Source: Sedimenticola sp. (GTDB taxonomy: Bacteria > Pseudomonadota > Gammaproteobacteria > Chromatiales > Chromatiaceae). From it: a stretch of 64,000 nucleotides of DNA. The notes under the pieces were generated by a model. That model had not been told where the DNA came from. It saw only the letters and a list, made by a program, of their open reading frames with translations, and made no database searches. The stretch covers positions 211 through 64,210 of the forward strand of contig JALWMK010000033.1 of the NCBI GenBank assembly GCA_027083925.1, written 5' to 3'. A program made the translations under genes and the position numbers. Positions 1 to 64,000 of the stretch are shown piece after piece (positions within the stretch are counted from its first letter, which is position 1; each line of letters starts with the position of its first letter).

Positions 1-16
1 GTGGATGGAGAAGGCG

Positions 17-1426
17 CTATTCTTCTGCTTCCTCGTCACTCAGTCCCTGTGGCGGCACCAGGCCATATTCGTTGATCATGCGCCGCAGCCGGGGGCGGGA
101 TACGCCGAGCACTTCGCAGGCTCTTCCCCTGTGCCAGTTGTTGGCTTCCAAAATTCTGCTGATGTGCTCTTTTTCTACTTCTTTCAGGCTGCGGTCGGTA
201 ACGGGCTTCTCCATTGCGGGCTGCGGGCTGCCGTTGCTCTTGCAGAGGATCTGTTCCGGCAGCAGTTCCCGGGTGAAGGTGTCGCTATGGGAAAGCGCCA
301 CACCTTTCATCAGCACATTTTCCAGTTCGCGGATATTGCCGGGCCACTGATAGGCTTCCATGCAACTGAGCACGTCTTTTGAGATGTGGGTGACATTGCT
401 CTGCAGCTCCTGGTTGATACGCCCGAGGAGGGTTTGTATCAAATCCATCAGATCTTCCTTACGTTCCCGCAGCGGGGGCAGGTGGATGTTGATGACCTGC
501 AGGCGGTAATACAGGTCTTCGCGAAAACTGCCTTCCTGCGTCTTCTGGGCAAGATCAACATTGGTTGCAGTAATGACCCGTGCATCAGAGTGCTGAGCCT
601 GCTTTGCCCCCAGAGGGGTGTATTCCTTGTACTGCAGTACCCGTAACAGCTTGGCCTGCATGGCGGGGGAAAGCTCACCTATTTCATCGAGAAAAATGGT
701 GCCGCCCCGGGCCAGGGAGAATTTTCCTTCCTGGCGACCTACTGCGCCAGTGAAGGCGCCTTTTTCATGGCCGAACATGTCGGACTCGAGCAAGGTTTCC
801 ACCAGAGCGGCGCAATTGATGGCGATAAAGGGGCCTTTTGGGGTTTCGCTGGAGCGATGAACGGCTCTGGCCACCAGTTCCTTGCCTGTGCCGGATTCGC
901 CGGTGATCAGGATGGTGGCAGGGCTTTTCGCCACCAGGCCAATGGTTTTGAAAACTTCTTTCATGGCGTGGCTGCGGCCAACCATGCTTGGGTGCCCGTT
1001 GATGCTTTCCTGGGTAGTGGAAAACAGCAGTTCATCGCTGTCTTTGCTGGCATTTAGCAGCTTGCTGATCGAGGAATCCAGCTCATCGATATCGATAGGT
1101 TTGTGAATGTAGTCATCAGCGCCTTTCTGCATGGCCTCGATGGTGCTGTCCATGTCGTGAAAGGCGGTAATCATGATAATGCATATCTGGGGCCGTTGCT
1201 TCTTGAAATCTGCCAGGCCTTCCAGGCCGGATCTGCCGGGCATGCGGATATCCAGAATGATCAAGTCAGGCTCGTAACTGGCGGCCAGCTCCAGACCTTC
1301 ATCGACGCCGGCGGCCAGCTTTACCTGATGTTCCTGGCTGCTCAGGTGAAGCTGAAGGGTACGGCTGCTGGCGATATCATCATCGACGATAAGAATTTTA
1401 CTCATGATTGTGGCTCGCTGTTGCAC
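17..1426 (-). CDS. sigma-54-dependent response regulator (NtrC/Fis family: receiver + AAA+ activator + HTH)
   Basis: 469-aa ORF. Receiver motifs ILIVDDD and [11 protein letters not shown], Walker [15 protein letters not shown] loop (HEKGAFTGA), C-terminal Fis-type HTH. Its start overlaps the stop of the upstream kinase. Confidence 0.9.
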
Positions 1427-4001
1427 TGTTCTGGGTGGTCGGGTTAATGGGCAGTATTACCGATATGCAGGTGCCAGTGGGAGTGTTGCCGGAAACCAGA
1501 ATGCTGGCCTGATGTTGTTCAAGTATGCGTTTCACTATGGCCAGCCCCAGGCCGGTGCCTTTTGCACGAGTGGTGAAAAATGGCTCGAAAATTCGTTTCC
1601 GGTCCGCTTTGCTGATGCCACAGCCGTTGTCGCAGATATCAATGCGTACATTGGTTCCTTCATGGCCGAGCTCAATCATGGCTTCGATGCTGATCTGGGG
1701 GTTTTCGCTGTCTGCCGTGGCCTGGAAAGCGTTGGCAATCAGGTTGGAGAACAGCTGGCGCAATTTGGTGGCATCGGCATAAATCGTGGGCAGTCCGGAA
1801 TGGTACTGGGTGTGCAAGGTGATTTTCTTCTTGTGTTGGCGGCGCTGGGACATGCCGATGGCCAGGTCGATGACCTTGTCAATGGGAATCCACTCGGGCT
1901 TCAGCGCATCGGGACGGGAATAGGAAAGCATGTCTGAGAGGATCTCTTCCATGTAGCGGATCTGTTCCAGGGAGATCTGGCACAGTTCCCTCGTATCGGC
2001 GCTGGTGGCGGGATCGGCTTTCTTGTCCAGGATCTGCAGGGTCATTTTTACGGAGGAGAGGGGATTGCGCAAGTCATGGGCGATCATGCTGGCCATGCGT
2101 CCCATGGCTGCCATGGTTTCTGCCAGTGCCAGCTCCCGGTTCTGTTTTTCGACTTCTTTTTCCAGGCGTTTCTTTTCGGTGATGTCTTCTTTCACTGCGA
2201 GAATGCTGGTGATATTTCCTTCGCCGTCGCGAATGGCGGATATTGCTGCCGCCTCCCAGAATAATGTGCCGTTTTTGCGCCGGTTGTGAAACTCACCGCG
2301 CCACTCGCCCCCTTTCTGGATAGTCTCCCACAGAGTGCTGTACTCTTCCTTGCTGGTTTCCCCTGATTTCAGCAGGCGTGGATTCTTGCCGATGACCTCC
2401 TCTGAGCGATAACCGGATACCTCAGTGAATTTCGGGTTTACATATTCGATGTTTCCCTGGGGATTGGTGATAACCACCGAGCTTGGACTTTGCTCCACTG
2501 CCTGGTAGAGCTTGAGTAGCTCACTCTCTGTGCGCCGTATGTCGGTAATGTCTTCGCCGATGCCAGTCACGCCGATAACCTCCCCCCTGCTATTGTAGGA
2601 AAGGGTATTATTCCAGGCTATCAGGCGTGGTGCGCCACTACGGGTTTTGACCTGCAGCTCCAGGTGGGAAGGAAACTGCCGGGGAGAGTCCATCAGTCGG
2701 ATGATGCCGGAAACTTTCTCCTTGTCCTGTTTGGCCACCAGTTGCCTGACCCATTCTTTGCCGATGATTTCTTTTCTCTCCCAGCTGGTGATGTCGAGAA
2801 AATGGTTGTTGCAGAATGTCAGCTTTCCTTGCCTGTCGAGGGCAACGGCCGCCAGTTCGATATTTTCCAGGGTGTGCCGAAACCGCTGCTCATAGTCGCG
2901 TTGCGCCTCGGTGATGCGGTGTAAATGGGTGGTGCGCGCCAGAAATCCTGTGCCGACAAACACCAGCAGAAACATGGAAAGATACAGTGTGCCATTGTTT
3001 TTCAGGAATATTGGAAAAGTGGAAGAGATCTGGCTGTATGGAATATGAGAGACAATTTTCCATTGGGGGCTTTGCCCCTGCTCATGACTGATAGCTTCTG
3101 TGGTGGCGGGAAGTGCGGCCAGCGCGATTTTTAATGGATAAATTGTTGTGTAGGTGAAAAAGCCTTCTGGAGTTTCAAATTGACCACTTTCGTTGTTGGA
3201 AATTTCCCGCCACGCAACAGGTTTATCGTTCTGGAAGCGGTTGCCGCTATTGAGCATAAAGCCCCATTCATTTTCGTGTTTGGGGCTGCTCAACCAGTAG
3301 CCGTCGCTATTGAGGAGTTCGATATGGTCAGCAATGCTGGCTGCTGCGCGGGAGAAGTTGTCAATCAGTCGTGCGCCCAGGTAGTTGATCAGAACGATGC
3401 CCTTTTTGTTGCCGCTATGGTTGACAACAGGAGTGGCAAAACGGATCACCGGCTTGAAGGGTTCTTCTATTTTTCCGTTTTCCACGTTCAGGTCAAATCT
3501 CGACAGGTAGATGCCGCCGGGTTTCTGTGTCAGGGCTTCGCGAAAATAGTAGCGGTTAGCTTTGTTCTGCAGCAATGCATAGGGAACAACCTCTACATCT
3601 CCATCGTTGTAGTTGATGCGGACGATTTCCATGCCGCTGTTATCCATGTAGCGAATCTGATCGTACAGCCCCTTGTTTTTGGCGAATACCCGGAACTCTT
3701 CTGCAATACGTTGCTCCCTGGTCCAGGGCAGTGCTTCCGGTAACCCCTGGCTTTCGATATGTTCGGCGAGGAAGCGCAAGTCTTTTGCCACATCGGCAAT
3801 GTCTTCTTGCACCATGCGCCGGGCGAGATCCACGTTCAGGGATTCTGTGGATTCAATGCTGCTGTGTTCGGTGGTATAGAAGGTGTAGTAATGCATGCCG
3901 CCTATAATCAGCAGTACCAGACAGATGGGCAGGAGCAGGCTGATGAAGGTTCTGAGCTGCCCGAGATGGCTTGGTTGTGCTGGAGGCTGAACTATGGGCA
4001 T
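1398..4001 (-). CDS. sensor histidine kinase with ~300-aa periplasmic (Cache-like) domain, two PAS domains, HisKA and HATPase
   Basis: 867-aa ORF. Two hydrophobic segments flank a large extracytoplasmic region. H-box MIAHDLRNPL, N-box NLIANAFQA, G-boxes DNGCGI and GTGLGLAIV. Confidence 0.85.
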   Translation of the reverse strand: MPIVQPPAQPSHLGQLRTFISLLLPICLVLLIIGGMHYYTFYTTEHSSIESTESLNVDLARRMVQEDIADVAKDLRFLAEHIESQGLPEALPWTREQRIAEEFRVFAKNKGLYDQIRYMDNSGMEIVRINYNDGDVEVVPYALLQNKANRYYFREALTQKPGGIYLSRFDLNVENGKIEEPFKPVIRFATPVVNHSGNKKGIVLINYLGARLIDNFSRAAASIADHIELLNSDGYWLSSPKHENEWGFMLNSGNRFQNDKPVAWREISNNESGQFETPEGFFTYTTIYPLKIALAALPATTEAISHEQGQSPQWKIVSHIPYSQISSTFPIFLKNNGTLYLSMFLLVFVGTGFLARTTHLHRITEAQRDYEQRFRHTLENIELAAVALDRQGKLTFCNNHFLDITSWERKEIIGKEWVRQLVAKQDKEKVSGIIRLMDSPRQFPSHLELQVKTRSGAPRLIAWNNTLSYNSRGEVIGVTGIGEDITDIRRTESELLKLYQAVEQSPSSVVITNPQGNIEYVNPKFTEVSGYRSEEVIGKNPRLLKSGETSKEEYSTLWETIQKGGEWRGEFHNRRKNGTLFWEAAAISAIRDGEGNITSILAVKEDITEKKRLEKEVEKQNRELALAETMAAMGRMASMIAHDLRNPLSSVKMTLQILDKKADPATSADTRELCQISLEQIRYMEEILSDMLSYSRPDALKPEWIPIDKVIDLAIGMSQRRQHKKKITLHTQYHSGLPTIYADATKLRQLFSNLIANAFQATADSENPQISIEAMIELGHEGTNVRIDICDNGCGISKADRKRIFEPFFTTRAKGTGLGLAIVKRILEQHQASILVSGNTPTGTCISVILPINPTTQNSATASHNHE

Positions 4002-4333
4002 TGTTGCTCGATGTGCCGCTGCAGTCGGCTCAGGTAGCTGTTCAGTGGTTCATCGGGTTTGCGGGGAAGCAGAAAGGTCAGGCGGGCGGCGATGATATAG
4101 GGCTTGCGGTTTCCGCTTCCGGCTGGTGTCTTTTCGGTCAAAACCTGCTGTATGCGACCCAGGGTTTCTTCAACAGGGTATTCACAGTAGCGTGGCATGG
4201 TGATATTGCGGCTATACCACTGGGCGGCAAAGGAGATACCGATCAGCAGCCCCAGAATTACCAGTATGAGTCTGATTGGGCGGAAGCCACTGTATTGCTC
4301 CTGGTTTTGAGGGGTGTTTTCCGGCATTTTCAA
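3992..4333 (-). CDS. small membrane-anchored hypothetical protein
   Basis: 113-aa ORF with one hydrophobic helix (LILVILGLLIGISFAAQWY). It overlaps both neighbours by 4-10 nt (translational coupling). No recognisable family. Confidence 0.5.
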   Translation of the reverse strand: MKMPENTPQNQEQYSGFRPIRLILVILGLLIGISFAAQWYSRNITMPRYCEYPVEETLGRIQQVLTEKTPAGSGNRKPYIIAARLTFLLPRKPDEPLNSYLSRLQRHIEQQCP

Positions 4334-5733
4334 TGGCTGGGTGTAAGCATCTGTTGCTGATAGCAGTCACAGTTGCCGCTGCGCAAAGAGGCCGCAACGG
4401 TTTGAGCCGTGCGTTGCCCCTGGTAAATACGTTCCCGAACGGAAACCCCATCGATGTAATTTGCGTTCAATTGCAGGCCGGGCATCGTATCCAGGCGGGA
4501 GGAAATCTGCGCCAGCCTGGCGCGATACTGGCCATGATACAGAGGCAACCCCTGATAGTGTCTTTCCACTTTGACATAGTCCGGTTCGCCCTTGATTTTC
4601 ATCAAGGGACGCAGGTTGTCGAGCACCATGCCGGTAAGCTTGTCATCGCTTTGCTGCAGTTGTTCGGGGCGCTGTACCCCGCCAATATAGCAGGTCAGCA
4701 ATGCCTGTTCCGGTGGTGCCCGGTGGGGGAACAGGGTGCTCATCCACAGGTTGCCATTGATGGCCAGCCGGTTGTGCTTTGCCACCAGGAAGCCGGTGCC
4801 GTCCAGTTTGTGCTGGATGTTGCGGCTTTTTATCCCCAGGTGCAACACCCCGACAGGGGCATATTTGATATCAGCGAGCAGTTTCCCCAATCTCTCATCT
4901 GTGGCTTCGAGAAGTTGGCTGCTGATGTCTGCCGGAGTACTTAGCACCAGCTGTGGTACCTGGATATGTGTAGTGCCGCTGCTGCTCGTCCCTTCTGCCC
5001 GCCAGCCGTTGTCCTGCCGACGGATGGTAGTGGCCTTTATCCCGGTACGGATGGTGATGCCGGGGCTGCTGGCGATAGCCTGCACCAATTGCTCCATGCC
5101 GCCGGAAAAGGAAAAGGTGTCGGCACGGTTGGTTTGGCGGCGCCTGATTACCTTGTTGATGAACATGCCCATGGTAAGGCTGCCATAATGCTGTTCCAGT
5201 GCGGTAAGGCGTGGCAGTACGGATTGCGCCTCTGCCAGGTCAGGGTCTGATGCCAGGGTGCCGGATATGAAAGCATCCATGGTGGTGTCCAGAATTTCCT
5301 GCCCCAGGCGGCGGCGGATAAATCCGGATACGGTTTCGCCTGTATGGGAGCCTTTGGGGATGAAAGGTTCCGCCATCAGCCGCAGTTTTGCCGGCAGACT
5401 CCACAGGGGTGAGGCCAGCAATGCAGGCATGAGCATGGGAACCCGGGTGAGGCGATTGTTGTGGATGATGTAGCGGTTGAGGCTGTCATCACGCCGCTGT
5501 TTGTCCTGATCCAGCCCCAGGCGGGAAACCAGCAGGTCAACCTGGGGGCGGAAGTTGACCAGCAGGGCGGCTGCATCCTCGGTAAGATAGCCGGCTTCGC
5601 GGCGGCTGCGGATTTTACCGCCAGGACGCTGTGCGGCTTCCCATACTTCCACAGCAACGCCTTTTTGCGCCAGCCACCAGGCAGTGGAAAGGCCGGAGAT
5701 GCCGCCGCCAACAATGAGTACCTGTGTTTTCAT
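4330..5733 (-). CDS. HemY-type FAD-dependent protoporphyrinogen/coproporphyrinogen oxidase-like protein
   Basis: 467-aa ORF. N-terminal dinucleotide fold VLIVGGGISGLSTAWWL...GGKI. Full-length resemblance to the PPOX/HemY family (…FPHRAPPEQALLTCYIGG…, C-terminal NYIDGVSVRERI). Confidence 0.75.
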   Translation of the reverse strand: MKTQVLIVGGGISGLSTAWWLAQKGVAVEVWEAAQRPGGKIRSRREAGYLTEDAAALLVNFRPQVDLLVSRLGLDQDKQRRDDSLNRYIIHNNRLTRVPMLMPALLASPLWSLPAKLRLMAEPFIPKGSHTGETVSGFIRRRLGQEILDTTMDAFISGTLASDPDLAEAQSVLPRLTALEQHYGSLTMGMFINKVIRRRQTNRADTFSFSGGMEQLVQAIASSPGITIRTGIKATTIRRQDNGWRAEGTSSSGTTHIQVPQLVLSTPADISSQLLEATDERLGKLLADIKYAPVGVLHLGIKSRNIQHKLDGTGFLVAKHNRLAINGNLWMSTLFPHRAPPEQALLTCYIGGVQRPEQLQQSDDKLTGMVLDNLRPLMKIKGEPDYVKVERHYQGLPLYHGQYRARLAQISSRLDTMPGLQLNANYIDGVSVRERIYQGQRTAQTVAASLRSGNCDCYQQQMLTPSH

Positions 5734-5736
5734 CCG

Positions 5737-7764
5737 CTATTTGTTTTTCAGTTCGGCCTTCATTTTATCCAGCAGTTCCCGGTCGAGAAGTCCCAGTCCT
5801 CCATGTTCCGGATCCTGCCTGGCTTCCACATAGTGCTGGATCTCGGAGAAGCGCTTTGCAGCCTGTTCATTTCCCTTCAGCCGGGGCACCTTCTGTTGTG
5901 CAATAGCAAAGGCGCCGAAGTTCAGTTCCTGCATGCCAAAACCCTTCATGCGGCGTACCGCCTTCATCATGGCCCGATTGCGAAAACGGGTCAGATCTTC
6001 CGGGGTGATCAGTTCAATACTTTCACGGCGGGCACCGAATTCTGCTGCTTTCTTGATACCGGCGCGGATGAAATCTGGTGCGGATTCCACCCGGCGCAGG
6101 GCTTCGGCGCTCCAGCTGACGCCAGCGAGATCCGTATGGAAAACCTTTTCCACATCTTCCCGGGTGACGACGATGGCGCTGCGGCGCCTGGCCTCGCGCT
6201 CGGCGGCGGCCTGCATGCCGGGTTTCACAAACATGGCGGCGGCGGGGGAGCGTTTTTCCAGTAGCTCATCCAGTAGTGCTTCGGCACTGTTTTCCCAAGG
6301 GAGCTTGCGTTCGTTACTGTCACCTGCTTCCAGGCGCTGCAACAGCTTGATATTGACTTCCAGGCGGCCCTCGTTGCGCGCCACGTCTTCGGCAACGGTA
6401 GCGATGCCGTCGCGCAGAAAGCCTGGCAGCTCGTTCAGCCAGGCTTTGGCTTCCGTGGTCCAGGCCAGTGCTTTGGCGGTGTTATCCCCGGTACCCGTTT
6501 CCGGGCGCCGCATGGGGAAGTTGTCGCCAAAGCGATTGGCTGCGAGTGTACTCAGATGCCCTGCGGTGACTATGGATTCTCCCAGCGACTGCACATGGGA
6601 TTCGGCGCGCTTGCGTACCATCTTGCGCAGGAATCCCGGCACTTTTTGCAGGCGCTGGCTGGCTTCTTCCGACCACTTTATGGTGCCTGCGCTCTGCCCG
6701 GCAAGGGGCTGGATGATGGCTCGCCCGCTGGGGCGGTGGCCGCACCAGGGGTCGGCGTCCATGATGTCTCCGCCCATGGCCAGCGGGCGCGCCCGGCAGC
6801 CGCCACAGAGCTTCTGGTATTCGCATTTTCCGCATTTGCCCTTCAGCTCCGGATTGCGCAAGCGGTCGAAGGTGGGAGACTGGTCCCAGATTTCCCAGAA
6901 ATCCTGGTTACGGATGCTGCCTTCTTCGTCAGGAATGTACGGGCAGGCAGTAACGGTTCCTTCGGGGGTGATGCGGCAGTAGTGAATGCCCGCCAGGCAG
7001 CCACCCCCCTCGTATCCCTGGGCGCGGGTGAGGGGCGATTCAGAATCGTGTTCGTAGGCTACACGTTTGTAGTGGGGTGCACAGCGGGCGCGGATAATCA
7101 GATCCCGAGTATTTTCCTGGGCTTTCACCAGGTGTTTCAGCACCTGTTCATAGCGTACCGGGCTGATGTCGGACATGGATTCGCCCCGGCCGGTGCAGAC
7201 CAGAAAAAAAATATTCAGTACATGTGCGCCGCTGGCTCGGGCGAAGTCGATCATGGGCTGCACTTCGTGGGCGTTTTTCTCGGTGACGGAAAAATGCACC
7301 TGAAAGGGCAATGCATGCTTGCGGCAGTGATCCATGCCTGCCAGGGTTTTTTCCCAGCTTCCGGGGCAGCCGCGAAAACTGTCGTGGCGATCGGGATCCA
7401 GGGAATCCAGGCTGATTCCCATGCCCAGTGTGCCGGCGGATTTCAGGGTTTGTACCCGGGCTTCGCTGAGCAGCACGCCGTTGGTGCCCACCACGACGGA
7501 AAGCCCCAATCGACTGCCGTGGGTGACCAGGGTTTCCAGATCTCGCCGCAGCAGGGGTTCGCCGCCGGTAAGTACCACCATGGTTTCATTGCTGCGGGAT
7601 GCAATTGCATCCAGCAGATTTTTGACTTCCGCCGTGCTCAGTTCTTCGCTGCTGCCGGTGTCCCGGGTTTCGGCGTCCATGTAGCAATGGGCGCAAGCCA
7701 GGTTACAGCGACGCGTAAGGTTGACGGCGATGAGAAACAGATCGTTATCCATTGCGGGAGTCAT
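5737..7764 (-). CDS. radical SAM/SPASM protein (AhbD/NirJ-like core) with four C-terminal PCP_red-like repeats
   Basis: 675-aa ORF. CX3CX2C motif CNLACAHC, GGEPLL, and a SPASM-type Cys cluster CGKCEYQKLCGGCRARP. The C-terminal ~330 aa contain four W-x2-(E)A...(V/L)P-x-F-(L/I)R repeats. Confidence 0.85.
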   Translation of the reverse strand: MTPAMDNDLFLIAVNLTRRCNLACAHCYMDAETRDTGSSEELSTAEVKNLLDAIASRSNETMVVLTGGEPLLRRDLETLVTHGSRLGLSVVVGTNGVLLSEARVQTLKSAGTLGMGISLDSLDPDRHDSFRGCPGSWEKTLAGMDHCRKHALPFQVHFSVTEKNAHEVQPMIDFARASGAHVLNIFFLVCTGRGESMSDISPVRYEQVLKHLVKAQENTRDLIIRARCAPHYKRVAYEHDSESPLTRAQGYEGGGCLAGIHYCRITPEGTVTACPYIPDEEGSIRNQDFWEIWDQSPTFDRLRNPELKGKCGKCEYQKLCGGCRARPLAMGGDIMDADPWCGHRPSGRAIIQPLAGQSAGTIKWSEEASQRLQKVPGFLRKMVRKRAESHVQSLGESIVTAGHLSTLAANRFGDNFPMRRPETGTGDNTAKALAWTTEAKAWLNELPGFLRDGIATVAEDVARNEGRLEVNIKLLQRLEAGDSNERKLPWENSAEALLDELLEKRSPAAAMFVKPGMQAAAEREARRRSAIVVTREDVEKVFHTDLAGVSWSAEALRRVESAPDFIRAGIKKAAEFGARRESIELITPEDLTRFRNRAMMKAVRRMKGFGMQELNFGAFAIAQQKVPRLKGNEQAAKRFSEIQHYVEARQDPEHGGLGLLDRELLDKMKAELKNK

Positions 7765-9979
7765 CCGGGTTGAGGTGAAAAACGCCCCGCTCCATCCAGA
7801 TGGCCTTCACGGCATTTACCGACGCTTCGCTTACCCTTTGCAGGCCGTTGCGTTTGCTCCAGTCTTCGATTTCCTTGATCAGCATGCCGCGCACCCTATC
7901 CGGTGCTTTATTGATGCGTTCCCTGGCGGCTGTTTCCCAGGGCATGGTTTCCCTGTGTGGTTCTGAACCGGATTGAAACGATTGCAATACCTGCTGCACG
8001 AATGCGGGTTCGATGGTATCCATGTCTTTCCGGGCGGCAATTTCCTGAGCCGCCTTGCGGGTCATGTCGCGGCAGAACCCTGGTGGCACGTTGTTCAGCA
8101 GGGCTTCTGCCTCCCTCTCCCATCGTATTTTTGCAGTGGGGCGGGACTCCCGGCCCGGCGTATCGGATTTTCCGGCTGCGGTGAAGGGACAGCGACTATT
8201 GTTGCTGTCCGGGACGGGTTCTTCTGTGGCTGAGGTGGCAGCCATTTGCCCTTCCATGGCCTTGCGTGCTTCGGCCAGTCCTGCTTCAGCGGTTGTCAGG
8301 CTGATTTCTGTCAGCCCCTGGTTTTTTGCATGGTTTTCGATGTGCTGCCGGGAGCTGTCGCGCATAAAACCCTCGGGTACGCGCATGAGCCGGGCAAGGG
8401 CTGCGGCCTGCCATTGCAGGGGGGGCTGTATTGCATCGGCCTGGAGGCCTGTGCTGTCTTGATTGCCAGGAAGAGTCGCTGCCGCTGTTCCCGGCTGAAA
8501 GCGGGCAACAGGGACGTTCTCGTCAAGAAAGGCCTGGATGTGCGTGGCCTCCACGATCTGACTGCCTGTGGTGCGGGCTTTCTTTTCTGCGCGCATGCTC
8601 AGGTTGCCGCGCAGGCTGAGATCCTTGATGGTGAGCAGTAGCGCGGTGGCTGCTTCGCTCCAGCGCATGATGTTGTGTGCTTCGGGCTTGCGCTTGAGGT
8701 CGCCACGATCATAGGCTTCGACGATTTCTCCCATGGCCTGCTCTGCGTGGCCGGGCATGAGCTGGGCGGTGGCTTCTTCGACGATATTCTCGGTGATGAC
8801 GGTATGGCCTTTTTCCTGGGCGTAGCGCAGGATGGCCATGCGCGCCATGCTGCGCACGAATGAGGGTACCCGTTTCATGCGGGTTTCCGCCTCGTGGGTC
8901 CAGGATGTGCTCACGGCTGCCAGCCTGTCTACCTGGGGTTGGTGCTCGCGCTGGCTGAGCAGTACAGCGCAGGGAGCATCGTTAAGCAGATGCTCGGCGT
9001 TTCCGCCAATGTCCAGTTCCGGGTCAGCGTGGATGCCGGTGGTTCCCAGTACCAGCAGGGAAGGTTCGATCTCGTGCAGGTAGCGGTTGATGACTTCGTG
9101 GGGCTTGCCGTCCAGTAGTATGGTTTCCACTTCCATGCCGTAGTCTTTGGCGATGGACTGCACCACGGACAGATGTCCCTGGTAGATCTTTGCCAGGCCG
9201 GAGTCGATGATTTCCTCGTGGAGCTTTTCCTGCTCCTGAAACTTGAATACCTTGCCTGCTTCTTCCGATAATACCCCGGCAATGCGGTTGAAAGCGACAT
9301 AGTGATAATAGGGGTCGAATGCAGATACCACTTTTATTTCTGCGCCCCAGGTTTTTGCCAGACTCAGGGCGGTGAGCAGGCCGCCGTAGGATTTGGCAGA
9401 GCCATCTACGCCTACTACGATTGGTCCGTCAGCGAGTTGGCGGACGGGGTCTTTGATGGTCAGGGTGTCGATGTTGCTGCGCCGTGATACCCGCTGGCAG
9501 ACCGTGCCCAGACGGCTGCCCTTGACAGCGCCAAGGCCAAGGGCTCCCATGATCAGCAAATCGTAGTTGCCGCTGTTGGCTTCGTTCACCAGTTCGCGGT
9601 AGTTTTTTCCTTCCAGGGAGCGGCGTTGCACCCGTAGTTTTTCTCCGGCGGCGGTTTCCACCTGATCCAGATAGGAGTCGGTGATTATCGACAGTCCCCG
9701 GGTGATCAGATCATCATGTACATCGCGCTGGCGCTCCAGTTCCTGCTCTTCACGAAACTGTGCCGGAAGCCCGCCTTCCATTTGCCGAAACCGTGCATCA
9801 TGGAGCTTTGCGGCGTATACATGAGCCGCTGTAAGCTGCGCCTGGTATTGCCCCGCCAGGGCAATGGCTTCCAGGGTTCCCCGATTGGCATGATCTGAGG
9901 AATCCACAGCCAGCAGGATGGACGAGTAGCCAGGCAGTGCAGGCGTTGTTTCGGGTTTGTCTTGTGCTCGTGCATTCAT
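7745..9979 (-). CDS. tandem universal-stress-protein (USP) domains fused to five PCP_red-like repeats
   Basis: 744-aa ORF. Two USP-like halves (ILLAVDSSDHA...LLIMGALG and IVVGVDGSAKS...LLVLGTTG) are followed by five repeats such as WTHEAETRMKRVPSFVRSMA and WEREAEALLNNVPPGFCRDMT. Confidence 0.8.
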   Translation of the reverse strand: MNARAQDKPETTPALPGYSSILLAVDSSDHANRGTLEAIALAGQYQAQLTAAHVYAAKLHDARFRQMEGGLPAQFREEQELERQRDVHDDLITRGLSIITDSYLDQVETAAGEKLRVQRRSLEGKNYRELVNEANSGNYDLLIMGALGLGAVKGSRLGTVCQRVSRRSNIDTLTIKDPVRQLADGPIVVGVDGSAKSYGGLLTALSLAKTWGAEIKVVSAFDPYYHYVAFNRIAGVLSEEAGKVFKFQEQEKLHEEIIDSGLAKIYQGHLSVVQSIAKDYGMEVETILLDGKPHEVINRYLHEIEPSLLVLGTTGIHADPELDIGGNAEHLLNDAPCAVLLSQREHQPQVDRLAAVSTSWTHEAETRMKRVPSFVRSMARMAILRYAQEKGHTVITENIVEEATAQLMPGHAEQAMGEIVEAYDRGDLKRKPEAHNIMRWSEAATALLLTIKDLSLRGNLSMRAEKKARTTGSQIVEATHIQAFLDENVPVARFQPGTAAATLPGNQDSTGLQADAIQPPLQWQAAALARLMRVPEGFMRDSSRQHIENHAKNQGLTEISLTTAEAGLAEARKAMEGQMAATSATEEPVPDSNNSRCPFTAAGKSDTPGRESRPTAKIRWEREAEALLNNVPPGFCRDMTRKAAQEIAARKDMDTIEPAFVQQVLQSFQSGSEPHRETMPWETAARERINKAPDRVRGMLIKEIEDWSKRNGLQRVSEASVNAVKAIWMERGVFHLNPDDSRNG

Positions 9980-10070
9980 AAGCGGATCTGCCTAAAAAAT
10001 CAGCCGAGATTTGTTGGCATGGCAATTCACGGCTGGTTCGGGTGGGGTGGAGATAATGTGCTTGCTTTAT

Positions 10071-10116
10071 TCACCCGGCATCAACAGGGGCTGGGCAGGA
10101 AGTCAATGCCGGGTGA
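10071..10116 (-). terminator. 11-bp-stem hairpin downstream of the 42-aa ORF (possible terminator/attenuator, no U-tract)
   Basis: TCACCCGGCAT (10071-10081) is the perfect reverse complement of ATGCCGGGTGA (10106-10116). The loop is 24 nt and no T-run follows on the minus strand. Confidence 0.3.
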
Positions 10117-10119
10117 ATA

Positions 10120-10248
10120 TCAATGCAATAACCAGTAACCGACAATGTAACCGATAACCACCAGATTAATGATGCCGCCGATAATAGCCATGCCGTCTAA
10201 AAGGCTGGGCCGCCATTTTTGCCTTGTGGCCACTGTTGCTGACTTCAT
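10120..10248 (-). CDS. 42-aa single-pass membrane ORF (not in supplied track)
   Basis: My own translation: MKSATVATRQKWRPSLLDGMAIIGGIINLVVIGYIVGYWLLH. It starts 7 nt after the cupredoxin stop, has a weak SD, and is followed by the hairpin. Confidence 0.3.
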   Translation of the reverse strand: MKSATVATRQKWRPSLLDGMAIIGGIINLVVIGYIVGYWLLH

Positions 10249-10254
10249 GCCGGC

Positions 10255-10995
10255 TTACTTGAAAGTGAAGTCAACGGTTGCAGTGCCGCCGGTATCCACG
10301 GTCACTTTGGCTTTCTGGTTCTTCAACATGCCATGCCAGGCTTTGATGGTGTATTTACCCGGAGGAACATCTTTGATGGTGAAGCTGCCATCATCCGCAA
10401 CTTTGGCAAAGTACGGGTTTTTGGCAATGAAAACGAATCCGTGCATGAAGTCGTGGGCATCACATTCCACTTTCATGGCGGGTCCCTTCTTGACCTTGAT
10501 TGTGGATTTCACTACGCCGGGCTTGGGCTGACTGATATTTGTCAGGGTTTTTTTCGGCCCCTTGGCATCGCCGCGTATCAGTTCATAGGTGTGAATGTTA
10601 TGCAGGATGGGATCATCGTTTACGGCAGAAAGAACTGCCTTGTTTTTCATCACCTGGAGAAAGGGTTTGAACTCGCAGCCTTTCTGATCAATGGTGGCGT
10701 CGCCTACATCAGTAGGGAAGGGCTTGCCTTCCTTGACCTTCTCCAGATAAACCACAGCATCCATCAGGTGGCCGTTTTCCACCCGTACAAAGTCGATCTC
10801 GCGCACTCCGGTGCCACATACGTCGTTGTCCTTGGAAATGGTATATGTCTTTGGTGGCCGATCCTTGCCTGCAAATTTCACGCTGCCGGTAATGGTTCCG
10901 CCGTTGGAAACGCCGGTCTCCTTGTAGGCTGCCTGACTCGCCAGGGGCAAGGCGCAAAGACCGGCAATGCTGAGGGTAACGAGTGCTTTTTTCAT
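10255..10995 (-). CDS. secreted cupredoxin-like (type-1 copper) protein with CarboxypepD_reg-like beta-sandwich
   Basis: 246-aa ORF with a signal peptide (…LPLASQAAY). Candidate Cu ligands are LHNIH plus C-DA-H-DF-M, the same C-x2-H-x2-M loop spacing as amicyanin CTPHPFM. C-terminal DGSFTIKDVPPGKYTIKAWH. Confidence 0.7.
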   Translation of the reverse strand: MKKALVTLSIAGLCALPLASQAAYKETGVSNGGTITGSVKFAGKDRPPKTYTISKDNDVCGTGVREIDFVRVENGHLMDAVVYLEKVKEGKPFPTDVGDATIDQKGCEFKPFLQVMKNKAVLSAVNDDPILHNIHTYELIRGDAKGPKKTLTNISQPKPGVVKSTIKVKKGPAMKVECDAHDFMHGFVFIAKNPYFAKVADDGSFTIKDVPPGKYTIKAWHGMLKNQKAKVTVDTGGTATVDFTFK

Positions 10996-11018
10996 GGTGC
11001 TGTCTCCTGGGTATGGTT

Positions 11019-13415
11019 TCAGGCTGCCTGTTCAGGGTTGTCCTGTGCAGTCAGCAGTTCTTCTATCATTTCAATATATACGCTGCGTTTGACGCTGTCG
11101 TCGGCCTGCTTGAGGTTTGCCAGCAATATGCTGTTGGCAAGGTCGGTATCGAATTGACGCAGCGCACGGCCAATCAGCCTCGCTTCTTCTCCGGTGCCTA
11201 TGGTAACGCCATCGATAATCTTTTCGACTGCTTTGCGGGTAAATGATTCCTCCTGCAAAGGCTCCAGCAGCCTCGCCAGGCCCTTGGCTGCAGTGACGCG
11301 CACACCCATTTCACTGTCTTCCAGGCATTCCATGAGCCTGCGGGCAATGCTCAGGGCTGGGACATCACGTATAACCATGTGATCCGCCTTGAGCGGATCC
11401 TGACTGTTGAGAGATAGATGCACCAGGGCATCAATAGCCTGGATGCGCAGGGTGAATTCCGGGGCTTTCAGTGTTTCCACCAATGGAACCAGGGCGGCCC
11501 GGTTGCCGATATGGCTCAGTGCTCTGGCGCTGGCAATTTTCTGATCCAGATCGCCAATGGCCAATTGGGTGATCAGGGTGCCGACGGCGTCGGACAAACC
11601 GGCAAGCAGCGGGTTGCGCTGCGCCATGATGCCGATGGACTCTGCTGCTTCCCGGCGTACCGGGGCGGCATCGTCATTGAGCGCCTGGATCAGGGTTTGC
11701 AGTACCTCTGCCTCGTCGATATCTGCAAGCACATGCGCCGCCAGCCGGCGTATATCCTGCTGCGCATCGATTTTGCGGTTGGAGCGCATGCGTCGCATAA
11801 GTTCCTTGTTGTCTTCAACGATTTCCATGTATTCCAAAGTGGCTTCGTCCTGGATATCCTCTACCGGATGCGGGGTGGCAAGCATGGTTTCCACATTTGC
11901 CATGCTGATTGCATCCAGGGTGGACATGGCGGGTGCGACTTCGCCTTCGGCGACGATTTGGGCGGGTGTTTCTGGTAGATCGAGGTCAGTTTCTGCCGGT
12001 GTTGATGCTTCTGGCAGGTTTTCCTCGCTATCGTGCAAATCTTCCGCGCCTTCGATGCTGGTGTCCAGGGTCACTTCCACGGGAGCGGCGGCGGCCGGTG
12101 GCTCCGGAACGGTGATTTCCCCGTTCAATGCACCCATGATCAGATCCAGAGGCCGGGACAATGGCGCCTCTTTGTCATCCGGCTGTAAAATCAGGCCGGT
12201 TTTTTCCAGCTCCATCAAGGCTGCCAGGGCTGCCAGACGCACCACTTGCTGTTCATCCGTAATGGCCTTTTCCAGCGTACCGAGTACTTGTGCATCGATC
12301 TGCCCCAGGCTGCCAATGGCAGTGGCAGCCTCTTTTCGCACCATGGGATGGACGCTGCTGTCGGCTACTATCTCCAGCAGGTGCGTGATGGCGGATATGT
12401 TCCCGTTGGCCCCGAGGAGGGCGCAGGCAGCAGCAGCCGTTTCGGCAGCAGTATCGCGAATGTGATCGAGCACGACTTGAAAATTCGCTGCCGACAGTGG
12501 GTTGTCGGCAACAACCGGCAACAGCATGGAGTACAGGATGGCACGCACCTCAGGGTCGGGGTCAGCCAGCATGTCCTGGAATGCTTCTTCGATGTGCGGT
12601 GTATTGTCACTGTTTTGCGCCAGTCGGGTAACGGCCTTGAGCGATGCCTGGCGTACCTGGTTGTCTGGGTCGCGCAACAGCAGGGTCAGGGCGCTGAGGT
12701 AGGAAATGGCATTTTGTTTGGAAAGGGACAAGGCAGCTTCTGCACGCACGTCGGCGGCGGGATCCGTCAGCGCACGCCCCAAGGCTCTGGTGGCCTCGCT
12801 GGAGGGGGAGCGCGCCAACGCATGGGCTGCCCTGCGCCGGTGAATGGGGGTACTGTCCTGGTTCTGCAGCCGCTCGATGACCCGGGCTTCGCCATTGCTG
12901 GATATCCGGATCAGGGTATTGAGAATATCGGGTTCCATGTCCTGCTGGGTTTCATCACCAATAAGAGCAGCGAGGCGATCAACCGCTTTTTCCGCCTGTA
13001 GTGTTCCCAGCGCGTGAACAGCGGCCTTCTGCACATCCCACCAGGTGTCCCAGTCGTCGTCCCATTCCATGTTTTCCGGGCGCTCCAGGCAGATTTTCAG
13101 CAGGGGATCGATGGTATCGGGGTCTCCGATCTTGCCGAGCGCAACAGCCACCATGGTACACACCTCGCCACTGGGGTCATTCTCCAGGGATTCGATCAAC
13201 GCTGGCACCGCTTTTGGCGAACCAATATTTCCCAATGCCTCTGCGGCATCGATGGCAACGTCCAGATCCTCATCCCTGAGATGCTCAATCAGGGTTTCAA
13301 TGGGTGCCGCATCTCCCAGCAGGCCCAAGGCGCGGGCTGCATAGCAGCGATCTGCTTCATCACCAGTTTGAACAAGCTGGCACAAGGTGTCCACGGTTTC
13401 TCTGTATGTTGTCAT
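11019..13415 (-). CDS. cytoplasmic HEAT-repeat (PBS-lyase-type) protein with acidic central linker
   Basis: 798-aa ORF. Many repeats of the D..VR..AA.ALG..G pattern, no signal peptide, and an acidic, low-complexity middle region. Confidence 0.8.
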   Translation of the reverse strand: MTTYRETVDTLCQLVQTGDEADRCYAARALGLLGDAAPIETLIEHLRDEDLDVAIDAAEALGNIGSPKAVPALIESLENDPSGEVCTMVAVALGKIGDPDTIDPLLKICLERPENMEWDDDWDTWWDVQKAAVHALGTLQAEKAVDRLAALIGDETQQDMEPDILNTLIRISSNGEARVIERLQNQDSTPIHRRRAAHALARSPSSEATRALGRALTDPAADVRAEAALSLSKQNAISYLSALTLLLRDPDNQVRQASLKAVTRLAQNSDNTPHIEEAFQDMLADPDPEVRAILYSMLLPVVADNPLSAANFQVVLDHIRDTAAETAAAACALLGANGNISAITHLLEIVADSSVHPMVRKEAATAIGSLGQIDAQVLGTLEKAITDEQQVVRLAALAALMELEKTGLILQPDDKEAPLSRPLDLIMGALNGEITVPEPPAAAAPVEVTLDTSIEGAEDLHDSEENLPEASTPAETDLDLPETPAQIVAEGEVAPAMSTLDAISMANVETMLATPHPVEDIQDEATLEYMEIVEDNKELMRRMRSNRKIDAQQDIRRLAAHVLADIDEAEVLQTLIQALNDDAAPVRREAAESIGIMAQRNPLLAGLSDAVGTLITQLAIGDLDQKIASARALSHIGNRAALVPLVETLKAPEFTLRIQAIDALVHLSLNSQDPLKADHMVIRDVPALSIARRLMECLEDSEMGVRVTAAKGLARLLEPLQEESFTRKAVEKIIDGVTIGTGEEARLIGRALRQFDTDLANSILLANLKQADDSVKRSVYIEMIEELLTAQDNPEQAA

Positions 13416-13459
13416 GGTTGTGTTCCGAAATTCCTGTGACGGTCTTGGGATATAAATTA

Positions 13460-13475
13460 TGCATTATTCATGCCA
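13460..13475 (-). promoter_or_regulatory. candidate sigma-54 (-24/-12) promoter for the HEAT/cupredoxin operon
   Basis: The minus strand reads TGGCATGAATAATGCA. GG-N10-GC spacing is kept and 10 of 12 specified positions of TGGCACG-N4-TTGCW match. It lies ~45 nt upstream of the ATG at 13415. Confidence 0.45.
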
Positions 13476-13536
13476 TGCAGGAGGCCGATAATGTGCTTGT
13501 TCATGGGGGTGCCGGGTGATATGCCACAGGAGGAGC

Positions 13537-13551
13537 TGAACGCATCGTTCA
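13537..13551. promoter_or_regulatory. perfect palindrome TGAACG-CAT-CGTTCA (candidate enhancer/UAS)
   Basis: Lies between the two divergent sigma-54-like promoters. Related TGAA...TTCA motifs occur at 13630-13640 and 13656-13671. Confidence 0.3.
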
Positions 13552-13799
13552 ATAGCCTGTCGCGATACTTTCTGAATGCATCAATATGTGCAATATCGGG
13601 TGTCGGGTTTGCTTTTGTCAGCGCGAGCCTGAACAACGGAAATGCCAATGAAATTTGAAGAATTTCGTTCAGCTGTTCCACCAGTGTGAATGCTTTGTTC
13701 AAGAATGCAGGGAATATGCTGCTCCTGTAAGTGCTCATGGGGATCGGCATCAGCCCGGCTACGGTGCTTTTCAATGAGTTATTGTCTGCTCCATGCTGT

Positions 13800-13815
13800 T
13801 GGCTTGGTTTTTGCT
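13800..13815 (+). promoter_or_regulatory. candidate sigma-54 (-24/-12) promoter for the cydA-like operon
   Basis: TGGCTTGGTTTTTGCT. GG-N10-GC spacing is kept and 10 of 12 specified consensus positions match. It lies ~60 nt upstream of the ATG at 13875. Confidence 0.45.
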
Positions 13816-13874
13816 AACCATCACTTTGGAGGCGAACCGTAGTCGTTCTTTATATGCCCGTCAGGAGATTCAGC

Positions 13875-14030
13875 ATGGCCGAGTTACCAGAAGAAGAAGT
13901 GAAATCCCCACCATCGGGGGAGCAAAACAATTGGGGAAAAAAGCTGTTTTTCGGCACCTTGATTGCGCTGCTGGCTTTTTTCTACTGGCTGCTGATCTAT
14001 TCCGGCGGCGTAACAGCCAGCCACGGCTAG
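13875..14030 (+). CDS. 51-aa single-pass membrane ORF (not in supplied track)
   Basis: SD AGGAG lies 7 nt upstream. Translation: MAELPEEEVKSPPSGEQNNWGKKLFFGTLIALLAFFYWLLIYSGGVTASHG. Confidence 0.45.
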   Translation: MAELPEEEVKSPPSGEQNNWGKKLFFGTLIALLAFFYWLLIYSGGVTASHG

Positions 14031-14043
14031 CCCGGAGGGAAAA

Positions 14044-14196
14044 ATGGAACAACAGAACAAGACGGGAGTTGCCGGCCAGTTGGCGGCAGTGGTGATTGCC
14101 ATTGCCATCATGCTGGCGTTCTTTTATGGGCTGGATCATCTTGTCATGGGTATGCAGGGATTGCCCTTGAATCTGGATTTGACTCCGGCAGGCTAA
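14044..14196 (+). CDS. 50-aa single-pass membrane ORF (not in supplied track)
   Basis: SD GGAGGG lies upstream. Translation: MEQQNKTGVAGQLAAVVIAIAIMLAFFYGLDHLVMGMQGLPLNLDLTPAG. It ends 5 nt before the cydA-like ATG. Confidence 0.45.
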   Translation: MEQQNKTGVAGQLAAVVIAIAIMLAFFYGLDHLVMGMQGLPLNLDLTPAG

Positions 14197-14201
14197 AACA
14201 A

Positions 14202-16103
14202 ATGAAGCAAACAGAATCTATACATACGATCGGCGGCCGTTTGGCGGCGATGCTGTTTTCGCTACTGGTGTTGCTGCTCTTTGGCATGGCGGCTGTGGCC
14301 CAGGCTGATGCCGGCATGGGTGGTACCCAGGAACGTATTGCGCCAATTGGCGAAGTGCGCCTGGCGGGGCAGCCGCCAGTTGAGGTGTCTGCAGAACCTG
14401 CCGCCATCCAGGAGCAGGAGACGCAGCTCAAGGCGGCGCCCCGGCCTGGCCGTTCCGATTATCCCAATGTCGGTGTCAGCAGCAGGGCCATCGTATGGGT
14501 TCTGGGCCAGATGCATCTGTTCTTTGGCGCGCTGGTACTGGCGGTACCCCTGTTTGTGCTGTTGATCGAACTGGTCGGGGTGTACACCCGTGATGACCGC
14601 TATGACGACATGGCGCATGAGTTCATGAAGATCAGCCTCACGGGTTTTTCCATAACCGCCATCTTTGGTGGGTCGCTGGCCCTGGCGCTGTTCCTGCTCT
14701 ATCCGGATCTGATGGGCTATTTGATGAATGTGTTTGGCGCCCAGTGGCTGGTATATGCGGGACTGTTCTTTTTTGAGAGTTTCTTTTTATACATTTACTA
14801 TTATGGGTGGAATGCGCTCCGTTATGGAAACCTGAAATGGGTGCATCTCACCCTGGGGCTGTTGTTGAATGCATCGGGCCTGACGATTATGGTGCTGGCC
14901 AATTCATGGGCGACTTTCATGATGGCGCCATCGGGAGTGAACGAGGTCGGTGCGGTTGTCGGCAATATCTGGGAGGTGATGAAAGGACCCTTGTGGAATC
15001 CCATCAACCTGCACCGTTTCATCGCAAACATTGCCTTTGGTGGTGCGGTGGTCGGCGCATACGCGGCGTTCAAGTTTCTCAGCGCCAAGGATCCGGTCAA
15101 GCGCGCCCATTATGACTGGATGGGTTATACCTCGAACTTCATCGCGATTCTGTCCTTCCTGCCGTTGCCTTTCGCGGGATATTGGCTGATGGCGGAGATC
15201 TATGCCTACTCGCAGCAGATGGGTATTACCGCCATGGGTGGTATTTTAGCCTGGCTGTTTATCGTGCAGGCGGTGCTTATCGGCACGATTTTGCTGGCGG
15301 GCAATTTCTACCTGTGGTCGGGGATGTCACGCACTGATGGTTCGGAACGCTACAAGGGGCTGATCAAGGTGATTGCCTTGGTGCTGGTGGTGAGCTTCCT
15401 GATCTGGGTAACGCCTCATACGCTGATCCTTTCCGCCTCGGAAATCTCTCTGCTGGGAGGGAGTCATCATCATATTCTCGGTCCTCTGGGCATCATGCCG
15501 GCAAAGAATATTGCGGTGAATCTGATGCTGATCGCAACTTTCCTTTCTTTCCAGCTCTATCGTCGTTCCGACAAGGTGGCCACGGTGCGCTGGGCGCCCA
15601 TGGGGAATGCGTTGATGGTTGCTGTGTATGTAGGTGCCGTGGTGAATATCATTTTCCTCGGCGTTTACTACGGCTACTTTACCAATACCGTGTACAAGGT
15701 GGGTTCTTCCGTTGCTCAGGTGGTTACCACCCTGGTGGTGATCGTTTTCGGGCTGGTTATCGATTCCCTGATGTTCAAGAAAGCCAAGGTTCTGCCGTCT
15801 CATTGGGGGCGCATTCCTGATCGTGCGCAGTATGCGTTGTTTGCGCTGCCTATTGCCTTTACCTGGCTTATGGCGCTGATGGGCTATGTGCGCTCTTCGG
15901 TAAAGACGCACTGGCATGTTTATACCGTAATGAAGGACAACTCGCCGGATAACTTCATTCCCACCATTGGCTATGCAGGAAACATGATCACCCTGGTGAC
16001 GGTGTTGTTCCTGCTGTGCGTACTGTTCATGTTCTGGGTGGCGAACCTGAGCGGCAGTAAACAGCCGAAGCCTGGCGCTGTCGCAGCCGGAGGTGAGGCA
16101 TGA
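14202..16103 (+). CDS. CydA-like membrane protein (cytochrome bd oxidase subunit I superfamily), no CydB partner
   Basis: 633-aa polytopic ORF. Segments align by eye to E. coli CydA: GQMHLFFGALVL (His19 region), GLFFFESFFLYIYYYGW (FFLESTF...FFFGW), LANSWATFMMAP (ANGWMQNP) and NLHRFIANIAFGG (His186 region). There is an extra N-terminal helix. The GRQPW signature is not recognisable (GYVRSSVKTHW). Confidence 0.8.
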   Translation: MKQTESIHTIGGRLAAMLFSLLVLLLFGMAAVAQADAGMGGTQERIAPIGEVRLAGQPPVEVSAEPAAIQEQETQLKAAPRPGRSDYPNVGVSSRAIVWVLGQMHLFFGALVLAVPLFVLLIELVGVYTRDDRYDDMAHEFMKISLTGFSITAIFGGSLALALFLLYPDLMGYLMNVFGAQWLVYAGLFFFESFFLYIYYYGWNALRYGNLKWVHLTLGLLLNASGLTIMVLANSWATFMMAPSGVNEVGAVVGNIWEVMKGPLWNPINLHRFIANIAFGGAVVGAYAAFKFLSAKDPVKRAHYDWMGYTSNFIAILSFLPLPFAGYWLMAEIYAYSQQMGITAMGGILAWLFIVQAVLIGTILLAGNFYLWSGMSRTDGSERYKGLIKVIALVLVVSFLIWVTPHTLILSASEISLLGGSHHHILGPLGIMPAKNIAVNLMLIATFLSFQLYRRSDKVATVRWAPMGNALMVAVYVGAVVNIIFLGVYYGYFTNTVYKVGSSVAQVVTTLVVIVFGLVIDSLMFKKAKVLPSHWGRIPDRAQYALFALPIAFTWLMALMGYVRSSVKTHWHVYTVMKDNSPDNFIPTIGYAGNMITLVTVLFLLCVLFMFWVANLSGSKQPKPGAVAAGGEA

Positions 16104-16933
16104 GCGTACTGTTAAAGACATTGGGCTTCAGCCTGGGACTGACCCTGCTCTTTACCTTGGTAACCTACCTGCTTCCCCAGGTAAAGGGTGAGGCCCCGGT
16201 GGAAAAGGCGGTGGATCTGGGTTCCCTGACCATGGAAAGCTTCATTGCCCTGGGGGACGAAATCTTCCACAACAAGGGTACCTGTACCCTGTGCCACCAG
16301 CCCGCACCCTTGGGACGAGCGCCGGATATTGGGGGAGAAGACATGGTAGCGCTTGCCAACAAGCATCTGGCCGATGAACGTTACCAGGGAGATGCAAAGA
16401 ATGCCGAGGAATATATCCGGGAATCCCTGCTTCATCCTGGCAAATATGTTGTCGCCGGTTGGGGGAAAAAAGGCAGCAACGATACCGAGTCTCCAATGCC
16501 TATGGTGGACAAGCCCCCCATACAGCTTACGCCGATAGAGATCGATGCCGTGATCGCCTGGTTGGAGGCAAAGGATGGTGGCGAGGTTACCGTGACTCTG
16601 CCCACAGCGGAAGCGGCAGCGGAAGTGGCTTCGGCAGCAACTGCCGACGACAGCGGCAAAGCTCCTGTCCTGGCGACAACAGCGGTAGAAGCACTTGCCA
16701 AATACGCCTGTACTTCCTGCCATGCAATGGACAGTAATGACGTCTTGGTTGGCCCGGGGTTGGTGGATATCGGCTCCCGCCTGAGCAAGGAAGAGCTGCG
16801 GCAAAGCATTGTTGAGCCGAATGCGGTGGTGGCTGAGGGCTTCCCGCCTGCCATGCCGCCTGATTTTGCATCCAAGATGACAGTGAGTGAGCTGGAGATG
16901 ATTGTCAACTATCTGGCGGAGAAGAAAGGATGA
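16100..16933 (+). CDS. membrane-anchored dihaem c-type cytochrome
   Basis: 277-aa ORF with an N-terminal hydrophobic anchor and two CXXCH motifs (CTLCH, CTSCH). ATGA overlap with the cydA-like stop. Confidence 0.85.
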   Translation: MSVLLKTLGFSLGLTLLFTLVTYLLPQVKGEAPVEKAVDLGSLTMESFIALGDEIFHNKGTCTLCHQPAPLGRAPDIGGEDMVALANKHLADERYQGDAKNAEEYIRESLLHPGKYVVAGWGKKGSNDTESPMPMVDKPPIQLTPIEIDAVIAWLEAKDGGEVTVTLPTAEAAAEVASAATADDSGKAPVLATTAVEALAKYACTSCHAMDSNDVLVGPGLVDIGSRLSKEELRQSIVEPNAVVAEGFPPAMPPDFASKMTVSELEMIVNYLAEKKG

Positions 16934-19359
16934 AAGGTTTCCGGATTACCGCATTCTGGCAAGCTTTGATTGCCGCTGTACTGGCATGGCTGATTTTCGA
17001 TAACGCCTTTCCTCCGGTGCTGCCGAAGACCCTGATGATCCAGTACATGATCATCACCATTATCGGCATCCTTTTGTATTTTGCCTTTGATGACAAGAAA
17101 TGGTCTGAATTCAAGGCTCCCATCCTGGCCACCCTGCAGGATGATGACAAGGCGTTGTTGCGCGGGTTCTTTCTCATAGCCATTCCCTTGCTGGCGGCCT
17201 ATGTGACCTATGGCGTGGTCAAGCCGTCGCTTGAGGCGCCGGTGGAACTGCGCCAGGTACATCCCGCGCCCCCCTCCGCAGTCAGGGCATACAACAAGAC
17301 CTTTGATCTGGCAACACTGGAGAATCCGGTACGCCATGATATTCTGGATGCCCTGGCGAAGGACAAGGAAGCGGGCTGGAGCAAATACCATGAATCAGTA
17401 GCCGCAGGACGGGATGTCTACTACACAAACTGTTTCTATTGCCACGGTGATCTGCTGGATGGCAAGGGACAATATGCCCATGGCTTCAGCCCCCAGCCGA
17501 TCAATTTTCAGGATCCTACTGTCATCCCGCAATTGCAGGAATCTTTCCTGTTCTGGCGCATTGTTACTGGTGGCCCGGGGCTGCCGGTAGAAGGCACGCC
17601 CTGGAATTCCGCCATGCCCGTATGGCATGAAATGCTGGAAGAGAACGATGTCTGGAATGTGATCAATTTTATCTTTGATTACAACGGGCAAGTGCCGCGC
17701 ATCTGGGACCCCGAAATTTCCAGAACCGTAACCGGCATGAAAGATGAAGTGCTGGCTCGCCGCAAGAACATCATGGGCAAGGAGTTGTACCAATTTCGCT
17801 GTGAGGTCTGCCATGGTGAGAACGGTGTCGGTGATGGCGTAGCGGCAGAGTTCATGTACCCCAAGCCCCGTGATTTCAGTCTGGGTCTGTTTAAGTACAA
17901 AAGCTCTCCGGGCACCCAGTTACCCCGGGATGAGGATCTGTTTAACACGATAAAAACCGGACTGCCCGGCACAGCTATGCCTGGCTGGGGTCTCAAGGGG
18001 CGCGCCCTGCTCACCGACGAGCAGATTCGCAGCCTGATCCCGGTGATCAAGGGCTTTGACATCACTATGGCCTGGCCGCCAGAGGATGCAGATGAGGAAG
18101 CCTTTGATGATGACGGTTTCTATACCAAAACGGATTTCCGGGTGATCACCGGGGTCGAGCCGATAACTGGGCAGATTGCCTATTCCGAAGAATCGGTGGA
18201 AAAAGGCAGGCTGGCGTTCCTAAAGTCCTGTTCCGAATGTCATGGTGATGATGGCAGGGGCAATATTCAGTCCGGGAAAAAGCTGGAGGATGACTGGGGT
18301 AACCGTATCTGGCCACGGAATCTGACCAAGCCCTGGACCTGGCGCGCTACCCAGTCACTGGCCGCCACCGATAAAGAGCGGGATGAGACCATCAAGGCGA
18401 TCTATGCCCGACTGTCCATCGGCATTCCCGGTACGCCCATGCCCGCGCATCGCGCCCTGGAAGAAGGCAACCCGGATCCGGTGCGCCTGGAAGACCGCTG
18501 GCATATCTCCAACTTCGTGTACAGCCTGCGGGAAACTGCAGTTCAGCCCCAGGATGCTCCTGTTGTCAGCAGCAAGAAGCTGGAGGCCGATCTGCCATCG
18601 ACTGTAGATGATGAGCGATGGGCTGAGGCGCCGCCGGTAACCCTGCACCTGGTTCCCAACGTGATCAAGGAGGATCGTTTGTTCACCCCGCTGAACGACG
18701 CAGTTACTGTGCGTGTGTTGTATAACGATGAGGAAATCGCCTTCCTGCTGGAGGTGGATGATCGCACCATGAGTGTGCCGGGAGATAAGTATTTTACTGA
18801 ACTGCAGGACGAGAATCTGGAAATGCACCCGGATGCATTCGCCATACAGTTTCCCCATGAAGATGCCTACACGTCTGCACCCATGGTAAGGAAGCCGCTG
18901 TACCGCCATGGTGATGCCAAGCATAAAACCACCATTTGGTACTGGAATGCGGGCAGCCTGGAACCGAAGAGAGACCCCGTTGCCATGCTGCTGGATGGCA
19001 CAGGCCCGGACAACAAACTCAAACCCCGGGAGAAAGAAGCCAGCCTCAGCGCCACCGGTGAGTGGCAGGGAGGGCGTTGGCAGGTGCTGATGAAACGTCC
19101 CAGATATGCCGCAAATGGTGATGTATTGTTCGATGAAGGGCAGTTTATTCCTGTATCATTTGCCAACTGGGACGGCAGCAACGGGGAGGCTGGAGGCAGA
19201 CATACCCTGACTACCTGGTACTGGCTGATACTGCCGCCGGAAACGAATGTACTGAAAGTGTATGGGGTGCCGGCTGGTATTGGATTTCTGGTGTTTCTTG
19301 CCGGAGTGCTGCTGGTGCGGTCACAGCGTAAGGAACAAATCAACCCAGCCACCAAATAG
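16930..19359 (+). CDS. trihaem c-type cytochrome fused to an EB_dh/DOMON-like (ethylbenzene dehydrogenase gamma-type haem b) domain, with N- and C-terminal membrane anchors
   Basis: 809-aa ORF. Three N-terminal hydrophobic helices and the motifs CFYCH, CEVCH and CSECH. The C-terminal ~200 aa fit the EB_dh pattern (DERWAEAPPVTL...DAFAIQFP...TIWYWNAG...GRWQVLMKRP...VSFANWDG). Terminal helix GIGFLVFLAGVLLV. ATGA overlap with the upstream gene. Confidence 0.75.
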   Translation: MKGFRITAFWQALIAAVLAWLIFDNAFPPVLPKTLMIQYMIITIIGILLYFAFDDKKWSEFKAPILATLQDDDKALLRGFFLIAIPLLAAYVTYGVVKPSLEAPVELRQVHPAPPSAVRAYNKTFDLATLENPVRHDILDALAKDKEAGWSKYHESVAAGRDVYYTNCFYCHGDLLDGKGQYAHGFSPQPINFQDPTVIPQLQESFLFWRIVTGGPGLPVEGTPWNSAMPVWHEMLEENDVWNVINFIFDYNGQVPRIWDPEISRTVTGMKDEVLARRKNIMGKELYQFRCEVCHGENGVGDGVAAEFMYPKPRDFSLGLFKYKSSPGTQLPRDEDLFNTIKTGLPGTAMPGWGLKGRALLTDEQIRSLIPVIKGFDITMAWPPEDADEEAFDDDGFYTKTDFRVITGVEPITGQIAYSEESVEKGRLAFLKSCSECHGDDGRGNIQSGKKLEDDWGNRIWPRNLTKPWTWRATQSLAATDKERDETIKAIYARLSIGIPGTPMPAHRALEEGNPDPVRLEDRWHISNFVYSLRETAVQPQDAPVVSSKKLEADLPSTVDDERWAEAPPVTLHLVPNVIKEDRLFTPLNDAVTVRVLYNDEEIAFLLEVDDRTMSVPGDKYFTELQDENLEMHPDAFAIQFPHEDAYTSAPMVRKPLYRHGDAKHKTTIWYWNAGSLEPKRDPVAMLLDGTGPDNKLKPREKEASLSATGEWQGGRWQVLMKRPRYAANGDVLFDEGQFIPVSFANWDGSNGEAGGRHTLTTWYWLILPPETNVLKVYGVPAGIGFLVFLAGVLLVRSQRKEQINPATK

Positions 19360-19414
19360 GTCGTCCTCAGTGCTTCAAACAGGACGGCTGAGGGCGATAT
19401 ATTTGGTGGCCGGG
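19360..19414. repeat. short copy of a dispersed palindromic element (partner at 51730-51913)
   Basis: GGCTGAGGGCGATATATTTGGTGGCCGGG is identical at 19386-19414 and 51885-51913. GTGCTTCAAACAGGACG (19370-19386) is present inverted at 51746-51762. It starts right after a stop codon. Confidence 0.8.
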
Positions 19415-19437
19415 TAAATAGCTACATCGAGAAACTT

Positions 19438-20034
19438 ATGATTTGCAAAACCGTATTGCTGGTTTTTTGGCTGCTGTGGATGCCCTTGTTGCAGGCTGAC
19501 AGCCAGCTTGGGGAGGATGCGGCAGTACCTGGAATTATCGAGGCGCCCCCCGGGGGCGACTTTCTCCTGCATACCAGCAAGGGGTCTTTTTCCCTGAAGG
19601 ACTATCGGGGCAAGGTGGTGTTGCTGTATTTCGGCTACACCAAATGTCCGGATGTTTGCCCGACCTCTCTTTCCTATTTGGCACAGGCGTTCAATGAGCT
19701 CAATGATGACGAGCTGAAAAAGGTCGTTGGTGTTTTTGTCAGTGTTGACCCCAAAAGGGATACCTTTGAGTTGCTGGATGAATATGTGCAATACTTTCAT
19801 CCCAATTTCATTGGTGTCACCGGCAGTGAAAAAGAGCTTTCTGCTGCTGCAGCGCTGTATGGCGCCCAATACTATGAAGTAGAGCTAGAAGACTCGGCCT
19901 TTGGCTATGCGGTCAATCACTCTGCCGCCACCTACCTGATTGCACCGAACGGGGAGCTGCGCTTTATTTTTCCGCACGCTACATCGCCGATGGTGATCAG
20001 TGAGGCCATTCGTTATGTGATGGATGGGAATTAG
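19438..20034 (+). CDS. SCO1/SenC family copper chaperone (thioredoxin fold)
   Basis: 198-aa ORF with an N-terminal anchor, the CPDVCP (CxxxC) motif and a downstream conserved His (AVNHSAATYLI). Confidence 0.9.
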   Translation: MICKTVLLVFWLLWMPLLQADSQLGEDAAVPGIIEAPPGGDFLLHTSKGSFSLKDYRGKVVLLYFGYTKCPDVCPTSLSYLAQAFNELNDDELKKVVGVFVSVDPKRDTFELLDEYVQYFHPNFIGVTGSEKELSAAAALYGAQYYEVELEDSAFGYAVNHSAATYLIAPNGELRFIFPHATSPMVISEAIRYVMDGN

Positions 20035-20068
20035 TCCCGAGATCTACCCACAACTGATGGGCGCAGAG

Positions 20069-20135
20069 GGCGCAAGCTCTTGATCTTAATTATTTTCCTC
20101 ATTCTGCGTCGGCGCTTGGCGCAAGCTCTTGATCT
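20069..20135. repeat. two direct copies of GGCGCAAGCTCTTGATCT, 49 nt apart
   Basis: Exact 18-mers at 20069-20086 and 20118-20135. A 15/16 match in inverted orientation (GATCAAGCGCTTGCGC) lies at 54519-54534. Confidence 0.8.
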
Positions 20136-20260
20136 CCCATTGAAACATTCTCCCGTTTTCCAGGCGGCATACATCATCCAGGTAACCGTTTTTTCTGAAT
20201 AAATTGGTGCCTTGTCTCCCGGTGGTAGAACGATTTATTCAACACAAAACCTGTGGGCTT

Positions 20261-20274
20261 TTGATTTGGCTCAA
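20261..20274. promoter_or_regulatory. FNR/CRP-family-like box TTGAT-N4-CTCAA
   Basis: TTGATTTGGCTCAA matches 9/10 specified positions of TTGAT-N4-ATCAA. It lies ~166 nt upstream of the first peroxidase ATG. Confidence 0.3.
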
Positions 20275-20439
20275 CAACATTGAGCTAAAGCATGGTTTTG
20301 ACAGGCTTTGATGGAACTTTCTGAAACTGGTCTGTTTCGTGCATGGAGTTAGCCAGGCTGTCGGCTGCTTTTGAGTTTTGGTTGTTGCAACCAAGCCCTT
20401 TACTGTCGGCAAATTAACAATAGACCTGGAGGAAATCCA

Positions 20440-21546
20440 ATGGTTGTAAGAGTCTCAACGGGGCGCGCTTTACTGGCCGCCACACTGGGGGTCGGAATGG
20501 CAGTAACAGCGCAAGCTGCCAGCTATCCGGATATCGGACCCTTACCGCAGTTAAAAGTCGACAAGGCAAAAGCCGAGCTGGGCAAGCGCCTGTTCTTTGA
20601 TGTGCGCTTGTCGGGTGATGCTGGCATCTCCTGTGCCGATTGTCATGTGCCAGAAAAGGCGTATGCCAGCAAGGAGGCACTGTCTCCGGGCTACCCTGGA
20701 AACGGGCATTTTCGCAATGCCTCTTCCTTGGTGAATACGGCCCACAAGAACATCTGGAACTGGGATGGCCGTATCGGCACCAACCTCAATGACATGACCC
20801 GTGAGATGATCACGGAAGACTACATCATGAACATGGACATGCGTATCATGCAGGAGCGCTTGAAGCAGGATCCTCTGTACGTCAAGATGTTCAAGGACGC
20901 AGGTTATGGTGAGCCTTCCAATGGCTCTGTGCGCAAGGCGATTCCCGAATATCTGAAAACCCTCACTTCTACCGGCTCCCCGTTTGACAAGGGCACAATG
21001 TCTGCTTCTGCAAAACGTGGCATGAAATTGTTCAAGGGCAAGGCGGGCTGTATTCAGTGCCACAATGGCCCCTTGCTAAGCGATCTGAAGCCCCACAATA
21101 CTGGTGTTCCGGAGAATTTCGATGTATTCCTGGATCCGATGAATCACCAGGCCTTCATGGCCTTTACCATGTTCCAGGGTGTGCCAGACTACAGGAATCT
21201 GAAGCGAGATCCGGGATACTTCAATGTGACCCTGGAGAAGCAGGACATGGGCAAGTTCATCACCCCATCCCTGCGGGAACTCAAGTACAGTGCTCCGTAC
21301 ATGCACAATGGCATGATCAAAACCCTGTCCGAAGTGGTCGGGTTCTACAATGCTGGTGGAGGGAAGGATCGCAACAAGAGCAAGAAGCTCAAGCCTCTTG
21401 GTCTGAGCGCCAATGAACAGAAAGATCTGGTGGCGTTTCTAGAGGCTCTTTCCGGTGATCCGCTGACCAGCCCCAAATACGTATGGGATCAGCCCTATCC
21501 GGCAGAGTATCCTGTAATCGAAAATTGGACGCAGGTCCGTAACTAA
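20440..21546 (+). CDS. dihaem cytochrome c peroxidase (CCP/MauG family; IdrP-like by context)
   Basis: SD GGAGGA then ATG at 20440 and a signal peptide (…AVTAQAASY). Motifs CADCH and CIQCH, plus the PYMHNG Met-ligand region. The longer track ORF from 20371 lacks a plausible start context. Confidence 0.9.
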   Translation: MVVRVSTGRALLAATLGVGMAVTAQAASYPDIGPLPQLKVDKAKAELGKRLFFDVRLSGDAGISCADCHVPEKAYASKEALSPGYPGNGHFRNASSLVNTAHKNIWNWDGRIGTNLNDMTREMITEDYIMNMDMRIMQERLKQDPLYVKMFKDAGYGEPSNGSVRKAIPEYLKTLTSTGSPFDKGTMSASAKRGMKLFKGKAGCIQCHNGPLLSDLKPHNTGVPENFDVFLDPMNHQAFMAFTMFQGVPDYRNLKRDPGYFNVTLEKQDMGKFITPSLRELKYSAPYMHNGMIKTLSEVVGFYNAGGGKDRNKSKKLKPLGLSANEQKDLVAFLEALSGDPLTSPKYVWDQPYPAEYPVIENWTQVRN

Positions 21547-21561
21547 TTCGAGGAGAATGTC

Positions 21562-22788
21562 ATGAGTATAAAGAAAATCGCTCCTACCCTCGTTGCGGTT
21601 GCCGTTGCGACTGTACTGACAGCCTGTCAGGCGCAGGAGACCAAAACGGGAAGCGCTGTATCCGGAAAATCCATGGCTGCCAAGACCGCGCAATCCGGCC
21701 CGCCGCCGCTGGCTCCCCTGGGTGCGCCGCCGATACCGCCGGACAACAAACAGACGCCTGCCAAGATCGAACTGGGCAAGATACTGTTTTTTGATCCCCG
21801 TCTTGGCGGTGATGCCTCTACCGGCTGTTCCACCTGCCATGAGCCTGACCAGGGTTGGGCGTGGGCGGAAGATTTTTCCCGCGGTTATCCTGGTACGGTT
21901 CACTGGCGCAACAGCCAGACCATCATCAACAGCGCTTATTATGCGCGTAACTTCTGGGCAGGTTCTGTGCCTTCGCTGGAGAAACAAGCGCCTTCCGCCG
22001 CCAAGGGAGGTGTAGCCGGTAACGGTGAAAACGATATCATGGAATCCCGCCTGGCGCTGATTCCCGGATACCGCAAGCGCTTCAAAGAAGTGTTTGGCAC
22101 TGAATGGCCGTTGATCGGCGACGCCTGGAGAGCCATTGCCGCATTCGAGCGCACCCTGGTGCAACGGGATACCCCGCTGGACAAGTACCTGCTGGGCGAC
22201 AAGAACGCCCTGACCGAACAACAGGTGCAGGGCATGGCGTTATTCAACGGCAAGGCAGGCTGTATCCAGTGCCACAATGGCGAACTGGCTTCGGATCAGG
22301 ACTATTACAACATAGGTGTTCCACCGAACAAACGCTGGGAAGAAGATGGTCTGGCTCAGGTTACCTTCCGCTTTGAGCTTTATGCCAAAGGAATGACCGA
22401 AGAAGGGTATCGAACCACCAAGGCCGATCCTGGCTTCTATTTCCGCGGCAAAAACACATGGGACAAAGGCAAGTTCCGTACTCCATCGCTGCGCTATACG
22501 GCATTCACCGCGCCCTATATGCATAACGGGATCTTCTACACTATGGAAGATGTGGTGGATTTCTACAATCGCGGCGGCTTCGATGAAGATGGCCGTACCA
22601 CTGCCTTTGCCGAAAACAAATCCAAATTGATCAAACCCCTTGGTTTGACGGATGAAGAGAAAGAGAATCTGGTAGCGTTCCTGGAAGCCTTCTCTGGTGA
22701 GGAAATGCTGATGGAGAAGCCGGCAATGCCGGAATATGCGCCTCTGTTCACCAGGGCTGAACTGGAAGCTGCACAGGAGGAAAAATAA
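21562..22788 (+). CDS. dihaem cytochrome c peroxidase, lipoprotein-type signal (second CCP; IdrP-like by context)
   Basis: 408-aa ORF with SD AGGAG, a lipobox LTAC, the motifs CSTCH and CIQCH, and PYMHNG. Confidence 0.9.
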   Translation: MSIKKIAPTLVAVAVATVLTACQAQETKTGSAVSGKSMAAKTAQSGPPPLAPLGAPPIPPDNKQTPAKIELGKILFFDPRLGGDASTGCSTCHEPDQGWAWAEDFSRGYPGTVHWRNSQTIINSAYYARNFWAGSVPSLEKQAPSAAKGGVAGNGENDIMESRLALIPGYRKRFKEVFGTEWPLIGDAWRAIAAFERTLVQRDTPLDKYLLGDKNALTEQQVQGMALFNGKAGCIQCHNGELASDQDYYNIGVPPNKRWEEDGLAQVTFRFELYAKGMTEEGYRTTKADPGFYFRGKNTWDKGKFRTPSLRYTAFTAPYMHNGIFYTMEDVVDFYNRGGFDEDGRTTAFAENKSKLIKPLGLTDEEKENLVAFLEAFSGEEMLMEKPAMPEYAPLFTRAELEAAQEEK

Positions 22789-23363
22789 TGAGCGATACAA
22801 AGAAAAAAGATGAAACAGCGGCTGACCATGGTCGATGCATGTTGAATCGCCGGCAGTTTCTGATGTACTCAGGTACTACGGCTGTAGCTGCCAGCACCAT
22901 ATCTATCAGCCTTTTCCCGGGTGAGGCTCAGGCCAAGGCGCGGGTGGTAACTTATCCGCGCATGAAGGTCGCTCGCCTGAGTGAGCTAAAAGATAACCAG
23001 CCAGTGGATTTCAACTATCCTGACGATGGCCCCAACTCCCAATGCTTCGTCGTAAAGATGGACGGCGCCAAGGCTGGTGGTGGTGTTGGTTCCCAGCGTG
23101 ATGTGGTGGCATTCAGCTACCTTTGTACGCACCAGGGTGGTCCGATGAATGGTAAATATCAGGCCGTGGGCGAGCACCGTGTGCTGGGGCAGTGCCCCTT
23201 GCACTTGTCCACCTATGATTTGACCCGCCACGGGATTATCGTGTCCGGGCAGGCTTACCAGAGTATCCCTCAGGTATTACTGGAGGTCGATGGCGATGAT
23301 ATATACGCCGTTGGCATTATGGGGCTGTTGTTCGGCCGTAACGAAAACCTGATGGATACCTAG
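22788..23363 (+). CDS. Rieske [2Fe-2S] small subunit of AioB/IdrB family, Tat-exported
   Basis: 191-aa ORF with the twin-arginine motif NRRQFLMY and the Rieske motifs CTHQGG and CPLH. TAATG overlap with the upstream CCP. Confidence 0.85.
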   Translation: MSDTKKKDETAADHGRCMLNRRQFLMYSGTTAVAASTISISLFPGEAQAKARVVTYPRMKVARLSELKDNQPVDFNYPDDGPNSQCFVVKMDGAKAGGGVGSQRDVVAFSYLCTHQGGPMNGKYQAVGEHRVLGQCPLHLSTYDLTRHGIIVSGQAYQSIPQVLLEVDGDDIYAVGIMGLLFGRNENLMDT

Positions 23364-23377
23364 GGAGGATATATAAG

Positions 23378-26071
23378 ATGTCTATACTCGATTATGTTCC
23401 AGAAGATAAAACCCCATTGCCTCCCAAGAATGCGGAAGTGCTGACGACTTGCTGCGACTACTGCATCGTTGCCTGTGGCTACAAGATCTACCGCTGGCCA
23501 GCGAATGCAAAAGATGGTGGCCCCAAGGCTTCGCAAAATGCCTTTGGTGTGGACTTTCCCGCCGGCCCCATGCAGGCCTGGGTGGCGCCCACACAGCACA
23601 ATGTGGTAATGCATAACGGCAAGCCGCATAAGGTGGTTATCGTTCCTGACAAGGAATCCAGGGTGGTCAACATTGGCGGCGACTCCTCCATTCGCGGCGG
23701 CACCATCGCCGAGAAGTGCTATAACCCCAAGAAACCCACCAGAGATCGTCTCATGTCACCCATGATTCGCATCAATGGTACTTTGCAGCCGGTGCCCTGG
23801 GATACCGCCCTGGATGTGGCCGCAGAGTTGATCAAGCATACGGTCAAGGTTCATGGGGCCAATGCCTACGGGATGAAGATGTTTTCCTATCAGTTCGTGG
23901 AGAACACCTATGCTCTTTCCAAGTTTTCCCGGGGTGGTATCAATACCGCGAACTTTACATTCCATGATACCCCGGCCAATGTGACTTCTACGCCCGGTTT
24001 TCGGGATGCAGGGTTTGATAATTTTGGTCCGGCATACAAAGATTGGGGCGATGCGGAAGTGCTGATGATCTGCGGTACCGACCCGTATGAAACCAAGACC
24101 ATGATCTTCAACCAGTTCATCAAACCGGCCATTGATCAGGGGCAGAAGACCATCTGGCTGAACGTGCGGGAAACCGCCGGTCTGGCCTATGCCAAGAGCA
24201 GGGGAAATGCCCTGTTCATCCAGGTTGATCCCGGTACGGATGTTCCCGTCCTGGGTGCTATCGCCCGGGTCATTCTCGAAAATGGCTGGGAAGACTCCGA
24301 CTGGATCAAAAAGTGGGTCAACAACAAGTGGGAGTCCAGTTCCGGCTTCGGCCAGGGCACCCGTAACACGCCTTGGCAGTGGCGTACCACCTGGGGCAAG
24401 TTCCAGACCAACGGTATTAAAGGCTACAAGGAGTGGAACCTCGCCCAGAAGGAATATGATCCCAAGGAAGCCGCCAGGATCGCCAACATTCCTGTTGAGC
24501 AGATCTATCAGGCAGCAGAGTGGATGGCCAAACCCAAGGCAGATGGCACCCGCCCGAAAACTTCTCTGGGTATCGAGAAGGGTTTCTACTGGGCCAACAA
24601 TACCGGTAATACGAATGCAGTGAGTTCACTGGCTACTATTTGCGGTGCAGGCGGGCGTCCTGGAAAGGTGGTTGGTCGTTTTGGCGGGCATCAACGTGGC
24701 GGCACCGGTGGTGCTGGGTTTCCTCGCAACAAATCCCCACAGAAACGTCCCGGCCGCCGCCGCCAGGCCATGGATTGTGACCGCTATTTCTATTCCGGTT
24801 ACACCCGGTTTGCCCATGTGGTCGGCACCACCTGGATTCAGGCCATGTGCGGATCCCAGGGCTTGAACAACAAGTTCGAGGAACTGGTTACCAACAACCC
24901 CAACCAGGTGCGCTCCTCCAACAAGCAGGCCATTATCGACACGCTGAAGAAGCGCATGGATTCTGGTGGCACGGTGGTGCTCAACCAGGATATTTACCTG
25001 CGTGACCCCATTGGCTCGAAGTTTGCCGACATCGTGCTGCCAGCAGCAACCTGGGGTGAGGAGGACTTTGTACGGGCCAACGGCGAGCGCCGCATCCGCC
25101 TGTATTCCAAGTTCTATGATGCGCCGGGTGATGCCAAGCCGGATTGGTGGATTGTTGCGCAACTGGCGCATCGCATGGGCTTCGATGGCTATGACTGGAA
25201 AAACTCCAATGAAGTCTGCGAAGAGTCTTCCCGTTTCAGCCGCGGTAACCGCAAGGCCTACCACATGATCAAGGTGGCGGCTCACAAGGAGGGCAAGACC
25301 CTGCATGAGAAGCTGCGCGAGATGGGCACTGAAGGTATCCAGGGGCCGACTTTCTACAACTACAAGACTGGTGAGTTGATGGGTAGTGTGCGCTTGCACG
25401 ATACCGAGATGAGGCCGGAAATGATGGAAGCACAAGGTCGCACCCAGGGTGCGAATATGGTCAATAAGAAAATGAGCCATTTCAATTCCCAAACCGGCAA
25501 GATCAACATCCAGAAGCATCCCTGGAGCCTGTTCTCCGATTACTGGGAGTGGATGAGTCCGAAGAAAGACGAGTTGTGGCATACCAACGGCCGCATCAAT
25601 GAAGTCTGGCAATCCGGTTTTGATGATGTGGATCGCCGTGCCTACATCGCCCAACGCTGGCCGGAAAACTGGACGGAGATTCATCCTGACGATGCCGCCG
25701 CGCGGGGTATCGAATCCGGAGACAAGATCCTGCTGTACACTGATCGTGTGCCGGTTTTCCGCCAGACCATCAAGGGTGTGCATGGGTCAGACTTCAACTT
25801 TGCTGAGTTGCTGAAGAATGGCTGGATCGAGCTGAACAAGGCTGCTGTGGAAGCAGTAGCTATTGTCACGCCCCATGTGAAGAAGGGAACCATGTATTCC
25901 TACTTCCTCAATACCAGCCAGCCTTCCAACGTCCTGCAGGGTCGTGTGCCTGACCAGATCAGTGGAAACTACAACTACAAGATGGGGGTTTCCCGAGTCA
26001 AGAAAATCGGGGAATCCAAGTATAAGCATGAGTTTACGCACATGTCTTTTGCACCACGCAATGTAGTATAG
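23378..26071 (+). CDS. molybdopterin (DMSO reductase family) large subunit of AioA/IdrA clade (arsenite-oxidase-like; context favours iodate reductase)
   Basis: 897-aa ORF with a strong SD GGGAGGA. N-terminal C-x2-C-x3-C (CDYCIVAC), as in the AioA [3Fe-4S] site. Collinear by eye with AioA (…VVIVPDKESRVVN…). Confidence 0.85.
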   Translation: MSILDYVPEDKTPLPPKNAEVLTTCCDYCIVACGYKIYRWPANAKDGGPKASQNAFGVDFPAGPMQAWVAPTQHNVVMHNGKPHKVVIVPDKESRVVNIGGDSSIRGGTIAEKCYNPKKPTRDRLMSPMIRINGTLQPVPWDTALDVAAELIKHTVKVHGANAYGMKMFSYQFVENTYALSKFSRGGINTANFTFHDTPANVTSTPGFRDAGFDNFGPAYKDWGDAEVLMICGTDPYETKTMIFNQFIKPAIDQGQKTIWLNVRETAGLAYAKSRGNALFIQVDPGTDVPVLGAIARVILENGWEDSDWIKKWVNNKWESSSGFGQGTRNTPWQWRTTWGKFQTNGIKGYKEWNLAQKEYDPKEAARIANIPVEQIYQAAEWMAKPKADGTRPKTSLGIEKGFYWANNTGNTNAVSSLATICGAGGRPGKVVGRFGGHQRGGTGGAGFPRNKSPQKRPGRRRQAMDCDRYFYSGYTRFAHVVGTTWIQAMCGSQGLNNKFEELVTNNPNQVRSSNKQAIIDTLKKRMDSGGTVVLNQDIYLRDPIGSKFADIVLPAATWGEEDFVRANGERRIRLYSKFYDAPGDAKPDWWIVAQLAHRMGFDGYDWKNSNEVCEESSRFSRGNRKAYHMIKVAAHKEGKTLHEKLREMGTEGIQGPTFYNYKTGELMGSVRLHDTEMRPEMMEAQGRTQGANMVNKKMSHFNSQTGKINIQKHPWSLFSDYWEWMSPKKDELWHTNGRINEVWQSGFDDVDRRAYIAQRWPENWTEIHPDDAAARGIESGDKILLYTDRVPVFRQTIKGVHGSDFNFAELLKNGWIELNKAAVEAVAIVTPHVKKGTMYSYFLNTSQPSNVLQGRVPDQISGNYNYKMGVSRVKKIGESKYKHEFTHMSFAPRNVV

Positions 26072-26093
26072 GTTTCCGTTAACCGGAGACAGA

Positions 26094-26121
26094 GGGGTGG
26101 CCATTGGCCGCCCCTTTTTTT
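26094..26121 (+). terminator. rho-independent terminator
   Basis: GGGGTGGCC-ATT-GGCCGCCCC stem followed by a T7 run, 23 nt after the large-subunit stop. Confidence 0.75.
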
Positions 26122-26229
26122 ACCCTGTTACTGTTCGTCTTAGTAAGGGCCTATAAAAAGGCGTAAATAGTTTCAGTGGGCTGACTGCTGGGGCGGTGCA
26201 TGCTATGGTAAAACCTGATTTTCCTTGCT

Positions 26230-26466
26230 ATGCCGATCATGTTTGATAAGACAGACCTGCTGAAACTGGCCAAAACCCCCATGCCTTTTGGAAAATACAA
26301 GGGACGGTTGCTTATCGATCTTCCAGAGCACTATTTGTTGTGGTTTTCCAAAAAGGGTTTTCCCGAGGGAAAGTTGGGGGAACTCCTGCAGCTTTCCCTG
26401 GAAATCAGGATCAATGGCCTGGAATATCTGGTTGAACCCATGAAGAAGTTTCCCACGGTGCACTGA
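26230..26466 (+). CDS. DUF3820-like small protein
   Basis: 78-aa ORF. MPFGKYKGRLLIDLPEHYLLWF matches my recollection of the DUF3820 family. Confidence 0.65.
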   Translation: MPIMFDKTDLLKLAKTPMPFGKYKGRLLIDLPEHYLLWFSKKGFPEGKLGELLQLSLEIRINGLEYLVEPMKKFPTVH

Positions 26467-26467
26467 G

Positions 26468-27241
26468 TTGCGTGTCGCTGGTTTGTCGTACATGCTTGTC
26501 CCCGGCTTGATACTGGCTGGTTGGTCCTTATGGAAGGACAGCCTGCCTTGTCTTCTAGTGCTGGTGCTCATGTTTCCCGTTCTTGGCCTGATTGCGTTGA
26601 ATATGCTGGAAGTGGCGCTCATGCGGCGGCGCGCCTTGGTGGGGATGTATCTGTGTGACGGCAGCTGGTTGTCCCGGCTGCTGTCCCGGAAAGTGATTCT
26701 GATGCTGTGGCAGGTGGCAAAGGCCACTTTTTTTACCTTTGTCCTGTTTCTTGAAGCCCTGGACTGGCCGGTGTGGCTTTGGTGGGTGCTGCTTGCCGAT
26801 GCTTTTCTCATGTACACTGTTCATGGCTGGCTCCGGGTGTTGCTGCAAACCCAGGTGAAGCCGGGACAAGATGGTGTCATCGCCCGGCGCATACTGGTAA
26901 CAGTCAACACCCTGCTGCTGGCGCTTTTGCTGGCGAGTGGGTTGATGTTTGAAAAGCAAATTGCATACAAGAACATGTCTTTGCAGGAAACCATGTTGCA
27001 TGCGGCGCAGCAGGAACGGCTGGCCTGTGACCTGATGTCGCCGCTGGTGCGGCTGCAGGCTGTGCAGCATGCCCTGACTGCGCGTTTTGTCCATCAGGGG
27101 CTGGAATCCGTTGATCATGCGTGGAGCAGGATAGCGGGCTGGCTGCTGTTTTTTTTCTGGTCTGGTCTTTCCCTTTGGGCATGGAGCCGCATGCTTCTGG
27201 GAACCCTGATCCGAAAACCAGATCTTGCTGCAGCGGGGTAA
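26468..27241 (+). CDS. hypothetical polytopic membrane protein
   Basis: 257-aa ORF with several hydrophobic helices. The start is uncertain (TTG 26468 or ATG 26492). The antisense ORFs are R/Q/P-rich and look spurious. Confidence 0.55.
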   Translation: MRVAGLSYMLVPGLILAGWSLWKDSLPCLLVLVLMFPVLGLIALNMLEVALMRRRALVGMYLCDGSWLSRLLSRKVILMLWQVAKATFFTFVLFLEALDWPVWLWWVLLADAFLMYTVHGWLRVLLQTQVKPGQDGVIARRILVTVNTLLLALLLASGLMFEKQIAYKNMSLQETMLHAAQQERLACDLMSPLVRLQAVQHALTARFVHQGLESVDHAWSRIAGWLLFFFWSGLSLWAWSRMLLGTLIRKPDLAAAG

Positions 27242-28460
27242 TGCTGTGAATCGCGGTAATACATCTTCCACCAAGCTGGTATGGCTTGGCTTCTTTGGCA
27301 TGATCGTGCTGCTGGCTCTGCTCGCCAGTTTTGCCCTGTTGCTCGGAGGCAAGCAGCTGGCCGAAAAGCAGGTGCAGCAGCAGGCAGGGCCGGTTCAGGC
27401 GCTGCTGTATGTGATTCTCAACGGGGAGCGAAGGGTAGTCCCCGAAGCCAGCCGCCTGCAGCTTTCCCTGGACATGCAAGATGCAGTGGATGCCGAGCGA
27501 AAAACACTGCAGCAGCAATTGCAACAACGAATAGATGTTGCCGTGGCGACGGCGTTTGCGCCGGTGCATGGGCATGTTGGTGATTTTGCAGACTGGTATT
27601 ACTCCCTTACCGGTGAATATATGCGTTATGCCCATGCTGTTGGTGGTGATATGGCAGAGTATCTGGAGCAGCGCCTCAAGGAGACGGTTTTTCTGCCTGC
27701 GGCACTGGATGTAAACCTCGATGCCATGCTGGCGGATCTGAATGCCGGGTTGCAGCAAGGGATGCAGCAGTCGGGGGGGAGGCTGGCTGCAAAATTACAG
27801 TCGTTCGTTACGGCCAACTCCCGACCGTCAGGCACGGGGGAGGTTGTTATCGGGGACAGCCTGGATCTGGATCGGTTGTTTTCCTCCAACTTGCAACTCA
27901 GCACGGCAGATGTGAGCCGGCAAGTGTTCGCCACCTTGGCAGCTACAGGGACGGGAGCGGCGCTTGCCAAGGGCATGGGTGCGGTTGTGGTGAAAAAGAC
28001 CGTGGCGGAAATTGCAGCAACCAAGAGCTTTCACGCGGCTTCCGCACTTCTTGTCAAGCTGGCGGCCAAATCCGCAGTCAAGGGTGGCGGAGCGCTGGCG
28101 GGGGCCGGTGCAGGCGCGCTGGTCTGCAGCCCAGCGGGGCCGGCGGCACTGGTTTGTGGTGCAATTGGCGGCCTGGTGGCATGGGTGGCCGTTGACAAGG
28201 CGGTAATCGAGCTGGATGAGGCATTGAACCGAAAGGTGTTCGAGGAAGATATACATGCCGCCATAACGGTTCAGCAGCAGCAGTTGAAAGAATCCCTGCA
28301 GCAGGTATATGCCAAAGTTCTGGATGAAAGTTTTCTGTCGCTGCAAAAGAATGCTCAGGCGCTGGCAGCGTCTGCGGGGGAATTTATTCCGGCGGATCTG
28401 CTTCTCCATCCAGAAGACGAGACAGATTATGGAAAACAAGCTGTTTCCCCAGTGAGGTAA
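27225..28460 (+). CDS. hypothetical membrane protein with coiled-coil and glycine-zipper segments
   Basis: 411-aa ORF with an N-terminal helix and a G/A-rich segment GGGALAGAGAGALVCSPAGPAALVCGAIGG. The start is uncertain (TTG 27225 or GTG 27246). Confidence 0.55.
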   Translation: MLQRGNAVNRGNTSSTKLVWLGFFGMIVLLALLASFALLLGGKQLAEKQVQQQAGPVQALLYVILNGERRVVPEASRLQLSLDMQDAVDAERKTLQQQLQQRIDVAVATAFAPVHGHVGDFADWYYSLTGEYMRYAHAVGGDMAEYLEQRLKETVFLPAALDVNLDAMLADLNAGLQQGMQQSGGRLAAKLQSFVTANSRPSGTGEVVIGDSLDLDRLFSSNLQLSTADVSRQVFATLAATGTGAALAKGMGAVVVKKTVAEIAATKSFHAASALLVKLAAKSAVKGGGALAGAGAGALVCSPAGPAALVCGAIGGLVAWVAVDKAVIELDEALNRKVFEEDIHAAITVQQQQLKESLQQVYAKVLDESFLSLQKNAQALAASAGEFIPADLLLHPEDETDYGKQAVSPVR

Positions 28461-29025
28461 ACTGAAAACGGCTGATGCCTGCATTGTTGACCCTGGCCCG
28501 ATACCAGGCGGCAGCAGGCGCCTGCACGACATAACCCAGCGCGGCGCGTATGACTCCGGCGTGGGCGACAATGAGGATGTTCCGGCCGCCGGATTCTGAG
28601 ACCGCCTGTTCCAGGGCCGTTGCTACACGGGTTCCGAATTGGTACAGGTCTTCTGCATTGCGGGGGCGGTTGTTCACCGGGTCGGTGTAGAAGGCCTGGT
28701 ATTCCCCGGGACGGCTTTGCCTGATACTGTCCGGGCTGTGGCCTTCCCAGTCGCCAAAGCCCACTTCACGAAAATCCCTTTCCAGGGCTAGCGGTAATTC
28801 GTGCCTGTCTGCAAGCGCCCGGGCGAATGCAAGGCAGCGCAGCATGGGCGAAGTTATTATCTGATCCCAATGATTCTGTTCTCCCACGGCCTGCCACATT
28901 TGCCGCCAACCCTTTTCGCTGAGTGGGTCATCAATGCTGGAGCCGCGGTACAGGCTTCCCCCCAGAGGCTCGCCGTGGCGGATGAGATCGATGCGGGTGG
29001 TTTTTACGGAGGCGGTAGTTTGCAT
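28384..29025 (-). CDS. histidine phosphatase family protein (phosphoglycerate mutase/CobC-like)
   Basis: 213-aa ORF. RIDLIRHGEP catalytic motif and a later VAHAGVIRA His motif. Confidence 0.8.
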   Translation of the reverse strand: MQTTASVKTTRIDLIRHGEPLGGSLYRGSSIDDPLSEKGWRQMWQAVGEQNHWDQIITSPMLRCLAFARALADRHELPLALERDFREVGFGDWEGHSPDSIRQSRPGEYQAFYTDPVNNRPRNAEDLYQFGTRVATALEQAVSESGGRNILIVAHAGVIRAALGYVVQAPAAAWYRARVNNAGISRFQFTSLGKQLVFHNLSRLLDGEADPPE

Positions 29026-29040
29026 GGGTGTTGATCGTGC

Positions 29041-29493
29041 TCAGTCAGGTGTTGATGATAGCCACAGCAACAGGCCATAGCGAGTCCCCTTTCCCAGGGC
29101 GATGAACAGGGCTGACTGGAACAGGGGCATGCGCATCCAGCCAGCGGCTGCACACAGGGGGTCGCCGATGATGGGAACCCAGGACAGCAGTAACAGTGGC
29201 GAACCGTGCTTTTCCAGCCAGGCCAGGGCTTTTTTCTGACGCGGCTTGTGCAATCCCGCTTCAGGGAAGCGATAGCGCAGCCAGCGGCCAATGCCCCAGC
29301 TGCTCAGTCCCCCCAGGGTGTTGCCGAGGGTCGCAGTGAGCAACAGCAGTGTGGGACTGTAGCTCTGCTGGTAGTTCAGCCACAGCAGTATCGCTTCGGA
29401 GCCGCCCGGGAGCAGGGTTGCCGCCAGAAAGCTGCTGAAGAACAGTCCCCACAGCCCGCTGTTTTCAATCATGTCTGTCGGGTGCGAGCACAA
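29041..29493 (-). CDS. YqaA/DedA-type small membrane protein
   Basis: 150-aa hydrophobic ORF with the typical GGSEA...L and PIIGDPL motifs. Confidence 0.7.
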   Translation of the reverse strand: MCSHPTDMIENSGLWGLFFSSFLAATLLPGGSEAILLWLNYQQSYSPTLLLLTATLGNTLGGLSSWGIGRWLRYRFPEAGLHKPRQKKALAWLEKHGSPLLLLSWVPIIGDPLCAAAGWMRMPLFQSALFIALGKGTRYGLLLWLSSTPD

Positions 29494-30012
29494 ACAGCAC
29501 CGGGCCAGAGGATTCGATGCGGCTCAGTTGCAGCTTGTCTGTGGCCAGCTTCTGCAGTTGTAGCTCCACTGCGGCGGCTTCGTCCCTGCCGCCGGGATGT
29601 CCCCGGTAGGCGAGTACGCTGATGATGCCTAGCGGGCACAGCAACTCTTTGGCTTGCTGCAGGGCGGGCAGGGTAGTGAGGCTGGTGGTGATGGTGTTTT
29701 TGTCGCCGTGGGGCAGATAGCCCAGATTGAAGACCGCGGCCCGGATTTTTCCTTGGGTGCCGGTGGGTAGTTTGTCCCGCATCTGCTGGTGTCCGTGATG
29801 AAGGAGCTGCACCTGTGCCGCCAACCCCTGTTCCTGCAGCTGTTGTGCGGTGCGCTCCAGTGCCTGCCGCTGAATGTCGAAGACAAAAACCCTGCCTGTG
29901 GGGCCGACCTGCCGGGCAAGAAAGCAGCAATCATGGCCGTTGCCGGCGGTTGCATCAATTGCCAGATTACCGGGTTGAAGGTATTGGTCGAGAATACTGT
30001 GGGCCAGCTGGG

Positions 30013-30022
<10 letters not shown>
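29465..30022 (-). CDS. class I SAM-dependent methyltransferase (putative rRNA methylase family)
   Basis: 185-aa ORF. AIDATAGNGHDCCFLA SAM-binding motif followed by VFVFDIQ. Confidence 0.7.
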
Positions 30023-31651
<1,629 letters not shown>

Positions 31652-31773
31652 TTTGAGGATCCTTTCATTGCCTGATATACAGATTGTAAACGGGAATATG
31701 GGCGGGGTGTAGGGGTATCACAAACTGCTGGTTTTCAGTACCCTGTGAAAACCCGTATTTTTCAGGATTCACC

Positions 31774-32970
31774 ATGCCAGAGTTTCTTTCCACAGCCGCT
31801 GTTTTCCTGTACCGCGTCATGAAGCGTTTTCTTGCCGATGGCGGGCTGGAAAGGACGGGTTCTCTTGCCTATACCACCTTGCTGTCGCTGGTGCCTTTGA
31901 TGACAGTGGTGCTTGCCATCCTGTCAGCATTTCCCATTGCCGAGAAAGTCAGCGACATCGTGCAGGATTTCATTTTCCAGAATTTCATGCCTGCTTCCGG
32001 GGAGGTGGTGCATCAGTATCTGTTGGAATTCAGCAGCAAGGCATCCCGGCTCAGCGGTGTGGGTTTTCTGGCTCTGTTGGTGGTGGCCATCATGCTGATG
32101 GCCACCATTGACAAGACATTCAATGCGATCTGGAAAGTCCGGCGCAAGCGGCGGGCGCTGAGCAAGTTTCTGGTGTATTGGACGGTTCTGTCCATGGGGC
32201 CGGTGCTGGTTGGGGCAAGTGTGCTGGCCACTTCCTACCTGATTTCGCTGCCCATGATTTCCGAGGCCACCGCCAGCGGCATGGGCCGCACTCTGCTCGA
32301 GTGGGTGCCGACGCTGGCTTCCGGAGTGGCGTTTACGCTGCTGTACTGGCTGGTGCCCAATCGGCCTGTCAGGTTTTGGCATGCGATGCTAGGCGGTGCT
32401 GTTGCCGCCGTGCTGTTCGAATTTACCAAACAGGGTTTTGCCTGGTATCTCACCACCTTCCCCACCTATGAAGCCATCTATGGGGCGCTGGCGGCGATCC
32501 CTATCTTTCTCTTGTGGATCTATCTGTCCTGGCTGGTGGTGCTGTTTGGGGCGGAGTTCACTTATGGGCTGGGTGTATATCGGCGGTTGGTGCGCCATGG
32601 GGACGATGCGGCGGCCGAACTGGAGAATATGCTTTGTCTGCTGCTGCAACTTGCATGTGCCCAGAAAAAAGGCACCGCGTTAGCTCTGCGCAAACTGCAG
32701 CACTGCAGCGCAGACGCCGAGCACCTGCTGACGAGGCTGCTGGCGCGCAAGCTTGTGGAGCGCAACGAAAAAGGGCGCTGGTTGCTGGCCAGGGGCAGCC
32801 AGGACATCACCCTGTATGAAGTGTATCTTGCAGCAGATCACCGCTTGCCCGTTGCCTCTGAGCCAGCCTGGCCCAAAGGTTCGGCCTTGGGGGAATTGTA
32901 TCGGCGGGTGGATGCTTCCCTTGCGGAAATACTCAGCCTGCCTCTTGCCTCACTGGATCAGGAAAAATAG
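31774..32970 (+). CDS. YihY/BrkB family inner membrane protein
   Basis: 398-aa polytopic ORF with the N-terminal GSLAYTTLLSLVPLM motif typical of the family. Confidence 0.8.
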   Translation: MPEFLSTAAVFLYRVMKRFLADGGLERTGSLAYTTLLSLVPLMTVVLAILSAFPIAEKVSDIVQDFIFQNFMPASGEVVHQYLLEFSSKASRLSGVGFLALLVVAIMLMATIDKTFNAIWKVRRKRRALSKFLVYWTVLSMGPVLVGASVLATSYLISLPMISEATASGMGRTLLEWVPTLASGVAFTLLYWLVPNRPVRFWHAMLGGAVAAVLFEFTKQGFAWYLTTFPTYEAIYGALAAIPIFLLWIYLSWLVVLFGAEFTYGLGVYRRLVRHGDDAAAELENMLCLLLQLACAQKKGTALALRKLQHCSADAEHLLTRLLARKLVERNEKGRWLLARGSQDITLYEVYLAADHRLPVASEPAWPKGSALGELYRRVDASLAEILSLPLASLDQEK

Positions 32971-32982
32971 CGGGCTGCGTCT

Positions 32983-33939
32983 TCAGGGGTTTCCTGTCGG
33001 TGCTGTGCCTTTGGCGGCCCGTTGCTCCTGCATCTGGCGCACGGTTTCACGCTGCTCTTTCTGTTTCGCTGTAAGCGCAATGGCATCGAGATAGGGCACG
33101 ACGCCCTGGGCGCGTATGATCTCCCGGCCTTTTCTGGAAAGCGCAAAGGAGATAAAACGCTTGATTTCCTTCAACTGTGGGTTGTCACGCGTCATGTAGG
33201 TGACATAGAGGGGCCGGTAAAGCAGGTAATGTCCGGACTTGATGTTTTCGTAATCCGGTGTTTTTCCTTCCAGGGCAAGGAGTTTGACATCACGTTTTCT
33301 GGCGCTGGAAATGCCGGAAATCCCGATGGCGTTGGGGTTTTCCGCTACGGCTTTCTCCAGTGGACCAGACGATGGGTATTCCGCTGATCCCCTGAATTCC
33401 TGATCAGGGTTTCCCCATACAAGTTGCCTGAGGGTGCTGCCTACTCCGGATATTTTTCCCTTGCGAACCAGGAGTTCTACGGGGGCGTTGTTTCCTCCCA
33501 GTTCTTTCCAGTTGCTTATCTTGCCCTCGTACAGATCCTTCACCTGTTTCAGGCTGATGTTGGATGCCGGATTGTCCTTGTGTACCATTACCACAAGGGC
33601 ATCCCAGGCGACCGGGGTCATGCGCACGAAACGTTCTTCTGCGGCGCCTGCAATTTTTGGCCTGCATGCGCCTCCAATATTGACGCTACGATCCTTTACC
33701 CGCCGGATGCCTTTGGTTGCTCCTCCTCCTTCCAGGATAAAGTGCACACCATAGATTTTTTCATATTCAAGGGCCAACTCTTTCATGAAGGCCTTTTTGG
33801 TGATGCCGCAGCCTGCCCAGCGCAAGGTGCGTGAGTCATTGTTGATATTCGGGAGCGGGTCTGTCTGATTTTCAGCGGCTTGAACTCCGGTAATGGTTAA
33901 CAGGAATCCGAGCACAATGATCAGGTTGTTTTTCACCAA
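32983..33939 (-). CDS. periplasmic substrate-binding protein, PstS/PBP-like fold (orphan)
   Basis: 318-aa ORF with a signal peptide and GGGATKGI...GGACRP motifs of the phosphate-binding-protein-like family. No transporter genes are adjacent. Confidence 0.6.
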   Translation of the reverse strand: MVKNNLIIVLGFLLTITGVQAAENQTDPLPNINNDSRTLRWAGCGITKKAFMKELALEYEKIYGVHFILEGGGATKGIRRVKDRSVNIGGACRPKIAGAAEERFVRMTPVAWDALVVMVHKDNPASNISLKQVKDLYEGKISNWKELGGNNAPVELLVRKGKISGVGSTLRQLVWGNPDQEFRGSAEYPSSGPLEKAVAENPNAIGISGISSARKRDVKLLALEGKTPDYENIKSGHYLLYRPLYVTYMTRDNPQLKEIKRFISFALSRKGREIIRAQGVVPYLDAIALTAKQKEQRETVRQMQEQRAAKGTAPTGNP

Positions 33940-34267
33940 ATTTCTCCTGCGATATACTTTTTGTTACGGGCAAGGTAGTAATGGAACGAGCTTGCAATGG
34001 GTGAGATCATGTGGGACATAGGTGCAAAATACCCCGCAGACCCAAGCCGTGATAGATGTACAAGACTATCTGTAACAACGACGGGAAATCAAGGAACGGC
34101 TTCACGTTGTGGTGGCTCACCTGCTGTGCTTGTTCCCGGAGCGGTTACCATTTTCCCGACGCAGTACAGCTAGAGAACTGTTGGTGCCGCCAGGGGTGCC
34201 GGGCCAACAATTCCCGGTGGTTCGCATGCGCGAATTCTATCAGAAATGCCATCAGAGGTTAATAAAA

Positions 34268-34762
34268 ATGATGCGGGCATACAGAAATGTTATTTTCAGC
34301 GGGTTCCTGCTGGCGTGTATCCAGGCAACTGCAGCCTCGGGTGTCGATTTCTCCTATCCGGATCTGGACGGTAAGATGCATAAACTGTCCGATTACCGGG
34401 GGAAATGGGTAGTTGTGAACTACTGGGCGACCTGGTGTCCACCCTGTCTGGAAGAGCTTCCGGAACTTGAGGTTTTCCACAATAGCCACAAAGACAGGGA
34501 TGCGCTAGTGTTGGGGCTGAATATGGAGGATATCGAGCTGGACAAACTGCGCGCCTTCGTACGGGAGCGCTTTCTGTCCTATCCTGTTTTGCGGGCAGGT
34601 AGTTCTCCGGAAGAGGTGCTGGGCGAAATTCCAGGCTTGCCAACCACCTTTCTGGTAACTCCGGATGGGAAAGTCGTTGCCCGTCAAATTGGATATATCG
34701 ATGGCAAATCCATAGAAAGCTTTATTTCACACTACAAGAATGAAGGAGGAGAAGACCCATGA
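34268..34762 (+). CDS. TlpA-family periplasmic thiol:disulfide oxidoreductase
   Basis: Starts at MMRAYRN (34268) with a signal peptide. Active site WATWCPPCLEE. Confidence 0.8.
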   Translation: MMRAYRNVIFSGFLLACIQATAASGVDFSYPDLDGKMHKLSDYRGKWVVVNYWATWCPPCLEELPELEVFHNSHKDRDALVLGLNMEDIELDKLRAFVRERFLSYPVLRAGSSPEEVLGEIPGLPTTFLVTPDGKVVARQIGYIDGKSIESFISHYKNEGGEDP

Positions 34763-35280
34763 AAGCGCTGCTGGCATTGTTGGTGCTGCTGTCTGTTGGG
34801 GTGTCCGCCAGCCCCAGGGATGCGGAACAGTATTTTTTCGATCAATCCTTCGGCGATTTTACCGAAGAGCTGCAGACTGCCCGTGAACAAGGAAAGAAAG
34901 GCATTCTCATCATGTTTGAAATGGATGAATGCCCATTTTGTCACCGCATGAAAACCACTGTGCTCAACCAACCGGAAGTGCAGAACTATTACAAGAAACA
35001 CTTCCTGATCTTCAGTGTGGACATCGAAGGGGGCATAGAGATCACTGACTTCAAGGGCAGGCCCACCACGATGAAGGATTTTGCATTCAAGCAGCTTCGT
35101 GTACGCGCCACCCCGGTGTTCCAGTTTTTTGACCTGCAGGGAGAACCCATAAAGGGCGGACGCTATACTGGCGCGACCAAAGACAGCAAGGAATTCATGC
35201 TGCTGGGAAAATATATCGTAGAGCAGGAATACCTTACCACCAGTTTCACCCGCTACAAGCGGGAGGCCGCCAAGCGCTGA
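34759..35280 (+). CDS. secreted thioredoxin-fold protein (CPFC active site)
   Basis: 173-aa ORF with a signal peptide and the motif FEMDECPFCHRM. ATGA overlap with the upstream gene. Confidence 0.65.
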   Translation: MKALLALLVLLSVGVSASPRDAEQYFFDQSFGDFTEELQTAREQGKKGILIMFEMDECPFCHRMKTTVLNQPEVQNYYKKHFLIFSVDIEGGIEITDFKGRPTTMKDFAFKQLRVRATPVFQFFDLQGEPIKGGRYTGATKDSKEFMLLGKYIVEQEYLTTSFTRYKREAAKR

Positions 35281-35281
35281 G

Positions 35282-36562
35282 ATGGGAAGAGCGCCCATAC
35301 TGTCCGGCCTGCTGCTTGCCGCCAGCGGATTGCTGGCGGAGTCCTTGCCCCAGCCACTGACTTTGCCCCAGGCGCTGAATCTGGCGGATGCGCATCATCC
35401 TGCCATCCGGGAAGCAAGAGCCAGGGAGGCGGGTGCGGGAGCGGCGCTCCTGGCCGAGGAAAGCAGTGATGACCTGCGTATTCTGCTGGAAGGCCGTCTG
35501 CAGTATCTGGAGCCATCGGTACTTTCGAGTTATCAGGAAAACAATGATAGCCGGCTGGGATTGCTGGTGGAAAAACGGCTGTATGATTTTGGCTATACCA
35601 GAGCCAGGCAGGAATCCGCCCGCTCCAGTCTGGAAGCGATCCGCTGGGATGGTTTGAGCAAGAGGCAGCGCCAGCACATCCGGGTGCTGCAAGCCTTTCT
35701 GGGGGTGCTCCTCGTGGATCTGGAATATGTGCGTGACAATGAGGCCCTGGCCATTGCCTATGTACGCCTGAACAATTTGAGGAACCAGCATGAGCTGGGG
35801 AAACTTTCGGATATCGACCTGCTGGAAAATCAAAGCCGGTACGAGGAAGCGTTGAGCCGCCGCACCGCAACCGAAGCGAAACAGCGCAGCATGCGTCTGC
35901 GCCTTGCCCTGGTTTTGAATCGACCGGGTGAGATCCCCAGTGAACTGATTCCCCCGGCCATGCCGGACATGAGCGTGACGTTGCCCACGGCGGAAATACT
36001 CGCCGAAAAGACATTGCAGAATAACGCCGCCCTGCAGTCCCTGCGAAAACGTATTGTGGCGGCGGAACAGATGCTGGTGGCGGCGCAAAAGCGCTATGGT
36101 CCCGTGCTCCGGGGAGAGCTTGGAGCCTATCAATATCACAGGGATACCGGTTCTACCTCACCCTTTCGTGCGGCTTTGGTGCTGGAAATGCCGCTATACA
36201 GCGGCGGTCGTGAGCAAGCGGAAGTGGCCAAGGCGCGGGCGGAGCTGCTGGAATACCGGGCCCTGAAAGGGAAACTGGAGCTCGAATTGCGTCAACAGGT
36301 GCTGGAACTGCGGCTGGAACAGGATATCCTGCGCCGCAAGCTGGACGAATTGCAGCTGCGCGAGGAGTACCGGGATCTCTATCTCGATCGCAGCCGCGCC
36401 CTGTATGACCTGGAACGCACCACGGATCTGGGTGATGCCATGGTGCAGATCTCGGCGGTAAAGCTGGAGATGGCGAAGGCGCAGTATCAGTGGATGATCA
36501 ACCAGGTGCAAATCAGGATGCTCACAGGCGAGCTGCTACAACAGGAGGAGCAGGAAGGATGA
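35282..36562 (+). CDS. TolC-family outer membrane efflux protein
   Basis: 426-aa ORF with a signal peptide, two repeated coiled-coil/beta halves and LTLPQALNLA at the N-terminus. Confidence 0.8.
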   Translation: MGRAPILSGLLLAASGLLAESLPQPLTLPQALNLADAHHPAIREARAREAGAGAALLAEESSDDLRILLEGRLQYLEPSVLSSYQENNDSRLGLLVEKRLYDFGYTRARQESARSSLEAIRWDGLSKRQRQHIRVLQAFLGVLLVDLEYVRDNEALAIAYVRLNNLRNQHELGKLSDIDLLENQSRYEEALSRRTATEAKQRSMRLRLALVLNRPGEIPSELIPPAMPDMSVTLPTAEILAEKTLQNNAALQSLRKRIVAAEQMLVAAQKRYGPVLRGELGAYQYHRDTGSTSPFRAALVLEMPLYSGGREQAEVAKARAELLEYRALKGKLELELRQQVLELRLEQDILRRKLDELQLREEYRDLYLDRSRALYDLERTTDLGDAMVQISAVKLEMAKAQYQWMINQVQIRMLTGELLQQEEQEG

Positions 36563-37284
36563 GATATTTCACATTGTTGTTTCTGCTGTTGGCAATGCCC
36601 TTGGCGGCCGCGGCAGAATACAAGGCGCACCTGGAGCCAGGCAGGCAACTGACTCTGGGCACACTCGTTTCCGGCGTTGTAGGGGAAGTGCGTGTCCAGC
36701 CCGGGCAGACAGTCCGGCAGGGGGAATTGCTGCTGCAACTGGATCAGCGGGAATTTCTGGCGCAACAGCGGCGGGCGCAATCCAGGCTTGCGCGGGCAGA
36801 AAGCCTGCTGGGCGAAGCGCTGCGGGAGGAAAACAGGGCCAGGGAGTTGTATGACAGAACCCTGTTGTCAGATCATGAAATGCAAAAGGCCCAGATCGGA
36901 AGACTGGAAGCCGAAGCAAGAAGGCAGGATGCCGCAGCCGAACTGGTGCAGGCAAAACTGAACCTGGAACGTTCGCGTATCATCGCCCCCGAGGATGGCC
37001 GGATACGGGAGGTGCTCGCGTGGCAAGGCCAGCCATTACAGAATGCCCTGGAGATTCAGCCCTTGCTGGTGCTCGCCACCATGGATTTCCTGAAGCTCAC
37101 CCTGTTGCTGCCAGAAAGATCCCGGATTGACGCCGTCCAGGTATTGATTGGTGATCAATGGCAAAAGGCCGTCAGGTTCGTGCTGACGCCAGTGGTGGGG
37201 GAAGGATCTTCCTGGCGGCTCGAGGCCTGGGTGAAGGGTTCGGCGGCTGAACCAGGAACGGAAGTGAGAGTGCGGCTGGAGTGA
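36559..37284 (+). CDS. short HlyD/periplasmic adaptor-like protein with cleavable signal
   Basis: Starts at MRYFTLLF (ATGA overlap with the TolC stop). Biotinyl-lipoyl-like GVVGEVRVQPGQTVRQGELLLQLD, a coiled coil, then APEDGRI. Confidence 0.7.
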   Translation: MRYFTLLFLLLAMPLAAAAEYKAHLEPGRQLTLGTLVSGVVGEVRVQPGQTVRQGELLLQLDQREFLAQQRRAQSRLARAESLLGEALREENRARELYDRTLLSDHEMQKAQIGRLEAEARRQDAAAELVQAKLNLERSRIIAPEDGRIREVLAWQGQPLQNALEIQPLLVLATMDFLKLTLLLPERSRIDAVQVLIGDQWQKAVRFVLTPVVGEGSSWRLEAWVKGSAAEPGTEVRVRLE

Positions 37285-37550
37285 TCTGTGCGCGCTGCAT
37301 CGTTTCCGGTCGTGTGCAGGGTGTGTGGTTCCGGGAGAGCACCCGTACCCGGGCGCAGCACCTGGGGCTTTCCGGCCGTGTGATCAATCTCCCTGATGGC
37401 ACCGTGGAGGTAATCGTTTGCGGTGAGGATGATGCCGTGGCCCGGTTACAGGCATGGCTCTGGTCGGGGCCGCCCATGTCCCGGGTCGAGGGGGTGGTCT
37501 GCGAGCCACTTCCAGGATATACGCCGCGCCCGGGCTTTCGTACCGGCTGA
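37281..37550 (+). CDS. acylphosphatase
   Basis: 89-aa ORF. Signature GRVQGVWFR and NLPDGTVEV. GTGA overlap with the upstream stop. Confidence 0.85.
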   Translation: MICARCIVSGRVQGVWFRESTRTRAQHLGLSGRVINLPDGTVEVIVCGEDDAVARLQAWLWSGPPMSRVEGVVCEPLPGYTPRPGFRTG

Positions 37551-37556
37551 AAAACG

Positions 37557-38090
37557 TCAGGGTGTTCCTTTCAACTCCGGGGGACGGAAGCGGCTGTCGT
37601 TCCGGCCGAAGCCGGGATGGTCGGGGCGCTGCATGAATGTATTTTCCGCTTCCGGTGGATTGGCGAAGGGTCTGGGCGCCGGGTTGGCGGGCTGCTGGCC
37701 GTACATGGGAGGCTCGGCTGGAGAGGGCTGGCTGTTCCACTTTGGCGTGATGGCGGGCGGTGGCGGGTCATAGGTTGGTGCACTATTTCCTGGCAAGGAA
37801 TCCACCGGATAGCCATAGGGAACCGTGTTGCTTCCGGTAGTATAGGGGAACGCACCATATGCAGAGGGGTATTGATTGTCCCGGGAAGGAAAGGTTTGGT
37901 AAGCACCTGCCTGGGGGCTTCTCCGGCTGGAAGGCGCGAATTGCGGATCGCCCTGGCCGGGAAGTTCCCCGGTCGGCCGATAGGTGCCGGGGATGGGGGG
38001 GTAGGGTTCGGCCCCCTGTGCATGCAGGCTGTACAGCAGAATTCCTGCGGCAATGCTGGAAAAGAGGATTGACTTGCTAAGGGAGCCCAT
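37557..38090 (-). CDS. secreted Pro/Tyr/Gly/Gln-rich low-complexity protein
   Basis: 177-aa ORF with a signal peptide (…LYSLHAQGAEP). The rest is low complexity. An alternative overlapping frame (37571-38209) has no signal peptide. Confidence 0.45.
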   Translation of the reverse strand: MGSLSKSILFSSIAAGILLYSLHAQGAEPYPPIPGTYRPTGELPGQGDPQFAPSSRRSPQAGAYQTFPSRDNQYPSAYGAFPYTTGSNTVPYGYPVDSLPGNSAPTYDPPPPAITPKWNSQPSPAEPPMYGQQPANPAPRPFANPPEAENTFMQRPDHPGFGRNDSRFRPPELKGTP

Positions 38091-38177
38091 AATTTACTGA
38101 CCTTTTTCTCGCCTGAACCCCTATACTCCGGTTGCAACTCATCCTGCCTGAAAACCCACAGATTTGGAAGCGCTTTT

Positions 38178-38894
38178 ATGGAATTGCCAGCACTGGTCAG
38201 CGGCCGCATTTTAAAGCGCTACAAGCGTTTTCTGGCGGATGTGGAGCTTGATGGCGGAGAACTGGTGGTGGCGCATGTGCCCAATACCGGACGCATGACC
38301 GGTTGCTGGGCGTCGGGTGCCGCTGTGCAACTCAGCCACAGTGACAACCCCCGGCGTAAACTCGCCTGGACCCTGGAGCGAGTGGATATGGGAAGCGGTT
38401 GGGTCGGTGTCAATACCCAGCGCACCAATCCGGTGATAGAAGAGGCTTTGCGCCAGGAGCGGATACCGGGGCTGGGGGGTTATGCGAAGATCAGCCGTGA
38501 AGTGACGCCGCCGTTGCAAGGCCGCCGCAGCCGCCTGGATTTTTTTCTGCAGCAAGGGACTGGTGAAGACGCGTGGGTGGAAGTGAAAAACGTAACCCTG
38601 TTGCAGGGAGACTGCCTGTCTTTCCCGGATGCAGTCTCGGCGCGGGGCAGCAGGCATTTGGAGGATCTCGGTGCACTTGTGGGAGATGGCTGCCGGGGCG
38701 TGATTCTGTATGCCCTGAACCGCCCGGAAGGCTGCTGTTTCCGTCCTGCGGATGATGTGGATCCTGAATACGGCTGGCGCCTGCGTAAGGTGGTGGAGCA
38801 GGGTGTGGAGGCAATTGCGTTGCGCTTACGCCATACCGACAGCGGGATCGTCAGCGCAGAAATCGTTCCAGTGGATCTGTCAGTAGCCAGCTGA
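38178..38894 (+). CDS. sfsA: sugar fermentation stimulation protein SfsA
   Basis: 238-aa ORF with the N-terminal RILKRYKRFLADV...AHVPNTGRM signature. Confidence 0.9.
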   Translation: MELPALVSGRILKRYKRFLADVELDGGELVVAHVPNTGRMTGCWASGAAVQLSHSDNPRRKLAWTLERVDMGSGWVGVNTQRTNPVIEEALRQERIPGLGGYAKISREVTPPLQGRRSRLDFFLQQGTGEDAWVEVKNVTLLQGDCLSFPDAVSARGSRHLEDLGALVGDGCRGVILYALNRPEGCCFRPADDVDPEYGWRLRKVVEQGVEAIALRLRHTDSGIVSAEIVPVDLSVAS

Positions 38895-39689
38895 ATCCGC
38901 AATCAGTCCTTTGGGCATGTGCGGAATGTGATGAACCTCTGATTGCAGCTCGCCATTTTTGCCCAGGGTAAGCATGCGCCACCCGGGAGGCAGTGCGTCC
39001 AGGCCGAACTCATCCTGCCGTGGTGAGAACTGAATGCAGGTGGAGGGGGTGGCCAGCAATTGCAAATGCCCAAGCCTGCCTTCCCAGGGCTGATGCACAT
39101 GCCCCCATACAACGCCTTTTACCGCCAGATTGTCCTTGATTCGGGAGAACAGCTCCCGGCTGTTGTCCAGGCCGATATTGTCCAGCCAGCCGCTGCCCAC
39201 AGGTACGGGCTGGTGGTGCAGAAAAACCAGGATATGAGGCGGTGCGTTTTCCAGTGCGCTATCCAGCATATCCAGCTCGCTTCGGGAAAGGTGGCCATGT
39301 TCTTTCCCCGGTACCTGGGAGTTGAGCAGAATCAGGCGCCAGTTTCCCAGGTCTATTTTCCCGCCAGTGGGTATTTGGTGCTTCTCCAGAACATTTTTCA
39401 TGCTCAGCACATGATCATGATTGCCCGGGATGGCGGCGCCAGGGCAATGAGCGCGAGCCAGGGCTTTGGCAAGGGAATGATAGCCTGCCTTCGAGCCATC
39501 ATGCGCCAGGTCGCCAGTGACAACAACCATGTCCGGATTTGTTTCGATGCAGGCACTGGACAGCACCTGTTGCAAGGCATCCAGGGTGTTCAATCCCAGC
39601 AGTGTTCCGGCGGGATCTGCATACAAGTGGCAGTCGCTGACCTGGAGTATATGCAGGTCTGATCCTTGACTTTCGTTGTTCATGGGCAT
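38880..39689 (-). CDS. cpdA: 3',5'-cyclic-nucleotide phosphodiesterase CpdA (metallophosphoesterase)
   Basis: 269-aa ORF. Metallophosphoesterase motifs QVSDCH, TGDLAHDG, GNHD and GHVH. Confidence 0.75.
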   Translation of the reverse strand: MPMNNESQGSDLHILQVSDCHLYADPAGTLLGLNTLDALQQVLSSACIETNPDMVVVTGDLAHDGSKAGYHSLAKALARAHCPGAAIPGNHDHVLSMKNVLEKHQIPTGGKIDLGNWRLILLNSQVPGKEHGHLSRSELDMLDSALENAPPHILVFLHHQPVPVGSGWLDNIGLDNSRELFSRIKDNLAVKGVVWGHVHQPWEGRLGHLQLLATPSTCIQFSPRQDEFGLDALPPGWRMLTLGKNGELQSEVHHIPHMPKGLIADSAGY

Positions 39690-39771
39690 TCAGTTAAGTA
39701 TCGAGAATACCCAGCCTATACCCGAAAATTAACGATTGACACACCCGTGTCCGCAGAATGTGAACCCCTGC

Positions 39772-40287
39772 TCAGAAGCCTTCGGTAGATGTGAACAGGC
39801 CCACACGCAAATCCCTGGCGGTGTAGATTTCCCGGCCGTCCACCTCCAGCTTTCCATCAGCAATGCCCAACACCAGTGTCCGCGCAATAACCCTTTTTAT
39901 ATCAATGGTATACTTGACCATGCCGGCCTTGGGCAGAACCTGCCCGGTGAATTTCACCTCGCCCACGCCCAAAGCGCGGCCATGCCCCGGGTTGCCCAGC
40001 CAGCCGAGATAAAACCCTACCAGTTGCCACATGGCGTCCAGGCCCAGGCAGCCGGGCATCACCGGGTCACCGGGGAAATGGCAGGCGAAGAACCACAGGT
40101 CGGGATGGATATCCAGTTCTGCGGTGATCAATCCTTTCCCATGTTGCCCACCTTCATCGGCAATGTGGGTGATGCGGTCCATCATCAGCATCTTGTCGAT
40201 GGGGAGCTGGGCATTGCCCGATCCAAAGAGTTCGCCGTGGCCGCATTTGATCAGTTCTTCTTTGCTGAAGGAGCTGGCTCGGGTCAT
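39772..40287 (-). CDS. fabA: 3-hydroxydecanoyl-ACP dehydratase/isomerase FabA
   Basis: 171-aa [27 protein letters not shown] active-site region. Confidence 0.9.
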
Positions 40288-41999
40288 GAGTTTGATTCCA
40301 CTTGTTGTTTGATGTGATCGACAATCCCTTCCAGGGGAACCATCGTGTTGTCTTCATCCGTGCGGGCGCGGAATTCCACCTCGTCCCTGTCCAGGCTGCG
40401 CTCACCCACCACAATGCGCATGGGAATACCGATAAGCTCATGGTCGGCGAACATGATGCCGGGGCGCTGATTGCGGTCGTCGAACAGGACTTCAATGCCT
40501 GCCGCCAGGAGTTGCTGATAGAGCCTTTCCGCTGCCTCGCGCACCTTTTCTGATTTCTTCATCTGTATGGGCAGCAGGGACACCTGGAAGGGCGCAATGC
40601 TCAGGGGCCAGATAATGCCCTGGTCATCATGGTGCTGCTCGATGGCGGCGCCAACGACACGGGACACGCCGATGCCATAGCAGCCCATGGTCATGGTCAC
40701 GGCCTTGCCGTTTTCATCCAGCACGGTGGCGTTCAGACCTTCGGAGTATTTCCTGCCCAACTGGAAGATGTGCCCCACTTCGATGCCGCGGGCGATAGTG
40801 AGACTTCCCTTGCCGTCGGGGCTGGGATCGCCTTCCACCACGTTGCGGATGTCCGCCACCCCGGGCAGGGGTACATCCCGCTCCCAGTTGATGCCGAAAT
40901 AGTGCTTGCCGTCGATATTGGCCCCGGCGGAAAAGTCCGCCAGCACCGCCACGGAGCGGTCGGCAATGGCGGGGATGGGCAGGTTCACGGGGCCCAGGGA
41001 GCCAGGCCCCGCGCCCACGGCTTCACGAATTTCCTCTTCCGTGGCGAAGCGCAGGGGTGAGGCCACCTGGGGCAGTTTCTCTGCCTTGATCTCGTTGAGC
41101 TCATGATCGCCGCGCACCAGCAGGGCAATGAGGCCGCTTTCCGCAGCTTCCACCACCAGCGTCTTCAGCATCTGCTCCATGGGCAGGCCGAATTGCTCCA
41201 CCAGTTCGGCAATGGTTCTTGCCTTTGGCGTATCCACCAGCTCCATGTCCGCTGAAGGTGCAGGGCGCTCGTTGACGGCGGGGATGGCCTCGGCCAGCTC
41301 CACGTTGGCGGCGTAGTCACTTTCCGTGGAGAAGGCGATGGCGTCCTCGCCGGCGTCGGCCAGGACGTGGAATTCGTGGGAGGCGCTACCGCCGATGGAG
41401 CCGGTGTCCGCCGCCACGGGACGGAAATCCAGACCGCAGCATTCGAAGATGCGGCCGTAGGTAGTGTGCATCAGATCGTAGGTCTGTTGCAGGGATTCCT
41501 GATCCACATGGAAGGAATAGGCGTCCTTCATGAGAAACTCCCGGGCGCGCATGACGCCAAAGCGCGGGCGGATCTCGTCGCGGAATTTGGTCTGGATCTG
41601 GTAGAAGTTCACCGGCAGCTGGCGGTAGCTCTTGAGCTGGTTGCGCGCCAGGTCGGTGATGATCTCCTCGTGAGTGGGTCCCAGGCAGAATGCCCGGTTG
41701 TGGCGGTCGTGAAAGCGCAGCAACTCCGGGCCGTACTCGTCCCAACGGCCGGATTCCTGCCACAGTTCAGCGGGCTGCACCACGGGCATGGACAGCTCCA
41801 GGGCGCCGGATCTGTCCATCTCCTTGCGCACGATGTGCTCCACCTTGCGTAACACGCGCAATCCCAGGGGCAGCCACACATACAGCCCCGAGGCCAGCTT
41901 GCGCACCAGGCCCGCCCGCAACATCAGGCGATGGCTGGGGATTTCGGCGCCAGCGGGTGTTTCCTTCAGTGTCTGCAGGGGAAACCGGGAGGTGCGCAT
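40284..41999 (-). CDS. proS: proline--tRNA ligase (bacterial type with editing insertion)
   Basis: 571-aa ORF. Class II motif [25 protein letters not shown] and an editing-domain-sized insertion. Confidence 0.95.
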
Positions 42000-42101
42000 G
42001 AGTTGCTCCGTAGCAAAAAACGCTAATTTTATCCTGAAATCGGGTGCAGCAGGTATAATTTACAGTTTACCCCCATAATCGAGTGTAGTTGGTGGCTTGA
42101 A

Positions 42102-43322
42102 ATGTCCAAAAACAACATAAACAAAGTAGTGCTGGCCTATTCCGGTGGCCTGGATACCTCTGTGATCCTCAAGTGGCTGGAAGATGAATATGGCTGCGAA
42201 GTGGTGACTTTTACTGCGGACATTGGCCAGGGCGAAGAAGTGGAGCCGGCCCGGGTCAAAGCCGAAGCCATGGGAGTGAAGGAGATCTACATCGAGGATC
42301 TGCGTGAGGAATTCGCCAGGGACTATGTGTTTCCCATGTTCCGCGCCAATGCCATCTACGAAGGTGAATACCTGCTGGGCACGTCCATCGCCCGGCCTCT
42401 CATTGCAAAACGCCTGGTGGAGATTGCCCGAGCCACTGGCGCGGATGCCATTTCCCACGGCGCCACAGGCAAGGGCAATGACCAGGTGCGTTTCGAACTG
42501 GGAGCCTATGCCCTGATGCCGGACGTGAAGATCATCGCCCCCTGGCGGGAGTGGGATCTGCTGTCCCGGGAAAAGCTCATGAAATATGCCGCCGATCATG
42601 GCATCGATGTGGATTTCGCCAAGGCGGGGAAGAAATCTCCCTATTCCATGGACGCCAACCTCCTGCACATCTCCTATGAAGGCGACATTCTGGAAGACCC
42701 CTGGAATGAGCCGGAAGAGGACATGTGGCGCTGGACGGCTTCACCGGAAAAGGCACCGGATGAGCCTGCCTATGTGGAGTTGAGCTATGAGAAAGGTGAC
42801 ATCGTGGCTATCGATGGCAGAACCCTGTCTCCCGCCGAGGTGATGGAATGCCTGAACAAGGTGGGCGGCGAGAACGGCGTGGGCCGGGACGACATCGTGG
42901 AGAACCGCTTCGTGGGCATGAAGTCCCGGGGCTGTTACGAAACCCCGGCGGGCACCATCATGCTCAAGGCGCACCGGGCCATGGAGTCCCTCACCCTGGA
43001 TCGGGAGGCGGCGCATCTAAAAGACGAACTCATGCCCCGTTACGCCAAGATGGTCTATAACGGTTTCTGGTGGTCTCCCGAGCGGGAAATGCTGCAGGCG
43101 GCCATCGACCAGACCCAGCAGGTGGTCAATGGCATGGTGCGGGTAAAACTGTACAAGGGCAATGTCATCGTCGTCGGGCGCAAGTCCGACAGCAACAGTC
43201 TGTTCGATGAGGCCATCGCCACCTTCGATGACGATCAAGGGGCTTATGATCAGAAGGATGCAGAGGGCTTCATCAAGCTCAATGCCTTGCGGCTGCGGGT
43301 GGCGGCAAGAAGGCAGACATAG
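42102..43322 (+). CDS. argG: argininosuccinate synthase
   Basis: 406-aa [14 protein letters not shown]-loop and [13 protein letters not shown]. Confidence 0.95.
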
Positions 43323-43377
43323 CTTCGGGGCGGGTTTCTGGTTCGAGGCCGTACAGAATAATTCGAGGAGAGAGCAA

Positions 43378-44325
43378 ATGAGAATAGTATTGTTTCTGGC
43401 GACATTACTGGCCAGCCAAATGGTTGTCGCGGAAAAGGCCGCCCCCCTGAAGGCGGATTATGTGGCCAAAGAAGTCGCGGACGGGGTATTTGTCATTCAT
43501 GGCCCCAAAGGCCTTCCTTCGCCGGAAAACCAGGGCTTTATGAACAATCCCGGTTTCGTTGTAACGTCTGCCGGAGTGGTCGTTATCGATCCCGGCAGCA
43601 GCGTCCAGGTTGGAGAAATGGTGCTGGCGCAGGTTCGCAAGCATACGGACAAGCCGGTAGTGGCGGTATTCAACACCCACGTACATGGCGACCACTGGCT
43701 GGGAAATCAGGCGGTTTTCGAGGCATTTCCCAAGGTGAAAATCTACGCCCATCCGAAGATGATGGAGCGGGTGGAACAAGGCGCCGGCATCCAGTGGCTG
43801 GAAGTGATGATGGATTTGACCAAGGGCGCAACGGCAGGCACCCGGGTGGTATCTGCAAATACTGCTGTGGACGATGGCAGGGATATAGAAATGAATGGCG
43901 TCATTTTCCGGGTGCTGCATGACGGAAAATCCCACACTGACAACGACATCATGATTTTGCTGCCGCAGAAAAAAGTTGTTTTTCTCGGCGACAATGCCGG
44001 TTATGGCCGCATGCTGCGCCTGAATGACGGCAGCTTCCTGGGAAATATCCATAACCTCGATCGCGCAGTTGCCAGCGGCGCCACGGTATTTGTGCCCGGA
44101 CATGGTCCCACGGCAGGGCCGGAAGCGGCCACCGAGTACCGGGACTATCTGCAGGCCGTTTATGATGGGGTAAAGGAATTTTTCGAGGAAGACCTCAGTG
44201 ACTTCGAGATCAAGCCAAAGCTGTTGCCCCGACTGGGCAAGTGGCAGGATTGGGTAGATTTCGACAGCCTCGTGGGCAGCCACATCAGCCTCGCCTACCT
44301 GGAAGTGGAAGCGGCAGAATTCTGA
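43378..44325 (+). CDS. secreted MBL-fold metallo-hydrolase
   Basis: Starts at MRIVLFLA (43378) with a signal peptide. HVHGDH metal motif. The track ORF's N-terminal extension overlaps argG and is rejected. Confidence 0.75.
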   Translation: MRIVLFLATLLASQMVVAEKAAPLKADYVAKEVADGVFVIHGPKGLPSPENQGFMNNPGFVVTSAGVVVIDPGSSVQVGEMVLAQVRKHTDKPVVAVFNTHVHGDHWLGNQAVFEAFPKVKIYAHPKMMERVEQGAGIQWLEVMMDLTKGATAGTRVVSANTAVDDGRDIEMNGVIFRVLHDGKSHTDNDIMILLPQKKVVFLGDNAGYGRMLRLNDGSFLGNIHNLDRAVASGATVFVPGHGPTAGPEAATEYRDYLQAVYDGVKEFFEEDLSDFEIKPKLLPRLGKWQDWVDFDSLVGSHISLAYLEVEAAEF

Positions 44326-44825
44326 TGAAGCCCAGGGTTGGCGTCAGTGCTTGCCTGCTGGGGCAGGCGGTGCGCTATGATGGTGCGTCCCTGCCCCAGG
44401 CCTGGATTCAGGATCAGCTGCCCCGATATGCCCAGATCCGGCCCTTCTGCCCGGAGACCGGAGCTGGCCTGGCTGTTCCCCGGCCGGCAGTGCAGCTGGT
44501 GCGTGGCGATGATGCCCGTATTCATGCCCGTGGCGTAGAAGATCCCCGCCTGGACGTGACCGATGCATTGCACCAGTGGGCGGCAACACAGGCAGGGGAA
44601 CTGCAAGTGCTGGATGGCATCATCTTCAAGTCCCGCTCACCCAGTTGCGGGCTGGGAACCACTCCTCTTTTCAATGAAAAAGCTGCTCTTCTGAAAACGA
44701 ATTTTGATGGCATCTTTGCTGCATGGGTGAAAACCAGCTTTCCGGGGCTGGTGCTTTGTGACGATGTGCAGCTGGTGGAAAGGCATGGCCAGGAGCGGTT
44801 TCTTGCGCAATTGCAGAAAAAGTGA
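44325..44825 (+). CDS. DUF523-like protein
   Basis: Starts at MKPRVGVSACLLG (TGATG overlap with the upstream stop). CLLG...RYDG motif as recalled for DUF523. Confidence 0.65.
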   Translation: MKPRVGVSACLLGQAVRYDGASLPQAWIQDQLPRYAQIRPFCPETGAGLAVPRPAVQLVRGDDARIHARGVEDPRLDVTDALHQWAATQAGELQVLDGIIFKSRSPSCGLGTTPLFNEKAALLKTNFDGIFAAWVKTSFPGLVLCDDVQLVERHGQERFLAQLQKK

Positions 44826-44908
44826 TTGAAACGGAATTGCTTGCCCTTGCCAGGCAATGCAACGAAGCGCCCACCGGGGCGGCGCCTGGTTTACTCCCTG
44901 CGGGCCGC

Positions 44909-45673
44909 TCAGGGCGGCGGGTTGCGTTTTTGCCATACCCTGATACTCAGAGGCCAGCTGACTGGCAACAACTGCCCGGGTTGTCCCCACGCAGCGAGAA
45001 TGTCCTCATATAGTTCTTCAACCGGGTCGTTTCCCGTTTCCTGCTGGTATTTCTTCACCGCTGACCAGGTGGACAAATATCCCAAGAGTTTAGACAGGCT
45101 CCATTTTGAATGCATATAGAATACAGGCGCATTGAGTTCTTTGAATGGCAGTTGAACAGCGCTGTAACCATTTTCGACCATTCTCCTTTCAAATGCCCAG
45201 TATTTCGCAAGGATAGATCCATAAAGGTGGCTTACGATCTCATCGATATCATCTGATATTGACAGTAAATTGTAGGTCCAAACAGCCAGAATGCCGTCTT
45301 CTTTCAGCACCCTGTTGGCTTCCACTGAAAATGCCTCTATATCAAACCAGTGAAAGGCTTGGGCAACGGTAATCAAATCGATGGAATATGATGCGAGGCT
45401 GCTGTGTTCTGCTGTGGCAACCTGATAGTGGATATTCTCCTTTTCGGCAGCATTCCTAATTTGTGCTTCGCTTGCATCGGTTGCGATGACTTCGGCGAAG
45501 TGCTCTGCCAACTGCAAAGCAGCTTGCCCGCTACCCGTGGCGCAATCCCATGCTTTTTGGTGATGCACAGAAATTGCCGCCAGGTAGGAAAAGAGTTCTA
45601 CGGGGTAGTTTGGTCGATATCTGCTGTATTCCTTCGAGCTGTCAGAGAAGTAATCTTTGAATTTAGCAGTCAT
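44909..45673 (-). CDS. class I SAM-dependent methyltransferase
   Basis: 254-aa ORF. AWDCATGSGQAA motif I and downstream DLITVAQAFHWF. Confidence 0.8.
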   Translation of the reverse strand: MTAKFKDYFSDSSKEYSRYRPNYPVELFSYLAAISVHHQKAWDCATGSGQAALQLAEHFAEVIATDASEAQIRNAAEKENIHYQVATAEHSSLASYSIDLITVAQAFHWFDIEAFSVEANRVLKEDGILAVWTYNLLSISDDIDEIVSHLYGSILAKYWAFERRMVENGYSAVQLPFKELNAPVFYMHSKWSLSKLLGYLSTWSAVKKYQQETGNDPVEELYEDILAAWGQPGQLLPVSWPLSIRVWQKRNPPP

Positions 45674-45795
45674 TTTCTCAATCCTGATTGTCGCTCAGAA
45701 ACCGTTGACTCATGCGTACGATTTGCACCCTGTGCGGACTCTGGTTTGCTGTAATTCTGTTCGGGTTCCAGTGAAACCTGAACCGGTGGCAGAAT

Positions 45796-45815
45796 CCTGA
45801 ACCCACGGATTCAGG
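45796..45815. repeat. REP-like hairpin CCTGAACCCACGGATTCAGG
   Basis: Self-complementary arms CCTGAA/TTCAGG. Near-identical copies lie at 54405-54424 (inverted), 54546-54564 and 60117-36 (variant). All are intergenic, next to gene ends. Confidence 0.75.
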
Positions 45816-45821
45816 AGAATG

Positions 45822-46808
45822 TCATCCAGACTTGGCCGCAGTTTTTTTCGCTCTCCTGATCAACCAGATTTCCAGCCCCTGGCTATTGAGCTTTATATCA
45901 TCGGCCAGCAGCTGTTCGATGCTGGCTCGGGACAGGCCGGGATGGTGTTGCCGGAGCTGGGACAGGGCATCTTCCATCAACGCCCTGGCTAGCCTCTGCA
46001 TTCTACCTTCTGTGTCGCCGGAGCGTTCTTCTGCGAGGGCAATGTCTGCGTGGCGGTGAATGGAGTCACGTAATTGCTGTTGCCATTTTATCGGTTGCTG
46101 CAACGGGCCAAAATGGGTGAGGCAGACAAGGTTCGGCTGCATGGCCATCATCTTGTCCAGGGATTTCATCCAGGATTCAGGGTTGAATGCTACGGGCGTT
46201 GTTGTGGCCATGAGCCAGGGAACGCCCTGGTAGTCGAGTTCCCGGTAATGCAAGCCAAAGCTGTCGCCGGTATACAGCGATGCGCTTTCATAGTCGAAAA
46301 AGCAGCCATGATGATTGGCGTGACCTGGTGTGTCGATGAACGATAAATGGCGTTTCCCCAATGCAAGCGGTTCCCCATCTTCGAGGACATGGCAGCGGTT
46401 TTCTGCCGCGGGGATCAGGGAGCCAAAGGCGTGCTCAAACGTTTCCCTGCCATACACGGCTATGGCGCCTTGTTGCAGGCGTGATGGATCGATCAGGTGT
46501 GGCAGCCCCCTGGCGTGGGTCGCAAGCGTTGCGTTCTTGCAGTGGCTGAGCAAGGCGCCTGCACCTCCGGCATGATCGAGATGCACATGGGTGGGCAGAA
46601 TCCAGCGCACCTGGTCAGTGGAAAAGCCAAGCTGCTGAATCAGCTGCACCAGTCCTGCAACATTATTGCGGGTGCCCGTGTCGATAAAAGCCAGTTCGCC
46701 ATCATCATGCAGCAGGTAGCAGGCGGTGTGCCGTGGGCGGTTCAGGCCGGTGTCTATGCACCAGCTGTGCGCGTCTGTTACCTCATAAGCCAGCCCGTTG
46801 GTTGCCAT
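45822..46808 (-). CDS. MBL-fold metallo-hydrolase
   Basis: 328-aa ORF. THVHLDHAGG motif. Confidence 0.8.
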   Translation of the reverse strand: MATNGLAYEVTDAHSWCIDTGLNRPRHTACYLLHDDGELAFIDTGTRNNVAGLVQLIQQLGFSTDQVRWILPTHVHLDHAGGAGALLSHCKNATLATHARGLPHLIDPSRLQQGAIAVYGRETFEHAFGSLIPAAENRCHVLEDGEPLALGKRHLSFIDTPGHANHHGCFFDYESASLYTGDSFGLHYRELDYQGVPWLMATTTPVAFNPESWMKSLDKMMAMQPNLVCLTHFGPLQQPIKWQQQLRDSIHRHADIALAEERSGDTEGRMQRLARALMEDALSQLRQHHPGLSRASIEQLLADDIKLNSQGLEIWLIRRAKKTAAKSG

Positions 46809-46819
46809 TGTCGTTTTGC

Positions 46820-48193
46820 TCAGGAATCCTTTTCCTTGTTGTCTATTCCCAGCTTGCTCAACCGATAGCGAAATGAACGGAAGCTGATGCCCAGCCGGCT
46901 GGCGGCGGAGGTCTTGTTCCAGCGGGTTTCCTCCAGCGCCTGCAGCAGGAGGTTGCGTTCGACCCTCGCCAGATAATCTTCCAGGCTTTCACCTGCCAGC
47001 CTTGTTTCTGCCTCAGCGCCAATGGTTTGTGATGCATTGAGAAGGCCGAGGTCTTCGAGGGTGATGATGTCGTTTTCATAAAGTGCAAAAGCCCGCTCCA
47101 GCGTGTTTTCCAGTTCCCGCACATTTCCGGGAAACGGATGGTTTTTTAGTGCTTCCAGCGCATCATTTTGCAACGCAGGTACGGGCTGCTGGTAATTGCT
47201 TGCGATGTTTTTCAGAAGATGTTCAATGAGATCGGGGATATCTTCCGGGCGTTCGCGCAAGGCTGGCATGCCCAGTTCGATGACGTTCAGGCGGTAATAC
47301 AGATCCTGGCGAAATCCACCATCCTGAACGCGTTGCGCAAGATTCTGGTGGGTAGCACTGATGATGCGCACATCCGTGCGCAGTTCTTTGATTGCGCCGA
47401 CCGGGCGTACCAGTTTTTCCTGTATGACGCGCAGCAGTTTTACCTGCATGGAAAGCGGCAGGTCTGCCACTTCATCCAGAAACAGGGTGCCTCCCTCGGC
47501 TTCCTGAAACAGCCCATTCTTGTCCGCGGTCGCCCCGGTGAAAGATCCTTTTTTATGTCCGAAAAGTTCGCTTTCCATCAGCTCGTGGGGTATTGCACCA
47601 CAGTTCACAGCAACAAAGGGTTTGTCATTTCTGGGGCTGAGCTGATGAATAAGCCGGGCGGCCAGTTCCTTGCCGGTGCCGGATTCGCCAGTGATATGCA
47701 CTGGCGCCTGGCTGCGTGAAAGCTTGCCGATCAGGGATCGCACCTGGTTCATGCATGGCGAAGTTCCCCGCAACGGGCATTCTGCTTCGTTTTCTATGGG
47801 TGGGCGGGTGGTGCCATTCTTTGTCTGGTGCAGCTTTAGTGCGGTGTTCACCAGCTTGCGCAATACCGGCAGGTCTACGGGTTTGGACACGAAGTCAAAT
47901 GCGCCTGCTTTCAGCGCCTGGATCGCGGTTTCCATGTTGCCATGGGCGGTGATCATTGCCACTGGCGTGCCTGGATACAGATGGTGTATTTCTCTGACCA
48001 GATCAATGCCATCCCCATCGGGCAGGTGCATGTCGGCCAGACAAAGATGGAACTGTTGATGGGCGAGGGCGGAGCGCGCCCTGGCCAGGTTTTCCACCGT
48101 GACGGTGTCGATATCCATGCGCGCCAGAGTGATCTCCAGCAGTTCGCGGATATCAGGCTCATCGTCAATGATCAGGGCAATGGGGCGGTTCAT
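46820..48193 (-). CDS. pilR: sigma-54-dependent response regulator PilR-like
   Basis: Starts at MNRPIALIIDDEPD (48193). [16 protein letters not shown] and a C-terminal Fis HTH. It follows a PilS-like kinase. Confidence 0.8.
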   Translation of the reverse strand: MNRPIALIIDDEPDIRELLEITLARMDIDTVTVENLARARSALAHQQFHLCLADMHLPDGDGIDLVREIHHLYPGTPVAMITAHGNMETAIQALKAGAFDFVSKPVDLPVLRKLVNTALKLHQTKNGTTRPPIENEAECPLRGTSPCMNQVRSLIGKLSRSQAPVHITGESGTGKELAARLIHQLSPRNDKPFVAVNCGAIPHELMESELFGHKKGSFTGATADKNGLFQEAEGGTLFLDEVADLPLSMQVKLLRVIQEKLVRPVGAIKELRTDVRIISATHQNLAQRVQDGGFRQDLYYRLNVIELGMPALRERPEDIPDLIEHLLKNIASNYQQPVPALQNDALEALKNHPFPGNVRELENTLERAFALYENDIITLEDLGLLNASQTIGAEAETRLAGESLEDYLARVERNLLLQALEETRWNKTSAASRLGISFRSFRYRLSKLGIDNKEKDS

Positions 48194-48206
48194 GTGGAAA
48201 ATCCCT

Positions 48207-49835
48207 TTAGTTGTGGTGTTTGTTGCCAAGGCTGAATTTTAACCTGAAACAGTTGCCGCCGCTGGATACTGGCAGATAACTGATGCGGATGTTGTTTGCG
48301 TCACATAGTTCCTTGACGATATAGAGGCCCAGGCCGGTGCCCTGGTTGCTGGTGGTGAAAAAAGGTTCGAATACCTTGTCTACCACGTCCGAAGGGATGG
48401 GTTTGCCATTGTCTATGACAGCAATATAGCCTTCCTGAATGCCGGAATCCATACCCCCGGTAAGAGAGATGAGCAGGTCTCCGGCCTTGTGTGACTGGTG
48501 CTTGACGGCATTTTCGACCAAGGCGCTGATGATCTGGAATACCTGCTGTGGATCAAATGCCAGTGTTGTGTCCGGCGGTGATACATAGGAGATCATCTGG
48601 TCAGGCTGTAGCTGATGGCTGTTGCCAAGTTCCTTGCATAGCTTGCTCAACCATATATCGAGCCTGATTCTCTCCGGCTTGACTATCCGTTGCCTGGACA
48701 GGGAAAGGATGTTTTCAATGACCTGGTTCAGGCGGGAAGTATTCCCGTTGATGATTTCAGTCATGCGCCGGTCTGTTCCCTGCAGGTGCTGGGATTCCTG
48801 GAGCAGCTGGCTAGCGTGGCCGATGGCGCCAAGGGGGTTGCGGATCTCGTGGGCAATGCTGGCGACCAGCTTGCCCAGCGAAGCCAGCTTCAGCTGCTGG
48901 GCTGCTTCGGCGGCCCTGGATGCATCGTCCAGGAATATCAAGGTGCCGGTTTTTTCATTCTCGCCCAGACGCTGAAATTTGATCAGCAGGTCGCTGCCCT
49001 CCGTATGCGTATGCAAATGGCGTTGTTGAGAATAGGGTTGTTTTTCCCAGTTCTCGAGAGATTGCGCCAGGTCGCTGCTGATCTGGCTCAGGGAGTAGCC
49101 CACAGTGCTGATCGGGCGTCCGAGAAACTGCCACGCCGCATCGTTCAACATTCTGATGCGGCCGCCATTGTCCAGAACCACCACGCCAGTTTGCATATGA
49201 TGTATGACCTGGTCATTCAGTTCGGTAAGGTCTGCAATATCCTTGCCCTGTTGCTTTACCAGCTTTTCACTGAGCTGGGTGCGGGCAGCCAGTTCATGGG
49301 AAAGGAAGGCCAGGGCAAAATAGGAACTGCCGAGCATGACCAGCAGCGTAAAGTTGTTGAACGGCTGTTCGTGGATGACAGACTCCAGATAGGCCCCCAG
49401 AAAAATGGCGCCAGCGGCAATGGCTGCGGAAAGCATGGCGATGCGTGTCGGCATGCCTTGGGCGCCAAAAGCAATGGAGATGCCCAGCAGTATCCCTAGG
49501 CCGGATTCTGCTCCCCCGGAGGTGTACAGCAGGATGCTGATCACAACGCTGTCAACCAGCATGGCGAAAGCGTATTCCAACTGCATAGAATCCAGATCGA
49601 AAAAACTCAGCGCCAGAGACGCGATGGCGAGAACCAGATAAGCCAGGATGGTGATGACATGGAGGGCGGGGGCGGTAGCGCCAAGAAAGGAAGAGCCTGT
49701 ATTTGCCATGCTGAAGACCAGCAGGCCGATGGAAAGTATGACCCGGTAGGTAAAATACAGGCGCATCAAGCGCTTGTTGCGAGCCTGGGACTCGGGCATG
49801 AGAACCAGTCGTTCTGCCAGGCGGTCAGCACGCAT
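48207..49835 (-). CDS. pilS: PilS-like sensor histidine kinase (multi-TM N-terminus, PAS, HisKA/HATPase)
   Basis: Starts at MRADRLAE (TGATG overlap with the PP0621-like stop). About six hydrophobic helices, H-box SIAHEIRNPL, and the motifs DNGKPI and GTGLGLYIV. Confidence 0.8.
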   Translation of the reverse strand: MRADRLAERLVLMPESQARNKRLMRLYFTYRVILSIGLLVFSMANTGSSFLGATAPALHVITILAYLVLAIASLALSFFDLDSMQLEYAFAMLVDSVVISILLYTSGGAESGLGILLGISIAFGAQGMPTRIAMLSAAIAAGAIFLGAYLESVIHEQPFNNFTLLVMLGSSYFALAFLSHELAARTQLSEKLVKQQGKDIADLTELNDQVIHHMQTGVVVLDNGGRIRMLNDAAWQFLGRPISTVGYSLSQISSDLAQSLENWEKQPYSQQRHLHTHTEGSDLLIKFQRLGENEKTGTLIFLDDASRAAEAAQQLKLASLGKLVASIAHEIRNPLGAIGHASQLLQESQHLQGTDRRMTEIINGNTSRLNQVIENILSLSRQRIVKPERIRLDIWLSKLCKELGNSHQLQPDQMISYVSPPDTTLAFDPQQVFQIISALVENAVKHQSHKAGDLLISLTGGMDSGIQEGYIAVIDNGKPIPSDVVDKVFEPFFTTSNQGTGLGLYIVKELCDANNIRISYLPVSSGGNCFRLKFSLGNKHHN

Positions 49836-50044
49836 CAGGGGTTGTCCTTTTGTGCATGCTCCTTGCTGCAATATGACTTGCTATTGTGCTGGACTGCTTC
49901 GTCTTCCGGAATATGCAGGCCACAATATTTGCAGGAAAGCATATTCTTGATTTGTGGCTTGGATGCGGCGGCTCGTCCGCTGCGCAAGGTCCGAAGAACC
50001 CACCAGATGAGGAGCACGGCGATTAACAGAAAGATTATTTTCAT
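49835..50044 (-). CDS. PP0621-family small protein (membrane anchor + Cys-rich tail)
   Basis: 69-aa ORF with an N-terminal helix, then CKYCGLHIPEDEA...YCSKEH. Typical position upstream of a pilS-like gene. Confidence 0.65.
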   Translation of the reverse strand: MKIIFLLIAVLLIWWVLRTLRSGRAAASKPQIKNMLSCKYCGLHIPEDEAVQHNSKSYCSKEHAQKDNP

Positions 50045-50121
50045 GTATAAAAGGATACTAAAAAACCCCGATTCTTTGTGTTACTTTATCACTCTTTCCC
50101 GAGAATTGGAGATATCGCCAG

Positions 50122-51729
50122 ATGCCAGCAACCATTGCCCTTGCCCAAGGTGATTTTCTGGTTGGAGATATCAGGGGCAATGTCCGGCGGGTGCTGGATT
50201 TTGCCGTACAGGCGCGAGATGAGCAGGGAGCGTCCGCGGTGGTATTTCCCGAGCTTTGCCTGTGCGGTTATCCCCCGGAAGACCTGCTGCTGCGCCCGGA
50301 ATTTCTTTCTGCTGTCGAAGATGCACTGACGTCCATACGGCAGCAGATTTCCGGCATTGATCTGGTGCTTGGCTATCCCCGGCGACAGAACGGGAAGCTG
50401 TACAATGCAGCCGGGGTTATTCGTGACAGTGTGCTGGTGGCGGAATACTTCAAGGCGGAGCTGCCCAACTACAGCGTATTTGATGAAAAGCGCTATTTTA
50501 CCCCGGGTGAAAATCCCTGCGTGGTGGATGTTGCGGGGATTCCCGCGGGTTTGACCATCTGCGAAGACATTTGGCTGCCTGAACCCGCCCGCAAGGCCGC
50601 TGCTGCCGGGGCGCAGCTGATACTTAATCTGAATGCCTCGCCATACCAGACCGGGAAAGGCAGGGAGCGGGAGCAGATGGTGTCCCGGCGCGCCCGGGAA
50701 AACGGTCTCCCAGTGATCTATGTGAACCTGGTTGGCGGGCAGGATGAACTGGTTTTCGATGGCGCCTCTTTTGTCGTGGATGCTGCAGGGAAACTTCTTC
50801 AGCGCAGCATTTTTTTTGCACCTTCCGTCGAAGCGATCCCGTTCAGGGAGAGCGGGCAGCCATTGCCGGGAACAGTGACTCCCTGTCCGGATGAAGAAGA
50901 GATGATCTATCGCGCTCTGGTGACGGGAGTTCGTGACTATGTGGGGAAAACCGGCTTCCACGGTGTGGTGCTGGGGCTTTCCGGAGGTATTGACTCGGCA
51001 TTGACCCTGGCCATTGCCGTCGATGCCCTGGGGGCAGGCCAGGTGGAAGTGGTGCTCATGCCGTCCCGCTATACTGCCGATATGAGCAACGAAGATGCTC
51101 TGGAACAAGCGCGCCGCATGGGGGTCAGGCACAGCATCATCCCCATCGAGCCCGCCTTCAATGCCTTCCTGGAAATGCTGCGGGAGGAGTTTTCCGGGCA
51201 GCCCATGGATGTTACCGAAGAGAATATCCAGGCGCGTTGCCGGGGCATTATCCTCATGGCGATCAGTAACAAAAGCGGGCGCATGCTGCTGACCACTGGC
51301 AACAAGAGCGAAATGTCCGTGGGTTATGCAACCTTGTATGGTGACATGGCCGGCGGTTTTGCCCCCCTGAAAGACGTGTTCAAGACCATGGTATACAAGC
51401 TGTCGCGCTGGCGTAACCGGAATGCAGAAGTCATTCCTGAACGAGTCATCGTACGGCCACCGTCTGCGGAATTGCGCCCGGATCAACAGGATACGGACAG
51501 CTTGCCGCCATATGATATTCTGGACGAGATACTGCGGCGTTATGTGGAGCAGGATCAGGGAGTGCAGGAGATTGTGGCAGCTGGCTTTGAAGAGCAGCTG
51601 GTGCAACGCATCACGCGCATGGTGGACAGAAATGAATACAAGCGCCGCCAGGCTCCGCCGGGGGTGAAAGTCACCCGGCGTGCATATGGGCGCGACCGGC
51701 GTTATCCTATCGTCAATGGTTATTATTAG
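50122..51729 (+). CDS. nadE: glutamine-dependent NAD+ synthetase
   Basis: 535-aa ORF. N-terminal CN-hydrolase domain (FPEL...CED) plus a synthetase domain with LGLSGGIDSAL. Confidence 0.95.
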   Translation: MPATIALAQGDFLVGDIRGNVRRVLDFAVQARDEQGASAVVFPELCLCGYPPEDLLLRPEFLSAVEDALTSIRQQISGIDLVLGYPRRQNGKLYNAAGVIRDSVLVAEYFKAELPNYSVFDEKRYFTPGENPCVVDVAGIPAGLTICEDIWLPEPARKAAAAGAQLILNLNASPYQTGKGREREQMVSRRARENGLPVIYVNLVGGQDELVFDGASFVVDAAGKLLQRSIFFAPSVEAIPFRESGQPLPGTVTPCPDEEEMIYRALVTGVRDYVGKTGFHGVVLGLSGGIDSALTLAIAVDALGAGQVEVVLMPSRYTADMSNEDALEQARRMGVRHSIIPIEPAFNAFLEMLREEFSGQPMDVTEENIQARCRGIILMAISNKSGRMLLTTGNKSEMSVGYATLYGDMAGGFAPLKDVFKTMVYKLSRWRNRNAEVIPERVIVRPPSAELRPDQQDTDSLPPYDILDEILRRYVEQDQGVQEIVAAGFEEQLVQRITRMVDRNEYKRRQAPPGVKVTRRAYGRDRRYPIVNGYY

Positions 51730-52298
<569 letters not shown>

Positions 52299-52468
52299 AA
52301 GGGCCTTTAATTCCGGTGCAATTTCCGGGTTGATCGTCATCCAGTGATTTGCAGCCAAACCGTGTTGAATCCGGCAGGCTCCTGGCAGGGGCGCAGGCCA
52401 GGAATGAGCGGTGACACACTTTGCGGGTAATCGTTATTTTATTACGGGAGGAGGCTTCCCCCGTATTC

Positions 52469-53704
52469 TCAGTTGTCTTCCAGAAACCTCTGCCATTGTT
52501 CGATATACAACGCTTCTTCTTCAAGAGCGGGAGGAAACACCAGGCGTACACCGGAAAACAGGTAGCCGGCATCTGGTAATCCGGCGCTACGGATGCTGAT
52601 CCGGCGCAGAGCTGGTTGCGTATGAATACAGCCACCGCGCAGCGCCGGGCGTTGGTCAGCAAATTCCTGTGTGCGCATTTCAGGGTCTACAGGCGCTTCA
52701 TAGTCCTGGTAGGGATGCAGGGGGTTGCTACACCATTCCCACACCCGCCCGCCATTTTGCAATGCACCGATGCGGGCAGCCGCTTCCCAGTGGTACTCAT
52801 GGGGCAGCACCGCGCCGCTGAACCCTTCGATGCGTGCTGCGGCCCAGTTTGCATAGGCCTGGGCCTCGTACCAGGAGATGCCACTGACGGGAAGATCGGG
52901 CAGCAGATCCATGGGGCCGTTCAAGCCCAGGGCGTACCAATTTCCGTTTTGATCCTGCCGCCAGTGCCATGGGCAGGTGATGGAATGGCGTTGCTTCCAG
53001 TCCCCTCCCGGTTTGCTCCAGTAGCAATCCTGGTTGTAGCCGCCGTCTTGCAGAAACGCCAGCCATGCAGCGTTATCTGCAGGTTTGTTGCTGATGCGGA
53101 AATTGCGCATTTCCACCATTTGCATGGGCTGTTCGTTGTCGAACATCACCCCGTCGCGGGCGCCGATGCGGTAGTGCCCCTGGGATACTTCCGTGCTGTC
53201 CGCAACTGGTGGGGATGCCTGCAAGGGCTGCTTGACATGGTATTTCCCCTCCTGGGTCACGGAGCGGGCGTGGCGCACGGACAGCATTTGCTCGTAGATT
53301 CGCCCGTGAACCTGCACCAGGTAATCGACAAGCCAGCCTTTTTTCAGCCAGGGGTGATCCGGCAGCTGTGCGGGGTTGGCCAGACGGGACAGATGTTCAT
53401 CCTGTACTTCCAGCGCCCAGTTGAGCAGGTGCTCCTTGGGAGGGAGCTGTTGTTCCTGCTGTGCACTTCGGGGCAGGGGCCGGGCAAAAAACTGCCGCAC
53501 CCTCTTGCTCAGATCATCCTCTGCGAGGATTTTCTCCCGCAGCCACCATAGTTCCAGGTAGACGCTGCGTCCCAGCAGCCAGCCGATGCCGGGGAGGTCT
53601 GGGTGATATTTCCGGTTGATGTCTTCGGCAGGAAGATCTTCCACCAGTTGGGTAACAAGCTGGTGGATGTTACTGAGGGCGCCCAGACTTTGTGGCTGGA
53701 TCAT
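52469..53704 (-). CDS. EgtB/SUMF1-family (DinB-like + FGE-sulfatase domain) non-haem iron enzyme
   Basis: Starts at MIQPQSLG (ATGA overlap with the phoU stop). The C-terminal half carries FGE-family motifs (NGWYALGL…, WEWC, RGGC). No egtD or other ergothioneine genes are nearby. Confidence 0.65.
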   Translation of the reverse strand: MIQPQSLGALSNIHQLVTQLVEDLPAEDINRKYHPDLPGIGWLLGRSVYLELWWLREKILAEDDLSKRVRQFFARPLPRSAQQEQQLPPKEHLLNWALEVQDEHLSRLANPAQLPDHPWLKKGWLVDYLVQVHGRIYEQMLSVRHARSVTQEGKYHVKQPLQASPPVADSTEVSQGHYRIGARDGVMFDNEQPMQMVEMRNFRISNKPADNAAWLAFLQDGGYNQDCYWSKPGGDWKQRHSITCPWHWRQDQNGNWYALGLNGPMDLLPDLPVSGISWYEAQAYANWAAARIEGFSGAVLPHEYHWEAAARIGALQNGGRVWEWCSNPLHPYQDYEAPVDPEMRTQEFADQRPALRGGCIHTQPALRRISIRSAGLPDAGYLFSGVRLVFPPALEEEALYIEQWQRFLEDN

Positions 53705-54360
53705 CCCAGTTCGGGCGTTTCCGCGGTAACCATGAACACCACCCGCTCGGCGATGTTGGTGATGCGGTCGCCGATGCGCTCCAGGTGGTAGGCGATCCAC
53801 AGCAAGTGGGTGGCATGCATGCTGGTATCCGCTGAACTCATGACGGTCATCATCAGGCTGGAACAGGCTTCTTCGTCCAGTTCATCCACCTGGCTGTCAT
53901 GGGAGGCAACGTGCTCGGCAAGCCCTGCATCGAGGTTTTCATAGGCTTCCATGACTTGCACCAGCATGTTCTGGCATAAATCGCCCATGGTGGCAAGACG
54001 ATCCATGGGGCCGGAAAAATCGCTGGCATCCATGTTCAGGACAATATTGGCGATATCCTTGGCATGATCAGAAATGCGTTCCAGTTCGGTGGAGATCTGC
54101 AGGCTGGCGACAACCTCGCGCAAGTCGCTTGCTTTCGGTTCCAGGGTGGCGAGTATCTGCAGGCATTCTTTCTCGACGATGCGCATGAGAAGGTTTTGCT
54201 GCAAATCTGCGTCGACTACTTTTTGCGCCAGATCTGCGTTTTGGGTTTTCAAGGCTTCCATGGCCTGCTCCACGGCCTGATGCGCATTGTCTGTCATCGT
54301 GAACAGGTTGTTATGGATCTGGGCTTCTGCGCGGGCGAGGAGCCTGTGTGGTGTGGTCAT
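53701..54360 (-). CDS. phoU: PhoU-family phosphate signalling protein
   Basis: 219-aa ORF with two PhoU repeats carrying the E/D..RI.D motifs ELERISDHAKDI and HLERIGDRITNI. Confidence 0.8.
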   Translation of the reverse strand: MTTPHRLLARAEAQIHNNLFTMTDNAHQAVEQAMEALKTQNADLAQKVVDADLQQNLLMRIVEKECLQILATLEPKASDLREVVASLQISTELERISDHAKDIANIVLNMDASDFSGPMDRLATMGDLCQNMLVQVMEAYENLDAGLAEHVASHDSQVDELDEEACSSLMMTVMSSADTSMHATHLLWIAYHLERIGDRITNIAERVVFMVTAETPELG

Positions 54361-54404
54361 GCCGCGTTCCGGTAAAGGTTTGGATACGTTGATTTTATCA
54401 TGAT

Positions 54405-54564
54405 CCTGAGTCCGTGGGTTCAGGGCGGTTGCAGCGCGTATGATATTGATTTCCCGGTGAAATCAAAAAATCCTGGCTTCACCCTCAGGTTAAGCGGGCA
54501 TTTTTTGAACCGCTGGGGGATCAAGCGCTTGCGCTATGCGCCGTTATGAACCCACGGATTCAGG
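54405..54564. repeat. 160-bp MITE-like unit bounded by 18-bp inverted REP hairpins
   Basis: Left end CCTGAGTCCGTGGGTTCA. The reverse complement of the right end is CCTGAATCCGTGGGTTCA (17/18). The interior carries GATCAAGCGCTTGCGC, related to the 20069/20118 repeats. Confidence 0.7.
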
Positions 54565-54582
54565 ATGATGTGCAGATGCCGG

Positions 54583-54945
54583 TCAGGCAAACCTCTTCTG
54601 CAGATAGGCAATGATCTCGCTGGATTCGTACAGCCAGGTAGCGCTGCCGTTTTTCGCTTCGATGCGCAGGCAGGGGACTTGCTGCTTGCCGCCCTGTTGC
54701 TCCAGTTCCTGGCGATATTCGGGATCGTTTTTTGCATCCCGCAATTCGATATTCAATCCCAGTCTGCGAATGGCGCGCCGGGTTTTTACGCAAAAGGGGC
54801 AGGCCGCATACTGGTAGATCGCCATGTTGGCGGTCTGCGCATCCAGTTGCGCCTGTTTCTCCGGGCTGTGTGCGGGTTTCCTGGGCTGGGTGAGCCAGTC
54901 GAAGAACAGAATGATGCGTCCCAGCAGCCAGCGTATGATGTCCAT
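54583..54945 (-). CDS. membrane-anchored glutaredoxin-family protein (CPFC)
   Basis: Starts at MDIIRWLL (TAATG overlap with the bolA stop). N-terminal helix, YAACPFCVKTR active site and a VPCL motif. Confidence 0.75.
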   Translation of the reverse strand: MDIIRWLLGRIILFFDWLTQPRKPAHSPEKQAQLDAQTANMAIYQYAACPFCVKTRRAIRRLGLNIELRDAKNDPEYRQELEQQGGKQQVPCLRIEAKNGSATWLYESSEIIAYLQKRFA

Positions 54946-55259
54946 TATTTTGCCCCTCCGCCCAGGCAGGGCGGTGAGTTGCGGGTATGGCCGTTCCTTT
55001 CCGACCACTCTTCCGGTGTCATGGTGTGCAGGGCCAGGGCATGAATGCCGCTGGCAAGCTCTTCCGCCAGGGCGGCATTGACCAGGCGGTGGCGCTGCAA
55101 CAGGGATTTGCCGCTGAACTGCTCGGAAACCACAGTCACCCTGTAATGTGATTCGGCATCTTCAGGGACATTGTGCATGTGGGTTTCGCTCAGTACTTCC
55201 AAATGCATGGGTGATAGTGCCTGTTGCAACTTGCGTTCAATGGTCTGTTGTCTGTTCAT
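54945..55259 (-). CDS. BolA family protein
   Basis: 104-aa ORF. HYRVTVVSEQFSGKSLLQRHRLVNAAL and IHALALHT signature. Confidence 0.85.
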   Translation of the reverse strand: MNRQQTIERKLQQALSPMHLEVLSETHMHNVPEDAESHYRVTVVSEQFSGKSLLQRHRLVNAALAEELASGIHALALHTMTPEEWSERNGHTRNSPPCLGGGAK

Positions 55260-55355
55260 GGGCGTATGGTGTCCCTGGATGCTCGTGATATCAACGGATA
55301 TTTTGTGTGCCTATATCCCATCCCGGAACAAGTGCACCGGGCCATGGGCAGGCTA

Positions 55356-55670
55356 TTATTTTTGGTCAGGCGCAAAACCGGGAAAAGTGGTGATATTGCT
55401 GCTATCCCCAACATCGAAAATCATGTTCTGTCCGCGTTTTTCCACCTCGTCGATGCGTATCACCGCATGCATGGGCACCAGAATGCGGCTGGTGCCGGAA
55501 AATTCGTCCTTGAGGCGCTCTTCTGCAGGATCGATCACCACGGAAGTGTGCTCATTGAACAGCAAACCGGTGATTTCCACGAAGCCATAAAGCTCTCCCT
55601 GGCTCACCTGTTCTGCATGGAGCTGGTATACCTTGCCCTGGTTGTGGAAGGAAATGCGGAATATGCGCAT
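55356..55670 (-). CDS. DUF1820-like small protein
   Basis: Starts at MRIFRISFHNQGKVY (55670). The longer track ORF's N-terminus overlaps hisI on the opposite strand and looks non-coding. Confidence 0.55.
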   Translation of the reverse strand: MRIFRISFHNQGKVYQLHAEQVSQGELYGFVEITGLLFNEHTSVVIDPAEERLKDEFSGTSRILVPMHAVIRIDEVEKRGQNMIFDVGDSSNITTFPGFAPDQK

Positions 55671-55806
55671 GAAATAAGTGGCCAGATGATGATTCGTCCG
55701 TCGATTATACCAATGTCGGGCCGCTGTCTGTGCTGTAGAATCCAGGAACCAACCATGATTGTGAGCGGCATATGTTTTTTGATAATAAAAAGGGCAGGGC
55801 TGCCGG

Positions 55807-56250
55807 ATGAGTGGCAGCGGATTCTGGAAAAAACTGGAAACGGCCCGCCCCGGTGATTCCGTTCCCTGGCCGCAGGTGCTGGAGCAGATTCCCTGGAATG
55901 CCGATGGTCTGATTCCGGCCATTGCACAGCAATATGATACGAGGGAGGTGCTGATGCTGGCCTGGATGAACCTGGAGGCGCTGGAGGAAACCCTGGAGAG
56001 AGGCAGGGTATGCTACTGGTCACGCTCACGTCAGCAACTATGGCGCAAGGGCGAATCTTCCGGTCAGGTTCAGAAACTCAGGGAAATGCGTTTCGATTGT
56101 GATGGTGACACCCTGCTGCTGCTGGTCGATCAAACCGGCCCCGCCTGCCATACGGGCAGGCGAACCTGCTTCTTTAACCGGCTGCAGGACGGCAAGCTGG
56201 TGGTGGACAAGCCCGTGCTCATCGACCCAAAAACACTTTACGGGAAGTAG
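55807..56250 (+). CDS. hisI: phosphoribosyl-AMP cyclohydrolase (monofunctional HisI)
   Basis: 147-aa ORF. GLIPAIAQ, WSRSRQQLWRKGESSG and DCDGDTLL...GPACHTG motifs. Confidence 0.9.
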   Translation: MSGSGFWKKLETARPGDSVPWPQVLEQIPWNADGLIPAIAQQYDTREVLMLAWMNLEALEETLERGRVCYWSRSRQQLWRKGESSGQVQKLREMRFDCDGDTLLLLVDQTGPACHTGRRTCFFNRLQDGKLVVDKPVLIDPKTLYGK

Positions 56251-56252
56251 CC

Positions 56253-57032
56253 ATGCCTGAGGTAATTCCATTACCGGCTTTTGATGACAATTACATCTGG
56301 CTGCTGAGGCGGGAGGCTGTGGCAACCTGCGCAGTGGTTGATCCTGGTGATGAAGATCCGGTCATTGCATACTGCCGGACCCATGGCTTGCAGTTGTCTG
56401 CCATTCTGATCACCCACAAGCACAGTGACCATACCGGGGGTGTACAGGAGTTGAAGCGGTGCTGGCCTCAGGCGGTGGTATACGGCCCCGCTCACGAATC
56501 GGTAACCGGAGTGGAAAAAAAACTCACAGAGGGAGACGGCATTGTGCTGCAGGATTTGCAGTTTGCATTGCAGGTGCTGGATGTGCCTGGCCATACGGAA
56601 GGGCATGTTGCATACCATGGAGAAAACCTGCTGTTCTGCGGGGACACCCTGTTTGCCGGTGGTTGCGGGCGGGTGTTTGGCGGCAGCTTCGAACAACTGA
56701 GCGATTCCCTGCGGCGGATTGCCGCCCTGCCCCCGTCAACCCAGGTGCATTGCGCCCACGAATACACCCTGGCCAATCTGGGGTTTGCCAAATGGGTGGA
56801 GCCGGAAAATCCGGTATTGCTCAAGCGCATCCAGCAGGATCGGGACAAAAGGGCGCGAGGGCTGCCGACAGTTCCTTCTTCCCTGGCGCTGGAGCTGGCG
56901 ACCAATCCTTTTTTACGCACGGATGAGCCAGCAGTGATAAAAGCCGCAGAAAAATGGGCCGGCAAACCCCTTTGTGGACATCGGCAGGTGTTCAAGGCGT
57001 TGCGCCAATGGAAAGACAGGGATTACGATTGA
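56253..57032 (+). CDS. gloB: hydroxyacylglutathione hydrolase (glyoxalase II)
   Basis: 259-aa ORF. DNYIWLL, THKHSDHTGG and NPFLR motifs. Confidence 0.9.
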   Translation: MPEVIPLPAFDDNYIWLLRREAVATCAVVDPGDEDPVIAYCRTHGLQLSAILITHKHSDHTGGVQELKRCWPQAVVYGPAHESVTGVEKKLTEGDGIVLQDLQFALQVLDVPGHTEGHVAYHGENLLFCGDTLFAGGCGRVFGGSFEQLSDSLRRIAALPPSTQVHCAHEYTLANLGFAKWVEPENPVLLKRIQQDRDKRARGLPTVPSSLALELATNPFLRTDEPAVIKAAEKWAGKPLCGHRQVFKALRQWKDRDYD

Positions 57033-57056
57033 GCAGGTACAATGTTTCCAGACATA

Positions 57057-57227
57057 AGGGCACCTCTATTAATTCATGATCGGCATCTACGCACATGAGG
57101 GCAGCGAGAACAAGGTGAATTGCGCTTGCGCAAGAGAAGCTGCCTTGGGGCATTTGCTGCGATCTTCGTCTTGTTCTCACTGCCCTCATGCACGAATCTG
57201 CTCAAACAGAATGAATAGAGGTGCCCT
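57057..57227. repeat. 171-bp nested palindrome in the convergent intergenic region
   Basis: Outer arms AGGGCACCTCTATT..CAT (57057-57077) / ATGAATAGAGGTGCCCT (57211-57227). Inner 21-bp arms CATGAGGGCAGCGAGAACAAG (57094-57114) / CTTGTTCTCACTGCCCTCATG (57170-57190), 20/21 complementary. Confidence 0.8.
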
Positions 57228-57294
57228 GAATTAAGACGAACAGTAACAAAGCCCCATTCAGAGGCCGCTGAGTGAGGCTTTGCTACTGCTCGTC

Positions 57295-58140
57295 TTAGCA
57301 TGCAGGGGTTTCGCTGATCGCTCCCTTGCCTATGCCCTCAAAAGCCCGCACAAAAAATCTGTCCTGGGGGAATTCATGTTCCAGTATTTCACGGATATGG
57401 CGGGCAATGTTCTCCACGGTAGATTCTGTATCAACCAGGTAACAGCGATCTGCGGGCAGCTCCAGCTCGAATTGTCCCTGTTCCGCTGTGTAGGAAAAAC
57501 GGAAGCAGGTTTGATCATTGTGTGAAGTAATGGCAACCATATCCTCTTCCATACCGATATAGGTGTCCCGGAACTGCGCCGCCCAGCGTTTTTCCTGCAC
57601 AGGATCCGCCTTTCCGTTGCGCAGAATCTGTATTCGTGAGCGGTGGCCGTGGGCAATGCGCTGGCAGTTGCCGCAATGTTGCTTCAGGCCATGGCTGTAT
57701 TGGTAGAATTCGCCCTGGATTGTTTCGGGGGCAAGCCTGAGGGTCATGGATTGGATATTCCCGGGCAGGGTGGGGAACAGCGCATGGTGAATGGCCAGGG
57801 CTACGTTTTCCGTGGTAATTTCGGCTCCTGCAATGAACTGCACTGCTTCCGGCGGCCCCTGATGGCGGATGCGGTTGCCGTTGTCCAGGTGAAATACCAG
57901 GCAGTCGCCGCGGATCTCAAGGCCGGGGGCATCTGCCGGCAGCAGCAGGCGGTGATCGAAGCTGGCGTCGATGAGCGCCTTGAGCTGGTGTTTGACTTCG
58001 GAAAAATCCACCACCATACCCTGTGCGTCCAGGCCGCCCTGCAATTCGATATCCACCTGCCAGCTTTCCCCCACCAGCCCCCGCGCAGAATGCAGGTAGG
58101 AAAAATCAAGAACGGTGAGCTGGTTGACGAACAGGCGCAT
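57295..58140 (-). CDS. two-domain 6-pyruvoyl-tetrahydropterin synthase/QueD-family protein
   Basis: 281-aa ORF. The second half has the PTPS metal/catalytic pattern YSHGL..HCGNCQRIAHGH. The first half is PTPS-like but lacks the His triad. Confidence 0.7.
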   Translation of the reverse strand: MRLFVNQLTVLDFSYLHSARGLVGESWQVDIELQGGLDAQGMVVDFSEVKHQLKALIDASFDHRLLLPADAPGLEIRGDCLVFHLDNGNRIRHQGPPEAVQFIAGAEITTENVALAIHHALFPTLPGNIQSMTLRLAPETIQGEFYQYSHGLKQHCGNCQRIAHGHRSRIQILRNGKADPVQEKRWAAQFRDTYIGMEEDMVAITSHNDQTCFRFSYTAEQGQFELELPADRCYLVDTESTVENIARHIREILEHEFPQDRFFVRAFEGIGKGAISETPAC

Positions 58141-58328
58141 GGGCTTGGTAGTGCGGAATGGGGGTGGTCTGTATTATCCCTGAAGCGGGATGAGGAAGAC
58201 ACTGTTTCGATAACCCGGCCCAATGGCAGGAATACGGCTCCCGCACATCAATGTGCTCGCAGCATAAGCACGTTCCCGTGCAAAAAAGAAGGCACCTGTT
58301 CCGGTTGGAGACCGTGCACGGGTTAATA

Positions 58329-60095
58329 CTAGCTGGCGATTCCGGGATTTCCCTTCACACCAATCAATAGTGGGGTGTTGAGTTTTTTTACCTTCACCGT
58401 ACCCTGTTCTTTCAGGTAGTCGGCAACCACGTCCCAAATCGGGCGGCCCGGCGATTTGGAACCTACGGTAGCCCAGCCGGAAACCATGTATTTCTTCTGG
58501 GCCTCGATTTTGCTGCCGTTGTCCAGGGTCATGTTGGTGATGCGCTTGCCCATGGTCTGTCCGGGTTCACACACATAGTCCAGCCCGCCAAGCCGCACCA
58601 TGTCACCTCCCTGCTGGTAGTAGGGGTCGGGATTGAACAGGTTGTCAGCTACATCTTCCAAAATGGCCTTGATCTCCTCGCCGCTCATTTCCCGGCGATA
58701 GGTTTCCGGGTAGGTGATGCAGGTCTGATCCATGACATGATCCATGGTGATGTCCTGACCGGGCAATACGCTGGTGCCCCAGCGGAAGCCGGGAGACAGG
58801 GAGATCTGGGTGTCGTTGATTTTGTTCAGGGCATCGCAGATGATCTGATCGAAGCTGCCGTTGAAGTTGCCGCGGCGGTACAGGGTCTCTCCGGCCACGG
58901 CCAGCTTCTTCTCCAGCTTGTCTTTGTAGGGCGCGCGCACCTTGTCGATATAGGTCTGCATATCCTTGTCTGCTTCGAGCAGGTTGGAGAATACGGGCAC
59001 CAGACGATAGCGGTAGTCCTTGAGCCTGCCCTTGCGGACATCCAGATCCATAACCGCCAGGAACTTGCCGTTGGAGCCGGCGTTGGTCACCAGGGTTTTG
59101 CCGCCCTTGTTGCTGATCTCCACGGGACGGGGTACGCCATCATGGGTGTGGCCGCCAAAGATAACGTCGATGCCGCTGACGCGGGAGGCCATTTTCAGAT
59201 CCACATCCATACCGTTGTGAGAGATGACCACTACAAGATCCGGCTTTTCGGTTTCTCGTACCTGATTGACCATGCTTTGCATGCGCGCATCCTGGATGCC
59301 GAAGGTCCAGTCAGGAATGAAGCGCTGCGGGTTGGCGATAGGCGTGTAGGGGAAAGCCTGGCCGATTACCGCCACACGCATGCCATTGATGGATTTCATG
59401 GTGTAGGGCTTGAACGCCAGGCCGCTGTCCTCATCGAATCCGGAAAAATCAGGGAAGCGATAATCGAAAAGCGCTTCTTCGTTTACGCTCACGTTCTGGG
59501 CCACAAATTCACCTTTGAAATCACCAATATTGGTGATGATTTCCTTGTCCAGATAGGTGAACTCCCAATGGCCGGTCATGACATCCACGCCAAGGAGGTT
59601 GCAGGCCCCGACCATGTCCTTGCCGCGGGTCCAGTATGCGGTGCCGGAACCCTGCCAGGTATCACCGCCATCGAGCAGAATGCTGTTGCCGTCCCCACGT
59701 TCGGCGCGCAGGCGCTTCACCAGGGTGGCAAGATGGGAAAAGCCGCCAACCTTGCCATATTTCCTTGCCGCATTATCAAAATCCAGGTAGGTAAAGGCGT
59801 GGGATTCGATGCTTCCAGGAGTAATGTCAAAATGCTGCAGAAAATTCTTGCCCACAATATGGGGGGCTTTTCCCCTGGCGGGGCCGATGCCGAGATTGAC
59901 GCTGGGTTCGCGGAAATAAACCGGATTCAGCTGCGCATGGCAATCTGTCATGTGCATCAGGCACAGGTTGCCGAATTTTGGTATTTCGTACAGATCCGAG
60001 GGCTTTTTTGCCGCTGCAAAAGCTGATCCGGGAAGCATGCCGGCAGCGCCTGCCAGTCCCATCAACTGTACAAATTCTCGTCTTGATATGGTCAT
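58329..60095 (-). CDS. soxB: thiosulfohydrolase SoxB (Tat-exported, dimanganese metallophosphoesterase + 5'-nucleotidase C domain)
   Basis: 588-aa ORF. Twin-arginine SRREFVQL, plus HMTDCHAQ, GGDTWQGS and GHTHD motifs. Confidence 0.95.
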   Translation of the reverse strand: MTISRREFVQLMGLAGAAGMLPGSAFAAAKKPSDLYEIPKFGNLCLMHMTDCHAQLNPVYFREPSVNLGIGPARGKAPHIVGKNFLQHFDITPGSIESHAFTYLDFDNAARKYGKVGGFSHLATLVKRLRAERGDGNSILLDGGDTWQGSGTAYWTRGKDMVGACNLLGVDVMTGHWEFTYLDKEIITNIGDFKGEFVAQNVSVNEEALFDYRFPDFSGFDEDSGLAFKPYTMKSINGMRVAVIGQAFPYTPIANPQRFIPDWTFGIQDARMQSMVNQVRETEKPDLVVVISHNGMDVDLKMASRVSGIDVIFGGHTHDGVPRPVEISNKGGKTLVTNAGSNGKFLAVMDLDVRKGRLKDYRYRLVPVFSNLLEADKDMQTYIDKVRAPYKDKLEKKLAVAGETLYRRGNFNGSFDQIICDALNKINDTQISLSPGFRWGTSVLPGQDITMDHVMDQTCITYPETYRREMSGEEIKAILEDVADNLFNPDPYYQQGGDMVRLGGLDYVCEPGQTMGKRITNMTLDNGSKIEAQKKYMVSGWATVGSKSPGRPIWDVVADYLKEQGTVKVKKLNTPLLIGVKGNPGIAS

Positions 60096-60196
60096 CGGGA
60101 ATATCCTGTGAGTGACCCTGAACCTGAGGGTTCAGGAGTAACAGAAAAGTATGCCCTTCTCCACAGGGAAAAGGGCACTGGACGAGCAGAAGAAAA

Positions 60197-60511
60197 TCAG
60201 CGGATCTTGGCGCTTAGGGAGTCGCCATTACCCTGGTTGTCTTTCCACGCAAGCTCAATGGTGTCATCTTTGTTACCGCCTTTGAACTTGAATGCCAGAT
60301 AGGGGTTTTTGGAAACCGCGCCGCCCCACTCACAGTTGATGACTTCCTTGCCATTGTGCTTGCATACCACTTCCTGGATGAAGTTGGCGGGGATCATTTC
60401 GCCGGTTTTCTTGTTCTTGCGCAAACCGGTTTCCATGGGGTGGGTGATCAATGCCTTGACCGTGGTGACGCCATTTTTCGCCTTTGCGCGAATCTTGATG
60501 GTTTTAGCCAT
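60197..60511 (-). CDS. soxZ: sulfur-carrier complex subunit SoxZ
   Basis: Starts at MAKTIKIRAK (SD AGAGG). HPMETGLRK and NPYLAFKF motifs. Directly follows soxY. Confidence 0.9.
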   Translation of the reverse strand: MAKTIKIRAKAKNGVTTVKALITHPMETGLRKNKKTGEMIPANFIQEVVCKHNGKEVINCEWGGAVSKNPYLAFKFKGGNKDDTIELAWKDNQGNGDSLSAKIR

Positions 60512-60533
60512 TTGAATATGCCTCTTGATTTGA

Positions 60534-61004
60534 TCAGCCGCCGCAGCCGCCAATGGTGACTTTTACGCCTTTGCGCGCCGAAAACAGTTTGCCATTTGCC
60601 TTGACCACAGCGATGACATCGCTGGTTTTGCCCATTTTTACGCGGGTGGAGACATCAGGCAATGAGCCTTTGGGGAGATGGAAGACGGCTGCCAGGGGGC
60701 TGGCATTTTTTTCCACCAGCAAGGTGATGGATTCGACGCCATCCATATTGGTGGAAACGGATACGGGCACCACGGCGCCGTTTTCGGCAATATCTGGCGC
60801 CTTGATGGTGATGTCCTTGGACGGCGTGGTGACGGGGTCGCCGACAACTCCGGCAATGGCTTCATCGATGTTTTTCGAGGTGAAGGCGTTCTTGTTCCAG
60901 GCGGCCAGTACGGCGCCCGGGGTGAGCAGGCCGGCAGCTGCGCCGAGGGTTCCTGCTGCCAGCGATCCCTTGAGGAATACGCGGCGTTTTTGATTAAGAC
61001 TCAT
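60534..61004 (-). CDS. soxY: sulfur-carrier protein SoxY (Tat signal, C-terminal GGCGG)
   Basis: 156-aa ORF. RRVFLKG twin-arginine motif and the invariant C-terminal VTIGGCGG. Confidence 0.9.
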   Translation of the reverse strand: MSLNQKRRVFLKGSLAAGTLGAAAGLLTPGAVLAAWNKNAFTSKNIDEAIAGVVGDPVTTPSKDITIKAPDIAENGAVVPVSVSTNMDGVESITLLVEKNASPLAAVFHLPKGSLPDVSTRVKMGKTSDVIAVVKANGKLFSARKGVKVTIGGCGG

Positions 61005-61052
61005 AATAGCTTCTCCAGTATTTTAATGATTGGGTCTTTTGATGTCGGTTGA

Positions 61053-61382
61053 TCAGAAGCGTGGGCCAGCGTTTTTCTGCTCCATGGCTTGTTTGTAGCC
61101 GGCCTCTGCCTGGAATGTTGCAATTTCCAGCAGCTTGAGCGCCTTTTTGTAATCCCCGGCTTCTGCAGCCTTGATGGCGCTGGGCAGATACTTTTTCTTG
61201 GATTTTTTCCAGCGGATATCCCGCCATTCTCCGTCAACGGCGGCTGCTTTCTCGACGGCGGCCTGCGCATTTTTCAGGGCAACCTCATACTGGGCCTTCA
61301 TGCTGGCGGGTTTTTCCGGTGTGGTGGCGTTGCAACCTGTGATCAACAAGGCCAAGCCAAATGCTGTGATTAGTTTTTTCAT
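61053..61382 (-). CDS. small lipoprotein between soxA and soxY (SoxK/SoxAX-binding-protein-like by position)
   Basis: 109-aa ORF with the lipobox LITGC. The SoxK assignment rests only on size and position after soxA. Confidence 0.6.
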   Translation of the reverse strand: MKKLITAFGLALLITGCNATTPEKPASMKAQYEVALKNAQAAVEKAAAVDGEWRDIRWKKSKKKYLPSAIKAAEAGDYKKALKLLEIATFQAEAGYKQAMEQKNAGPRF

Positions 61383-61397
61383 TTGTTCGTCTCCCCG

Positions 61398-62252
61398 TTA
61401 CTCACGGTAACCTGGTGCGTTGATTGCCAGGCCATTTGACATATAGGTGTGAAAGAATTCCAGATTGCGGTATTGCCTGCTTTGCGCCTTGAAAGGACGG
61501 GCGCGAACCTGCTTGTTGCAGCCGCCATAGCGCCGGTGCAGCGTACCCATGCCGTCACCGTTGGCCGCTGCTTTTGACCATTTGGCGCGGAACACCGGGA
61601 AATGTGTGGTTTGTCCCAGCCCGGTGCTCAGCAGCTGGCCGCGAACGCGATGGCCAGGATACTGGATATGGCAATCTGCGCAGGCCAGGTTCAGTTGGCC
61701 ACGCTTGGCGTAGTAGAAGTGCTTGCCTTCTTCATAGGCTTCCAGCGCCTTGGGATCGTCGGGGATAACCACGTTGATTTTCTGGCCCCGGGCCTCATAG
61801 CCGAGGAAAGCGCCCAGATGGGCGATTTTGCCTTTCTTCCAGCCAAAGGGCTTTTCACCATTATCTTTCAGGCATTTGTTGATGTCGCCCTCCAGGGTGA
61901 CCACCTGGCTGCTGGCCTTGTCCCAGTGGGGATACTTCACGCGAACTTTCGATGGATCCTTGCCGAAGCAGCTGGCGAAACTCTTGCCGTTCCTGAACGG
62001 GGTTTCCCAGATTTCACGACCTTTGTCTATATAGTCTTCATAGGGAGGAAATTCCTCCATGGATTCCCATTGCAGGCGCTTGCTGGCATCCAGGGCATAG
62101 GGACCATTGCCAAAGTCGTCCAGCTGGATGCCGGGGAAGCGTTGCTCATAATAGGTCTGGAATTTTTCCAGATCTTCCTTTGGACTGGATAGTGCCTGGG
62201 TTGCAGTTGCCACCAAGCCGGCAGAAAGCAACAGGGTTAGGATTTTCTTCAT
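61398..62252 (-). CDS. soxA: sulfur oxidation c-type cytochrome SoxA (monohaem type)
   Basis: 284-aa ORF with a signal peptide, a single CADCH, and a conserved Cys region (GGCNKQVR) downstream. Confidence 0.9.
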   Translation of the reverse strand: MKKILTLLLSAGLVATATQALSSPKEDLEKFQTYYEQRFPGIQLDDFGNGPYALDASKRLQWESMEEFPPYEDYIDKGREIWETPFRNGKSFASCFGKDPSKVRVKYPHWDKASSQVVTLEGDINKCLKDNGEKPFGWKKGKIAHLGAFLGYEARGQKINVVIPDDPKALEAYEEGKHFYYAKRGQLNLACADCHIQYPGHRVRGQLLSTGLGQTTHFPVFRAKWSKAAANGDGMGTLHRRYGGCNKQVRARPFKAQSRQYRNLEFFHTYMSNGLAINAPGYRE

Positions 62253-62277
62253 GATTTCTGTCCTCTTGCGTCCGCTG

Positions 62278-62637
62278 TTACAGACTGTAGATGTAATCGG
62301 TCACCAGATCGACTTCCTTCTCGGAAAGGATCCTGTGGCGACCCAGGGGTGGCATGATGCTATGGGGGTTGATCGCCGTGGCATCCCAGATCTGGGCGCG
62401 CAGCTTGGCTTTGTCTGGAAAACGGCTTTTCATGGCGACCAGGGGCGGGCCGATGTTGCCTGGCAGGGTGCCGCCTTCGATATGGTGACAGGTCAGGCAG
62501 TTACCTTTTGATCGGTCAAAGGCAATTTTCTTGCCAGCTTCCAAATCGGCTGCGCTGGCCTGGGCGGACAATACCAGCCCGATGCACAGGGCCAGGGCAG
62601 TGGCTGTGGGGCCAAGCCTTTTGGTAAGTTTCGTCAT
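62278..62637 (-). CDS. soxX: sulfur oxidation c-type cytochrome SoxX
   Basis: Starts at MTKLTKRLG (SD GGAGG) with a signal peptide. CLTCHH haem motif. Confidence 0.85.
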   Translation of the reverse strand: MTKLTKRLGPTATALALCIGLVLSAQASAADLEAGKKIAFDRSKGNCLTCHHIEGGTLPGNIGPPLVAMKSRFPDKAKLRAQIWDATAINPHSIMPPLGRHRILSEKEVDLVTDYIYSL

Positions 62638-62930
62638 TACATCCTCCAGGGATAAATTTGGACTCTTGTCACAGTGCACTCTGCTGGTTGCCTGATTTCA
62701 GGCTGAAGCCAAGGAGCCTCCTGTGGGTTGGGTGCAGGCATCTCTGTGCCCGGAGGGCCGGATTGATACCTGGCGTGTCTGCCATATCTTCTTGAATGGA
62801 TAATTACACTGGCATGAAGAAAGTATGCATAGCCCCAAGGGGTAAGGAAATTGGCAGATACAGGAAAATTACTTGGGGTTTTCCCTAATGTGTTTGCTGA
62901 TTTGCATGAACTGGCCCACAGGAATGGAGT

Positions 62931-63560
62931 CTACCCGGTATCTCTGCTGCTATCTTCCAGGGACAACACCATGCGCATCAGATCAGAAAGGCTCTGCGCC
63001 TGCATTTTCTCCATGACCTTGGCACGGTGGGCTTCTACAGTGGACTGGCTCACTGACAGTTCCAGCGCGATGGCCTTGTTGCGCTTGCCTGCCACCACCA
63101 TCTTCATCACCTGCTGTTCTCTGGGGGTTAGCGAGGCCAGCCGGGATTGCACTTCCGCCAGCTTGCTGGCCCGTCCGCGCTGTCTTGCATCGAGATCCAG
63201 GGCGCGATGAACGCTGTCCAGCAAGGCCTGATCATTGAAGGGTTTTTCGATGAAATCCACGGCGCCTGCCTGTACTGCCCGCACTGCCATGGGAACGTCT
63301 CCATGGCCGGTAATGACGATTACCGGAGGGTGAACAGCTTCGGTGGCGAGGCGCGCCTGCAGTTCCAGCCCGCTCATGCCGGGCATGCGCACATCCAGTA
63401 CCAGGCAGCCCGGCGCTTCCGGGTCGAACTGTTTGAGGTAGGTGTTCGCGGAAGGGTAGGCCTGAACCTTCAGGCCCACGGACTCCATCAGCAGGGCCAA
63501 TGCCTGGCGAACCTGGGTATCGTCATCGACAATGAAAACGGTGCTGGCATTAGCGTTCAT
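62931..63560 (-). CDS. FixJ/NarL-family response regulator (receiver + LuxR HTH)
   Basis: 209-aa ORF. FIVDDD, LDVRMPGMSG and LTPREQQVMKMVVAGKRNKAIALELSVSQSTVEAHR. Confidence 0.85.
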   Translation of the reverse strand: MNANASTVFIVDDDTQVRQALALLMESVGLKVQAYPSANTYLKQFDPEAPGCLVLDVRMPGMSGLELQARLATEAVHPPVIVITGHGDVPMAVRAVQAGAVDFIEKPFNDQALLDSVHRALDLDARQRGRASKLAEVQSRLASLTPREQQVMKMVVAGKRNKAIALELSVSQSTVEAHRAKVMEKMQAQSLSDLMRMVLSLEDSSRDTG

Positions 63561-64000
63561 TTGCAGCCTCGTTTACCGGCAGGGTAAAGCGAAAGATCGC
63601 CCCTTCGTGCTCCCTCGCTTCATAGTAAAGATTACCATTGTGAGCGTTGATGATCGCCATGCTGATGGACAGCCCCAGCCCCATGCCATGAGGCTTGCTG
63701 GTGACAAAGGGGTCGAATAGCTTGTCTAGCAGTTCCCGGTCTGCTCCCGGCCCGGTATCTTCAACAGAAGTGGTCACGGCATTGCTGCCGGCACAGCGGG
63801 TTTTCAGGGTAAGAATGCGCTTGCTTTGGCCAGTTTCTGCCATGGCCTCGATGGCGTTGCGGATCAGGTTCAGTATTACCTGGTCGATCTGGATGTGCTG
63901 GGCCTGAACCAAGGGAATATCCACATCCAGATCACGCACCACGCGAATGCCGGCCTTGCGGATTTCCGGCTCCAGCAACATCAGAACTTCTTCAATCAGC
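63550..64000 (-). CDS. histidine kinase, C-terminal HATPase part (FixL-like), truncated by window edge
   Basis: The open frame continues to position 64000. N-box LNLIRNAIEA and the motifs DTGPG and GMGLGLSIS. Overlaps the response regulator start. Confidence 0.8.
   Translation of the reverse strand, partial: LIEEVLMLLEPEIRKAGIRVVRDLDVDIPLVQAQHIQIDQVILNLIRNAIEAMAETGQSKRILTLKTRCAGSNAVTTSVEDTGPGADRELLDKLFDPFVTSKPHGMGLGLSISMAIINAHNGNLYYEAREHEGAIFRFTLPVNEAANER

Follow-up and report, generated by a model that had tools for sequence, protein, structure and literature searches.

The published iodate-reduction island comprises idrP1-idrP2-idrB-idrA (PMC8692401). In Roseovarius azorensis, iodate induces idr under O2 limitation (PMC11445184), and the Pseudomonas SCT model, in the summary given by PMC8692401, needs a terminal oxygen reductase for the O2 released in iodate reduction. 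Among cytochrome bd-like proteins, OR-N2 is a subfamily so far described in silico only (Murali et al., bioRxiv 10.1101/2021.01.16.426971). The NXR clusters of Nitrospina, Nitrospira, and Kuenenia combine a periplasmic Mo enzyme with a 14-TM bd-like protein, EB_dh and cupredoxin-like proteins, and cytochromes c (PMC3578206).

We analyzed a 64,000-nt stretch of a Sedimenticola sp. contig (JALWMK010000033.1; hereafter the window), for the first 26 kb of which a sequence-only reading had offered no described system. That view held in part. idrP1P2BA, the OR-N2 operon, and the likeness to NXR clusters were already known, but the linkage of idr to an uncharacterised bd-like complex, its likely maturation genes, and shared regulation appears undescribed. 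These 26 kb form a genuine gene set that is conserved across bacterial classes.

Gene content and layout

Checked gene by gene, region 17–26,121 consisted of four tightly packed units, all at the coordinates claimed in the earlier reading and including the terminator after the last unit (Table 1). Adjacent genes within the unit 9979->17 overlapped or lay at most 3 nt apart. Its left edge is truncated by the window, with the regulator gene ending at base 17. The inverted repeat between the two minus units may act as a terminator or boundary. Counting CxxCH motifs (2 + 3) reproduced the five further c-haem sites. No Pfam family was recognised from 26.2 to 28.4 kb and the first recognisable ordinary gene begins at 28384, in agreement with the claim that housekeeping genes start only past ~28.4 kb. 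Around CydA-like homologues (83 loci), the only recurring families were those present in this window, so the clustering is far beyond chance. Below we treat the idr genes and their companions as module 1, the bd-like complex as module 2, and the cofactor-type genes as module 3, and refer to the CydA-like, cytochrome c, and EB_dh genes as the bd-like trio.

Table 1 Units, genes, and sequence elements of the region, in order of position.
Feature	Coordinates	Strand	Notes
Minus unit	9979->17	-	USP/PCP_red, radical SAM, HemY, 113-aa, kinase, sigma-54 regulator
Sigma-54-dependent response regulator	17..1426	-	REC, AAA+ sigma-54 interaction domain, HTH_8 (Pfam)
Sensor histidine kinase	1398..4001	-	Two TM with ~300-aa Cache-like periplasmic domain between; 2 PAS, HisKA, HATPase
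113-aa protein	3992..4333	-	N-terminal TM anchor, ~70-aa domain, two invariant Cys
HemY-type FAD oxidase	4330..5733	-	Protoporphyrinogen/coproporphyrinogen oxidase family
Radical SAM/SPASM protein, AhbD/NirJ2 type	5737..7764	-	Fused to three PCP_red; profile matches
USP/PCP_red protein	7745..9979	-	2xUSP + 4xPCP_red; domain profile matches
Inverted repeat	10068..10119	.	Perfect, 14 nt, 24-nt loop; separates HEAT operon end from USP operon start
Minus unit	13415->10120	-	HEAT protein, secreted 246-aa protein, 42-aa TM protein
42-aa single-TM protein	10120..10248	-	Annotated gene in relatives; homologues in several loci
246-aa secreted protein	10255..10995	-	Type-1-copper-like ligands; C-terminal prealbumin/CarboxypepD_reg-like domain
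HEAT-repeat protein, 798 aa	11019..13415	-	Cytoplasmic; PBS-lyase-like repeats
Sigma-54 -24/-12 element TGGCATGAATAATGCA	13460..13475	-	45 nt upstream of HEAT start codon
Sigma-54 -24/-12 element TGGCTTGGTTTTTGCT	13800..13815	+	60 nt upstream of first bd-like operon gene
Plus unit	13875->20034	+	Two ~50-aa TM proteins, CydA-like, dihaem cytochrome c, 809-aa protein, SCO1
51-aa single-TM protein	13875..14030	+	Conserved in Gamma- and some Alphaproteobacterial loci
50-aa single-TM protein	14044..14196	+	Second small ORF before CydA-like
CydA-like protein, 633 aa, OR-N2 subfamily	14202..16103	+	PF01654; no CydB; about 14 TM helices
Membrane-anchored dihaem cytochrome c, 277 aa	16100..16933	+	Invariant partner of CydA-like gene
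809-aa protein	16930..19359	+	3 TM, three c-haem sites, EB_dh-type haem b domain, C-terminal TM
SCO1/SenC copper chaperone	19438..20034	+	C70-x3-C74...H161 invariant
FNR/Crp-type box TTGATTTGGCTCAA	20261..20274	+	179 nt upstream of idrP1 start codon
Degenerate -24/-12 element TGGTCTGTTTCGTGCA	20328..20343	+	Position of good sigma-54 promoter in relatives
Plus unit	20440->26071	+	Two dihaem peroxidases, Tat-Rieske subunit, 897-aa Mo subunit
idrP1	20440..21546	+	Dihaem cytochrome c peroxidase (MauG/CCP family), Sec signal
idrP2	21562..22788	+	Dihaem cytochrome c peroxidase
idrB	22788..23363	+	Rieske small subunit, Tat signal; TIGR02694 and TAT_signal matches
idrA	23378..26071	+	Mo-bisPGD catalytic subunit; N-terminal Rieske_3 (3Fe-4S) domain
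Intrinsic terminator	26093-26121	+	GC-rich hairpin then T-run, read directly from sequence

The idr genes and their companions

The plus unit 20440->26071 is the published idrP1P2BA island. IdrB scored 119.9 against TIGR02694 (cut-off 95.65). IdrA shared 69–89% identity with Sedimenticola, Thiodiazotropha, Vibrio, and Moritella proteins and was much more distant from solved AioA structures (263 bits). This distance and the adjoining dihaem peroxidases retain the Idr half of the initial "Idr/Aio-type" label and remove the Aio half.

A HEAT protein of 745–807 aa flanks idr in other genomes as well, divergently in Vibrio, Moritella, and Pelagibaculum and downstream of idrA in Alphaproteobacteria. 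Full-length homologues of the kinase adjoin idr in loci L084–L086 (33–37% identity, E down to 1e-173), and the response regulator has 52–55% identity to the idr-adjacent regulator of Vibrio, Moritella, and Pelagibaculum, where the HEAT, kinase, and regulator genes surround an idr locus that has no trio. A homologous kinase/regulator pair also adjoins idr in Denitromonas IR-12 and Pseudomonas SCT (Table S2, PMC8692401). By gene neighborhood, the HEAT gene and both two-component genes go with idr.

A cytochrome bd-like complex

The operon previously read as encoding a "CydB-less CydA" is assigned, on sequence signatures, to subfamily OR-N2 as described by Murali et al. Its CydA-like protein contains every OR-N2 signature residue of their Table S6 (H105, Y185, E192, H215, H271, M432/N436, S565, and W571). 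Homology to solved CydA is limited to the N-terminal helices and ends before the Q-loop, and the residues binding quinol in canonical CydA are all missing. Comparison of idr-linked with idr-less members found 151 positions conserved at ≥97%. The 809-aa EB_dh protein is an invariant partner of the CydA-like protein, encoded as two separate genes in some lineages, and the 51-aa and 50-aa single-TM proteins are possible small subunits. For the secreted 246-aa protein, the proposed identity as a cupredoxin was upheld in its copper-ligand motif (H132...C178-x2-H181-x2-M184, invariant across 41 homologues) but not in its fold, which no Pfam or PDB profile recognised. This copper-motif protein and SCO1 are companions of module 2.

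Cofactor-type genes

The radical SAM/SPASM protein scored 317 bits against NirJ2 and 307 bits against AhbD, both under the 500-bit equivalog cut-offs. The HemY-type oxidase scored 249.5 bits against TIGR00562 (cut-off 97.85), and the 113-aa protein matched no known family. The USP, radical SAM, and HemY genes occurred in 27/44 CydA-anchored trio loci that were 15 kb or longer (14/24 with idr and 13/20 without). Among the 15 trio-less idr loci, neither these genes (0/15) nor the 113-aa gene (0/15) were found. All four types track the bd-like trio rather than idr. Because they accompany the trio whether idr is there or not, and are never present at idr loci without the trio, comparison supports the earlier proposal that the tetrapyrrole-type genes work for the CydA-like module, and we consider it somewhat probable that module 3 serves module 2. 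The island likely holds haem and copper maturation genes for the bd-like complex.

Linkage across genomes

Among the best 80 matches per scan, which were mostly MAG contigs and phylogenetically non-independent, idr lay directly beside the CydA-like gene in 28/56 informative species genomes spanning Gammaproteobacteria, Alphaproteobacteria, and one Nitrospinota MAG, and the bd-like trio was present in 16/32 informative IdrA-anchored metagenome loci. Idr-linked CydA-like proteins formed a single clade in a neighbour-joining tree without support values, and CydA and IdrA identities co-varied (rho 0.92, n = 36). Two loci (L148 and L150) contained the same ~15 families, collinear on a single strand. 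Even where protein identity falls to 55–65%, adjacency was kept in different classes and in one further phylum, and it also outlasted gene-order rearrangement; in Alphaproteobacteria HEAT is found after idrA, with the 113-aa gene immediately preceding the CydA-like gene. The blocks co-localised in many distant genomes, some with different gene order, which supports the view of the initial reading that their adjacency is functional rather than coincidental. Functional coupling with a shared regulon is very probable. The idr-linked trio also offers cultured organisms for studying this bd-like enzyme family.

Promoters and regulation

Searches for -24/-12 elements up to 200 nt upstream, with controls at 2–14%, found equivalents of the HEAT element in 29/45 distinct upstream regions (p 5e-18), of the bd-like operon element in 32/37 (p 1e-26), and of an idrP1 element in 37/78 upstream regions. 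The idrP1 element of this window is degenerate, matching 7/11 consensus positions, and is weak in this lineage. An FNR-type box precedes idrP1 in 24/77 distinct loci, compared with a 2.8% background, and its 66–67 nt spacing to the -24/-12 element is common to relatives. Conserved promoters before the HEAT, bd-like, and idr operons, along with the regulator pair, support the proposal that the region has its own sigma-54 circuit. The SCO1-idrP1 spacer also holds GGCGCAAGCTCTTGATCT twice, in perfect copies lying 49 nt apart (20069..20135, + strand), otherwise seen in the closest relative only.

Role of the bd-like complex

Our best explanation, which we weigh evenly for and against, treats the region as an extended iodate-reduction island, a co-regulated and periplasm-facing respiratory unit of three modules with the bd-like part as electron sink. 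The kinase would sense periplasmic iodate and/or redox state, and its signal together with low O2 would turn on all three operons. The membrane-anchored c and b haems of module 2 would form an electron hub beside IdrAB. The CydA-like subunit would most likely be a cytochrome-c-fed terminal sink, working in parallel to IdrAB and reducing O2 and/or reactive by-products that arise from iodate reduction, and module 3 would supply or tailor the haem(s) of module 2.

Taken on its own, the sink role is a tentative assignment. It is favored by the retention of the OR-N2 haem-ligand and oxygen-site residues, by the lack of Q-loop homology, by the 151 positions shared between idr-linked and idr-less members, and by the oxygen-reductase requirement of the Pseudomonas SCT model. 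At idr-less OR-N2 loci, petB-like cytochrome b genes adjoin the trio, which suggests that quinol is oxidised elsewhere. The strict anaerobe Kuenenia has bd-like proteins of the same architecture in its NXR cluster (PMC3578206), which argues against a purely O2-reducing role. No experimentally tested iodate reducer could be shown to carry the trio, and the published shared-gene table lists the kinase/regulator pair and no CydA-like gene for two confirmed iodate respirers. With about half of the examined IdrA loci also lacking the trio, it is not required for iodate reduction.

It is less likely, and in our view doubtful, that the complex is instead a quinol-side source. The CydA-like protein would then take quinone-pool electrons at a non-canonical site, replacing bc1 and soluble cytochrome c, and pass them from its b haems through the EB_dh haem b to the c haems, perhaps the copper protein, and IdrB/IdrA, like an alternative complex III (ACIII) hard-wired to a periplasmic molybdoenzyme. 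In type II Mo enzymes, EB_dh domains are the subunits through which electrons enter or leave, and an idr-specific monophyletic OR-N2 clade with strong co-variation fits co-adapted physical partners. NXR clusters have the same architecture, with mono/dihaem cytochromes c, and for them a quinone role akin to that of ACIII has been put forward (PMC3578206). However, the absence of canonical quinol-binding residues and of homology from the Q-loop onward (also reported in PMC3578206) speaks against this route, as do the petB-like genes of idr-less relatives, which suggest that quinol is not oxidised by the trio, and catalytic-core residues that are the same in idr-linked and idr-less clades. A small monohaem cytochrome c gene lies beside idr in 8 loci, all trio-less (0/45 trio loci), but this complementarity is weak because an adjacent small cytochrome c is likewise missing from most idr loci that have no trio.

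An oxidase role for the Mo enzyme, acting on arsenite or another substrate and sending electrons through the c/b haems to the bd-like complex as a terminal oxidase of its own, is improbable. It is modelled on the role that NXR is thought to have in nitrite oxidisers. AioSR controls aioBA through sigma-54 two-component regulation, which the control here resembles. The large subunit is just over the NCBIfam arsenite-oxidase cut-off (389.8 vs 359.05) and is publicly annotated as "arsenate reductase (azurin) large subunit", and "alternative electron donors" are often found in OR-N operons (Murali et al., bioRxiv 10.1101/2021.01.16.426971). Yet two adjoining dihaem peroxidase genes separate idr from aio neighborhoods (PMC8692401), the closest named relatives are the iodate-island taxa Sedimenticola, Vibrio, and Moritella, and AioA proteins of solved structure are only distantly related. 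Iodate is reduced by members of the alphaproteobacterial idr group, in which idr is iodate-induced (PMC11445184), and standard potentials imply that oxidising iodide to iodate with O2 would yield almost no energy.

That the modules are mere neighbors, unrelated respiratory and cofactor genes co-transferred horizontally in a hot spot without interaction, is the least probable reading and appears largely refuted. In its favor, the trio is missing from about half of idr loci and idr from about half of trio loci, and the region shows neither a composition anomaly nor a tRNA or mobility gene. Against it, no unrelated families recur in the neighborhood, same-type promoters are conserved before three operons, one CydA-like clade is dedicated to idr, and the idr-trio adjacency survives sequence divergence, class and phylum distance, and gene-order change.

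Gene content of the island

Listing of ORFs and scans with Pfam and NCBIfam bore out the four gene units that the sequence-only reading had laid out across 17-26121, and its count of five further c-haem sites was correct. The left end of the island is truncated at the window edge. The host is Thiolapillus-like and belongs to the Sedimenticolaceae. Profile searches of the 113-aa protein of Unit A against Pfam and the PDB gave no credible match, and an Rfam scan of the window returned no family above threshold.

Features of the island and its surroundings
Feature	Position	Strand	Description
Unit A	9979->17	minus	Six products, adjacent genes overlapping or ≤3 nt apart: USP protein (two USP domains, four PCP_red domains); radical SAM/SPASM enzyme (three PCP_red domains); HemY-type oxidase; 113-aa membrane-anchored protein matching no family; Cache/PAS histidine kinase; sigma-54 response regulator
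Unit B	13415->10120	minus	798-aa cytoplasmic HEAT protein; 246-aa secreted protein; 42-aa TM protein
Unit C	13875->20034	plus	Two ~50-aa TM proteins; 633-aa CydA-like protein; membrane-anchored dihaem cytochrome c; 809-aa EB_dh protein (three TM helices, three CxxCH, EB_dh haem-b domain, C-terminal TM helix); SCO1
Unit D	20440->26071	plus	Two dihaem peroxidases; Tat-Rieske subunit; 897-aa Mo-bisPGD subunit
Terminator	26093-26121		Clear hairpin/T-run, 3' of Unit D
-24/-12 element	13475-13460	minus	45 nt before HEAT start codon
-24/-12 element	13800-13815	plus	60 nt before first Unit C gene
-24/-12 element, degenerate	20328-20343		Before idrP1, at a position conserved in relatives
FNR/Crp-type box	20261-20274		66-67 nt upstream of the degenerate idrP1 -24/-12 element
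18-nt direct repeat	20069-20086 and 20118-20135		Two perfect copies 49 nt apart, SCO1-idrP1 spacer
14-nt inverted repeat	10068-10081 / 10106-10119		Perfect; between last HEAT-operon gene and first USP-operon gene
105-aa ORF	13457-13774	minus	Occupies the intergenic promoter region of the divergent HEAT and bd-like operons
Stretch after idrA terminator	26200-28460	both	~2.2 kb; only ORFs without a Pfam family
Second sigma-54 pair	46820-49871	minus	Outside the island; PilS-like 6-TM kinase and NtrC-type regulator

Pfam recognised no family between 26.2 and 28.4 kb, a stretch that is 92.7% identical in the closest relative and is therefore conserved sequence. The 105-aa ORF is annotated as a 97-aa gene in one related locus (L001; L-numbers denote homologous loci in other genomes or metagenomes) and is uncalled in a second (L003). 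It runs into the predicted HEAT promoter and is probably a spurious ORF. The inverted repeat (TATTCACCCGGCAT / ATGCCGGGTGAATA) may terminate transcription or be bound by a protein.

Unit D encodes a predicted iodate reductase

By its domains and gene neighbours, Unit D is the published iodate-reduction island idrP1P2BA. The predicted IdrA contained PF18465, PF00384, and PF01568 with an N-terminal 3Fe-4S (Rieske_3) domain, as expected of the Aio/Idr branch of Mo-bisPGD enzymes. Just 5' of idrA, idrB encodes the Tat-exported Rieske small subunit, which matched TIGR02694 (119.9 vs. a cut-off of 95.65) and TAT_signal and carries RRQFL at its N-terminus. The two genes at 20440-21546 and 21562-22788 both encode CCP_MauG domains with two CxxCH motifs each, and two adjacent dihaem peroxidase genes are what separates idr from aio (Reyes-Umana et al. 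2021, PMC8692401). The best NCBIfam match of IdrA was the arsenite-oxidase equivalog TIGR02693, which it passed by a narrow margin (389.8 bits vs. a cut-off of 359.05), but its matches to solved AioA (1G8K, 4AAY, and 5NQD) reached only 263 bits, compared with ~1900 for close IdrA relatives. An identity as AioBA, which would call for a peroxidase-free neighbourhood, is disfavoured by the two CCP genes immediately 5' of idrBA in its own operon.

IdrA shared 69-89% identity with proteins from Sedimenticola, Thiodiazotropha, Vibrio, and Moritella, including 82% with Sedimenticola hydrogenitrophicus and 69-71% with Vibrio and Moritella. Sedimenticola, Vibrio, and Moritella are listed as carriers of the iodate island (PMC8692401), and iodate reduction together with induction by iodate has been demonstrated for Roseovarius azorensis and others (PMC11445184).

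The CydA-like protein and the OR-N2 subfamily

Residue and operon comparisons place the CydA-like protein of Unit C in the OR-N2 subfamily of Murali et al. It matched PF01654 (E 1e-17), but matches to solved CydA spanned only query residues 92-297, which correspond to the N-terminal helices, with no homology to the Q-loop or quinol site. About 14 TM helices were predicted (13 hydropathy segments and ~15 long helices in a low-confidence model), and no CydB-like product was found in the bd-like operon with Pfam. All of the OR-N2 signature residues (H99, Y183, E190, H213, H269, M430/N434, S563, and W569 in the reference numbering of Murali Table S6) were present at matching offsets as H105, Y185, E192, H215, H271, M432/N436, S565, and W571. 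Except for S565, these were invariant in a 13-sequence alignment of close relatives. In a set of 99 sequences, all but N436 and S565 were among the charged or aromatic positions conserved at ≥97%, and N436 and S565 were themselves conserved at that level.

Directly 3' of the CydA-like gene are the genes for the dihaem protein and the trihaem/EB_dh protein, matching OR-N2 operons, in which an EbdC homologue accompanies several cytochromes c and for which the electron donor is described as "not clear" (Murali, Gennis, Hemp 2021, bioRxiv 10.1101/2021.01.16.426971). The literature searched contained no biochemical characterisation of any OR-N2 enzyme. An AlphaFold2 model of the CydA-like protein from an alignment of 13 close homologues had a pLDDT of 43, too poor for fold searches.

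Conservation of the linkage between idr and OR-N2

The sequence-only reading had proposed that the adjacency of the blocks would be coincidental if their homologues were never co-localised in other genomes. Searches anchored on the CydA-like protein and on IdrA found the blocks together in many genomes. For the CydA-anchored scan, we used one genome per species and searched the best 80 loci with 10-kb flanks by tblastn with all window proteins; in both scans the best 80 loci are mutually related and mostly MAG contigs, and gene detection relied on tblastn cut-offs and crude ORF calling. The complete genomes (L011, L024, and L167) had the same layout as the MAG contigs.

The CydA-like, dihaem cytochrome c, and c-haem/EB_dh genes formed an invariant trio in the CydA-anchored loci, and idrP1P2BA lay directly beside it in 28 of the 56 loci with sufficient flank. 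Hosts of the idr-linked trio were Sedimenticolaceae, Thiotrichales, Motiliproteus, Aestuariirhabdus, one Nitrospinota MAG, and many Alphaproteobacteria (Hyphomicrobiales, Roseobacter-group, and Sneathiellales), and the adjacency was kept where protein identity dropped to 55-65%. From the IdrA anchor, the trio was present in 16 and absent from 16 of 32 informative metagenomic loci. The idr-linked CydA-like proteins formed one clade with an alpha and a gamma branch (neighbour-joining, without support values), and the identities of CydA and IdrA to the window proteins were correlated across loci (Spearman 0.92, n = 36).

Gene order varied among lineages while content was retained. L148 and L150 carried, on one strand, the 113-aa gene or the regulator, the trio, idrP1P2BA, HEAT, the copper-motif protein (the 246-aa protein of Unit B), USP, radical SAM, and HemY (plus SCO1), and Alphaproteobacteria including the cultured Profundibacter amoris had the 113-aa gene, small TM genes, the trio, idrP1P2BA, and HEAT. 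Clustering of all ORFs from 86 loci yielded no recurrent neighbour family outside the window's own set. Conserved adjacency from both anchors, co-variation, rearranged order, and the lack of any other recurrent family argue that the adjacency is not coincidental. With promoter types shared as well, this supports the earlier treatment of 17-26121 as one island. A recent horizontal insertion was unsupported: GC was like that of the flanks, there were no tRNA genes, and the downstream 10 kb was syntenic in relatives.

Across numerous marine Gamma- and Alphaproteobacteria, one OR-N2 clade and idr are inherited together. Thiodiazotropha symbionts, which oxidise sulfur, and large sulfur bacteria are among the hosts, a point of relevance to the formation of iodide in seawater low in oxygen. 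The search for CydA-like homologues yielded the cultured P. amoris, and the 120 matches listed included none from the iodate reducers Roseovarius azorensis, Notoacmeibacter marinus, or Aliiroseovarius sediminilitoris. We found no paper in the literature searched that treats iodate together with cytochrome bd or bd-like proteins. Sedimenticola hydrogenitrophicus SB48 contained two IdrA paralogues on one 127,697-bp contig (protein matches P0012 and P0015, 82% and 79% identical to the window), just one of which was seen beside the trio (L033).

Genes that follow idr and genes that follow the trio

Of the 44 trio loci spanning 15 kb or more, 27 carried the USP/PCP_red, radical SAM, and HemY genes (14/24 with idr and 13/20 without), whereas 0/15 trio-less idr loci did; the 113-aa gene was distributed likewise. 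The copper-motif protein and SCO1 also occurred with idr-less trios. Vibrio, Moritella, and Pelagibaculum had idrP1P2BA without the trio, flanked by a divergent HEAT gene and by orthologues of the kinase (33-37% identity to the window, full length) and regulator (52-55%). Table S2 of PMC8692401, though not its text, shows kinase and sigma-54 regulator genes directly 5' of idr in both Denitromonas IR-12 and Pseudomonas SCT. Since HEAT, kinase, and regulator track idr and the other genes track the trio, the island is an idr cassette (HEAT, kinase, regulator, and idrP1P2BA) with two insertions. The first is the OR-N2 operon, between HEAT and idr, and the second the OR-N2-associated cofactor genes, which separate HEAT from the kinase.

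A gene for a small monohaem cytochrome c adjoined idr in 8 loci, all of them trio-less; this complementary pattern, from a sparse sample of 8 loci, is a weak hint that the small cytochrome c substitutes for the trio. Some trio-less idr loci (L095 6431; L120 13073) retained SCO1 and/or the copper-motif protein beside idr, with the order copper-motif protein, HEAT, SCO1 directly before idrP1 in L095. These genes may be remnants of trio loss, or copper proteins serving Idr itself. Many idr-less lineages (L053, L055, L056, L059, L062, L069, L072, L073, and L078) had two paralogous CydA-like/cytochrome c/EB_dh trios in tandem, often with the copper-motif protein 5' and USP-radical SAM-HemY 3'. Genes for petB-like cytochrome b adjoined idr-less OR-N2 trios in L081 and L082 (Nitrospinota) and in L065, L067, and L068; in L082 they were directly downstream of the trio on the same strand.

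Copper-motif protein and tetrapyrrole-type genes

The 246-aa secreted protein had earlier been called a cupredoxin. The basis for that name is a type 1 copper-like His...Cys-x2-His-x2-Met ligand set whose residues (H132, C178, H181, and M184) were invariant in 41 homologues, but no profile or model confirmed the fold. There was no cupredoxin Pfam match, profile searches against the PDB matched only the C-terminal prealbumin-like domain, and a single-sequence AlphaFold2 model (pLDDT 32) was too poor for a fold search.

The HemY-type protein passed TIGR00562 over its full length (249.5 bits vs. 97.85), which places it in the protoporphyrinogen/coproporphyrinogen oxidase family. The radical SAM protein contained CxxxCxxC and SPASM motifs and was nearest to NirJ2/AhbD. 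It was rejected as AhbD (TIGR04545, 307 bits) and NirJ2 (TIGR04055, 317 bits), with cut-offs of 500, and is related to these families, not a member. Alphaproteobacterial versions of the island had a ferrochelatase gene in place of the radical SAM/HemY-type genes. This, along with the distribution of the genes among loci, supports a role of the tetrapyrrole-type genes in serving the predicted bd-like complex.

In Roseobacter-group Alphaproteobacteria (L167 7294-9049, which is the cultured P. amoris, CP032125.1; L041, L043, L046, L050, and L054), the ferrochelatase gene was divergently upstream of the 113-aa/CydA-like/idr cluster, and radical SAM/HemY/USP genes were absent from these positions. 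A Crp/FNR-family regulator gene accompanied the ferrochelatase gene in L167, L041, and L054.

Regulation

The proposal that the island has its own sigma-54 circuit was supported: a REC, sigma-54 AAA+, and HTH_8 regulator is encoded in the same operon as the kinase, with a gene overlap of 29 nt, and -24/-12 promoters are conserved. The strict consensus TGGCAC-N5-TTGCW with ≤1 mismatch had no match in the window; elements were detected with a looser GG/GC-anchored score and cross-locus comparison. Within 200 nt upstream, such elements were found in 29/45 distinct regions for HEAT, 32/37 for the bd-like operon, and 37/78 for idrP1, against 5/37, 3/88, and 2/94 in controls and a background of ~11%. 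The idr-linked OR-N2 operon shares sigma-54 promoters with idr in sigma-54-type loci, which are mainly gammaproteobacterial. No such promoter was found for Unit A. We propose that the kinase would sense periplasmic iodate and/or redox state.

An FNR/Crp-type box was present upstream of idrP1 in 24 of 77 loci, compared with a 2.8% background. Among the alphaproteobacterial loci inspected that had no sigma-54 element at idrP1, 9/9 had an FNR-type box with two mismatches allowed; two of these nine (L041 and L054), as well as P. amoris (L167), had a Crp/FNR gene upstream. These boxes are consistent with O2-limited induction in R. azorensis, in which idr is induced by iodate only under O2 limitation (PMC11445184).

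The 18-nt repeat GGCGCAAGCTCTTGATCT lies ~200-260 nt upstream of the weak -24/-12 element. It was rejected as a shared regulator site: it was missing from the other two promoter regions and occurred elsewhere only in the closest relative, in one copy with 2 mismatches. The second sigma-54 pair in the window indicates that the host uses sigma-54 elsewhere too.

Comparison with known systems

The sequence-only reading knew of no described system with this composition. The parts are of known kinds, namely an Idr island, an OR-N2 enzyme, and an NtrC-type circuit, so that statement does not hold for them. The conserved coupling of the parts, the dedicated idr-linked OR-N2 clade, and the cofactor gene set that follows OR-N2 appear undescribed.

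Arsenite oxidase AioBA is under AioS/AioR sigma-54 two-component control. AioBA resembles the window in its Rieske_3 and Mo-bisPGD large subunit, Tat-Rieske small subunit, small-subunit gene in first position, and neighbouring kinase and NtrC-type regulator. The window differs in the two peroxidase genes within the operon, in its low similarity to solved AioA, and in having relatives that reduce iodate instead of oxidising arsenite.

In Denitromonas sp. IR-12 and Pseudomonas sp. SCT, idrABP1P2 is likewise a single operon of four genes, coding for an AioA-related Mo subunit, its Tat-Rieske partner, and a pair of dihaem peroxidases (Reyes-Umana et al. 2021, PMC8692401; Yamazaki et al. 2020, cited therein). 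Like the island, IR-12 has genes for a histidine kinase and a sigma-54 regulator, there immediately next to idr (locus tags 00682/00683 before 00684-00687; PMC8692401). HEAT, the OR-N2 operon, SCO1, the copper-motif protein, and the radical SAM/HemY/USP-PCP_red operon are unreported for IR-12 and SCT, and the surroundings of idr are described as poorly conserved (PMC8692401). The window IdrA falls in a marine Sedimenticolaceae/Vibrio-type branch, a placement by comparison with proteins of Sedimenticola, Thiodiazotropha, Vibrio, and Moritella.

The OR-N2 account of Murali et al. describes, as in the window, a 14-TM CydA homologue without CydB or a quinol site, the signature residues, and an operon with cytochromes c and EbdC. 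That account is in silico only and reports no link to iodate reductase, radical SAM/HemY/PCP_red, SCO1/copper-motif proteins, or sigma-54 control. The nitrite oxidoreductase (NXR) clusters of Nitrospina gracilis, Nitrospira defluvii, and Kuenenia stuttgartiensis also have a periplasmic molybdoenzyme beside a 14-TM bd-like "oxidase" without a Q-loop, which was termed enigmatic, together with an extra EB_dh-type (NxrC-like) protein, mono- and dihaem cytochromes c, and cupredoxin-like copper proteins (Lucker et al. 2013, PMC3578206). However, the NXR Mo enzyme is a nitrite oxidoreductase of the type II DMSO-reductase family that is paired with an Fe-S beta subunit, whereas that of the window is of Aio/Idr type with a Rieske subunit and a predicted reductase. 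The window clusters further differ in their Proteobacteria hosts, dedicated tetrapyrrole-type genes, and sigma-54 circuit.

Compared with late haem synthesis (HemY/CgoX, ferrochelatase, and AhbD/NirJ), the window HemY passes its cut-off and the radical SAM protein is nearest to NirJ2/AhbD, but the latter scores far under the AhbD/NirJ cut-offs and has three fused PCP_red domains, and the USP protein has four more. The window genes are also tied to a bd-like complex and not to a haem-synthesis operon.

Possible roles of the OR-N2 complex

The iodate-respiration pathway is incomplete, with models alone to indicate what donates electrons to IdrAB and what becomes of hypoiodous acid, H2O2, and O2, and 14-TM bd-like (OR-N) proteins have been without an assigned function since they were noticed beside nitrite oxidoreductase. 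Gene content, co-inheritance, and shared promoter types link the two in the loci observed here. In the OR-N2 complex, the c and b haems anchored at the membrane would form an electron hub beside IdrAB, in which the CydA-like subunit could act at either end.

We tentatively favour a sink, in which the CydA-like subunit reduces O2 or by-products, although we put this at somewhat short of an even chance. The haem-ligand and oxygen-site residues are kept and the quinol site is lost, the core is the same in idr-linked and idr-less clades, petB-like cytochrome b genes adjoin idr-less trios, and the Pseudomonas SCT model requires a terminal oxygen reductase (PMC8692401). A source on the quinol side seems rather doubtful, but it has the NXR precedent, which covers the strict anaerobe Kuenenia (PMC3578206), and EB_dh domains are points of electron entry or exit in type II Mo enzymes. 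The clade dedicated to idr also points to a source, as does the small cytochrome c that accompanies idr exclusively in trio-less loci, albeit only 8.

It is unlikely, in our estimate, that IdrAB and OR-N2 form a physical supercomplex in which a bd-like haem (possibly haem-copper) enzyme completes iodate respiration with a non-canonical haem from dedicated genes. Such a complex would reduce hypoiodous acid, H2O2, or O2 freed by Idr, or bring quinol electrons to Idr, and its active-site haem would be made by the radical SAM/HemY/PCP_red genes (plus ferrochelatase in Alphaproteobacteria). If so, this would be the first function and the first cofactor pathway for OR-N enzymes, which are found also beside nitrite oxidoreductase.

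The analysis puts forward candidates for a haem-tailoring gene set and for a circuit that senses iodate/low O2, and the cultured carriers Profundibacter amoris, Sedimenticola hydrogenitrophicus, and Aestuariirhabdus sp. make both problems approachable in organisms whose cultivation is far simpler than that of nitrite oxidisers or anammox bacteria. Lastly, in a Nitrospinota MAG (L076, JBHHVT010000035.1) idrP1P2BA and an OR-N2 trio were divergently oriented, with IdrA 56% identical to that of the window. This would extend iodate-reductase-type clusters to a phylum known for its nitrite oxidisers.

Follow-up and report, generated by a model that had tools for sequence, protein, structure and literature searches.

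A conserved USP/PCP_red and AhbD-like radical SAM pair in respiratory gene clusters as a candidate tetrapyrrole module for terminal oxidases

Which described systems come closest to the locus analysed here? AhbD/NirJ2 is the radical SAM haem b synthase, the coproheme decarboxylase of the siroheme-dependent pathway, and it also occurs in some coproporphyrin-pathway Gram-positives. The radical SAM enzyme encoded in our window (the whole 64,000-nt stretch of DNA that was analysed) shares with it a CX3CX2C motif and a SPASM domain that has the cysteines for auxiliary clusters; of the NCBIfam models, those for NirJ2 (317 bits) and AhbD (307 bits) match it best, across all 340 residues of the core. 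A gene for a HemY-family oxidase adjoins the module gene, and AhbD is functionally paired with such an oxidase, the HemY-type CgoX, in coproporphyrin-pathway bacteria (PMC13564367). The module enzymes differ from AhbD/NirJ2 in that the scores of the window protein lie below both cut-offs (500 bits), in forming a separate clade, in carrying one to four C-terminal PCP_red repeats alongside a conserved tandem-USP partner, in having their genes in terminal-oxidase clusters instead of next to ahbABC or hem genes, and in occurring in classical-pathway Proteobacteria. Dark protochlorophyllide reductase (BchB/ChlB) has a C-terminal PCP_red part, and standalone PCP_red proteins of solved structure (2kru, 2l09) match the module repeats; all share the PF08369 family and the unit pattern modelled here, strand-helix-helix-strand-helix. 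The module proteins, however, lack the nitrogenase-like BchN/BchB body, and their PCP_red units, in organisms that are not phototrophs, follow one another like beads on a string and are joined to USP or radical SAM domains.

Porphyrinogen oxidases of the HemY type (PgoX/CgoX) resemble the module's HemY protein over the full length, above the TIGR00562 cut-off and with the FAD-binding N-terminus, but the module gene belongs to a respiratory accessory operon, where a radical SAM gene is coupled to it, and is largely missing from non-proteobacterial versions of the module. The neighbouring operon recalls OR-N-type clusters (e.g., the "TO_1" cluster of Nitrospirota, which includes a periplasmic cytochrome b) in its CydA-like protein with many transmembrane helices, of which only helices 1–4 are conserved, its c-type cytochromes as likely donors and its periplasmic haem b domain; the USP and radical SAM accessory genes found here go unmentioned in the searchable published descriptions of such clusters. 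With HemN (CgdH), which decarboxylates coproporphyrinogen III without oxygen, the likeness is one of function alone: if our proposal is true, the same propionate-to-vinyl chemistry would precede protoporphyrinogen oxidase, and the reaction order would match the gene order from radical SAM to HemY. HemN nevertheless belongs to another radical SAM lineage, without SPASM, and we detected no kinship beyond the radical SAM core.

Table 1. Features of the nine-gene unit and the divergent operon (window coordinates)
Feature	Position	Strand	Remarks
NtrC-type response regulator, sigma-54 activator	17..1426	-	469 aa; likely start ATG 1405
Sensor histidine kinase	1398..4001	-	867 aa; Pfam matches
Small single-helix membrane protein	3992..4333	-	113 aa, ~111 aa from ATG 4327; overlaps kinase start
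HemY-family FAD-dependent porphyrinogen oxidase	4330..5733	-	467 aa
AhbD/NirJ2-like radical SAM/SPASM enzyme, C-terminal PCP_red repeats	5737..7764	-	675 aa; likely start ATG 7752
Tandem-USP + PCP_red protein, conserved partner of radical SAM enzyme	7745..9979	-	744 aa
Single-helix membrane peptide	10120..10248	-	42 aa; read from sequence; 6 nt after upstream gene
Periplasmic cupredoxin-like protein	10255..10995	-	246 aa; signal peptide, Pfam matches
Cytoplasmic HEAT-repeat (PBS-lyase-like) protein	11019..13415	-	798 aa
Candidate sigma-54 -24/-12 promoter (TGGCATGAATAATGCA)	13460..13475	-	45 nt upstream of HEAT gene
Candidate sigma-54 -24/-12 promoter (TGGCTTGGTTTTTGCT)	13800..13815	+	faces oxidase operon
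Two conserved membrane peptides	13875-14030, 14044-14196	+	~50 aa each; precede CydA-like gene
OR-N-type cytochrome bd-like protein + two cytochromes c	14202..19359	+	Pfam, synteny

How far does the operon extend? The first-pass annotation had described six tightly coupled genes at positions 17–9979. All six minus-strand ORFs were recovered there, with the domains and junctions it gave (Table 1). Comparison with relatives suggested three shorter starts, which keep the coupling: the radical SAM gene would overlap the USP stop by 8 nt (ATGGATAA), the small protein gene would follow the HemY stop after a 2-nt gap, and the regulator gene would overlap the kinase stop by 8 nt. The six-gene arrangement is far beyond chance, and the whole set recurs in Endoriftia and Sedimenticola with protein identities of ~67–76% across the arrangement. 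The unit does not begin at 9979, however, because three more co-directional genes lie upstream, nine in all, at gaps of 140 nt (42-aa peptide gene), 6 nt (periplasmic protein gene) and 23 nt (HEAT gene). No convincing terminators were found and the sigma-54 promoter elements are conserved in relatives, so that a single co-transcribed unit with built-in regulators, as first proposed, is plausible. The six genes are probably the distal part of a sigma-54-dependent, nine-gene operon running from 13415 down to 17, with the HEAT gene probably the first. Elements equivalent to its candidate promoter lie 50–60 nt upstream of the HEAT gene in four relatives (L001, L004, L007 and L008). The HEAT-side elements are conserved in five of six close relatives and the oxidase-side elements in two; Endoriftia (L001) has a nearly identical oxidase-side element at the same place.

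Pfam divides the radical SAM protein into Radical_SAM, SPASM and three PCP_red repeats (111.5 bits), the structural model showing four at the C-terminus; the CX3CX2C motif lies at C20/C24/C27, and eight further cysteines occupy the SPASM region. Behind NirJ2 and AhbD, the NCBIfam scores drop to 158 bits for NirJ, 156 for AhbC and at most 130 for peptide maturases, and members from five other phyla have the same profile (300–345 bits). As the two best scores fall well under the equivalog cut-offs, the substrate may differ. In a neighbor-joining tree, all PCP_red-tailed proteins form one clade inside the AhbD/NirJ2 radiation, sister to NirJ2-like sequences (P0158, 533 bits) and apart from an AhbD-leaning clade. 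The original assignment to the AhbD/NirJ type thus agrees with both scores and tree. Placement against peptide maturases had been set beforehand as a refutation test; given these scores and this tree position, the protein groups with AhbD/NirJ2 instead and that refutation fails.

The partner protein has two Usp domains (120.8 bits) followed by four to five PCP_red repeats on flexible linkers: four in Pfam (131.7 bits; cut-off 32.5) and five in an AF2 model (pLDDT 71.3). Its USP1 domain contains the nucleotide motif G-x2-G-x9-G-T, homologues beside the radical SAM gene score 290–650 bits, and those of other phyla carry a rubredoxin-like insert. Across the two proteins PF08369 was matched seven times, above threshold in both, so the repeat that they had been thought to share is indeed PCP_red. 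No conserved His or Cys ligand was found in the repeats, nor did the literature searched yield a demonstration of tetrapyrrole binding by isolated PCP_red domains; the repeats could be mere docking modules.

The HemY-like oxidase was also correctly recognized at first sight: it matches Amino_oxidase in Pfam (155.5 bits) and TIGR00562 at 249.5 bits (cut-off 97.85), and among solved structures it is closest to Myxococcus xanthus PPO (2ivd, 214 bits), the Bacillus subtilis enzyme (3i6d) reaching 146 bits. HemY-type oxidases normally use O2 and AhbD-type enzymes are oxygen-labile, which makes the pairing awkward. The cluster contains no ferrochelatase gene. The small membrane protein has one hydrophobic segment (residues 15–41), no family match in Pfam or NCBIfam, and conserved counterparts in the equivalent place in gamma- and betaproteobacterial relatives (57–179 bits). 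The kinase consists of a transmembrane segment (13–41), a periplasmic Cache-like sensor, a second transmembrane segment (337–357), two PAS domains, HisKA and HATPase; the regulator matches Response_reg, Sigma54_activat (230 bits) and HTH_8 in Pfam and has a GAFTGA motif at residue 223.

The upstream genes are conserved as well. Endoriftia encodes a 38-aa homologue of the 42-aa peptide (L001, 7562–7678). The cupredoxin-like protein combines ligands like those of type-1 copper sites with a C-terminal domain of CarboxypepD_reg/fn3-like type; when aligned with 23 homologues from several phyla, H-N-x-H ... C-D-x-H-x2-M is conserved in all 24 sequences, apart from a Met-to-Leu change in two. The HEAT protein matches HEAT_2 (197.8 bits) and HEAT_PBS (59 bits) in Pfam, with weak CpcE/CpcF-type matches, and its gene also lies beside the module in Gammaproteobacteria, Alphaproteobacteria, SAR324 and, in a short form, Poribacteria.

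On the opposite strand, the ~50-aa membrane peptides have homologues in L001 and L003. They are followed by the bd-like protein (633 aa; Cyt_bd_oxida_I, 64 bits), a dihaem cytochrome c (277 aa; Cytochrom_C) and an 809-aa fusion of a trihaem cytochrome c with an EB_dh-type periplasmic haem b domain, the CxxCH counts being two and three; the operon runs on into SCO1 and an idrP1P2BA-like set. Against solved CydA, only helices 1–4 of the CydA-like protein align, with His and Glu conserved; the protein is of the OR-N type rather than a canonical quinol bd oxidase, and belongs to a family without the quinol site (bioRxiv 10.1101/2021.01.16.426971).

Is the association with an oxidase peculiar to this lineage? 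We compared 80 species-level loci from ~20 higher taxa. In 53 of them the radical SAM gene has the tandem-USP gene as its neighbour. Twenty-one have an OR-N-type CydA-like gene no more than 10 kb away, accompanied by genes for c-type and periplasmic b-type cytochromes and often same-strand, and 22 have an EB_dh cytochrome; the CydA-like and EB_dh neighbours span at least 10 higher taxa. Same-strand blocks of some or all of the CydA-like, cytochrome c, EB_dh, USP and radical SAM genes occur in Nitrospirota, Gammaproteobacteria, Deltaproteobacteria, Rhodothermales, Acidobacteriota, SAR324 and Anammoxibacter. In Poribacteria the pair sits in a caa3-type oxidase cluster with COX3, COX4, SCO1, DUF420 and an Mrp Fe-S carrier. 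In 21 loci, most of them proteobacterial, the gene after the radical SAM gene is of the HemY type, and the kinase and regulator are confined to closer relatives (Gammaproteobacteria, Betaproteobacteria and a few others). Judged by conservation across taxa, the core is the pair of tandem-USP/PCP_red protein and AhbD/NirJ2-like radical SAM/SPASM/PCP_red enzyme, with HemY, kinase and regulator as lineage-specific additions outside it. Of what was suggested early, the connection with the CydA-like neighbour is, on these neighbourhoods, the best supported, and we found no paper on such an association in the literature searched. Because the core pair lies beside a bd-like oxidase in many phyla, its probable role is to make the haem of that oxidase or to deliver it. 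About 60% of the loci have no CydA-like gene within 10 kb (e.g., Poribacteria, Nitrospinota, Brocadia), so a dedicated bd-like oxidase role cannot be universal.

On balance, we lean towards the module being a dedicated supply or tailoring system for the tetrapyrrole (haem) of terminal oxidases, acting through AhbD-like chemistry. The tetrapyrrole module first proposed is partly supported, by family kinship and synteny; its haem d component finds no support, since the neighbour is not a canonical quinol bd oxidase and the poribacterial pair sits in a caa3-type cluster. A broader form of that idea, in which an enzyme diverged from AhbD in reaction and context makes a new or modified haem (one tailored in some way, for instance a haem d-like chlorin or a haem decarboxylated in part) for the OR-N bd-like oxidase or the EB_dh cytochrome, seems unlikely. 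The clade is distinct and sub-threshold on every characterized family, its superfamily relatives NirJ and AhbC perform other side-chain chemistry (by their NCBIfam names), its genes are tightly co-located with those of the oxidase, and further accessory genes (for the HEAT/PBS-lyase-like protein and Mrp) point to a specialized pathway. Yet we found no haem d-specific evidence, CydAA', the only characterized non-canonical family member, uses haem b only, and copies in Nitrospinota and Brocadia have no oxidase neighbour. Nor are E. coli and other classical hosts of haem-d bd oxidases known to carry a gene of this kind.

We give still less credence to a general oxygen-independent late route to haem b, with an AhbD isoenzyme and HemY induced at low oxygen and merely co-regulated with the nearby oxidase. 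It would fit the many loci without an oxidase neighbour, the IMG name "AdoMet-dependent heme synthase" on several clade members, the replacement of ChdC by AhbD in anaerobic coproporphyrin-pathway bacteria, and the low-O2 increase of USPs, possibly of another family, that are encoded next to electron-transport clusters in Nitrospira marina (PMC8115632). Co-regulation alone, however, hardly explains repeated same-strand joining to oxidase operons in unrelated phyla, and ordinary AhbD needs neither a conserved USP partner nor PCP_red tails. Proteobacteria, moreover, already have the classical pathway, and HemQ and AhbD are "largely absent" from those that use it (PMC5095920), so this AhbD-like copy is unlikely to be housekeeping. 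Very improbable is a protein or peptide maturase of an oxidase subunit, small membrane peptide or cytochrome, with PCP_red as recognition domains: the SPASM fold is common to PqqE, SuiB and anSME, which the radical SAM core resembles in the AF2 model, and conserved small peptides and protein-modifying MauG/MbnH-like dihaem enzymes are encoded nearby, but the protein scores less than half as high on peptide maturase models as on those of tetrapyrrole enzymes, Pfam finds no PqqD/RRE domain, the small peptides are plain transmembrane helices like oxidase small subunits, and the clade is nested in the AhbD/NirJ2 radiation.

How might a haem-supply module for terminal oxidases work? For its substrate, product, PCP_red and USP roles and delivery we infer the following. 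The 5'-deoxyadenosyl radical of the radical SAM enzyme would drive oxygen-independent side-chain chemistry on a haem-pathway tetrapyrrole, most likely oxidative decarboxylation of propionates, yielding either haem b from coproheme, the AhbD reaction, or protoporphyrinogen from coproporphyrinogen; in the latter case, the co-transcribed HemY-type oxidase would aromatize the product. The PCP_red repeats are homologues of the C-terminal portion with which BchB covers protochlorophyllide; they may bind the tetrapyrrole or bring the two proteins together, and the USP partner, with its nucleotide-binding motif and, in other phyla, its rubredoxin-like insert, may act on the radical SAM enzyme as a gate or as a reductant. 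Both divergent operons would, in this lineage, be turned on from their -24/-12 promoters by the periplasm-sensing kinase with the NtrC-type activator. The product haem would go to the oxidase complex encoded by the divergent operon, most likely the module's client, and the nine-gene operon is best explained as the arm of a respiratory gene cluster that provides accessory functions and control.

Is the six-gene set a complete unit? All six minus-strand ORFs reported in the first-pass annotation are present, with exactly the boundaries listed in the table, and their junctions are, as it had said, overlaps or gaps of no more than 3 nt. Comparison with relatives makes shorter starts likely for three of the genes (ATG 7752 for the radical SAM gene, ATG 4327 for the small protein, and ATG 1405 for the regulator); the coupling survives these, with neighbors overlapping by 8 nt or lying 2 nt apart. 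The extent of the unit as first drawn held for these six genes but was incomplete—three more co-directional genes lie upstream of position 9979, with gaps of 140 nt (before the USP gene), 6 nt, and 23 nt. No terminator or Rfam element breaks the resulting nine-gene unit: terminator and sigma-70 scans stayed at chance level, and an Rfam search of window positions 1–27000 returned no match, so that the 140-nt gap contains no riboswitch.

Features of the nine-gene unit and of its surroundings, in window positions
Feature	Position	Strand	Remark
Sigma-54 regulator	17-1426	-
Cache/PAS kinase	1398-4001	-
Small membrane protein	3992-4333	-
HemY-type oxidase	4330-5733	-
Radical SAM/SPASM enzyme with PCP_red repeats	5737-7764	-
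Tandem-USP protein with PCP_red repeats	7745-9979	-
Membrane peptide, 42 aa	10120-10248	-	co-directional, upstream of USP gene
Periplasmic protein, 246 aa	10255-10995	-	co-directional, upstream of USP gene
HEAT/PBS-lyase-like protein, 798 aa	11019-13415	-	co-directional, upstream of USP gene
105-aa ORF	13457-13774	-	probably no gene
Candidate sigma-54 -24/-12 element TGGCATGAATAATGCA	13475-13460	-	45 nt before HEAT start
Candidate sigma-54 -24/-12 element TGGCTTGGTTTTTGCT	13800-13815	+	faces divergent oxidase operon
Single-helix peptide	13875-14030	+	just 5' of CydA-like gene
Single-helix peptide	14044-14196	+	just 5' of CydA-like gene
CydA-like protein	14202-16103	+
SCO1	19438-20034	+
Two CCP/MauG-like dihaem peroxidases, Rieske subunit, AioA-like molybdoenzyme	20371-26071	+	order P-P-B-A
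PilS-like 6TM kinase and NtrC-type regulator	46820-49871	-	unrelated to module

The regulatory genes have the makeup of an NtrBC-type sigma-54 system. The regulator combines a receiver, an AAA+ domain with GAFTGA, and HTH_8; its cognate kinase reads TM, Cache-like, TM, PAS, PAS, HisKA, HATPase; and candidate -24/-12 promoters are kept in relatives. Neither the strict sigma-54 consensus (TGGCAC-N5-TTGC) nor its degenerate form had a match, and the two intergenic sites, found with a looser pattern, were accepted only once their conservation in relatives had been found. Of five other relatives checked, four have an equivalent of the HEAT-side site 5' of their HEAT gene, and the oxidase-side candidate is near-identical in Endoriftia. 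The loose pattern turns up in the window at a rate of only about one per 8 kb of strand, so this recurrence is not a matter of chance. The 105-aa ORF in the divergent intergenic region has no family match and overlaps a candidate promoter. A second sigma-54 two-component pair in the window indicates that the genome uses several sigma-54 activators. The fourth ORF of the unit encodes a protein with one hydrophobic helix and no family match in Pfam or NCBIfam, whose homologues are conserved in relatives.

To what family does the radical SAM enzyme belong? Every domain call of the first-pass annotation was borne out by Pfam and NCBIfam searches, and here Pfam finds Radical_SAM (84 bits) and SPASM (28 bits), with a CX3CX2C motif at C20/C24/C27 and eight SPASM-region cysteines between residues 256 and 341. 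The protein scores 307.2 bits against AhbD (TIGR04545) and 317.2 bits against NirJ2 (TIGR04055), below the 500-bit cut-off of each; NirJ (158), AhbC (156), and PqqE and the peptide maturases (130 or less) follow far behind. Relatives from other phyla reach 300–332 bits against AhbD, and family members from Brocadia, Nitrospina, Poribacteria, Nitrospirota, and one deltaproteobacterium show the same profile at 300–345 bits. Among 1.84 billion cluster representatives the relatives are of two kinds, multi-repeat forms of ~530–715 aa and many forms of ~415–435 aa with a single PCP_red. A simple distance tree (neighbor-joining) of 111 radical SAM core domains, its outside clades labeled by NCBIfam scores, places all PCP_red-tailed proteins in one clade; the tail-less sequences fall outside, in an AhbD-leaning group (353–470 bits) and a true NirJ2 group (533 bits), of which the protein P0158 (533 bits) is a member.

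A peptide maturase of the PqqE, sactipeptide, or ranthipeptide type is very unlikely. The core of an AF2 model (pLDDT 76.8) is PqqE/SuiB/anSME-like, and a fold search with it matched generic SPASM enzymes only, there being no solved AhbD or NirJ structure for comparison. Pfam finds no PqqD/RRE recognition domain, the maturase models score no higher than noted, and the small ORFs of the locus are plain transmembrane peptides rather than an adjacent precursor. Clustering with peptide maturases, the outcome named beforehand as telling against a tetrapyrrole enzyme, was seen neither in the scores nor in the tree. The AhbD/NirJ-type assignment thus stands: by sub-cut-off scores and tree placement, the protein is a new branch, marked by its tail, within the AhbD/NirJ2 radiation of enzymes that act on tetrapyrroles. 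In the AF2 model the tail folds into four strand-helix-helix-strand-helix units.

The repeats shared with the USP protein, earlier said to resemble PCP_red, do match PF08369 above its 32.5-bit threshold—at 131.7 bits over four stretches in the USP protein and 111.5 bits over three in the radical SAM protein. No conserved His or Cys lies within them. In BchB, the C-terminus (PCP_red) contacts the tetrapyrrole. The USP protein carries two Usp stretches (PF00582, 120.8 bits); domain 1 contains the ATP-binding-class motif G-x2-G-x9-G-(S/T), as G145-ALG-LGAVKGSRL-G158-T, while domain 2 has G in place of S/T. The third protein is a HemY-type oxidase, as first read, matching TIGR00562 at 249.5 bits over residues 2–450 (cut-off 97.85), and its best solved relative is Myxococcus xanthus PPO (2ivd, E = 4.9e-62).

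A conserved Cys-Pro also marks residues 595–599 of the USP protein, in a disordered linker between PCP_red repeats, and recurs in the USP homologues of 42 of 56 loci. The linker reads S-x-C-P-F in the Gamma and Beta relatives and C-P-x-C, with a weak rubrerythrin C-terminal match, in Poribacteria, Nitrospirota, and Methylomirabilota; two loci (L031 and L059) have paired knuckles. The Cys-Pro-Phe form invites comparison with a haem-regulatory motif, a reading we dropped because other phyla have a CPxC rubredoxin-like knuckle in that place, which makes a metal or redox site the better guess. The linker may hold a metal, redox, or haem-thiolate site.

How widespread is this gene set, and what part of it is conserved? 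The best homologues belong to Thiolapillus (90–93% identity), followed by Sedimenticola, Thiodiazotropha, and Endoriftia—all sulfur-oxidizing Gammaproteobacteria of the Sedimenticolaceae group. Endoriftia and one Sedimenticola symbiont keep the whole arrangement, in the order HEAT, periplasmic protein, (tiny peptide,) USP, radical SAM, HemY, small protein, kinase, regulator; on their divergent side stand small peptides, the CydA-like gene, cytochrome c, and the cytochrome c/EB_dh fusion. Sampling one genome for each GTDB species gave 80 loci, from Gamma-, Beta-, Alpha-, Zeta-, and Deltaproteobacteria, Nitrospirota, Nitrospinota, anammox Planctomycetota, Poribacteria, Methylomirabilota, Rokubacteria, Myxococcota, SAR324, Rhodothermales, Acidobacteriota, and Chloroflexota. 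Neighbors were counted by searching all ORFs of these loci with the window proteins (phmmer, 10-kb flank), so the counts may miss distant homologues. A tandem-USP partner (290–650 bits) stands beside the radical SAM gene in 53 of the 80 loci. An EB_dh cytochrome is near it in 22, and a CydA-like protein, the 246-aa periplasmic protein, and a HemY-type oxidase in 21 each; an AioA/IdrA-like molybdoenzyme is near it in 4. The CydA-like matches span at least 10 higher taxa and share the strand of the radical SAM gene in 15 of 21 cases. HemY occurs in Proteobacteria and one Nitrospirota locus; for the kinase and regulator, the range narrows to Gamma and Beta relatives plus a few other loci.

The CydA-like, cytochrome c, EB_dh, USP, and radical SAM genes form one unbroken block on a single strand in Nitrospirota (L012 and L081), Gammaproteobacteria (L030), Rhodothermales (L053), Acidobacteriota (L054), and SAR324 (L059), and again in a Nitrospirota contig that was independently gene-called and Pfam-annotated (L084). 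Two blocks are partial, one in Deltaproteobacteria without the USP gene (L039) and one in Anammoxibacter without a CydA-like gene within 9 kb (L036). In Poribacteria the pair is found with two COX3 genes, COX4, SCO1, an Mrp-type Fe-S carrier, extra small PCP_red proteins, a HEAT protein, and DUF420. Neighbor counts, gene maps, and the Poribacteria together identify the USP/radical SAM pair as the conserved core. The setting in which the pair recurs is the terminal-oxidase cluster, chiefly of the OR-N bd-like type.

At L043 and some 15 other poribacterial loci, the pair is embedded in a caa3-type oxidase/biogenesis cluster. There the carrier is MrpORP-like, the small PCP_red proteins number two, and the HEAT protein is short; further members are a BamB-like propeller and a distant chlorite-dismutase/ChdC-family protein. 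The last is weakly ChdC-like (52 bits vs. 253), and we do not claim ChdC identity for it; nor did we use a "HemJ-like" adjoining membrane protein, which at 25–26 bits is far under the cut-offs.

What kind of oxidase is the CydA-like neighbor? The first-pass annotation had linked the module to this protein, rightly in view of the repeated synteny with CydA-like genes. At 633 aa with ~11–13 hydrophobic segments, it retains the active-site His and proton-path Glu. It is no canonical quinol-oxidizing cytochrome bd (CydAB with haem d): Pfam Cyt_bd_oxida_I gives only 64 bits, the alignment to solved CydA covers only the first four helices, and no CydB match was seen, cytochrome c genes following the CydA-like gene instead. 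It fits the published description of the OR-N family, in which helices 1–4 are conserved, a quinol site is missing, and neighboring genes encode cytochrome c or other donors (bioRxiv 10.1101/2021.01.16.426971); it also fits the "TO_1" type with periplasmic cytochrome b. OR-N enzymes, as yet uncharacterized, are the likely main oxidases of Nitrospinota and Nitrospirales. We know of no OR-N bd-like oxidase that has been purified, or of anyone who knows the cofactors. The literature searched makes no mention of a radical SAM, USP, or PCP_red partner of OR-N oxidases, and the pair is apparently an undescribed, widely conserved accessory of OR-N-type oxidase clusters.

A three-histidine run (GGSHHHILG) near residue 430 of the CydA-like protein is predicted to lie in a loop or at a helix edge; proposals for the Nitrospira bd-like oxidase include copper-binding histidines. 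Three conserved single-helix peptides of 42–51 aa lie under the default ORF size cut-off: one precedes the USP gene, and two sit just 5' of the CydA-like gene. Their homologues are called in Endoriftia and Sedimenticola, and they could be CydX-type small subunits of the oxidase.

Other genes nearby touch on the same respiratory system. Pfam gives the 246-aa periplasmic protein only CarboxypepD_reg/fn3-like matches. It and 23 homologues (from loci L001–L081) share H-N-x-H ... C-D-x-H-x2-M (Met is Leu in two sequences), which matches a type-1 (amicyanin-like) copper site in both ligands and spacing. This pattern and the presence of SCO1 suggest that copper is part of the respiratory system. Directly after the bd-like oxidase genes and SCO1, and co-directional with them, stand the two peroxidase genes, the gene for a Rieske subunit (120 bits to arsenite_ox_S), and that for an AioA-like molybdoenzyme whose N-terminus is of the 3Fe-4S Rieske_3 kind (390 bits to arsenite_ox_L, just over the cut-off). 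Reyes-Umana et al. (PMC8692401) recognize idr loci by an AioA-like molybdoenzyme and a Rieske subunit with two cytochrome c peroxidase genes beside them; by that synteny criterion the four genes are an iodate-reductase-type idrP1P2BA cluster. The same molybdoenzyme (1380–1447 bits) directly precedes the HEAT-to-HemY genes in three alphaproteobacterial loci (L016, L022, and L023), and in L052 it ends a single same-strand block with oxidase and module genes.

What might the pair do? The radical SAM enzyme could decarboxylate a haem precursor oxidatively without the use of oxygen, or tailor it in a related way. The HemY-type oxidase would aromatize a porphyrinogen, the PCP_red repeats would hold the tetrapyrrole or dock partners, and the USP protein, with its ATP-type motif and Cys-Pro/CPxC linker, would gate or reduce the radical SAM enzyme; the product would serve the oxidase complex. 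The basis for this proposal is kinship to enzymes that cut tetrapyrrole side chains, HemY directly downstream, PCP_red on both core proteins, and the repeated oxidase linkage. In Gram-positives with the coproporphyrin pathway, it is established that AhbD works after a HemY-type CgoX (PMC13564367). HemQ and AhbD are largely absent from classical-pathway Proteobacteria (PMC5095920), which argues that the AhbD-like copy here is accessory rather than housekeeping.

The further suggestion that the module supplies haem d found no support: the neighbor is no canonical bd oxidase, the pair also occurs with a caa3 cluster, and many loci have no bd-like neighbor. Haem d-containing model organisms are not known to carry this module. 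The one characterized noncanonical relative works with haem b only (bioRxiv 10.1101/2021.01.16.426971). A new tailored haem is a possible product. It seems to us rather unlikely that OR-N oxidases depend on a maturation system of an AhbD-derived radical SAM enzyme and an ATP-/redox-gated USP protein, with PCP_red tetrapyrrole-handling repeats, that makes or inserts a tailored haem other than plain haem b.

These results delimit a large uncharacterized clade of AhbD-like enzymes and show that classical-pathway Proteobacteria, counted until now as largely lacking AhbD-type enzymes, can have one. They also offer a first testable role for the PCP_red domain outside photosynthesis. OR-N-type bd-like oxidases, presumed to be the main terminal oxidases of Nitrospira and Nitrospina and found in many other phyla, are credited with respiration in nitrite oxidizers of global importance and in many uncultured lineages; a dedicated haem-enzyme pair beside them would be a concrete handle on their assembly and haem.

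Follow-up and report, generated by a model that had tools for sequence, protein, structure and literature searches.

What does a CydA homologue do when it lacks CydB and is coupled to cytochromes c instead? We examined such a protein in a 64,000-nucleotide stretch of a Sedimenticola sp. genome (hereafter, the window). An earlier reading made from the sequence alone had listed O2 reduction, quinol oxidation, and the handling of another substrate as possible functions, which is a fair list, and the ORFs that it described exist. The five genes at 13875-19359 are predicted to specify a membrane complex of the "cytochrome bd-like" OR-N2 type that lacks CydB, and a copper chaperone gene follows them.

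13875..14030, plus strand: small single-TM protein, 51 aa, candidate small subunit
14044..14196, plus strand: small single-TM protein, 50 aa, candidate small subunit
14202..16103, plus strand: CydA-like protein, OR-N2 type, 633 aa
16100..16933, plus strand: membrane-anchored dihaem cytochrome c, 277 aa (PF00034, PF13442)
16930..19359, plus strand: trihaem cytochrome c/EB_dh protein, 809 aa (PF13442, PF00034, PF09459)
19438..20034, plus strand: SCO1/SenC copper chaperone with a CxxxC motif, CPDVC (PF02630, E 3.6e-40)

The CydA-like protein matches PF01654 (Cyt_bd_oxida_I) over residues 102 to 613 (E 1.2e-17), with a score of just 64 bits. It has a signal peptide, a disordered linker, and then 13 predicted TM helices, a topology that was drawn by hand from the AF2 helices and the positive-inside rule. 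In Foldseek, CydA chains were the top matches of the AF2 model (pLDDT 83.5, pTM 0.82) and its sole significant ones (E 1e-8 to 1e-5); haem-copper oxidases were absent from the matches of both the whole protein and residues 296 to 633. What had been described as an extra N-terminal helix has the appearance of a cleavable Sec signal peptide (cut between AVAQA and DAG), and 77 of 82 homologues have a comparable hydrophobic stretch. The Pro/Glu-rich stretch reported after it exists, but it is about 60 aa long rather than about 70 and is rich in Ala and Gly as well; its conservation is poor and its pLDDT low.

Next, we examined the residues that bind haem in CydA. In alignments to PDB structures, H105 pairs with the conserved TM1 histidine of Geobacillus CydA, which by residue count we take to be E. 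coli His19, and H271 pairs with the TM5 histidine of mycobacterial CydA, presumably His186 by the same count. Both positions have been assigned for the OR-N2 reference protein (Murali et al., Suppl. Table 6). Our alignments and that table place E192, the glutamate of the FFFES motif, at the E. coli Glu107 position and not at Glu99, for which it had been taken. The Glu99 position is instead an invariant tyrosine in 82 sequences (Y185), and H215 occupies the His126 position. M432 appears to keep the Met393 position, on the basis of the published table and its invariance rather than of our own alignment. Thus, of the four ligands that the sequence-only reading had named for comparison, His19, His186, and apparently Met393 are kept and Glu99 is replaced. 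In the table, the Glu445 position (the second high-spin haem ligand in bd oxidases) is Ser. Because both Glu445 and Glu99 are replaced, the classical di-haem O2 site is not intact.

The quinol side of the protein is also changed. A search for the GRQPW motif in the CydA-like protein found none, as had been reported, and the Q-loop is gone together with its quinol-binding residues; loss of the CydA quinol-binding elements has been described (Lucker 2013). The region in its place, residues 301 to 460, is the best-conserved part of the protein. These features bear on whether the protein belongs to an ordinary cytochrome bd quinol:O2 oxidase with cydB and cydX elsewhere in the genome, an explanation that is close to refuted. 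NCBI and JGI do name relatives "cytochrome ubiquinol oxidase subunit I," and the protein resembles the canonical CydAB(X) enzymes (E. coli bd-I/bd-II, Geobacillus, mycobacteria) in the fold of the first five helices, in the His19, Glu107, His126, His186, and (from the published table) Met393 positions, and in having its N-terminus outside the membrane. However, besides the missing Q-loop and GRQPW, the replaced glutamates, and the low Pfam score, it carries a signal peptide and, in its C-terminal two thirds, eight extra non-CydA helices. The extra helices bring new invariant residues (His 303, 423, and 572; Met 307, 340, 345, 557, and 560), and His 406 is present in 96% of sequences. Furthermore, translational coupling to cytochromes c recurs in about 80 genomes, which makes these, instead of quinol, the likely redox partner. 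In agreement with the sequence-only reading, neither cydB nor cydDC was found among the ORFs scanned over the 64-kb window, in which small ORFs were covered in part.

On sequence grounds, the protein is a member of the OR-N2 subfamily of the cytochrome bd superfamily (Murali, Gennis & Hemp 2021) and not a new kind of protein. Its signature, H105/Y185/E192/H215/H271/M432/S565/W571, matches that of the Nitrospira reference, H99/Y183/E190/H213/H269/M430/S563/W569. Both proteins have 14 predicted helices, and both have several cytochromes c and an EbdC homologue as operon partners, with cupredoxin neighbours too; among loci that lack the idr genes described below, module duplication is seen, as in Nitrospira. 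The module is thus the cluster of a "cytochrome bd-like oxidase," an alternative NxrC, and two cytochromes c that is known from Nitrospira, Nitrospina, and anammox genomes. The present version differs in that it is single-copy in a sulfur-oxidising gammaproteobacterium, that the first cytochrome c domain and the dihaem-c/EB_dh protein form a single polypeptide, and that it is linked to an AioAB-type iodate reductase and not to NXR. Because at least 590 stretches of species-representative genomes encode a relative, the module is not a chance occurrence. The family had been called catalogued yet uncharacterised, and papers from 2024 and 2025 agree that the OR-N2-type module is still without experimental confirmation. 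OR-N enzymes are viewed in the field as putative cytochrome-c-oxidising O2 reductases.

The partner subunits are largely conserved. As had been proposed, ATGA overlaps at 16100-16103 and 16930-16933 translationally couple the CydA-like, dihaem, and trihaem genes, and the five c-haem sites are present: CxxCH motifs lie at residues 62 and 204 in the dihaem protein, and the trihaem protein has them at 168, 291, and 434. Four of the five could be scored and are invariant or nearly so (70 to 79 homologues), and Met133 and Met252 of the dihaem protein are conserved in 79 homologues. The dihaem gene lies 3' of the CydA-like gene in 79 of 80 loci and the trihaem/EB_dh protein is found in 75, split into 260-aa and 510-aa genes in the non-idr loci. 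The latter protein has three TM helices at its N-terminus and a TM anchor at its C-terminus, together with three cytochrome c domains and the EB_dh (EbdC/NxrC-like) domain that had been recognised earlier (PF09459, E 7.7e-17; TIGR03477, 2e-21); its PDB matches include 6h5l_B (3e-29) and 2ivf_C (9e-6). It shares the EB_dh fold with the gamma subunits of type II DMSO reductases (EbdC, SerC, ClrC, NxrC), but here the same polypeptide also contains three cytochrome c domains and four TM helices, and the adjacent molybdenum enzyme belongs to the AioAB type, in which a gamma subunit is lacking. At the position of the EbdC ligand Lys201, this protein has His758, and 74% of homologues have His and 14% Met; the region of EbdC Met108 is variable among homologues.

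Upstream, the ATG of the 51-aa protein at 13875 has an AGGAG site 5' of it (the mechanical ORF begins at 13854); this protein has no Pfam match, and tblastn found relatives immediately 5' of the CydA-like gene in 28 of 80 loci. The gene for the 50-aa protein, preceded by GGAGGG, stops 5 bp ahead of the CydA-like start and is kept upstream in 29 of 80. Profundibacter amoris has annotated ORFs of 41 and 42 aa at the position of these small proteins. Downstream, SCO1 follows after the 78-bp gap reported earlier (19360-19437) and lies within the cluster in 15 of 80 loci.

Given the loss of the Q-loop and GRQPW and the coupling to two membrane-anchored cytochromes c, which are present in 75 to 79 of 80 loci, the electron donor has probably switched away from quinol. 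This would resemble the cbb3-type cytochrome c oxidase in working mode only, in that membrane-anchored mono- or dihaem cytochromes c feed a catalytic subunit. CcoP-type domains are detected in the trihaem/EB_dh protein, and a low-oxygen association and a Sco/SenC-type chaperone are also shared, but the catalytic subunits are not homologous.

Divergent from the module, the minus strand carries the following genes.

11019..13415, minus strand: HEAT-repeat protein, CpcE/CpcF lyase-like, 798 aa (PF13646, E 2.8e-59)
10255..10995, minus strand: secreted blue-copper (cupredoxin-type) protein (PF13620, PF14686 on its C-terminal part)
7745..9979, minus strand: protein with two Usp and four PCP_red (BchB C-terminal) domains
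5737..7764, minus strand: radical SAM/SPASM enzyme of the AhbD/NirJ2 type with three PCP_red domains (PF04055, PF13186, PF08369)
4330..5733, minus strand: HemY-type protoporphyrinogen/coproporphyrinogen oxidase
1398..4001, minus strand: PAS sensor histidine kinase
17..1426, minus strand: sigma-54-dependent response regulator

The HEAT protein, with matches to NF058502 and NF058515 under cutoff, is a conserved neighbour in 35 of 80 loci, and its gene also lies 3' of idrA in loci L081 and L082. The blue-copper protein, the cupredoxin neighbour of the sequence-only reading, is found in 30 of 80 loci; its ligands H132, C178, H181, and M184 (C-x2-H-x2-M) are invariant in 23 sequences, and a CarboxypepD_reg-like domain forms its C-terminus. 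The Usp/PCP_red protein is present in 35 of 80 loci, the radical SAM enzyme in 27 (TIGR04055, 317 bits, and TIGR04545, 307 bits, both under 500-bit cutoffs), and the HemY-type oxidase in 19 (TIGR00562, 249.5 bits; cutoff, 97.85). Blue-copper, CpcE/F-like HEAT, and haem-biosynthesis-type genes thus travel with the module. The kinase/regulator pair, which lies beside the module in five other loci, may regulate the cluster.

The most informative context had been missed by the sequence-only reading, whose core otherwise stands. On the module strand, the genes continue with short gaps into an operon-like idrP1-idrP2-idrB-idrA array.

20371..21546, plus strand: IdrP1-like dihaem cytochrome c peroxidase/MauG-like protein (PF03150, E 1.9e-33)
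21562..22788, plus strand: IdrP2-like dihaem cytochrome c peroxidase/MauG-like protein (PF03150, E 9.9e-39)
22788..23363, plus strand: IdrB/AioB-like Rieske 2Fe-2S small subunit with a Tat signal (TIGR02694, TIGR01409)
23378..26071, plus strand: IdrA/AioA-like molybdopterin large subunit (PF18465, PF00384, PF01568)

The last product carries a 3Fe-4S Rieske_3 domain, scores 389.8 bits with TIGR02693 (cutoff, 359), and has AioA/AroA as its nearest PDB relatives (263 bits). Its partner scores 119.9 bits with TIGR02694 (cutoff, 95.65), and TIGR01409 marks the Tat signal; the IdrP1-like protein matches TIGR04039 and TIGR03791, both under cutoff. The published Idr criterion is the presence of P1 and P2 beside an AioAB-like pair, and by it, rather than by comparison with a reference IdrA, we predict the large subunit to be the catalytic subunit of iodate reductase. 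The idrABP1P2 clusters of Pseudomonas sp. SCT, Denitromonas iodatirespirans, Roseovarius azorensis, and OMZ MAGs (the last expressed in E. coli) share the AioA-like subunit with its 3Fe-4S domain, the Tat-exported Rieske subunit, and the two adjacent peroxidase-like genes; the order here differs, being P1-P2-B-A with the bd-like module and SCO1 ahead. The host is a sulfur oxidiser, as are the OMZ MAGs described in 2026. The original Idr papers describe no conserved neighbours, and our literature search found no paper joining idrA with cytochrome bd or "cytochrome bd-like" with iodate.

Is this linkage more than proximity? The module and idr could be independent respiratory units that share a low-oxygen regulon or a mobile island, with Idr receiving electrons via bc1 and soluble cytochrome c, the route in Pseudomonas sp. 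SCT. Idr has been described as an island spread by horizontal transfer, published islands and L081 have idr without the module, a gap of 337 bp separates SCO1 from idrP1, and the module lacks idr in 20 of 21 informative loci outside one alpha/gamma-proteobacterial clade. Within that clade, however, which spans two proteobacterial classes and holds the idr-linked modules as one clade in our tree, idr lies directly 3' of the module in constant position and orientation in 28 of 32 informative loci, versus 1 of 21 outside. That one case, Nitrospinota L076, again has idr adjacent, and no convincing terminator was found in the SCO1-idrP1 gap. We therefore consider independence unlikely. In alphaproteobacterial loci, a Crp/Fnr-type regulator lies upstream.

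We tentatively lean to a reductase that receives electrons from cytochrome c, acts on O2 or a related oxidant, and shares a haem wire with iodate reductase. Entering from the periplasmic side, electrons would travel along the five c-haems and the haem of EB_dh to a b558-type haem on H271 and M432 near the outer face and from there to a haem on H105, where O2 or a closely related small oxidant would be reduced. A candidate is O2 or H2O2 generated as iodate is reduced, as has been proposed; in a published model of iodate respiration, a terminal oxidase is required to consume internally made O2, and R. azorensis reduces iodate only under O2 limitation and not anoxically. Cytoplasmic protons would arrive via E192, K212, H215, and the HYDWM motif. 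H105 and the mid-membrane E192 are invariant in 82 sequences from several phyla, as are K212, H215, H303, Y304, D305, E123, D135, and E140 on the predicted inner side, which suggests a buried catalytic site that takes protons from inside. In Sedimenticola, the complex would be made together with IdrAB and the two peroxidases at low oxygen, with a common membrane-anchored haem wire. SCO1 and the conserved blue-copper neighbour may point to a copper site.

Several observations count against this reductase. As described above, the classical di-haem O2 site is not intact. The module reportedly adjoins NXR in strictly anaerobic anammox bacteria, which would have little use for an O2 reductase. Oxidase and iodate reductase each consume electrons, so it is not obvious why the two would be genetically coupled if the module reduces O2. 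In Roseovarius sp. 2305UL8-3, Idr works in the absence of the module, cloned idrABP1P2 alone sufficed to raise iodate reduction in E. coli, and the original Idr papers, as noted, describe no conserved neighbours. In Nap, Nrf, and Tor operons, the membrane haem protein encoded with a periplasmic reductase is usually its quinol dehydrogenase, an analogy that would also speak against O2 reduction.

The main rival, which we regard as possible, if doubtful, is that the complex connects the quinone pool with the periplasm, much like alternative complex III, by means of a new quinol/quinone site in the CydA-like subunit. Quinol would deliver electrons through the b-haems and the six periplasmic haems to IdrAB and IdrP1P2, and in nitrite oxidisers and anammox bacteria the flow would reverse, from NXR to quinone, as Lucker 2013 and Mundinger 2019 proposed. 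No other explanation accounts for every known context by a single chemistry: an electron-accepting molybdenum enzyme here and an electron-donating NXR in both aerobic Nitrospira and anaerobic anammox bacteria. The single clade of idr-linked modules suggests co-adaptation, and residues 301 to 460 could house the new site. However, every known CydA quinol-binding element is missing. Residues 296 to 633, modelled alone, gave no significant match to NrfD/ActC, cytochrome b, or another quinone-binding fold (best E, 0.08), and the whole protein matched ActC only at E 0.17 to 0.41. Furthermore, the invariant mid-membrane Glu and inner-side polar residues suit proton uptake more than quinol oxidation that feeds the periplasm, and the recent literature prefers cytochrome c as the donor.

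The position of the module beside a predicted iodate reductase offers a practical route to the function of the OR-N2 family, and the cultured carriers Sedimenticola hydrogenitrophicus and Profundibacter amoris make that function testable.

The ORFs named in the sequence-only reading are present in the window. The CydA-like gene (14202-16103, + strand; 633 aa) matched PF01654 (Cyt_bd_oxida_I) in a Pfam scan, with an E value of 1.2e-17 over residues 102 to 613. Its end overlaps, by ATGA, the start of a gene for a 277-aa protein with two CxxCH motifs (16100-16933, +), which in turn has an ATGA overlap with the gene for an 809-aa protein carrying three CxxCH motifs and an EB_dh domain (16930-19359, +). 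A SCO1/SenC gene (19438-20034, +) lies 78 bp downstream of the 809-aa gene. What the sequence-only reading overlooked is that the same strand continues into predicted iodate reductase (idr) genes. The closest proteins, at 92 to 98% identity, belong to sulfur-oxidizing Gammaproteobacteria, namely, Thiolapillus sp. and Sedimenticola MAGs. The remaining genes of the window are housekeeping, pil, sox, and transport genes. Elsewhere, two ORFs of ~540 aa overlap almost fully on opposite strands (50089-51741, -, and 50122-51729, +), and the minus-strand ORF has no Pfam match.

Using phmmer and a family profile, we found that only residues ~95 to 300 of the CydA-like protein align to solved CydA structures. 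These alignments end after TM5, and the Q-loop is absent. The residues that could be equated are as follows.

Residues of the CydA-like protein and their CydA counterparts
H105: E. coli His19; aligned to the conserved TM1 histidine of Geobacillus CydA and equated in the supplementary table of Murali et al.; present in all 82 sequences
Y185: Geobacillus Glu101, E. coli Glu99; alignments to solved CydA
E192 (in FFFES): Glu107; alignments to solved CydA and the published table
H215: His126; family-profile alignment and the published table
H271: His186; phmmer alignment and the published table

All five are invariant across 82 family members from several phyla. The histidines equivalent to His19 and His186 are thus retained, but the FFFES glutamate corresponds to Glu107 rather than Glu99, and the Glu99 position is occupied by Y185. 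The Glu445 position holds a serine, according to both the published table and S565, which is at least 90% conserved in a 36-sequence alignment. The CydA core keeps one His/Met site and one His site, and it has lost the quinol site and the two acidic residues of the di-heme center. Canonical CydAB, in contrast, has a Q-loop with quinol-binding residues and a GRQPW signature, a motif that the sequence-only reading had rightly reported missing from this protein, and it has Glu99 and Glu445 at the di-heme site, where the CydA-like protein has Tyr and Ser. Canonical CydAB also has a CydB partner and CydDC for its assembly, whereas a Pfam search of the larger ORFs throughout the 64-kb window gave no cydB or cydDC, in keeping with the sequence-only reading. 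Neither CydB nor CydDC was found in 80 related loci (the best 80 of at least 590), whose conserved neighbors belong to other families. An ordinary bd oxidase, with its cydB elsewhere in the genome, is close to excluded.

Beyond TM5 (residues 296 to 633), the 82-sequence alignment shows invariant H303 (in an HYDWM motif), E332, M340, M345, E414, H423, M432, K435, M557, M560, W571, H572, and D579, with H406 at 96%. No other stretch of the protein is as conserved as residues 301 to 460, which stand in the place of the Q-loop. We rejected a conserved HH/HHH copper motif: within SHHH, only H423 is invariant, with H422 at 51% and H424 at 30% among the 82 sequences. At the other end, the supposed extra N-terminal helix has AVAQA|DAG at its end, and a Sec signal peptide is the simplest reading of it. 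The extracytoplasmic stretch described after it exists, although it spans ~60 aa rather than ~70, is unconserved, and has low model confidence.

With 28 sequences as input, AlphaFold2 gave a model (pLDDT, 83.5; pTM, 0.82) that has 13 long helices beyond the signal peptide and in which membrane helices fill the place of the Q-loop. The only significant PDB matches of the whole model in Foldseek were CydA chains (E values of 1e-8 to 1e-5; target-normalized TM-scores of 0.50 to 0.59); CydB chains ranked after these and were far weaker. When residues 296 to 633 were modeled alone (pLDDT, 79), nothing in the PDB scored below an E value of 0.08, and a Pfam search of this part at E values up to 10 gave no match. 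Neither Foldseek nor Pfam pointed to a known quinone-binding or heme-copper fold in the C-terminal two-thirds. The subunit I fold of heme-copper oxidases, with its six canonical His, was rejected: the listed Foldseek matches of the whole protein and of residues 296 to 633 include no such oxidase, and Pfam gave no COX1 match. For an NrfD/PsrC/ActC fold, as in the quinol dehydrogenases of alternative complex III, ActC chains reached E values of only 0.17 to 0.41 (TM-scores, 0.12 to 0.27), with none for the C-terminal part. A fused CydB or internal duplication was also rejected, since hhalign of residues 86 to 296, 297 to 462, and 463 to 620 against each other gave probabilities of 0.1 to 0.4%. 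Topology was assigned by hand from the model helices, the signal peptide, and the positive-inside rule. In this assignment, H271 and M432 would be on the outer side, where they could hold a b558-type His/Met heme, H105 would lie one-third of the way into the membrane, and E192 would be at mid-membrane. K212, H215, H303, and D305 would face the inner side.

These features match a family that has already been named. For the OR-N2 reference from Nitrospira sp., supplementary Table 6 of Murali, Gennis, and Hemp lists 14 TM helices and residues H99, Y183, E190, H213, H269, N434/M430, S563, W569, Y197, and Y199. In our protein, Y185, E192, H215, H271, M432, W571, Y199, and Y201, all 100% conserved in the 82-sequence alignment, and S565 follow the reference at a constant offset of +2. 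The published count of 14 TM helices compares with 13 helices plus a signal peptide here. Like OR-N2, the protein has CydA homology, keeps the His19 equivalent, and lacks the Q-loop. The supplement of Murali et al. also states that OR-N2 operons typically contain several cytochromes c and an EbdC homologue, which is the makeup of the present module, and that the electron donor is unclear, possibly cytochrome c. A cluster of a bd-like oxidase, an alternative NxrC, and two c-type cytochromes has been described as conserved in Nitrospira, Nitrospina, and anammox bacteria; it is highly transcribed, is duplicated in Nitrospira, and is accompanied by cupredoxin-like genes. The module in the window is this same cluster. 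Given the matching signature and operon, the finding belongs to a known, uncharacterized family. The sequence-only reading of a catalogued but uncharacterized CydB-less family was therefore right, yet the family already has its place as OR-N2; papers from 2024 and 2025 regard OR-N enzymes as putative cytochrome c-oxidizing O2 reductases whose subunit composition and function are unconfirmed.

Next to the CydA-like protein, the partner genes are strongly conserved. Among the best 80 of at least 590 loci, the diheme cytochrome follows the CydA-like gene in 79, and the triheme/EB_dh protein does so in 75. The more distant loci encode the latter as two proteins, one of ~260 aa, with three TM helices and the first heme domain, and one of ~510 aa. 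Homologue alignments show that the heme-binding Cys and His residues and the distal Met are invariant in the partner cytochromes. The middle two heme domains of the triheme protein resemble a Kuenenia diheme protein (6h5l_B; E value, 3e-29). In the EB_dh domain, the position of the EbdC ligand Lys201 is taken by His758, which is His in 74% and Met in 14% of homologues; K655 is 96% conserved and does not align to an EbdC ligand. Heme b binding by this domain is plausible, though not of the strict EbdC type. Two further ORFs lie directly upstream of the CydA-like gene.

Small ORFs at the start of the module
13875-14030, +, small one-helix ORF with a good ribosome-binding site
14044-14196, +, small one-helix ORF with a good ribosome-binding site

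Both are conserved in ~28 of the best 80 loci, are annotated at the same place in Profundibacter amoris, and are probable subunits of the complex.

The module is widespread. A scan of one genome per species gave at least 590 stretches with CydA-like relatives. The best 80 of these are 55 to 92% identical and come from Gamma-, Alpha-, Beta-, and Zetaproteobacteria, Magnetococcales, Nitrospinota, Nitrospirota, and "Deltaproteobacteria." In the nonredundant protein database there are more than 4,400 clusters at 90% identity, and an exhaustive HMMER search gave 169 clusters at 50% identity (E ≤ 1e-30). Six loci without idr (L052, L055, L056, L062, L072, and L073), from Rhodospirillaceae, an Acidiferrobacteraceae MAG, and several unclassified proteobacterial MAGs, have a tandem double module with an extra pair of diheme and monoheme cytochromes c in between. 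The upstream CydA-like copy in these tandem loci has ~710 to 730 aa and ~43% identity to the window protein and keeps the E192 equivalent.

Beyond SCO1, the plus strand encodes two MauG/cytochrome c peroxidase-like proteins, a Tat-exported Rieske protein, and an AioA-like molybdoenzyme.

Peroxidase-like genes of the predicted idr cluster
20371-21546, +, diheme peroxidase-like gene, PF03150
21562-22788, +, diheme peroxidase-like gene, PF03150

The AioA-like subunit matches PF18465 (3Fe-4S), PF00384, PF01568, and TIGR02693 (390 bits), and the Rieske subunit matches TIGR02694 (120 bits) and has a Tat signal. By the published definition, what distinguishes an idrABP1P2 cluster from arsenite oxidase is that two such peroxidase genes adjoin the AioAB-like pair, and it is this arrangement that the window contains. 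From its gene content, the cluster would fall in the IdrA clade. The IdrA-like protein is 63 to 66% identical to alphaproteobacterial proteins in clusters of the same makeup, and Sedimenticola thiotaurini is a published idr carrier. The function of Idr has been established by an idrA knockout in Denitromonas, by activity staining and mass spectrometry in Roseovarius azorensis, and by expression of MAG-derived clusters in E. coli. Database entries name relatives of the CydA-like protein "cytochrome ubiquinol oxidase subunit I" and those of the IdrA-like protein (23378-26071) "arsenate reductase (azurin) large subunit" or "arsenite oxidase large subunit"; for both proteins, this naming probably misleads. 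A partial sox cluster in the window (58329-62252, -), with a 5′-nucleotidase-like SoxB-type protein and a SoxA/TsdA-type cytochrome c, fits a sulfur-oxidizing host and a recent proposal of sulfide oxidation coupled to iodate reduction.

The linkage of module and idr recurs. Among the best 80 of at least 590 loci, idr lies after the module, with gene order and orientation unchanged, in 28 of the 32 informative loci of one Gamma-/Alphaproteobacteria clade, as delimited by a rough neighbor-joining tree. Outside that clade, idr accompanies the module in 1 of 21 loci, a Nitrospinota MAG whose adjacent idr genes are on the opposite strand. Cultured organisms with the whole array include Sedimenticola hydrogenitrophicus, Aestuariirhabdus sp., and P. 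amoris. The isolate Roseovarius sp. 2305UL8-3, for example, has idr without the module. A direct link to experimentally verified iodate reducers was sought but not obtained, since the names R. azorensis, N. marinus, and A. sediminilitoris were missing from the matches listed. Only weak stem-loops were found when we looked for a terminator between module and idr. That the two are merely coregulated neighbors is unlikely in our estimate. The searchable literature contained no pairing of idrA with cytochrome bd or of a cytochrome bd-like protein with iodate, and we found no earlier description of the idr-bd-like linkage or its heme/copper accessory gene set. In two Parvularculaceae loci (L028, 15219-19577; also L026), the place of idr is taken by genes for a 504-aa protein that matches nothing in Pfam and a 926-aa protein that has a cytochrome c domain at its C terminus; here the module may have another periplasmic partner.

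Divergent to the module are genes for a CpcE/F-like HEAT-repeat protein, a blue-copper protein, a Usp-(PCP_red)4 protein, a radical SAM enzyme, and a HemY-type oxidase. The radical SAM/SPASM enzyme is AhbD/NirJ2-like and is fused to three PCP_red domains; literature searches on PCP_red/PF08369 proteins found nothing relevant. The tetrapyrrole-type set made up of these genes except the blue-copper one (4330-13415, -) is also near the module in five other loci (L052, L056, L073, L080, and L082, the last from P. amoris), with or without idr, and loci without idr have the same neighbor genes in other arrangements around a duplicated module. In P. amoris, a ferrochelatase gene sits beside a Crp/Fnr-type regulator. 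A Nitrospinae MAG (L049) has genes for a HemL-like aminotransferase and a LytB-UbiA fusion adjacent to the set. The heme-related neighbors may simply secure the heme supply of a complex that needs eight or more hemes; alternatively, they might make or insert a special cofactor or modified heme. The blue-copper protein (10255-10995, -; 246 aa) is secreted, and His132, Cys178, His181, and Met184, in an amicyanin-like His...Cys-x2-His-x2-Met pattern, are invariant in 23 sequences. It has a C-terminal CarboxypepD_reg-like domain, has no Pfam cupredoxin match, and is probably a blue-copper electron carrier of the system. In three loci from Zetaproteobacteria and relatives (L066, 3119-4897; also L068 and L074), the neighbors of the module include a gene for a NosZ-like beta-propeller protein that contains a cupredoxin domain; ABC transporter genes are also nearby in L066.

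Genes for a sigma-54 activator and a PAS kinase (17-4001) border the array in the window, as they do in five other loci. The divergent intergenic region has two sigma-54-like -24/-12 motifs that face outward (13460-13475, -, and 13800-13815, +), each 45 to 60 bp upstream of a gene start. Across the window, however, there are 41 motif matches versus 55 expected from shuffled sequence, and therefore these promoters are only a hint.

What we observe is a set of subunits, a conserved set of polar residues on the inner side, and a linkage to idr. We tentatively propose, as a possibility short of probable, that the complex is a cytochrome c-fed reductase. Electrons would enter from the periplasmic hemes, protons would come from the cytoplasm via E192, K212, H215, and HYDWM, and O2 or a related oxidant would be reduced at the H105 heme. 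The complex would be made together with Idr, and either the heme wire would be common to both at low oxygen or the complex would remove O2 or H2O2 arising in iodate reduction, a removal that one published model requires. We rank this proposal first chiefly because an invariant mid-membrane Glu and an inner-side polar funnel are what a buried site that consumes protons would require. The main rival, rather doubtful in our view, is that the complex connects the quinone pool with the periplasm, the older proposal for the NXR-linked copies. It alone fits, with one chemistry, a partner that accepts electrons here and one that donates them in nitrite oxidizers, including anaerobic anammox bacteria; however, neither Foldseek nor the published signature yielded a quinone-binding element or fold.

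A broader reading joins these elements, and we regard it as improbable as a whole. In a widespread marine alpha- and gammaproteobacterial clade, iodate reductase would have the OR-N2 complex as its dedicated membrane partner, serving either as the missing bc1-independent electron route to IdrAB or as an oxidase for O2/H2O2 that arises in iodate reduction, in a cryptic oxygen cycle. Its catalytic subunit may also use cofactors not seen in bd oxidases, namely, His/Met-bound copper or an extra heme in the C-terminal two-thirds, where there is no significant structural match, or a modified heme from the HemY, AhbD/NirJ-like radical SAM, PCP_red, and CpcE/F-like HEAT genes.

In Nitrospira and Nitrospinota, which are major in the marine and wastewater nitrogen cycle, OR-N-type bd-like proteins are presumed to act as terminal oxidases. 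To our knowledge, no one has shown their role in fifteen years of genome papers, because the Nitrospira, Nitrospinota, and anammox hosts are slow growing and genetically intractable. Proteins of this type also occur in the NXR clusters of anammox bacteria. The module is common in ordinary proteobacteria, including cultured isolates, and in one clade it is tied to easily assayed iodate reduction, so the choice between an oxygen reductase and a coupling site for the quinone pool becomes directly testable. The finding also bears on iodine cycling, namely, on how electrons reach Idr and on what becomes of its proposed reactive by-products, and sulfur-oxidizing iodate reducers have recently been proposed for oxygen minimum zones. 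The value of the finding is thus practical: it places an enigmatic family in cultivable proteobacteria, adjoining a simply assayed enzyme.
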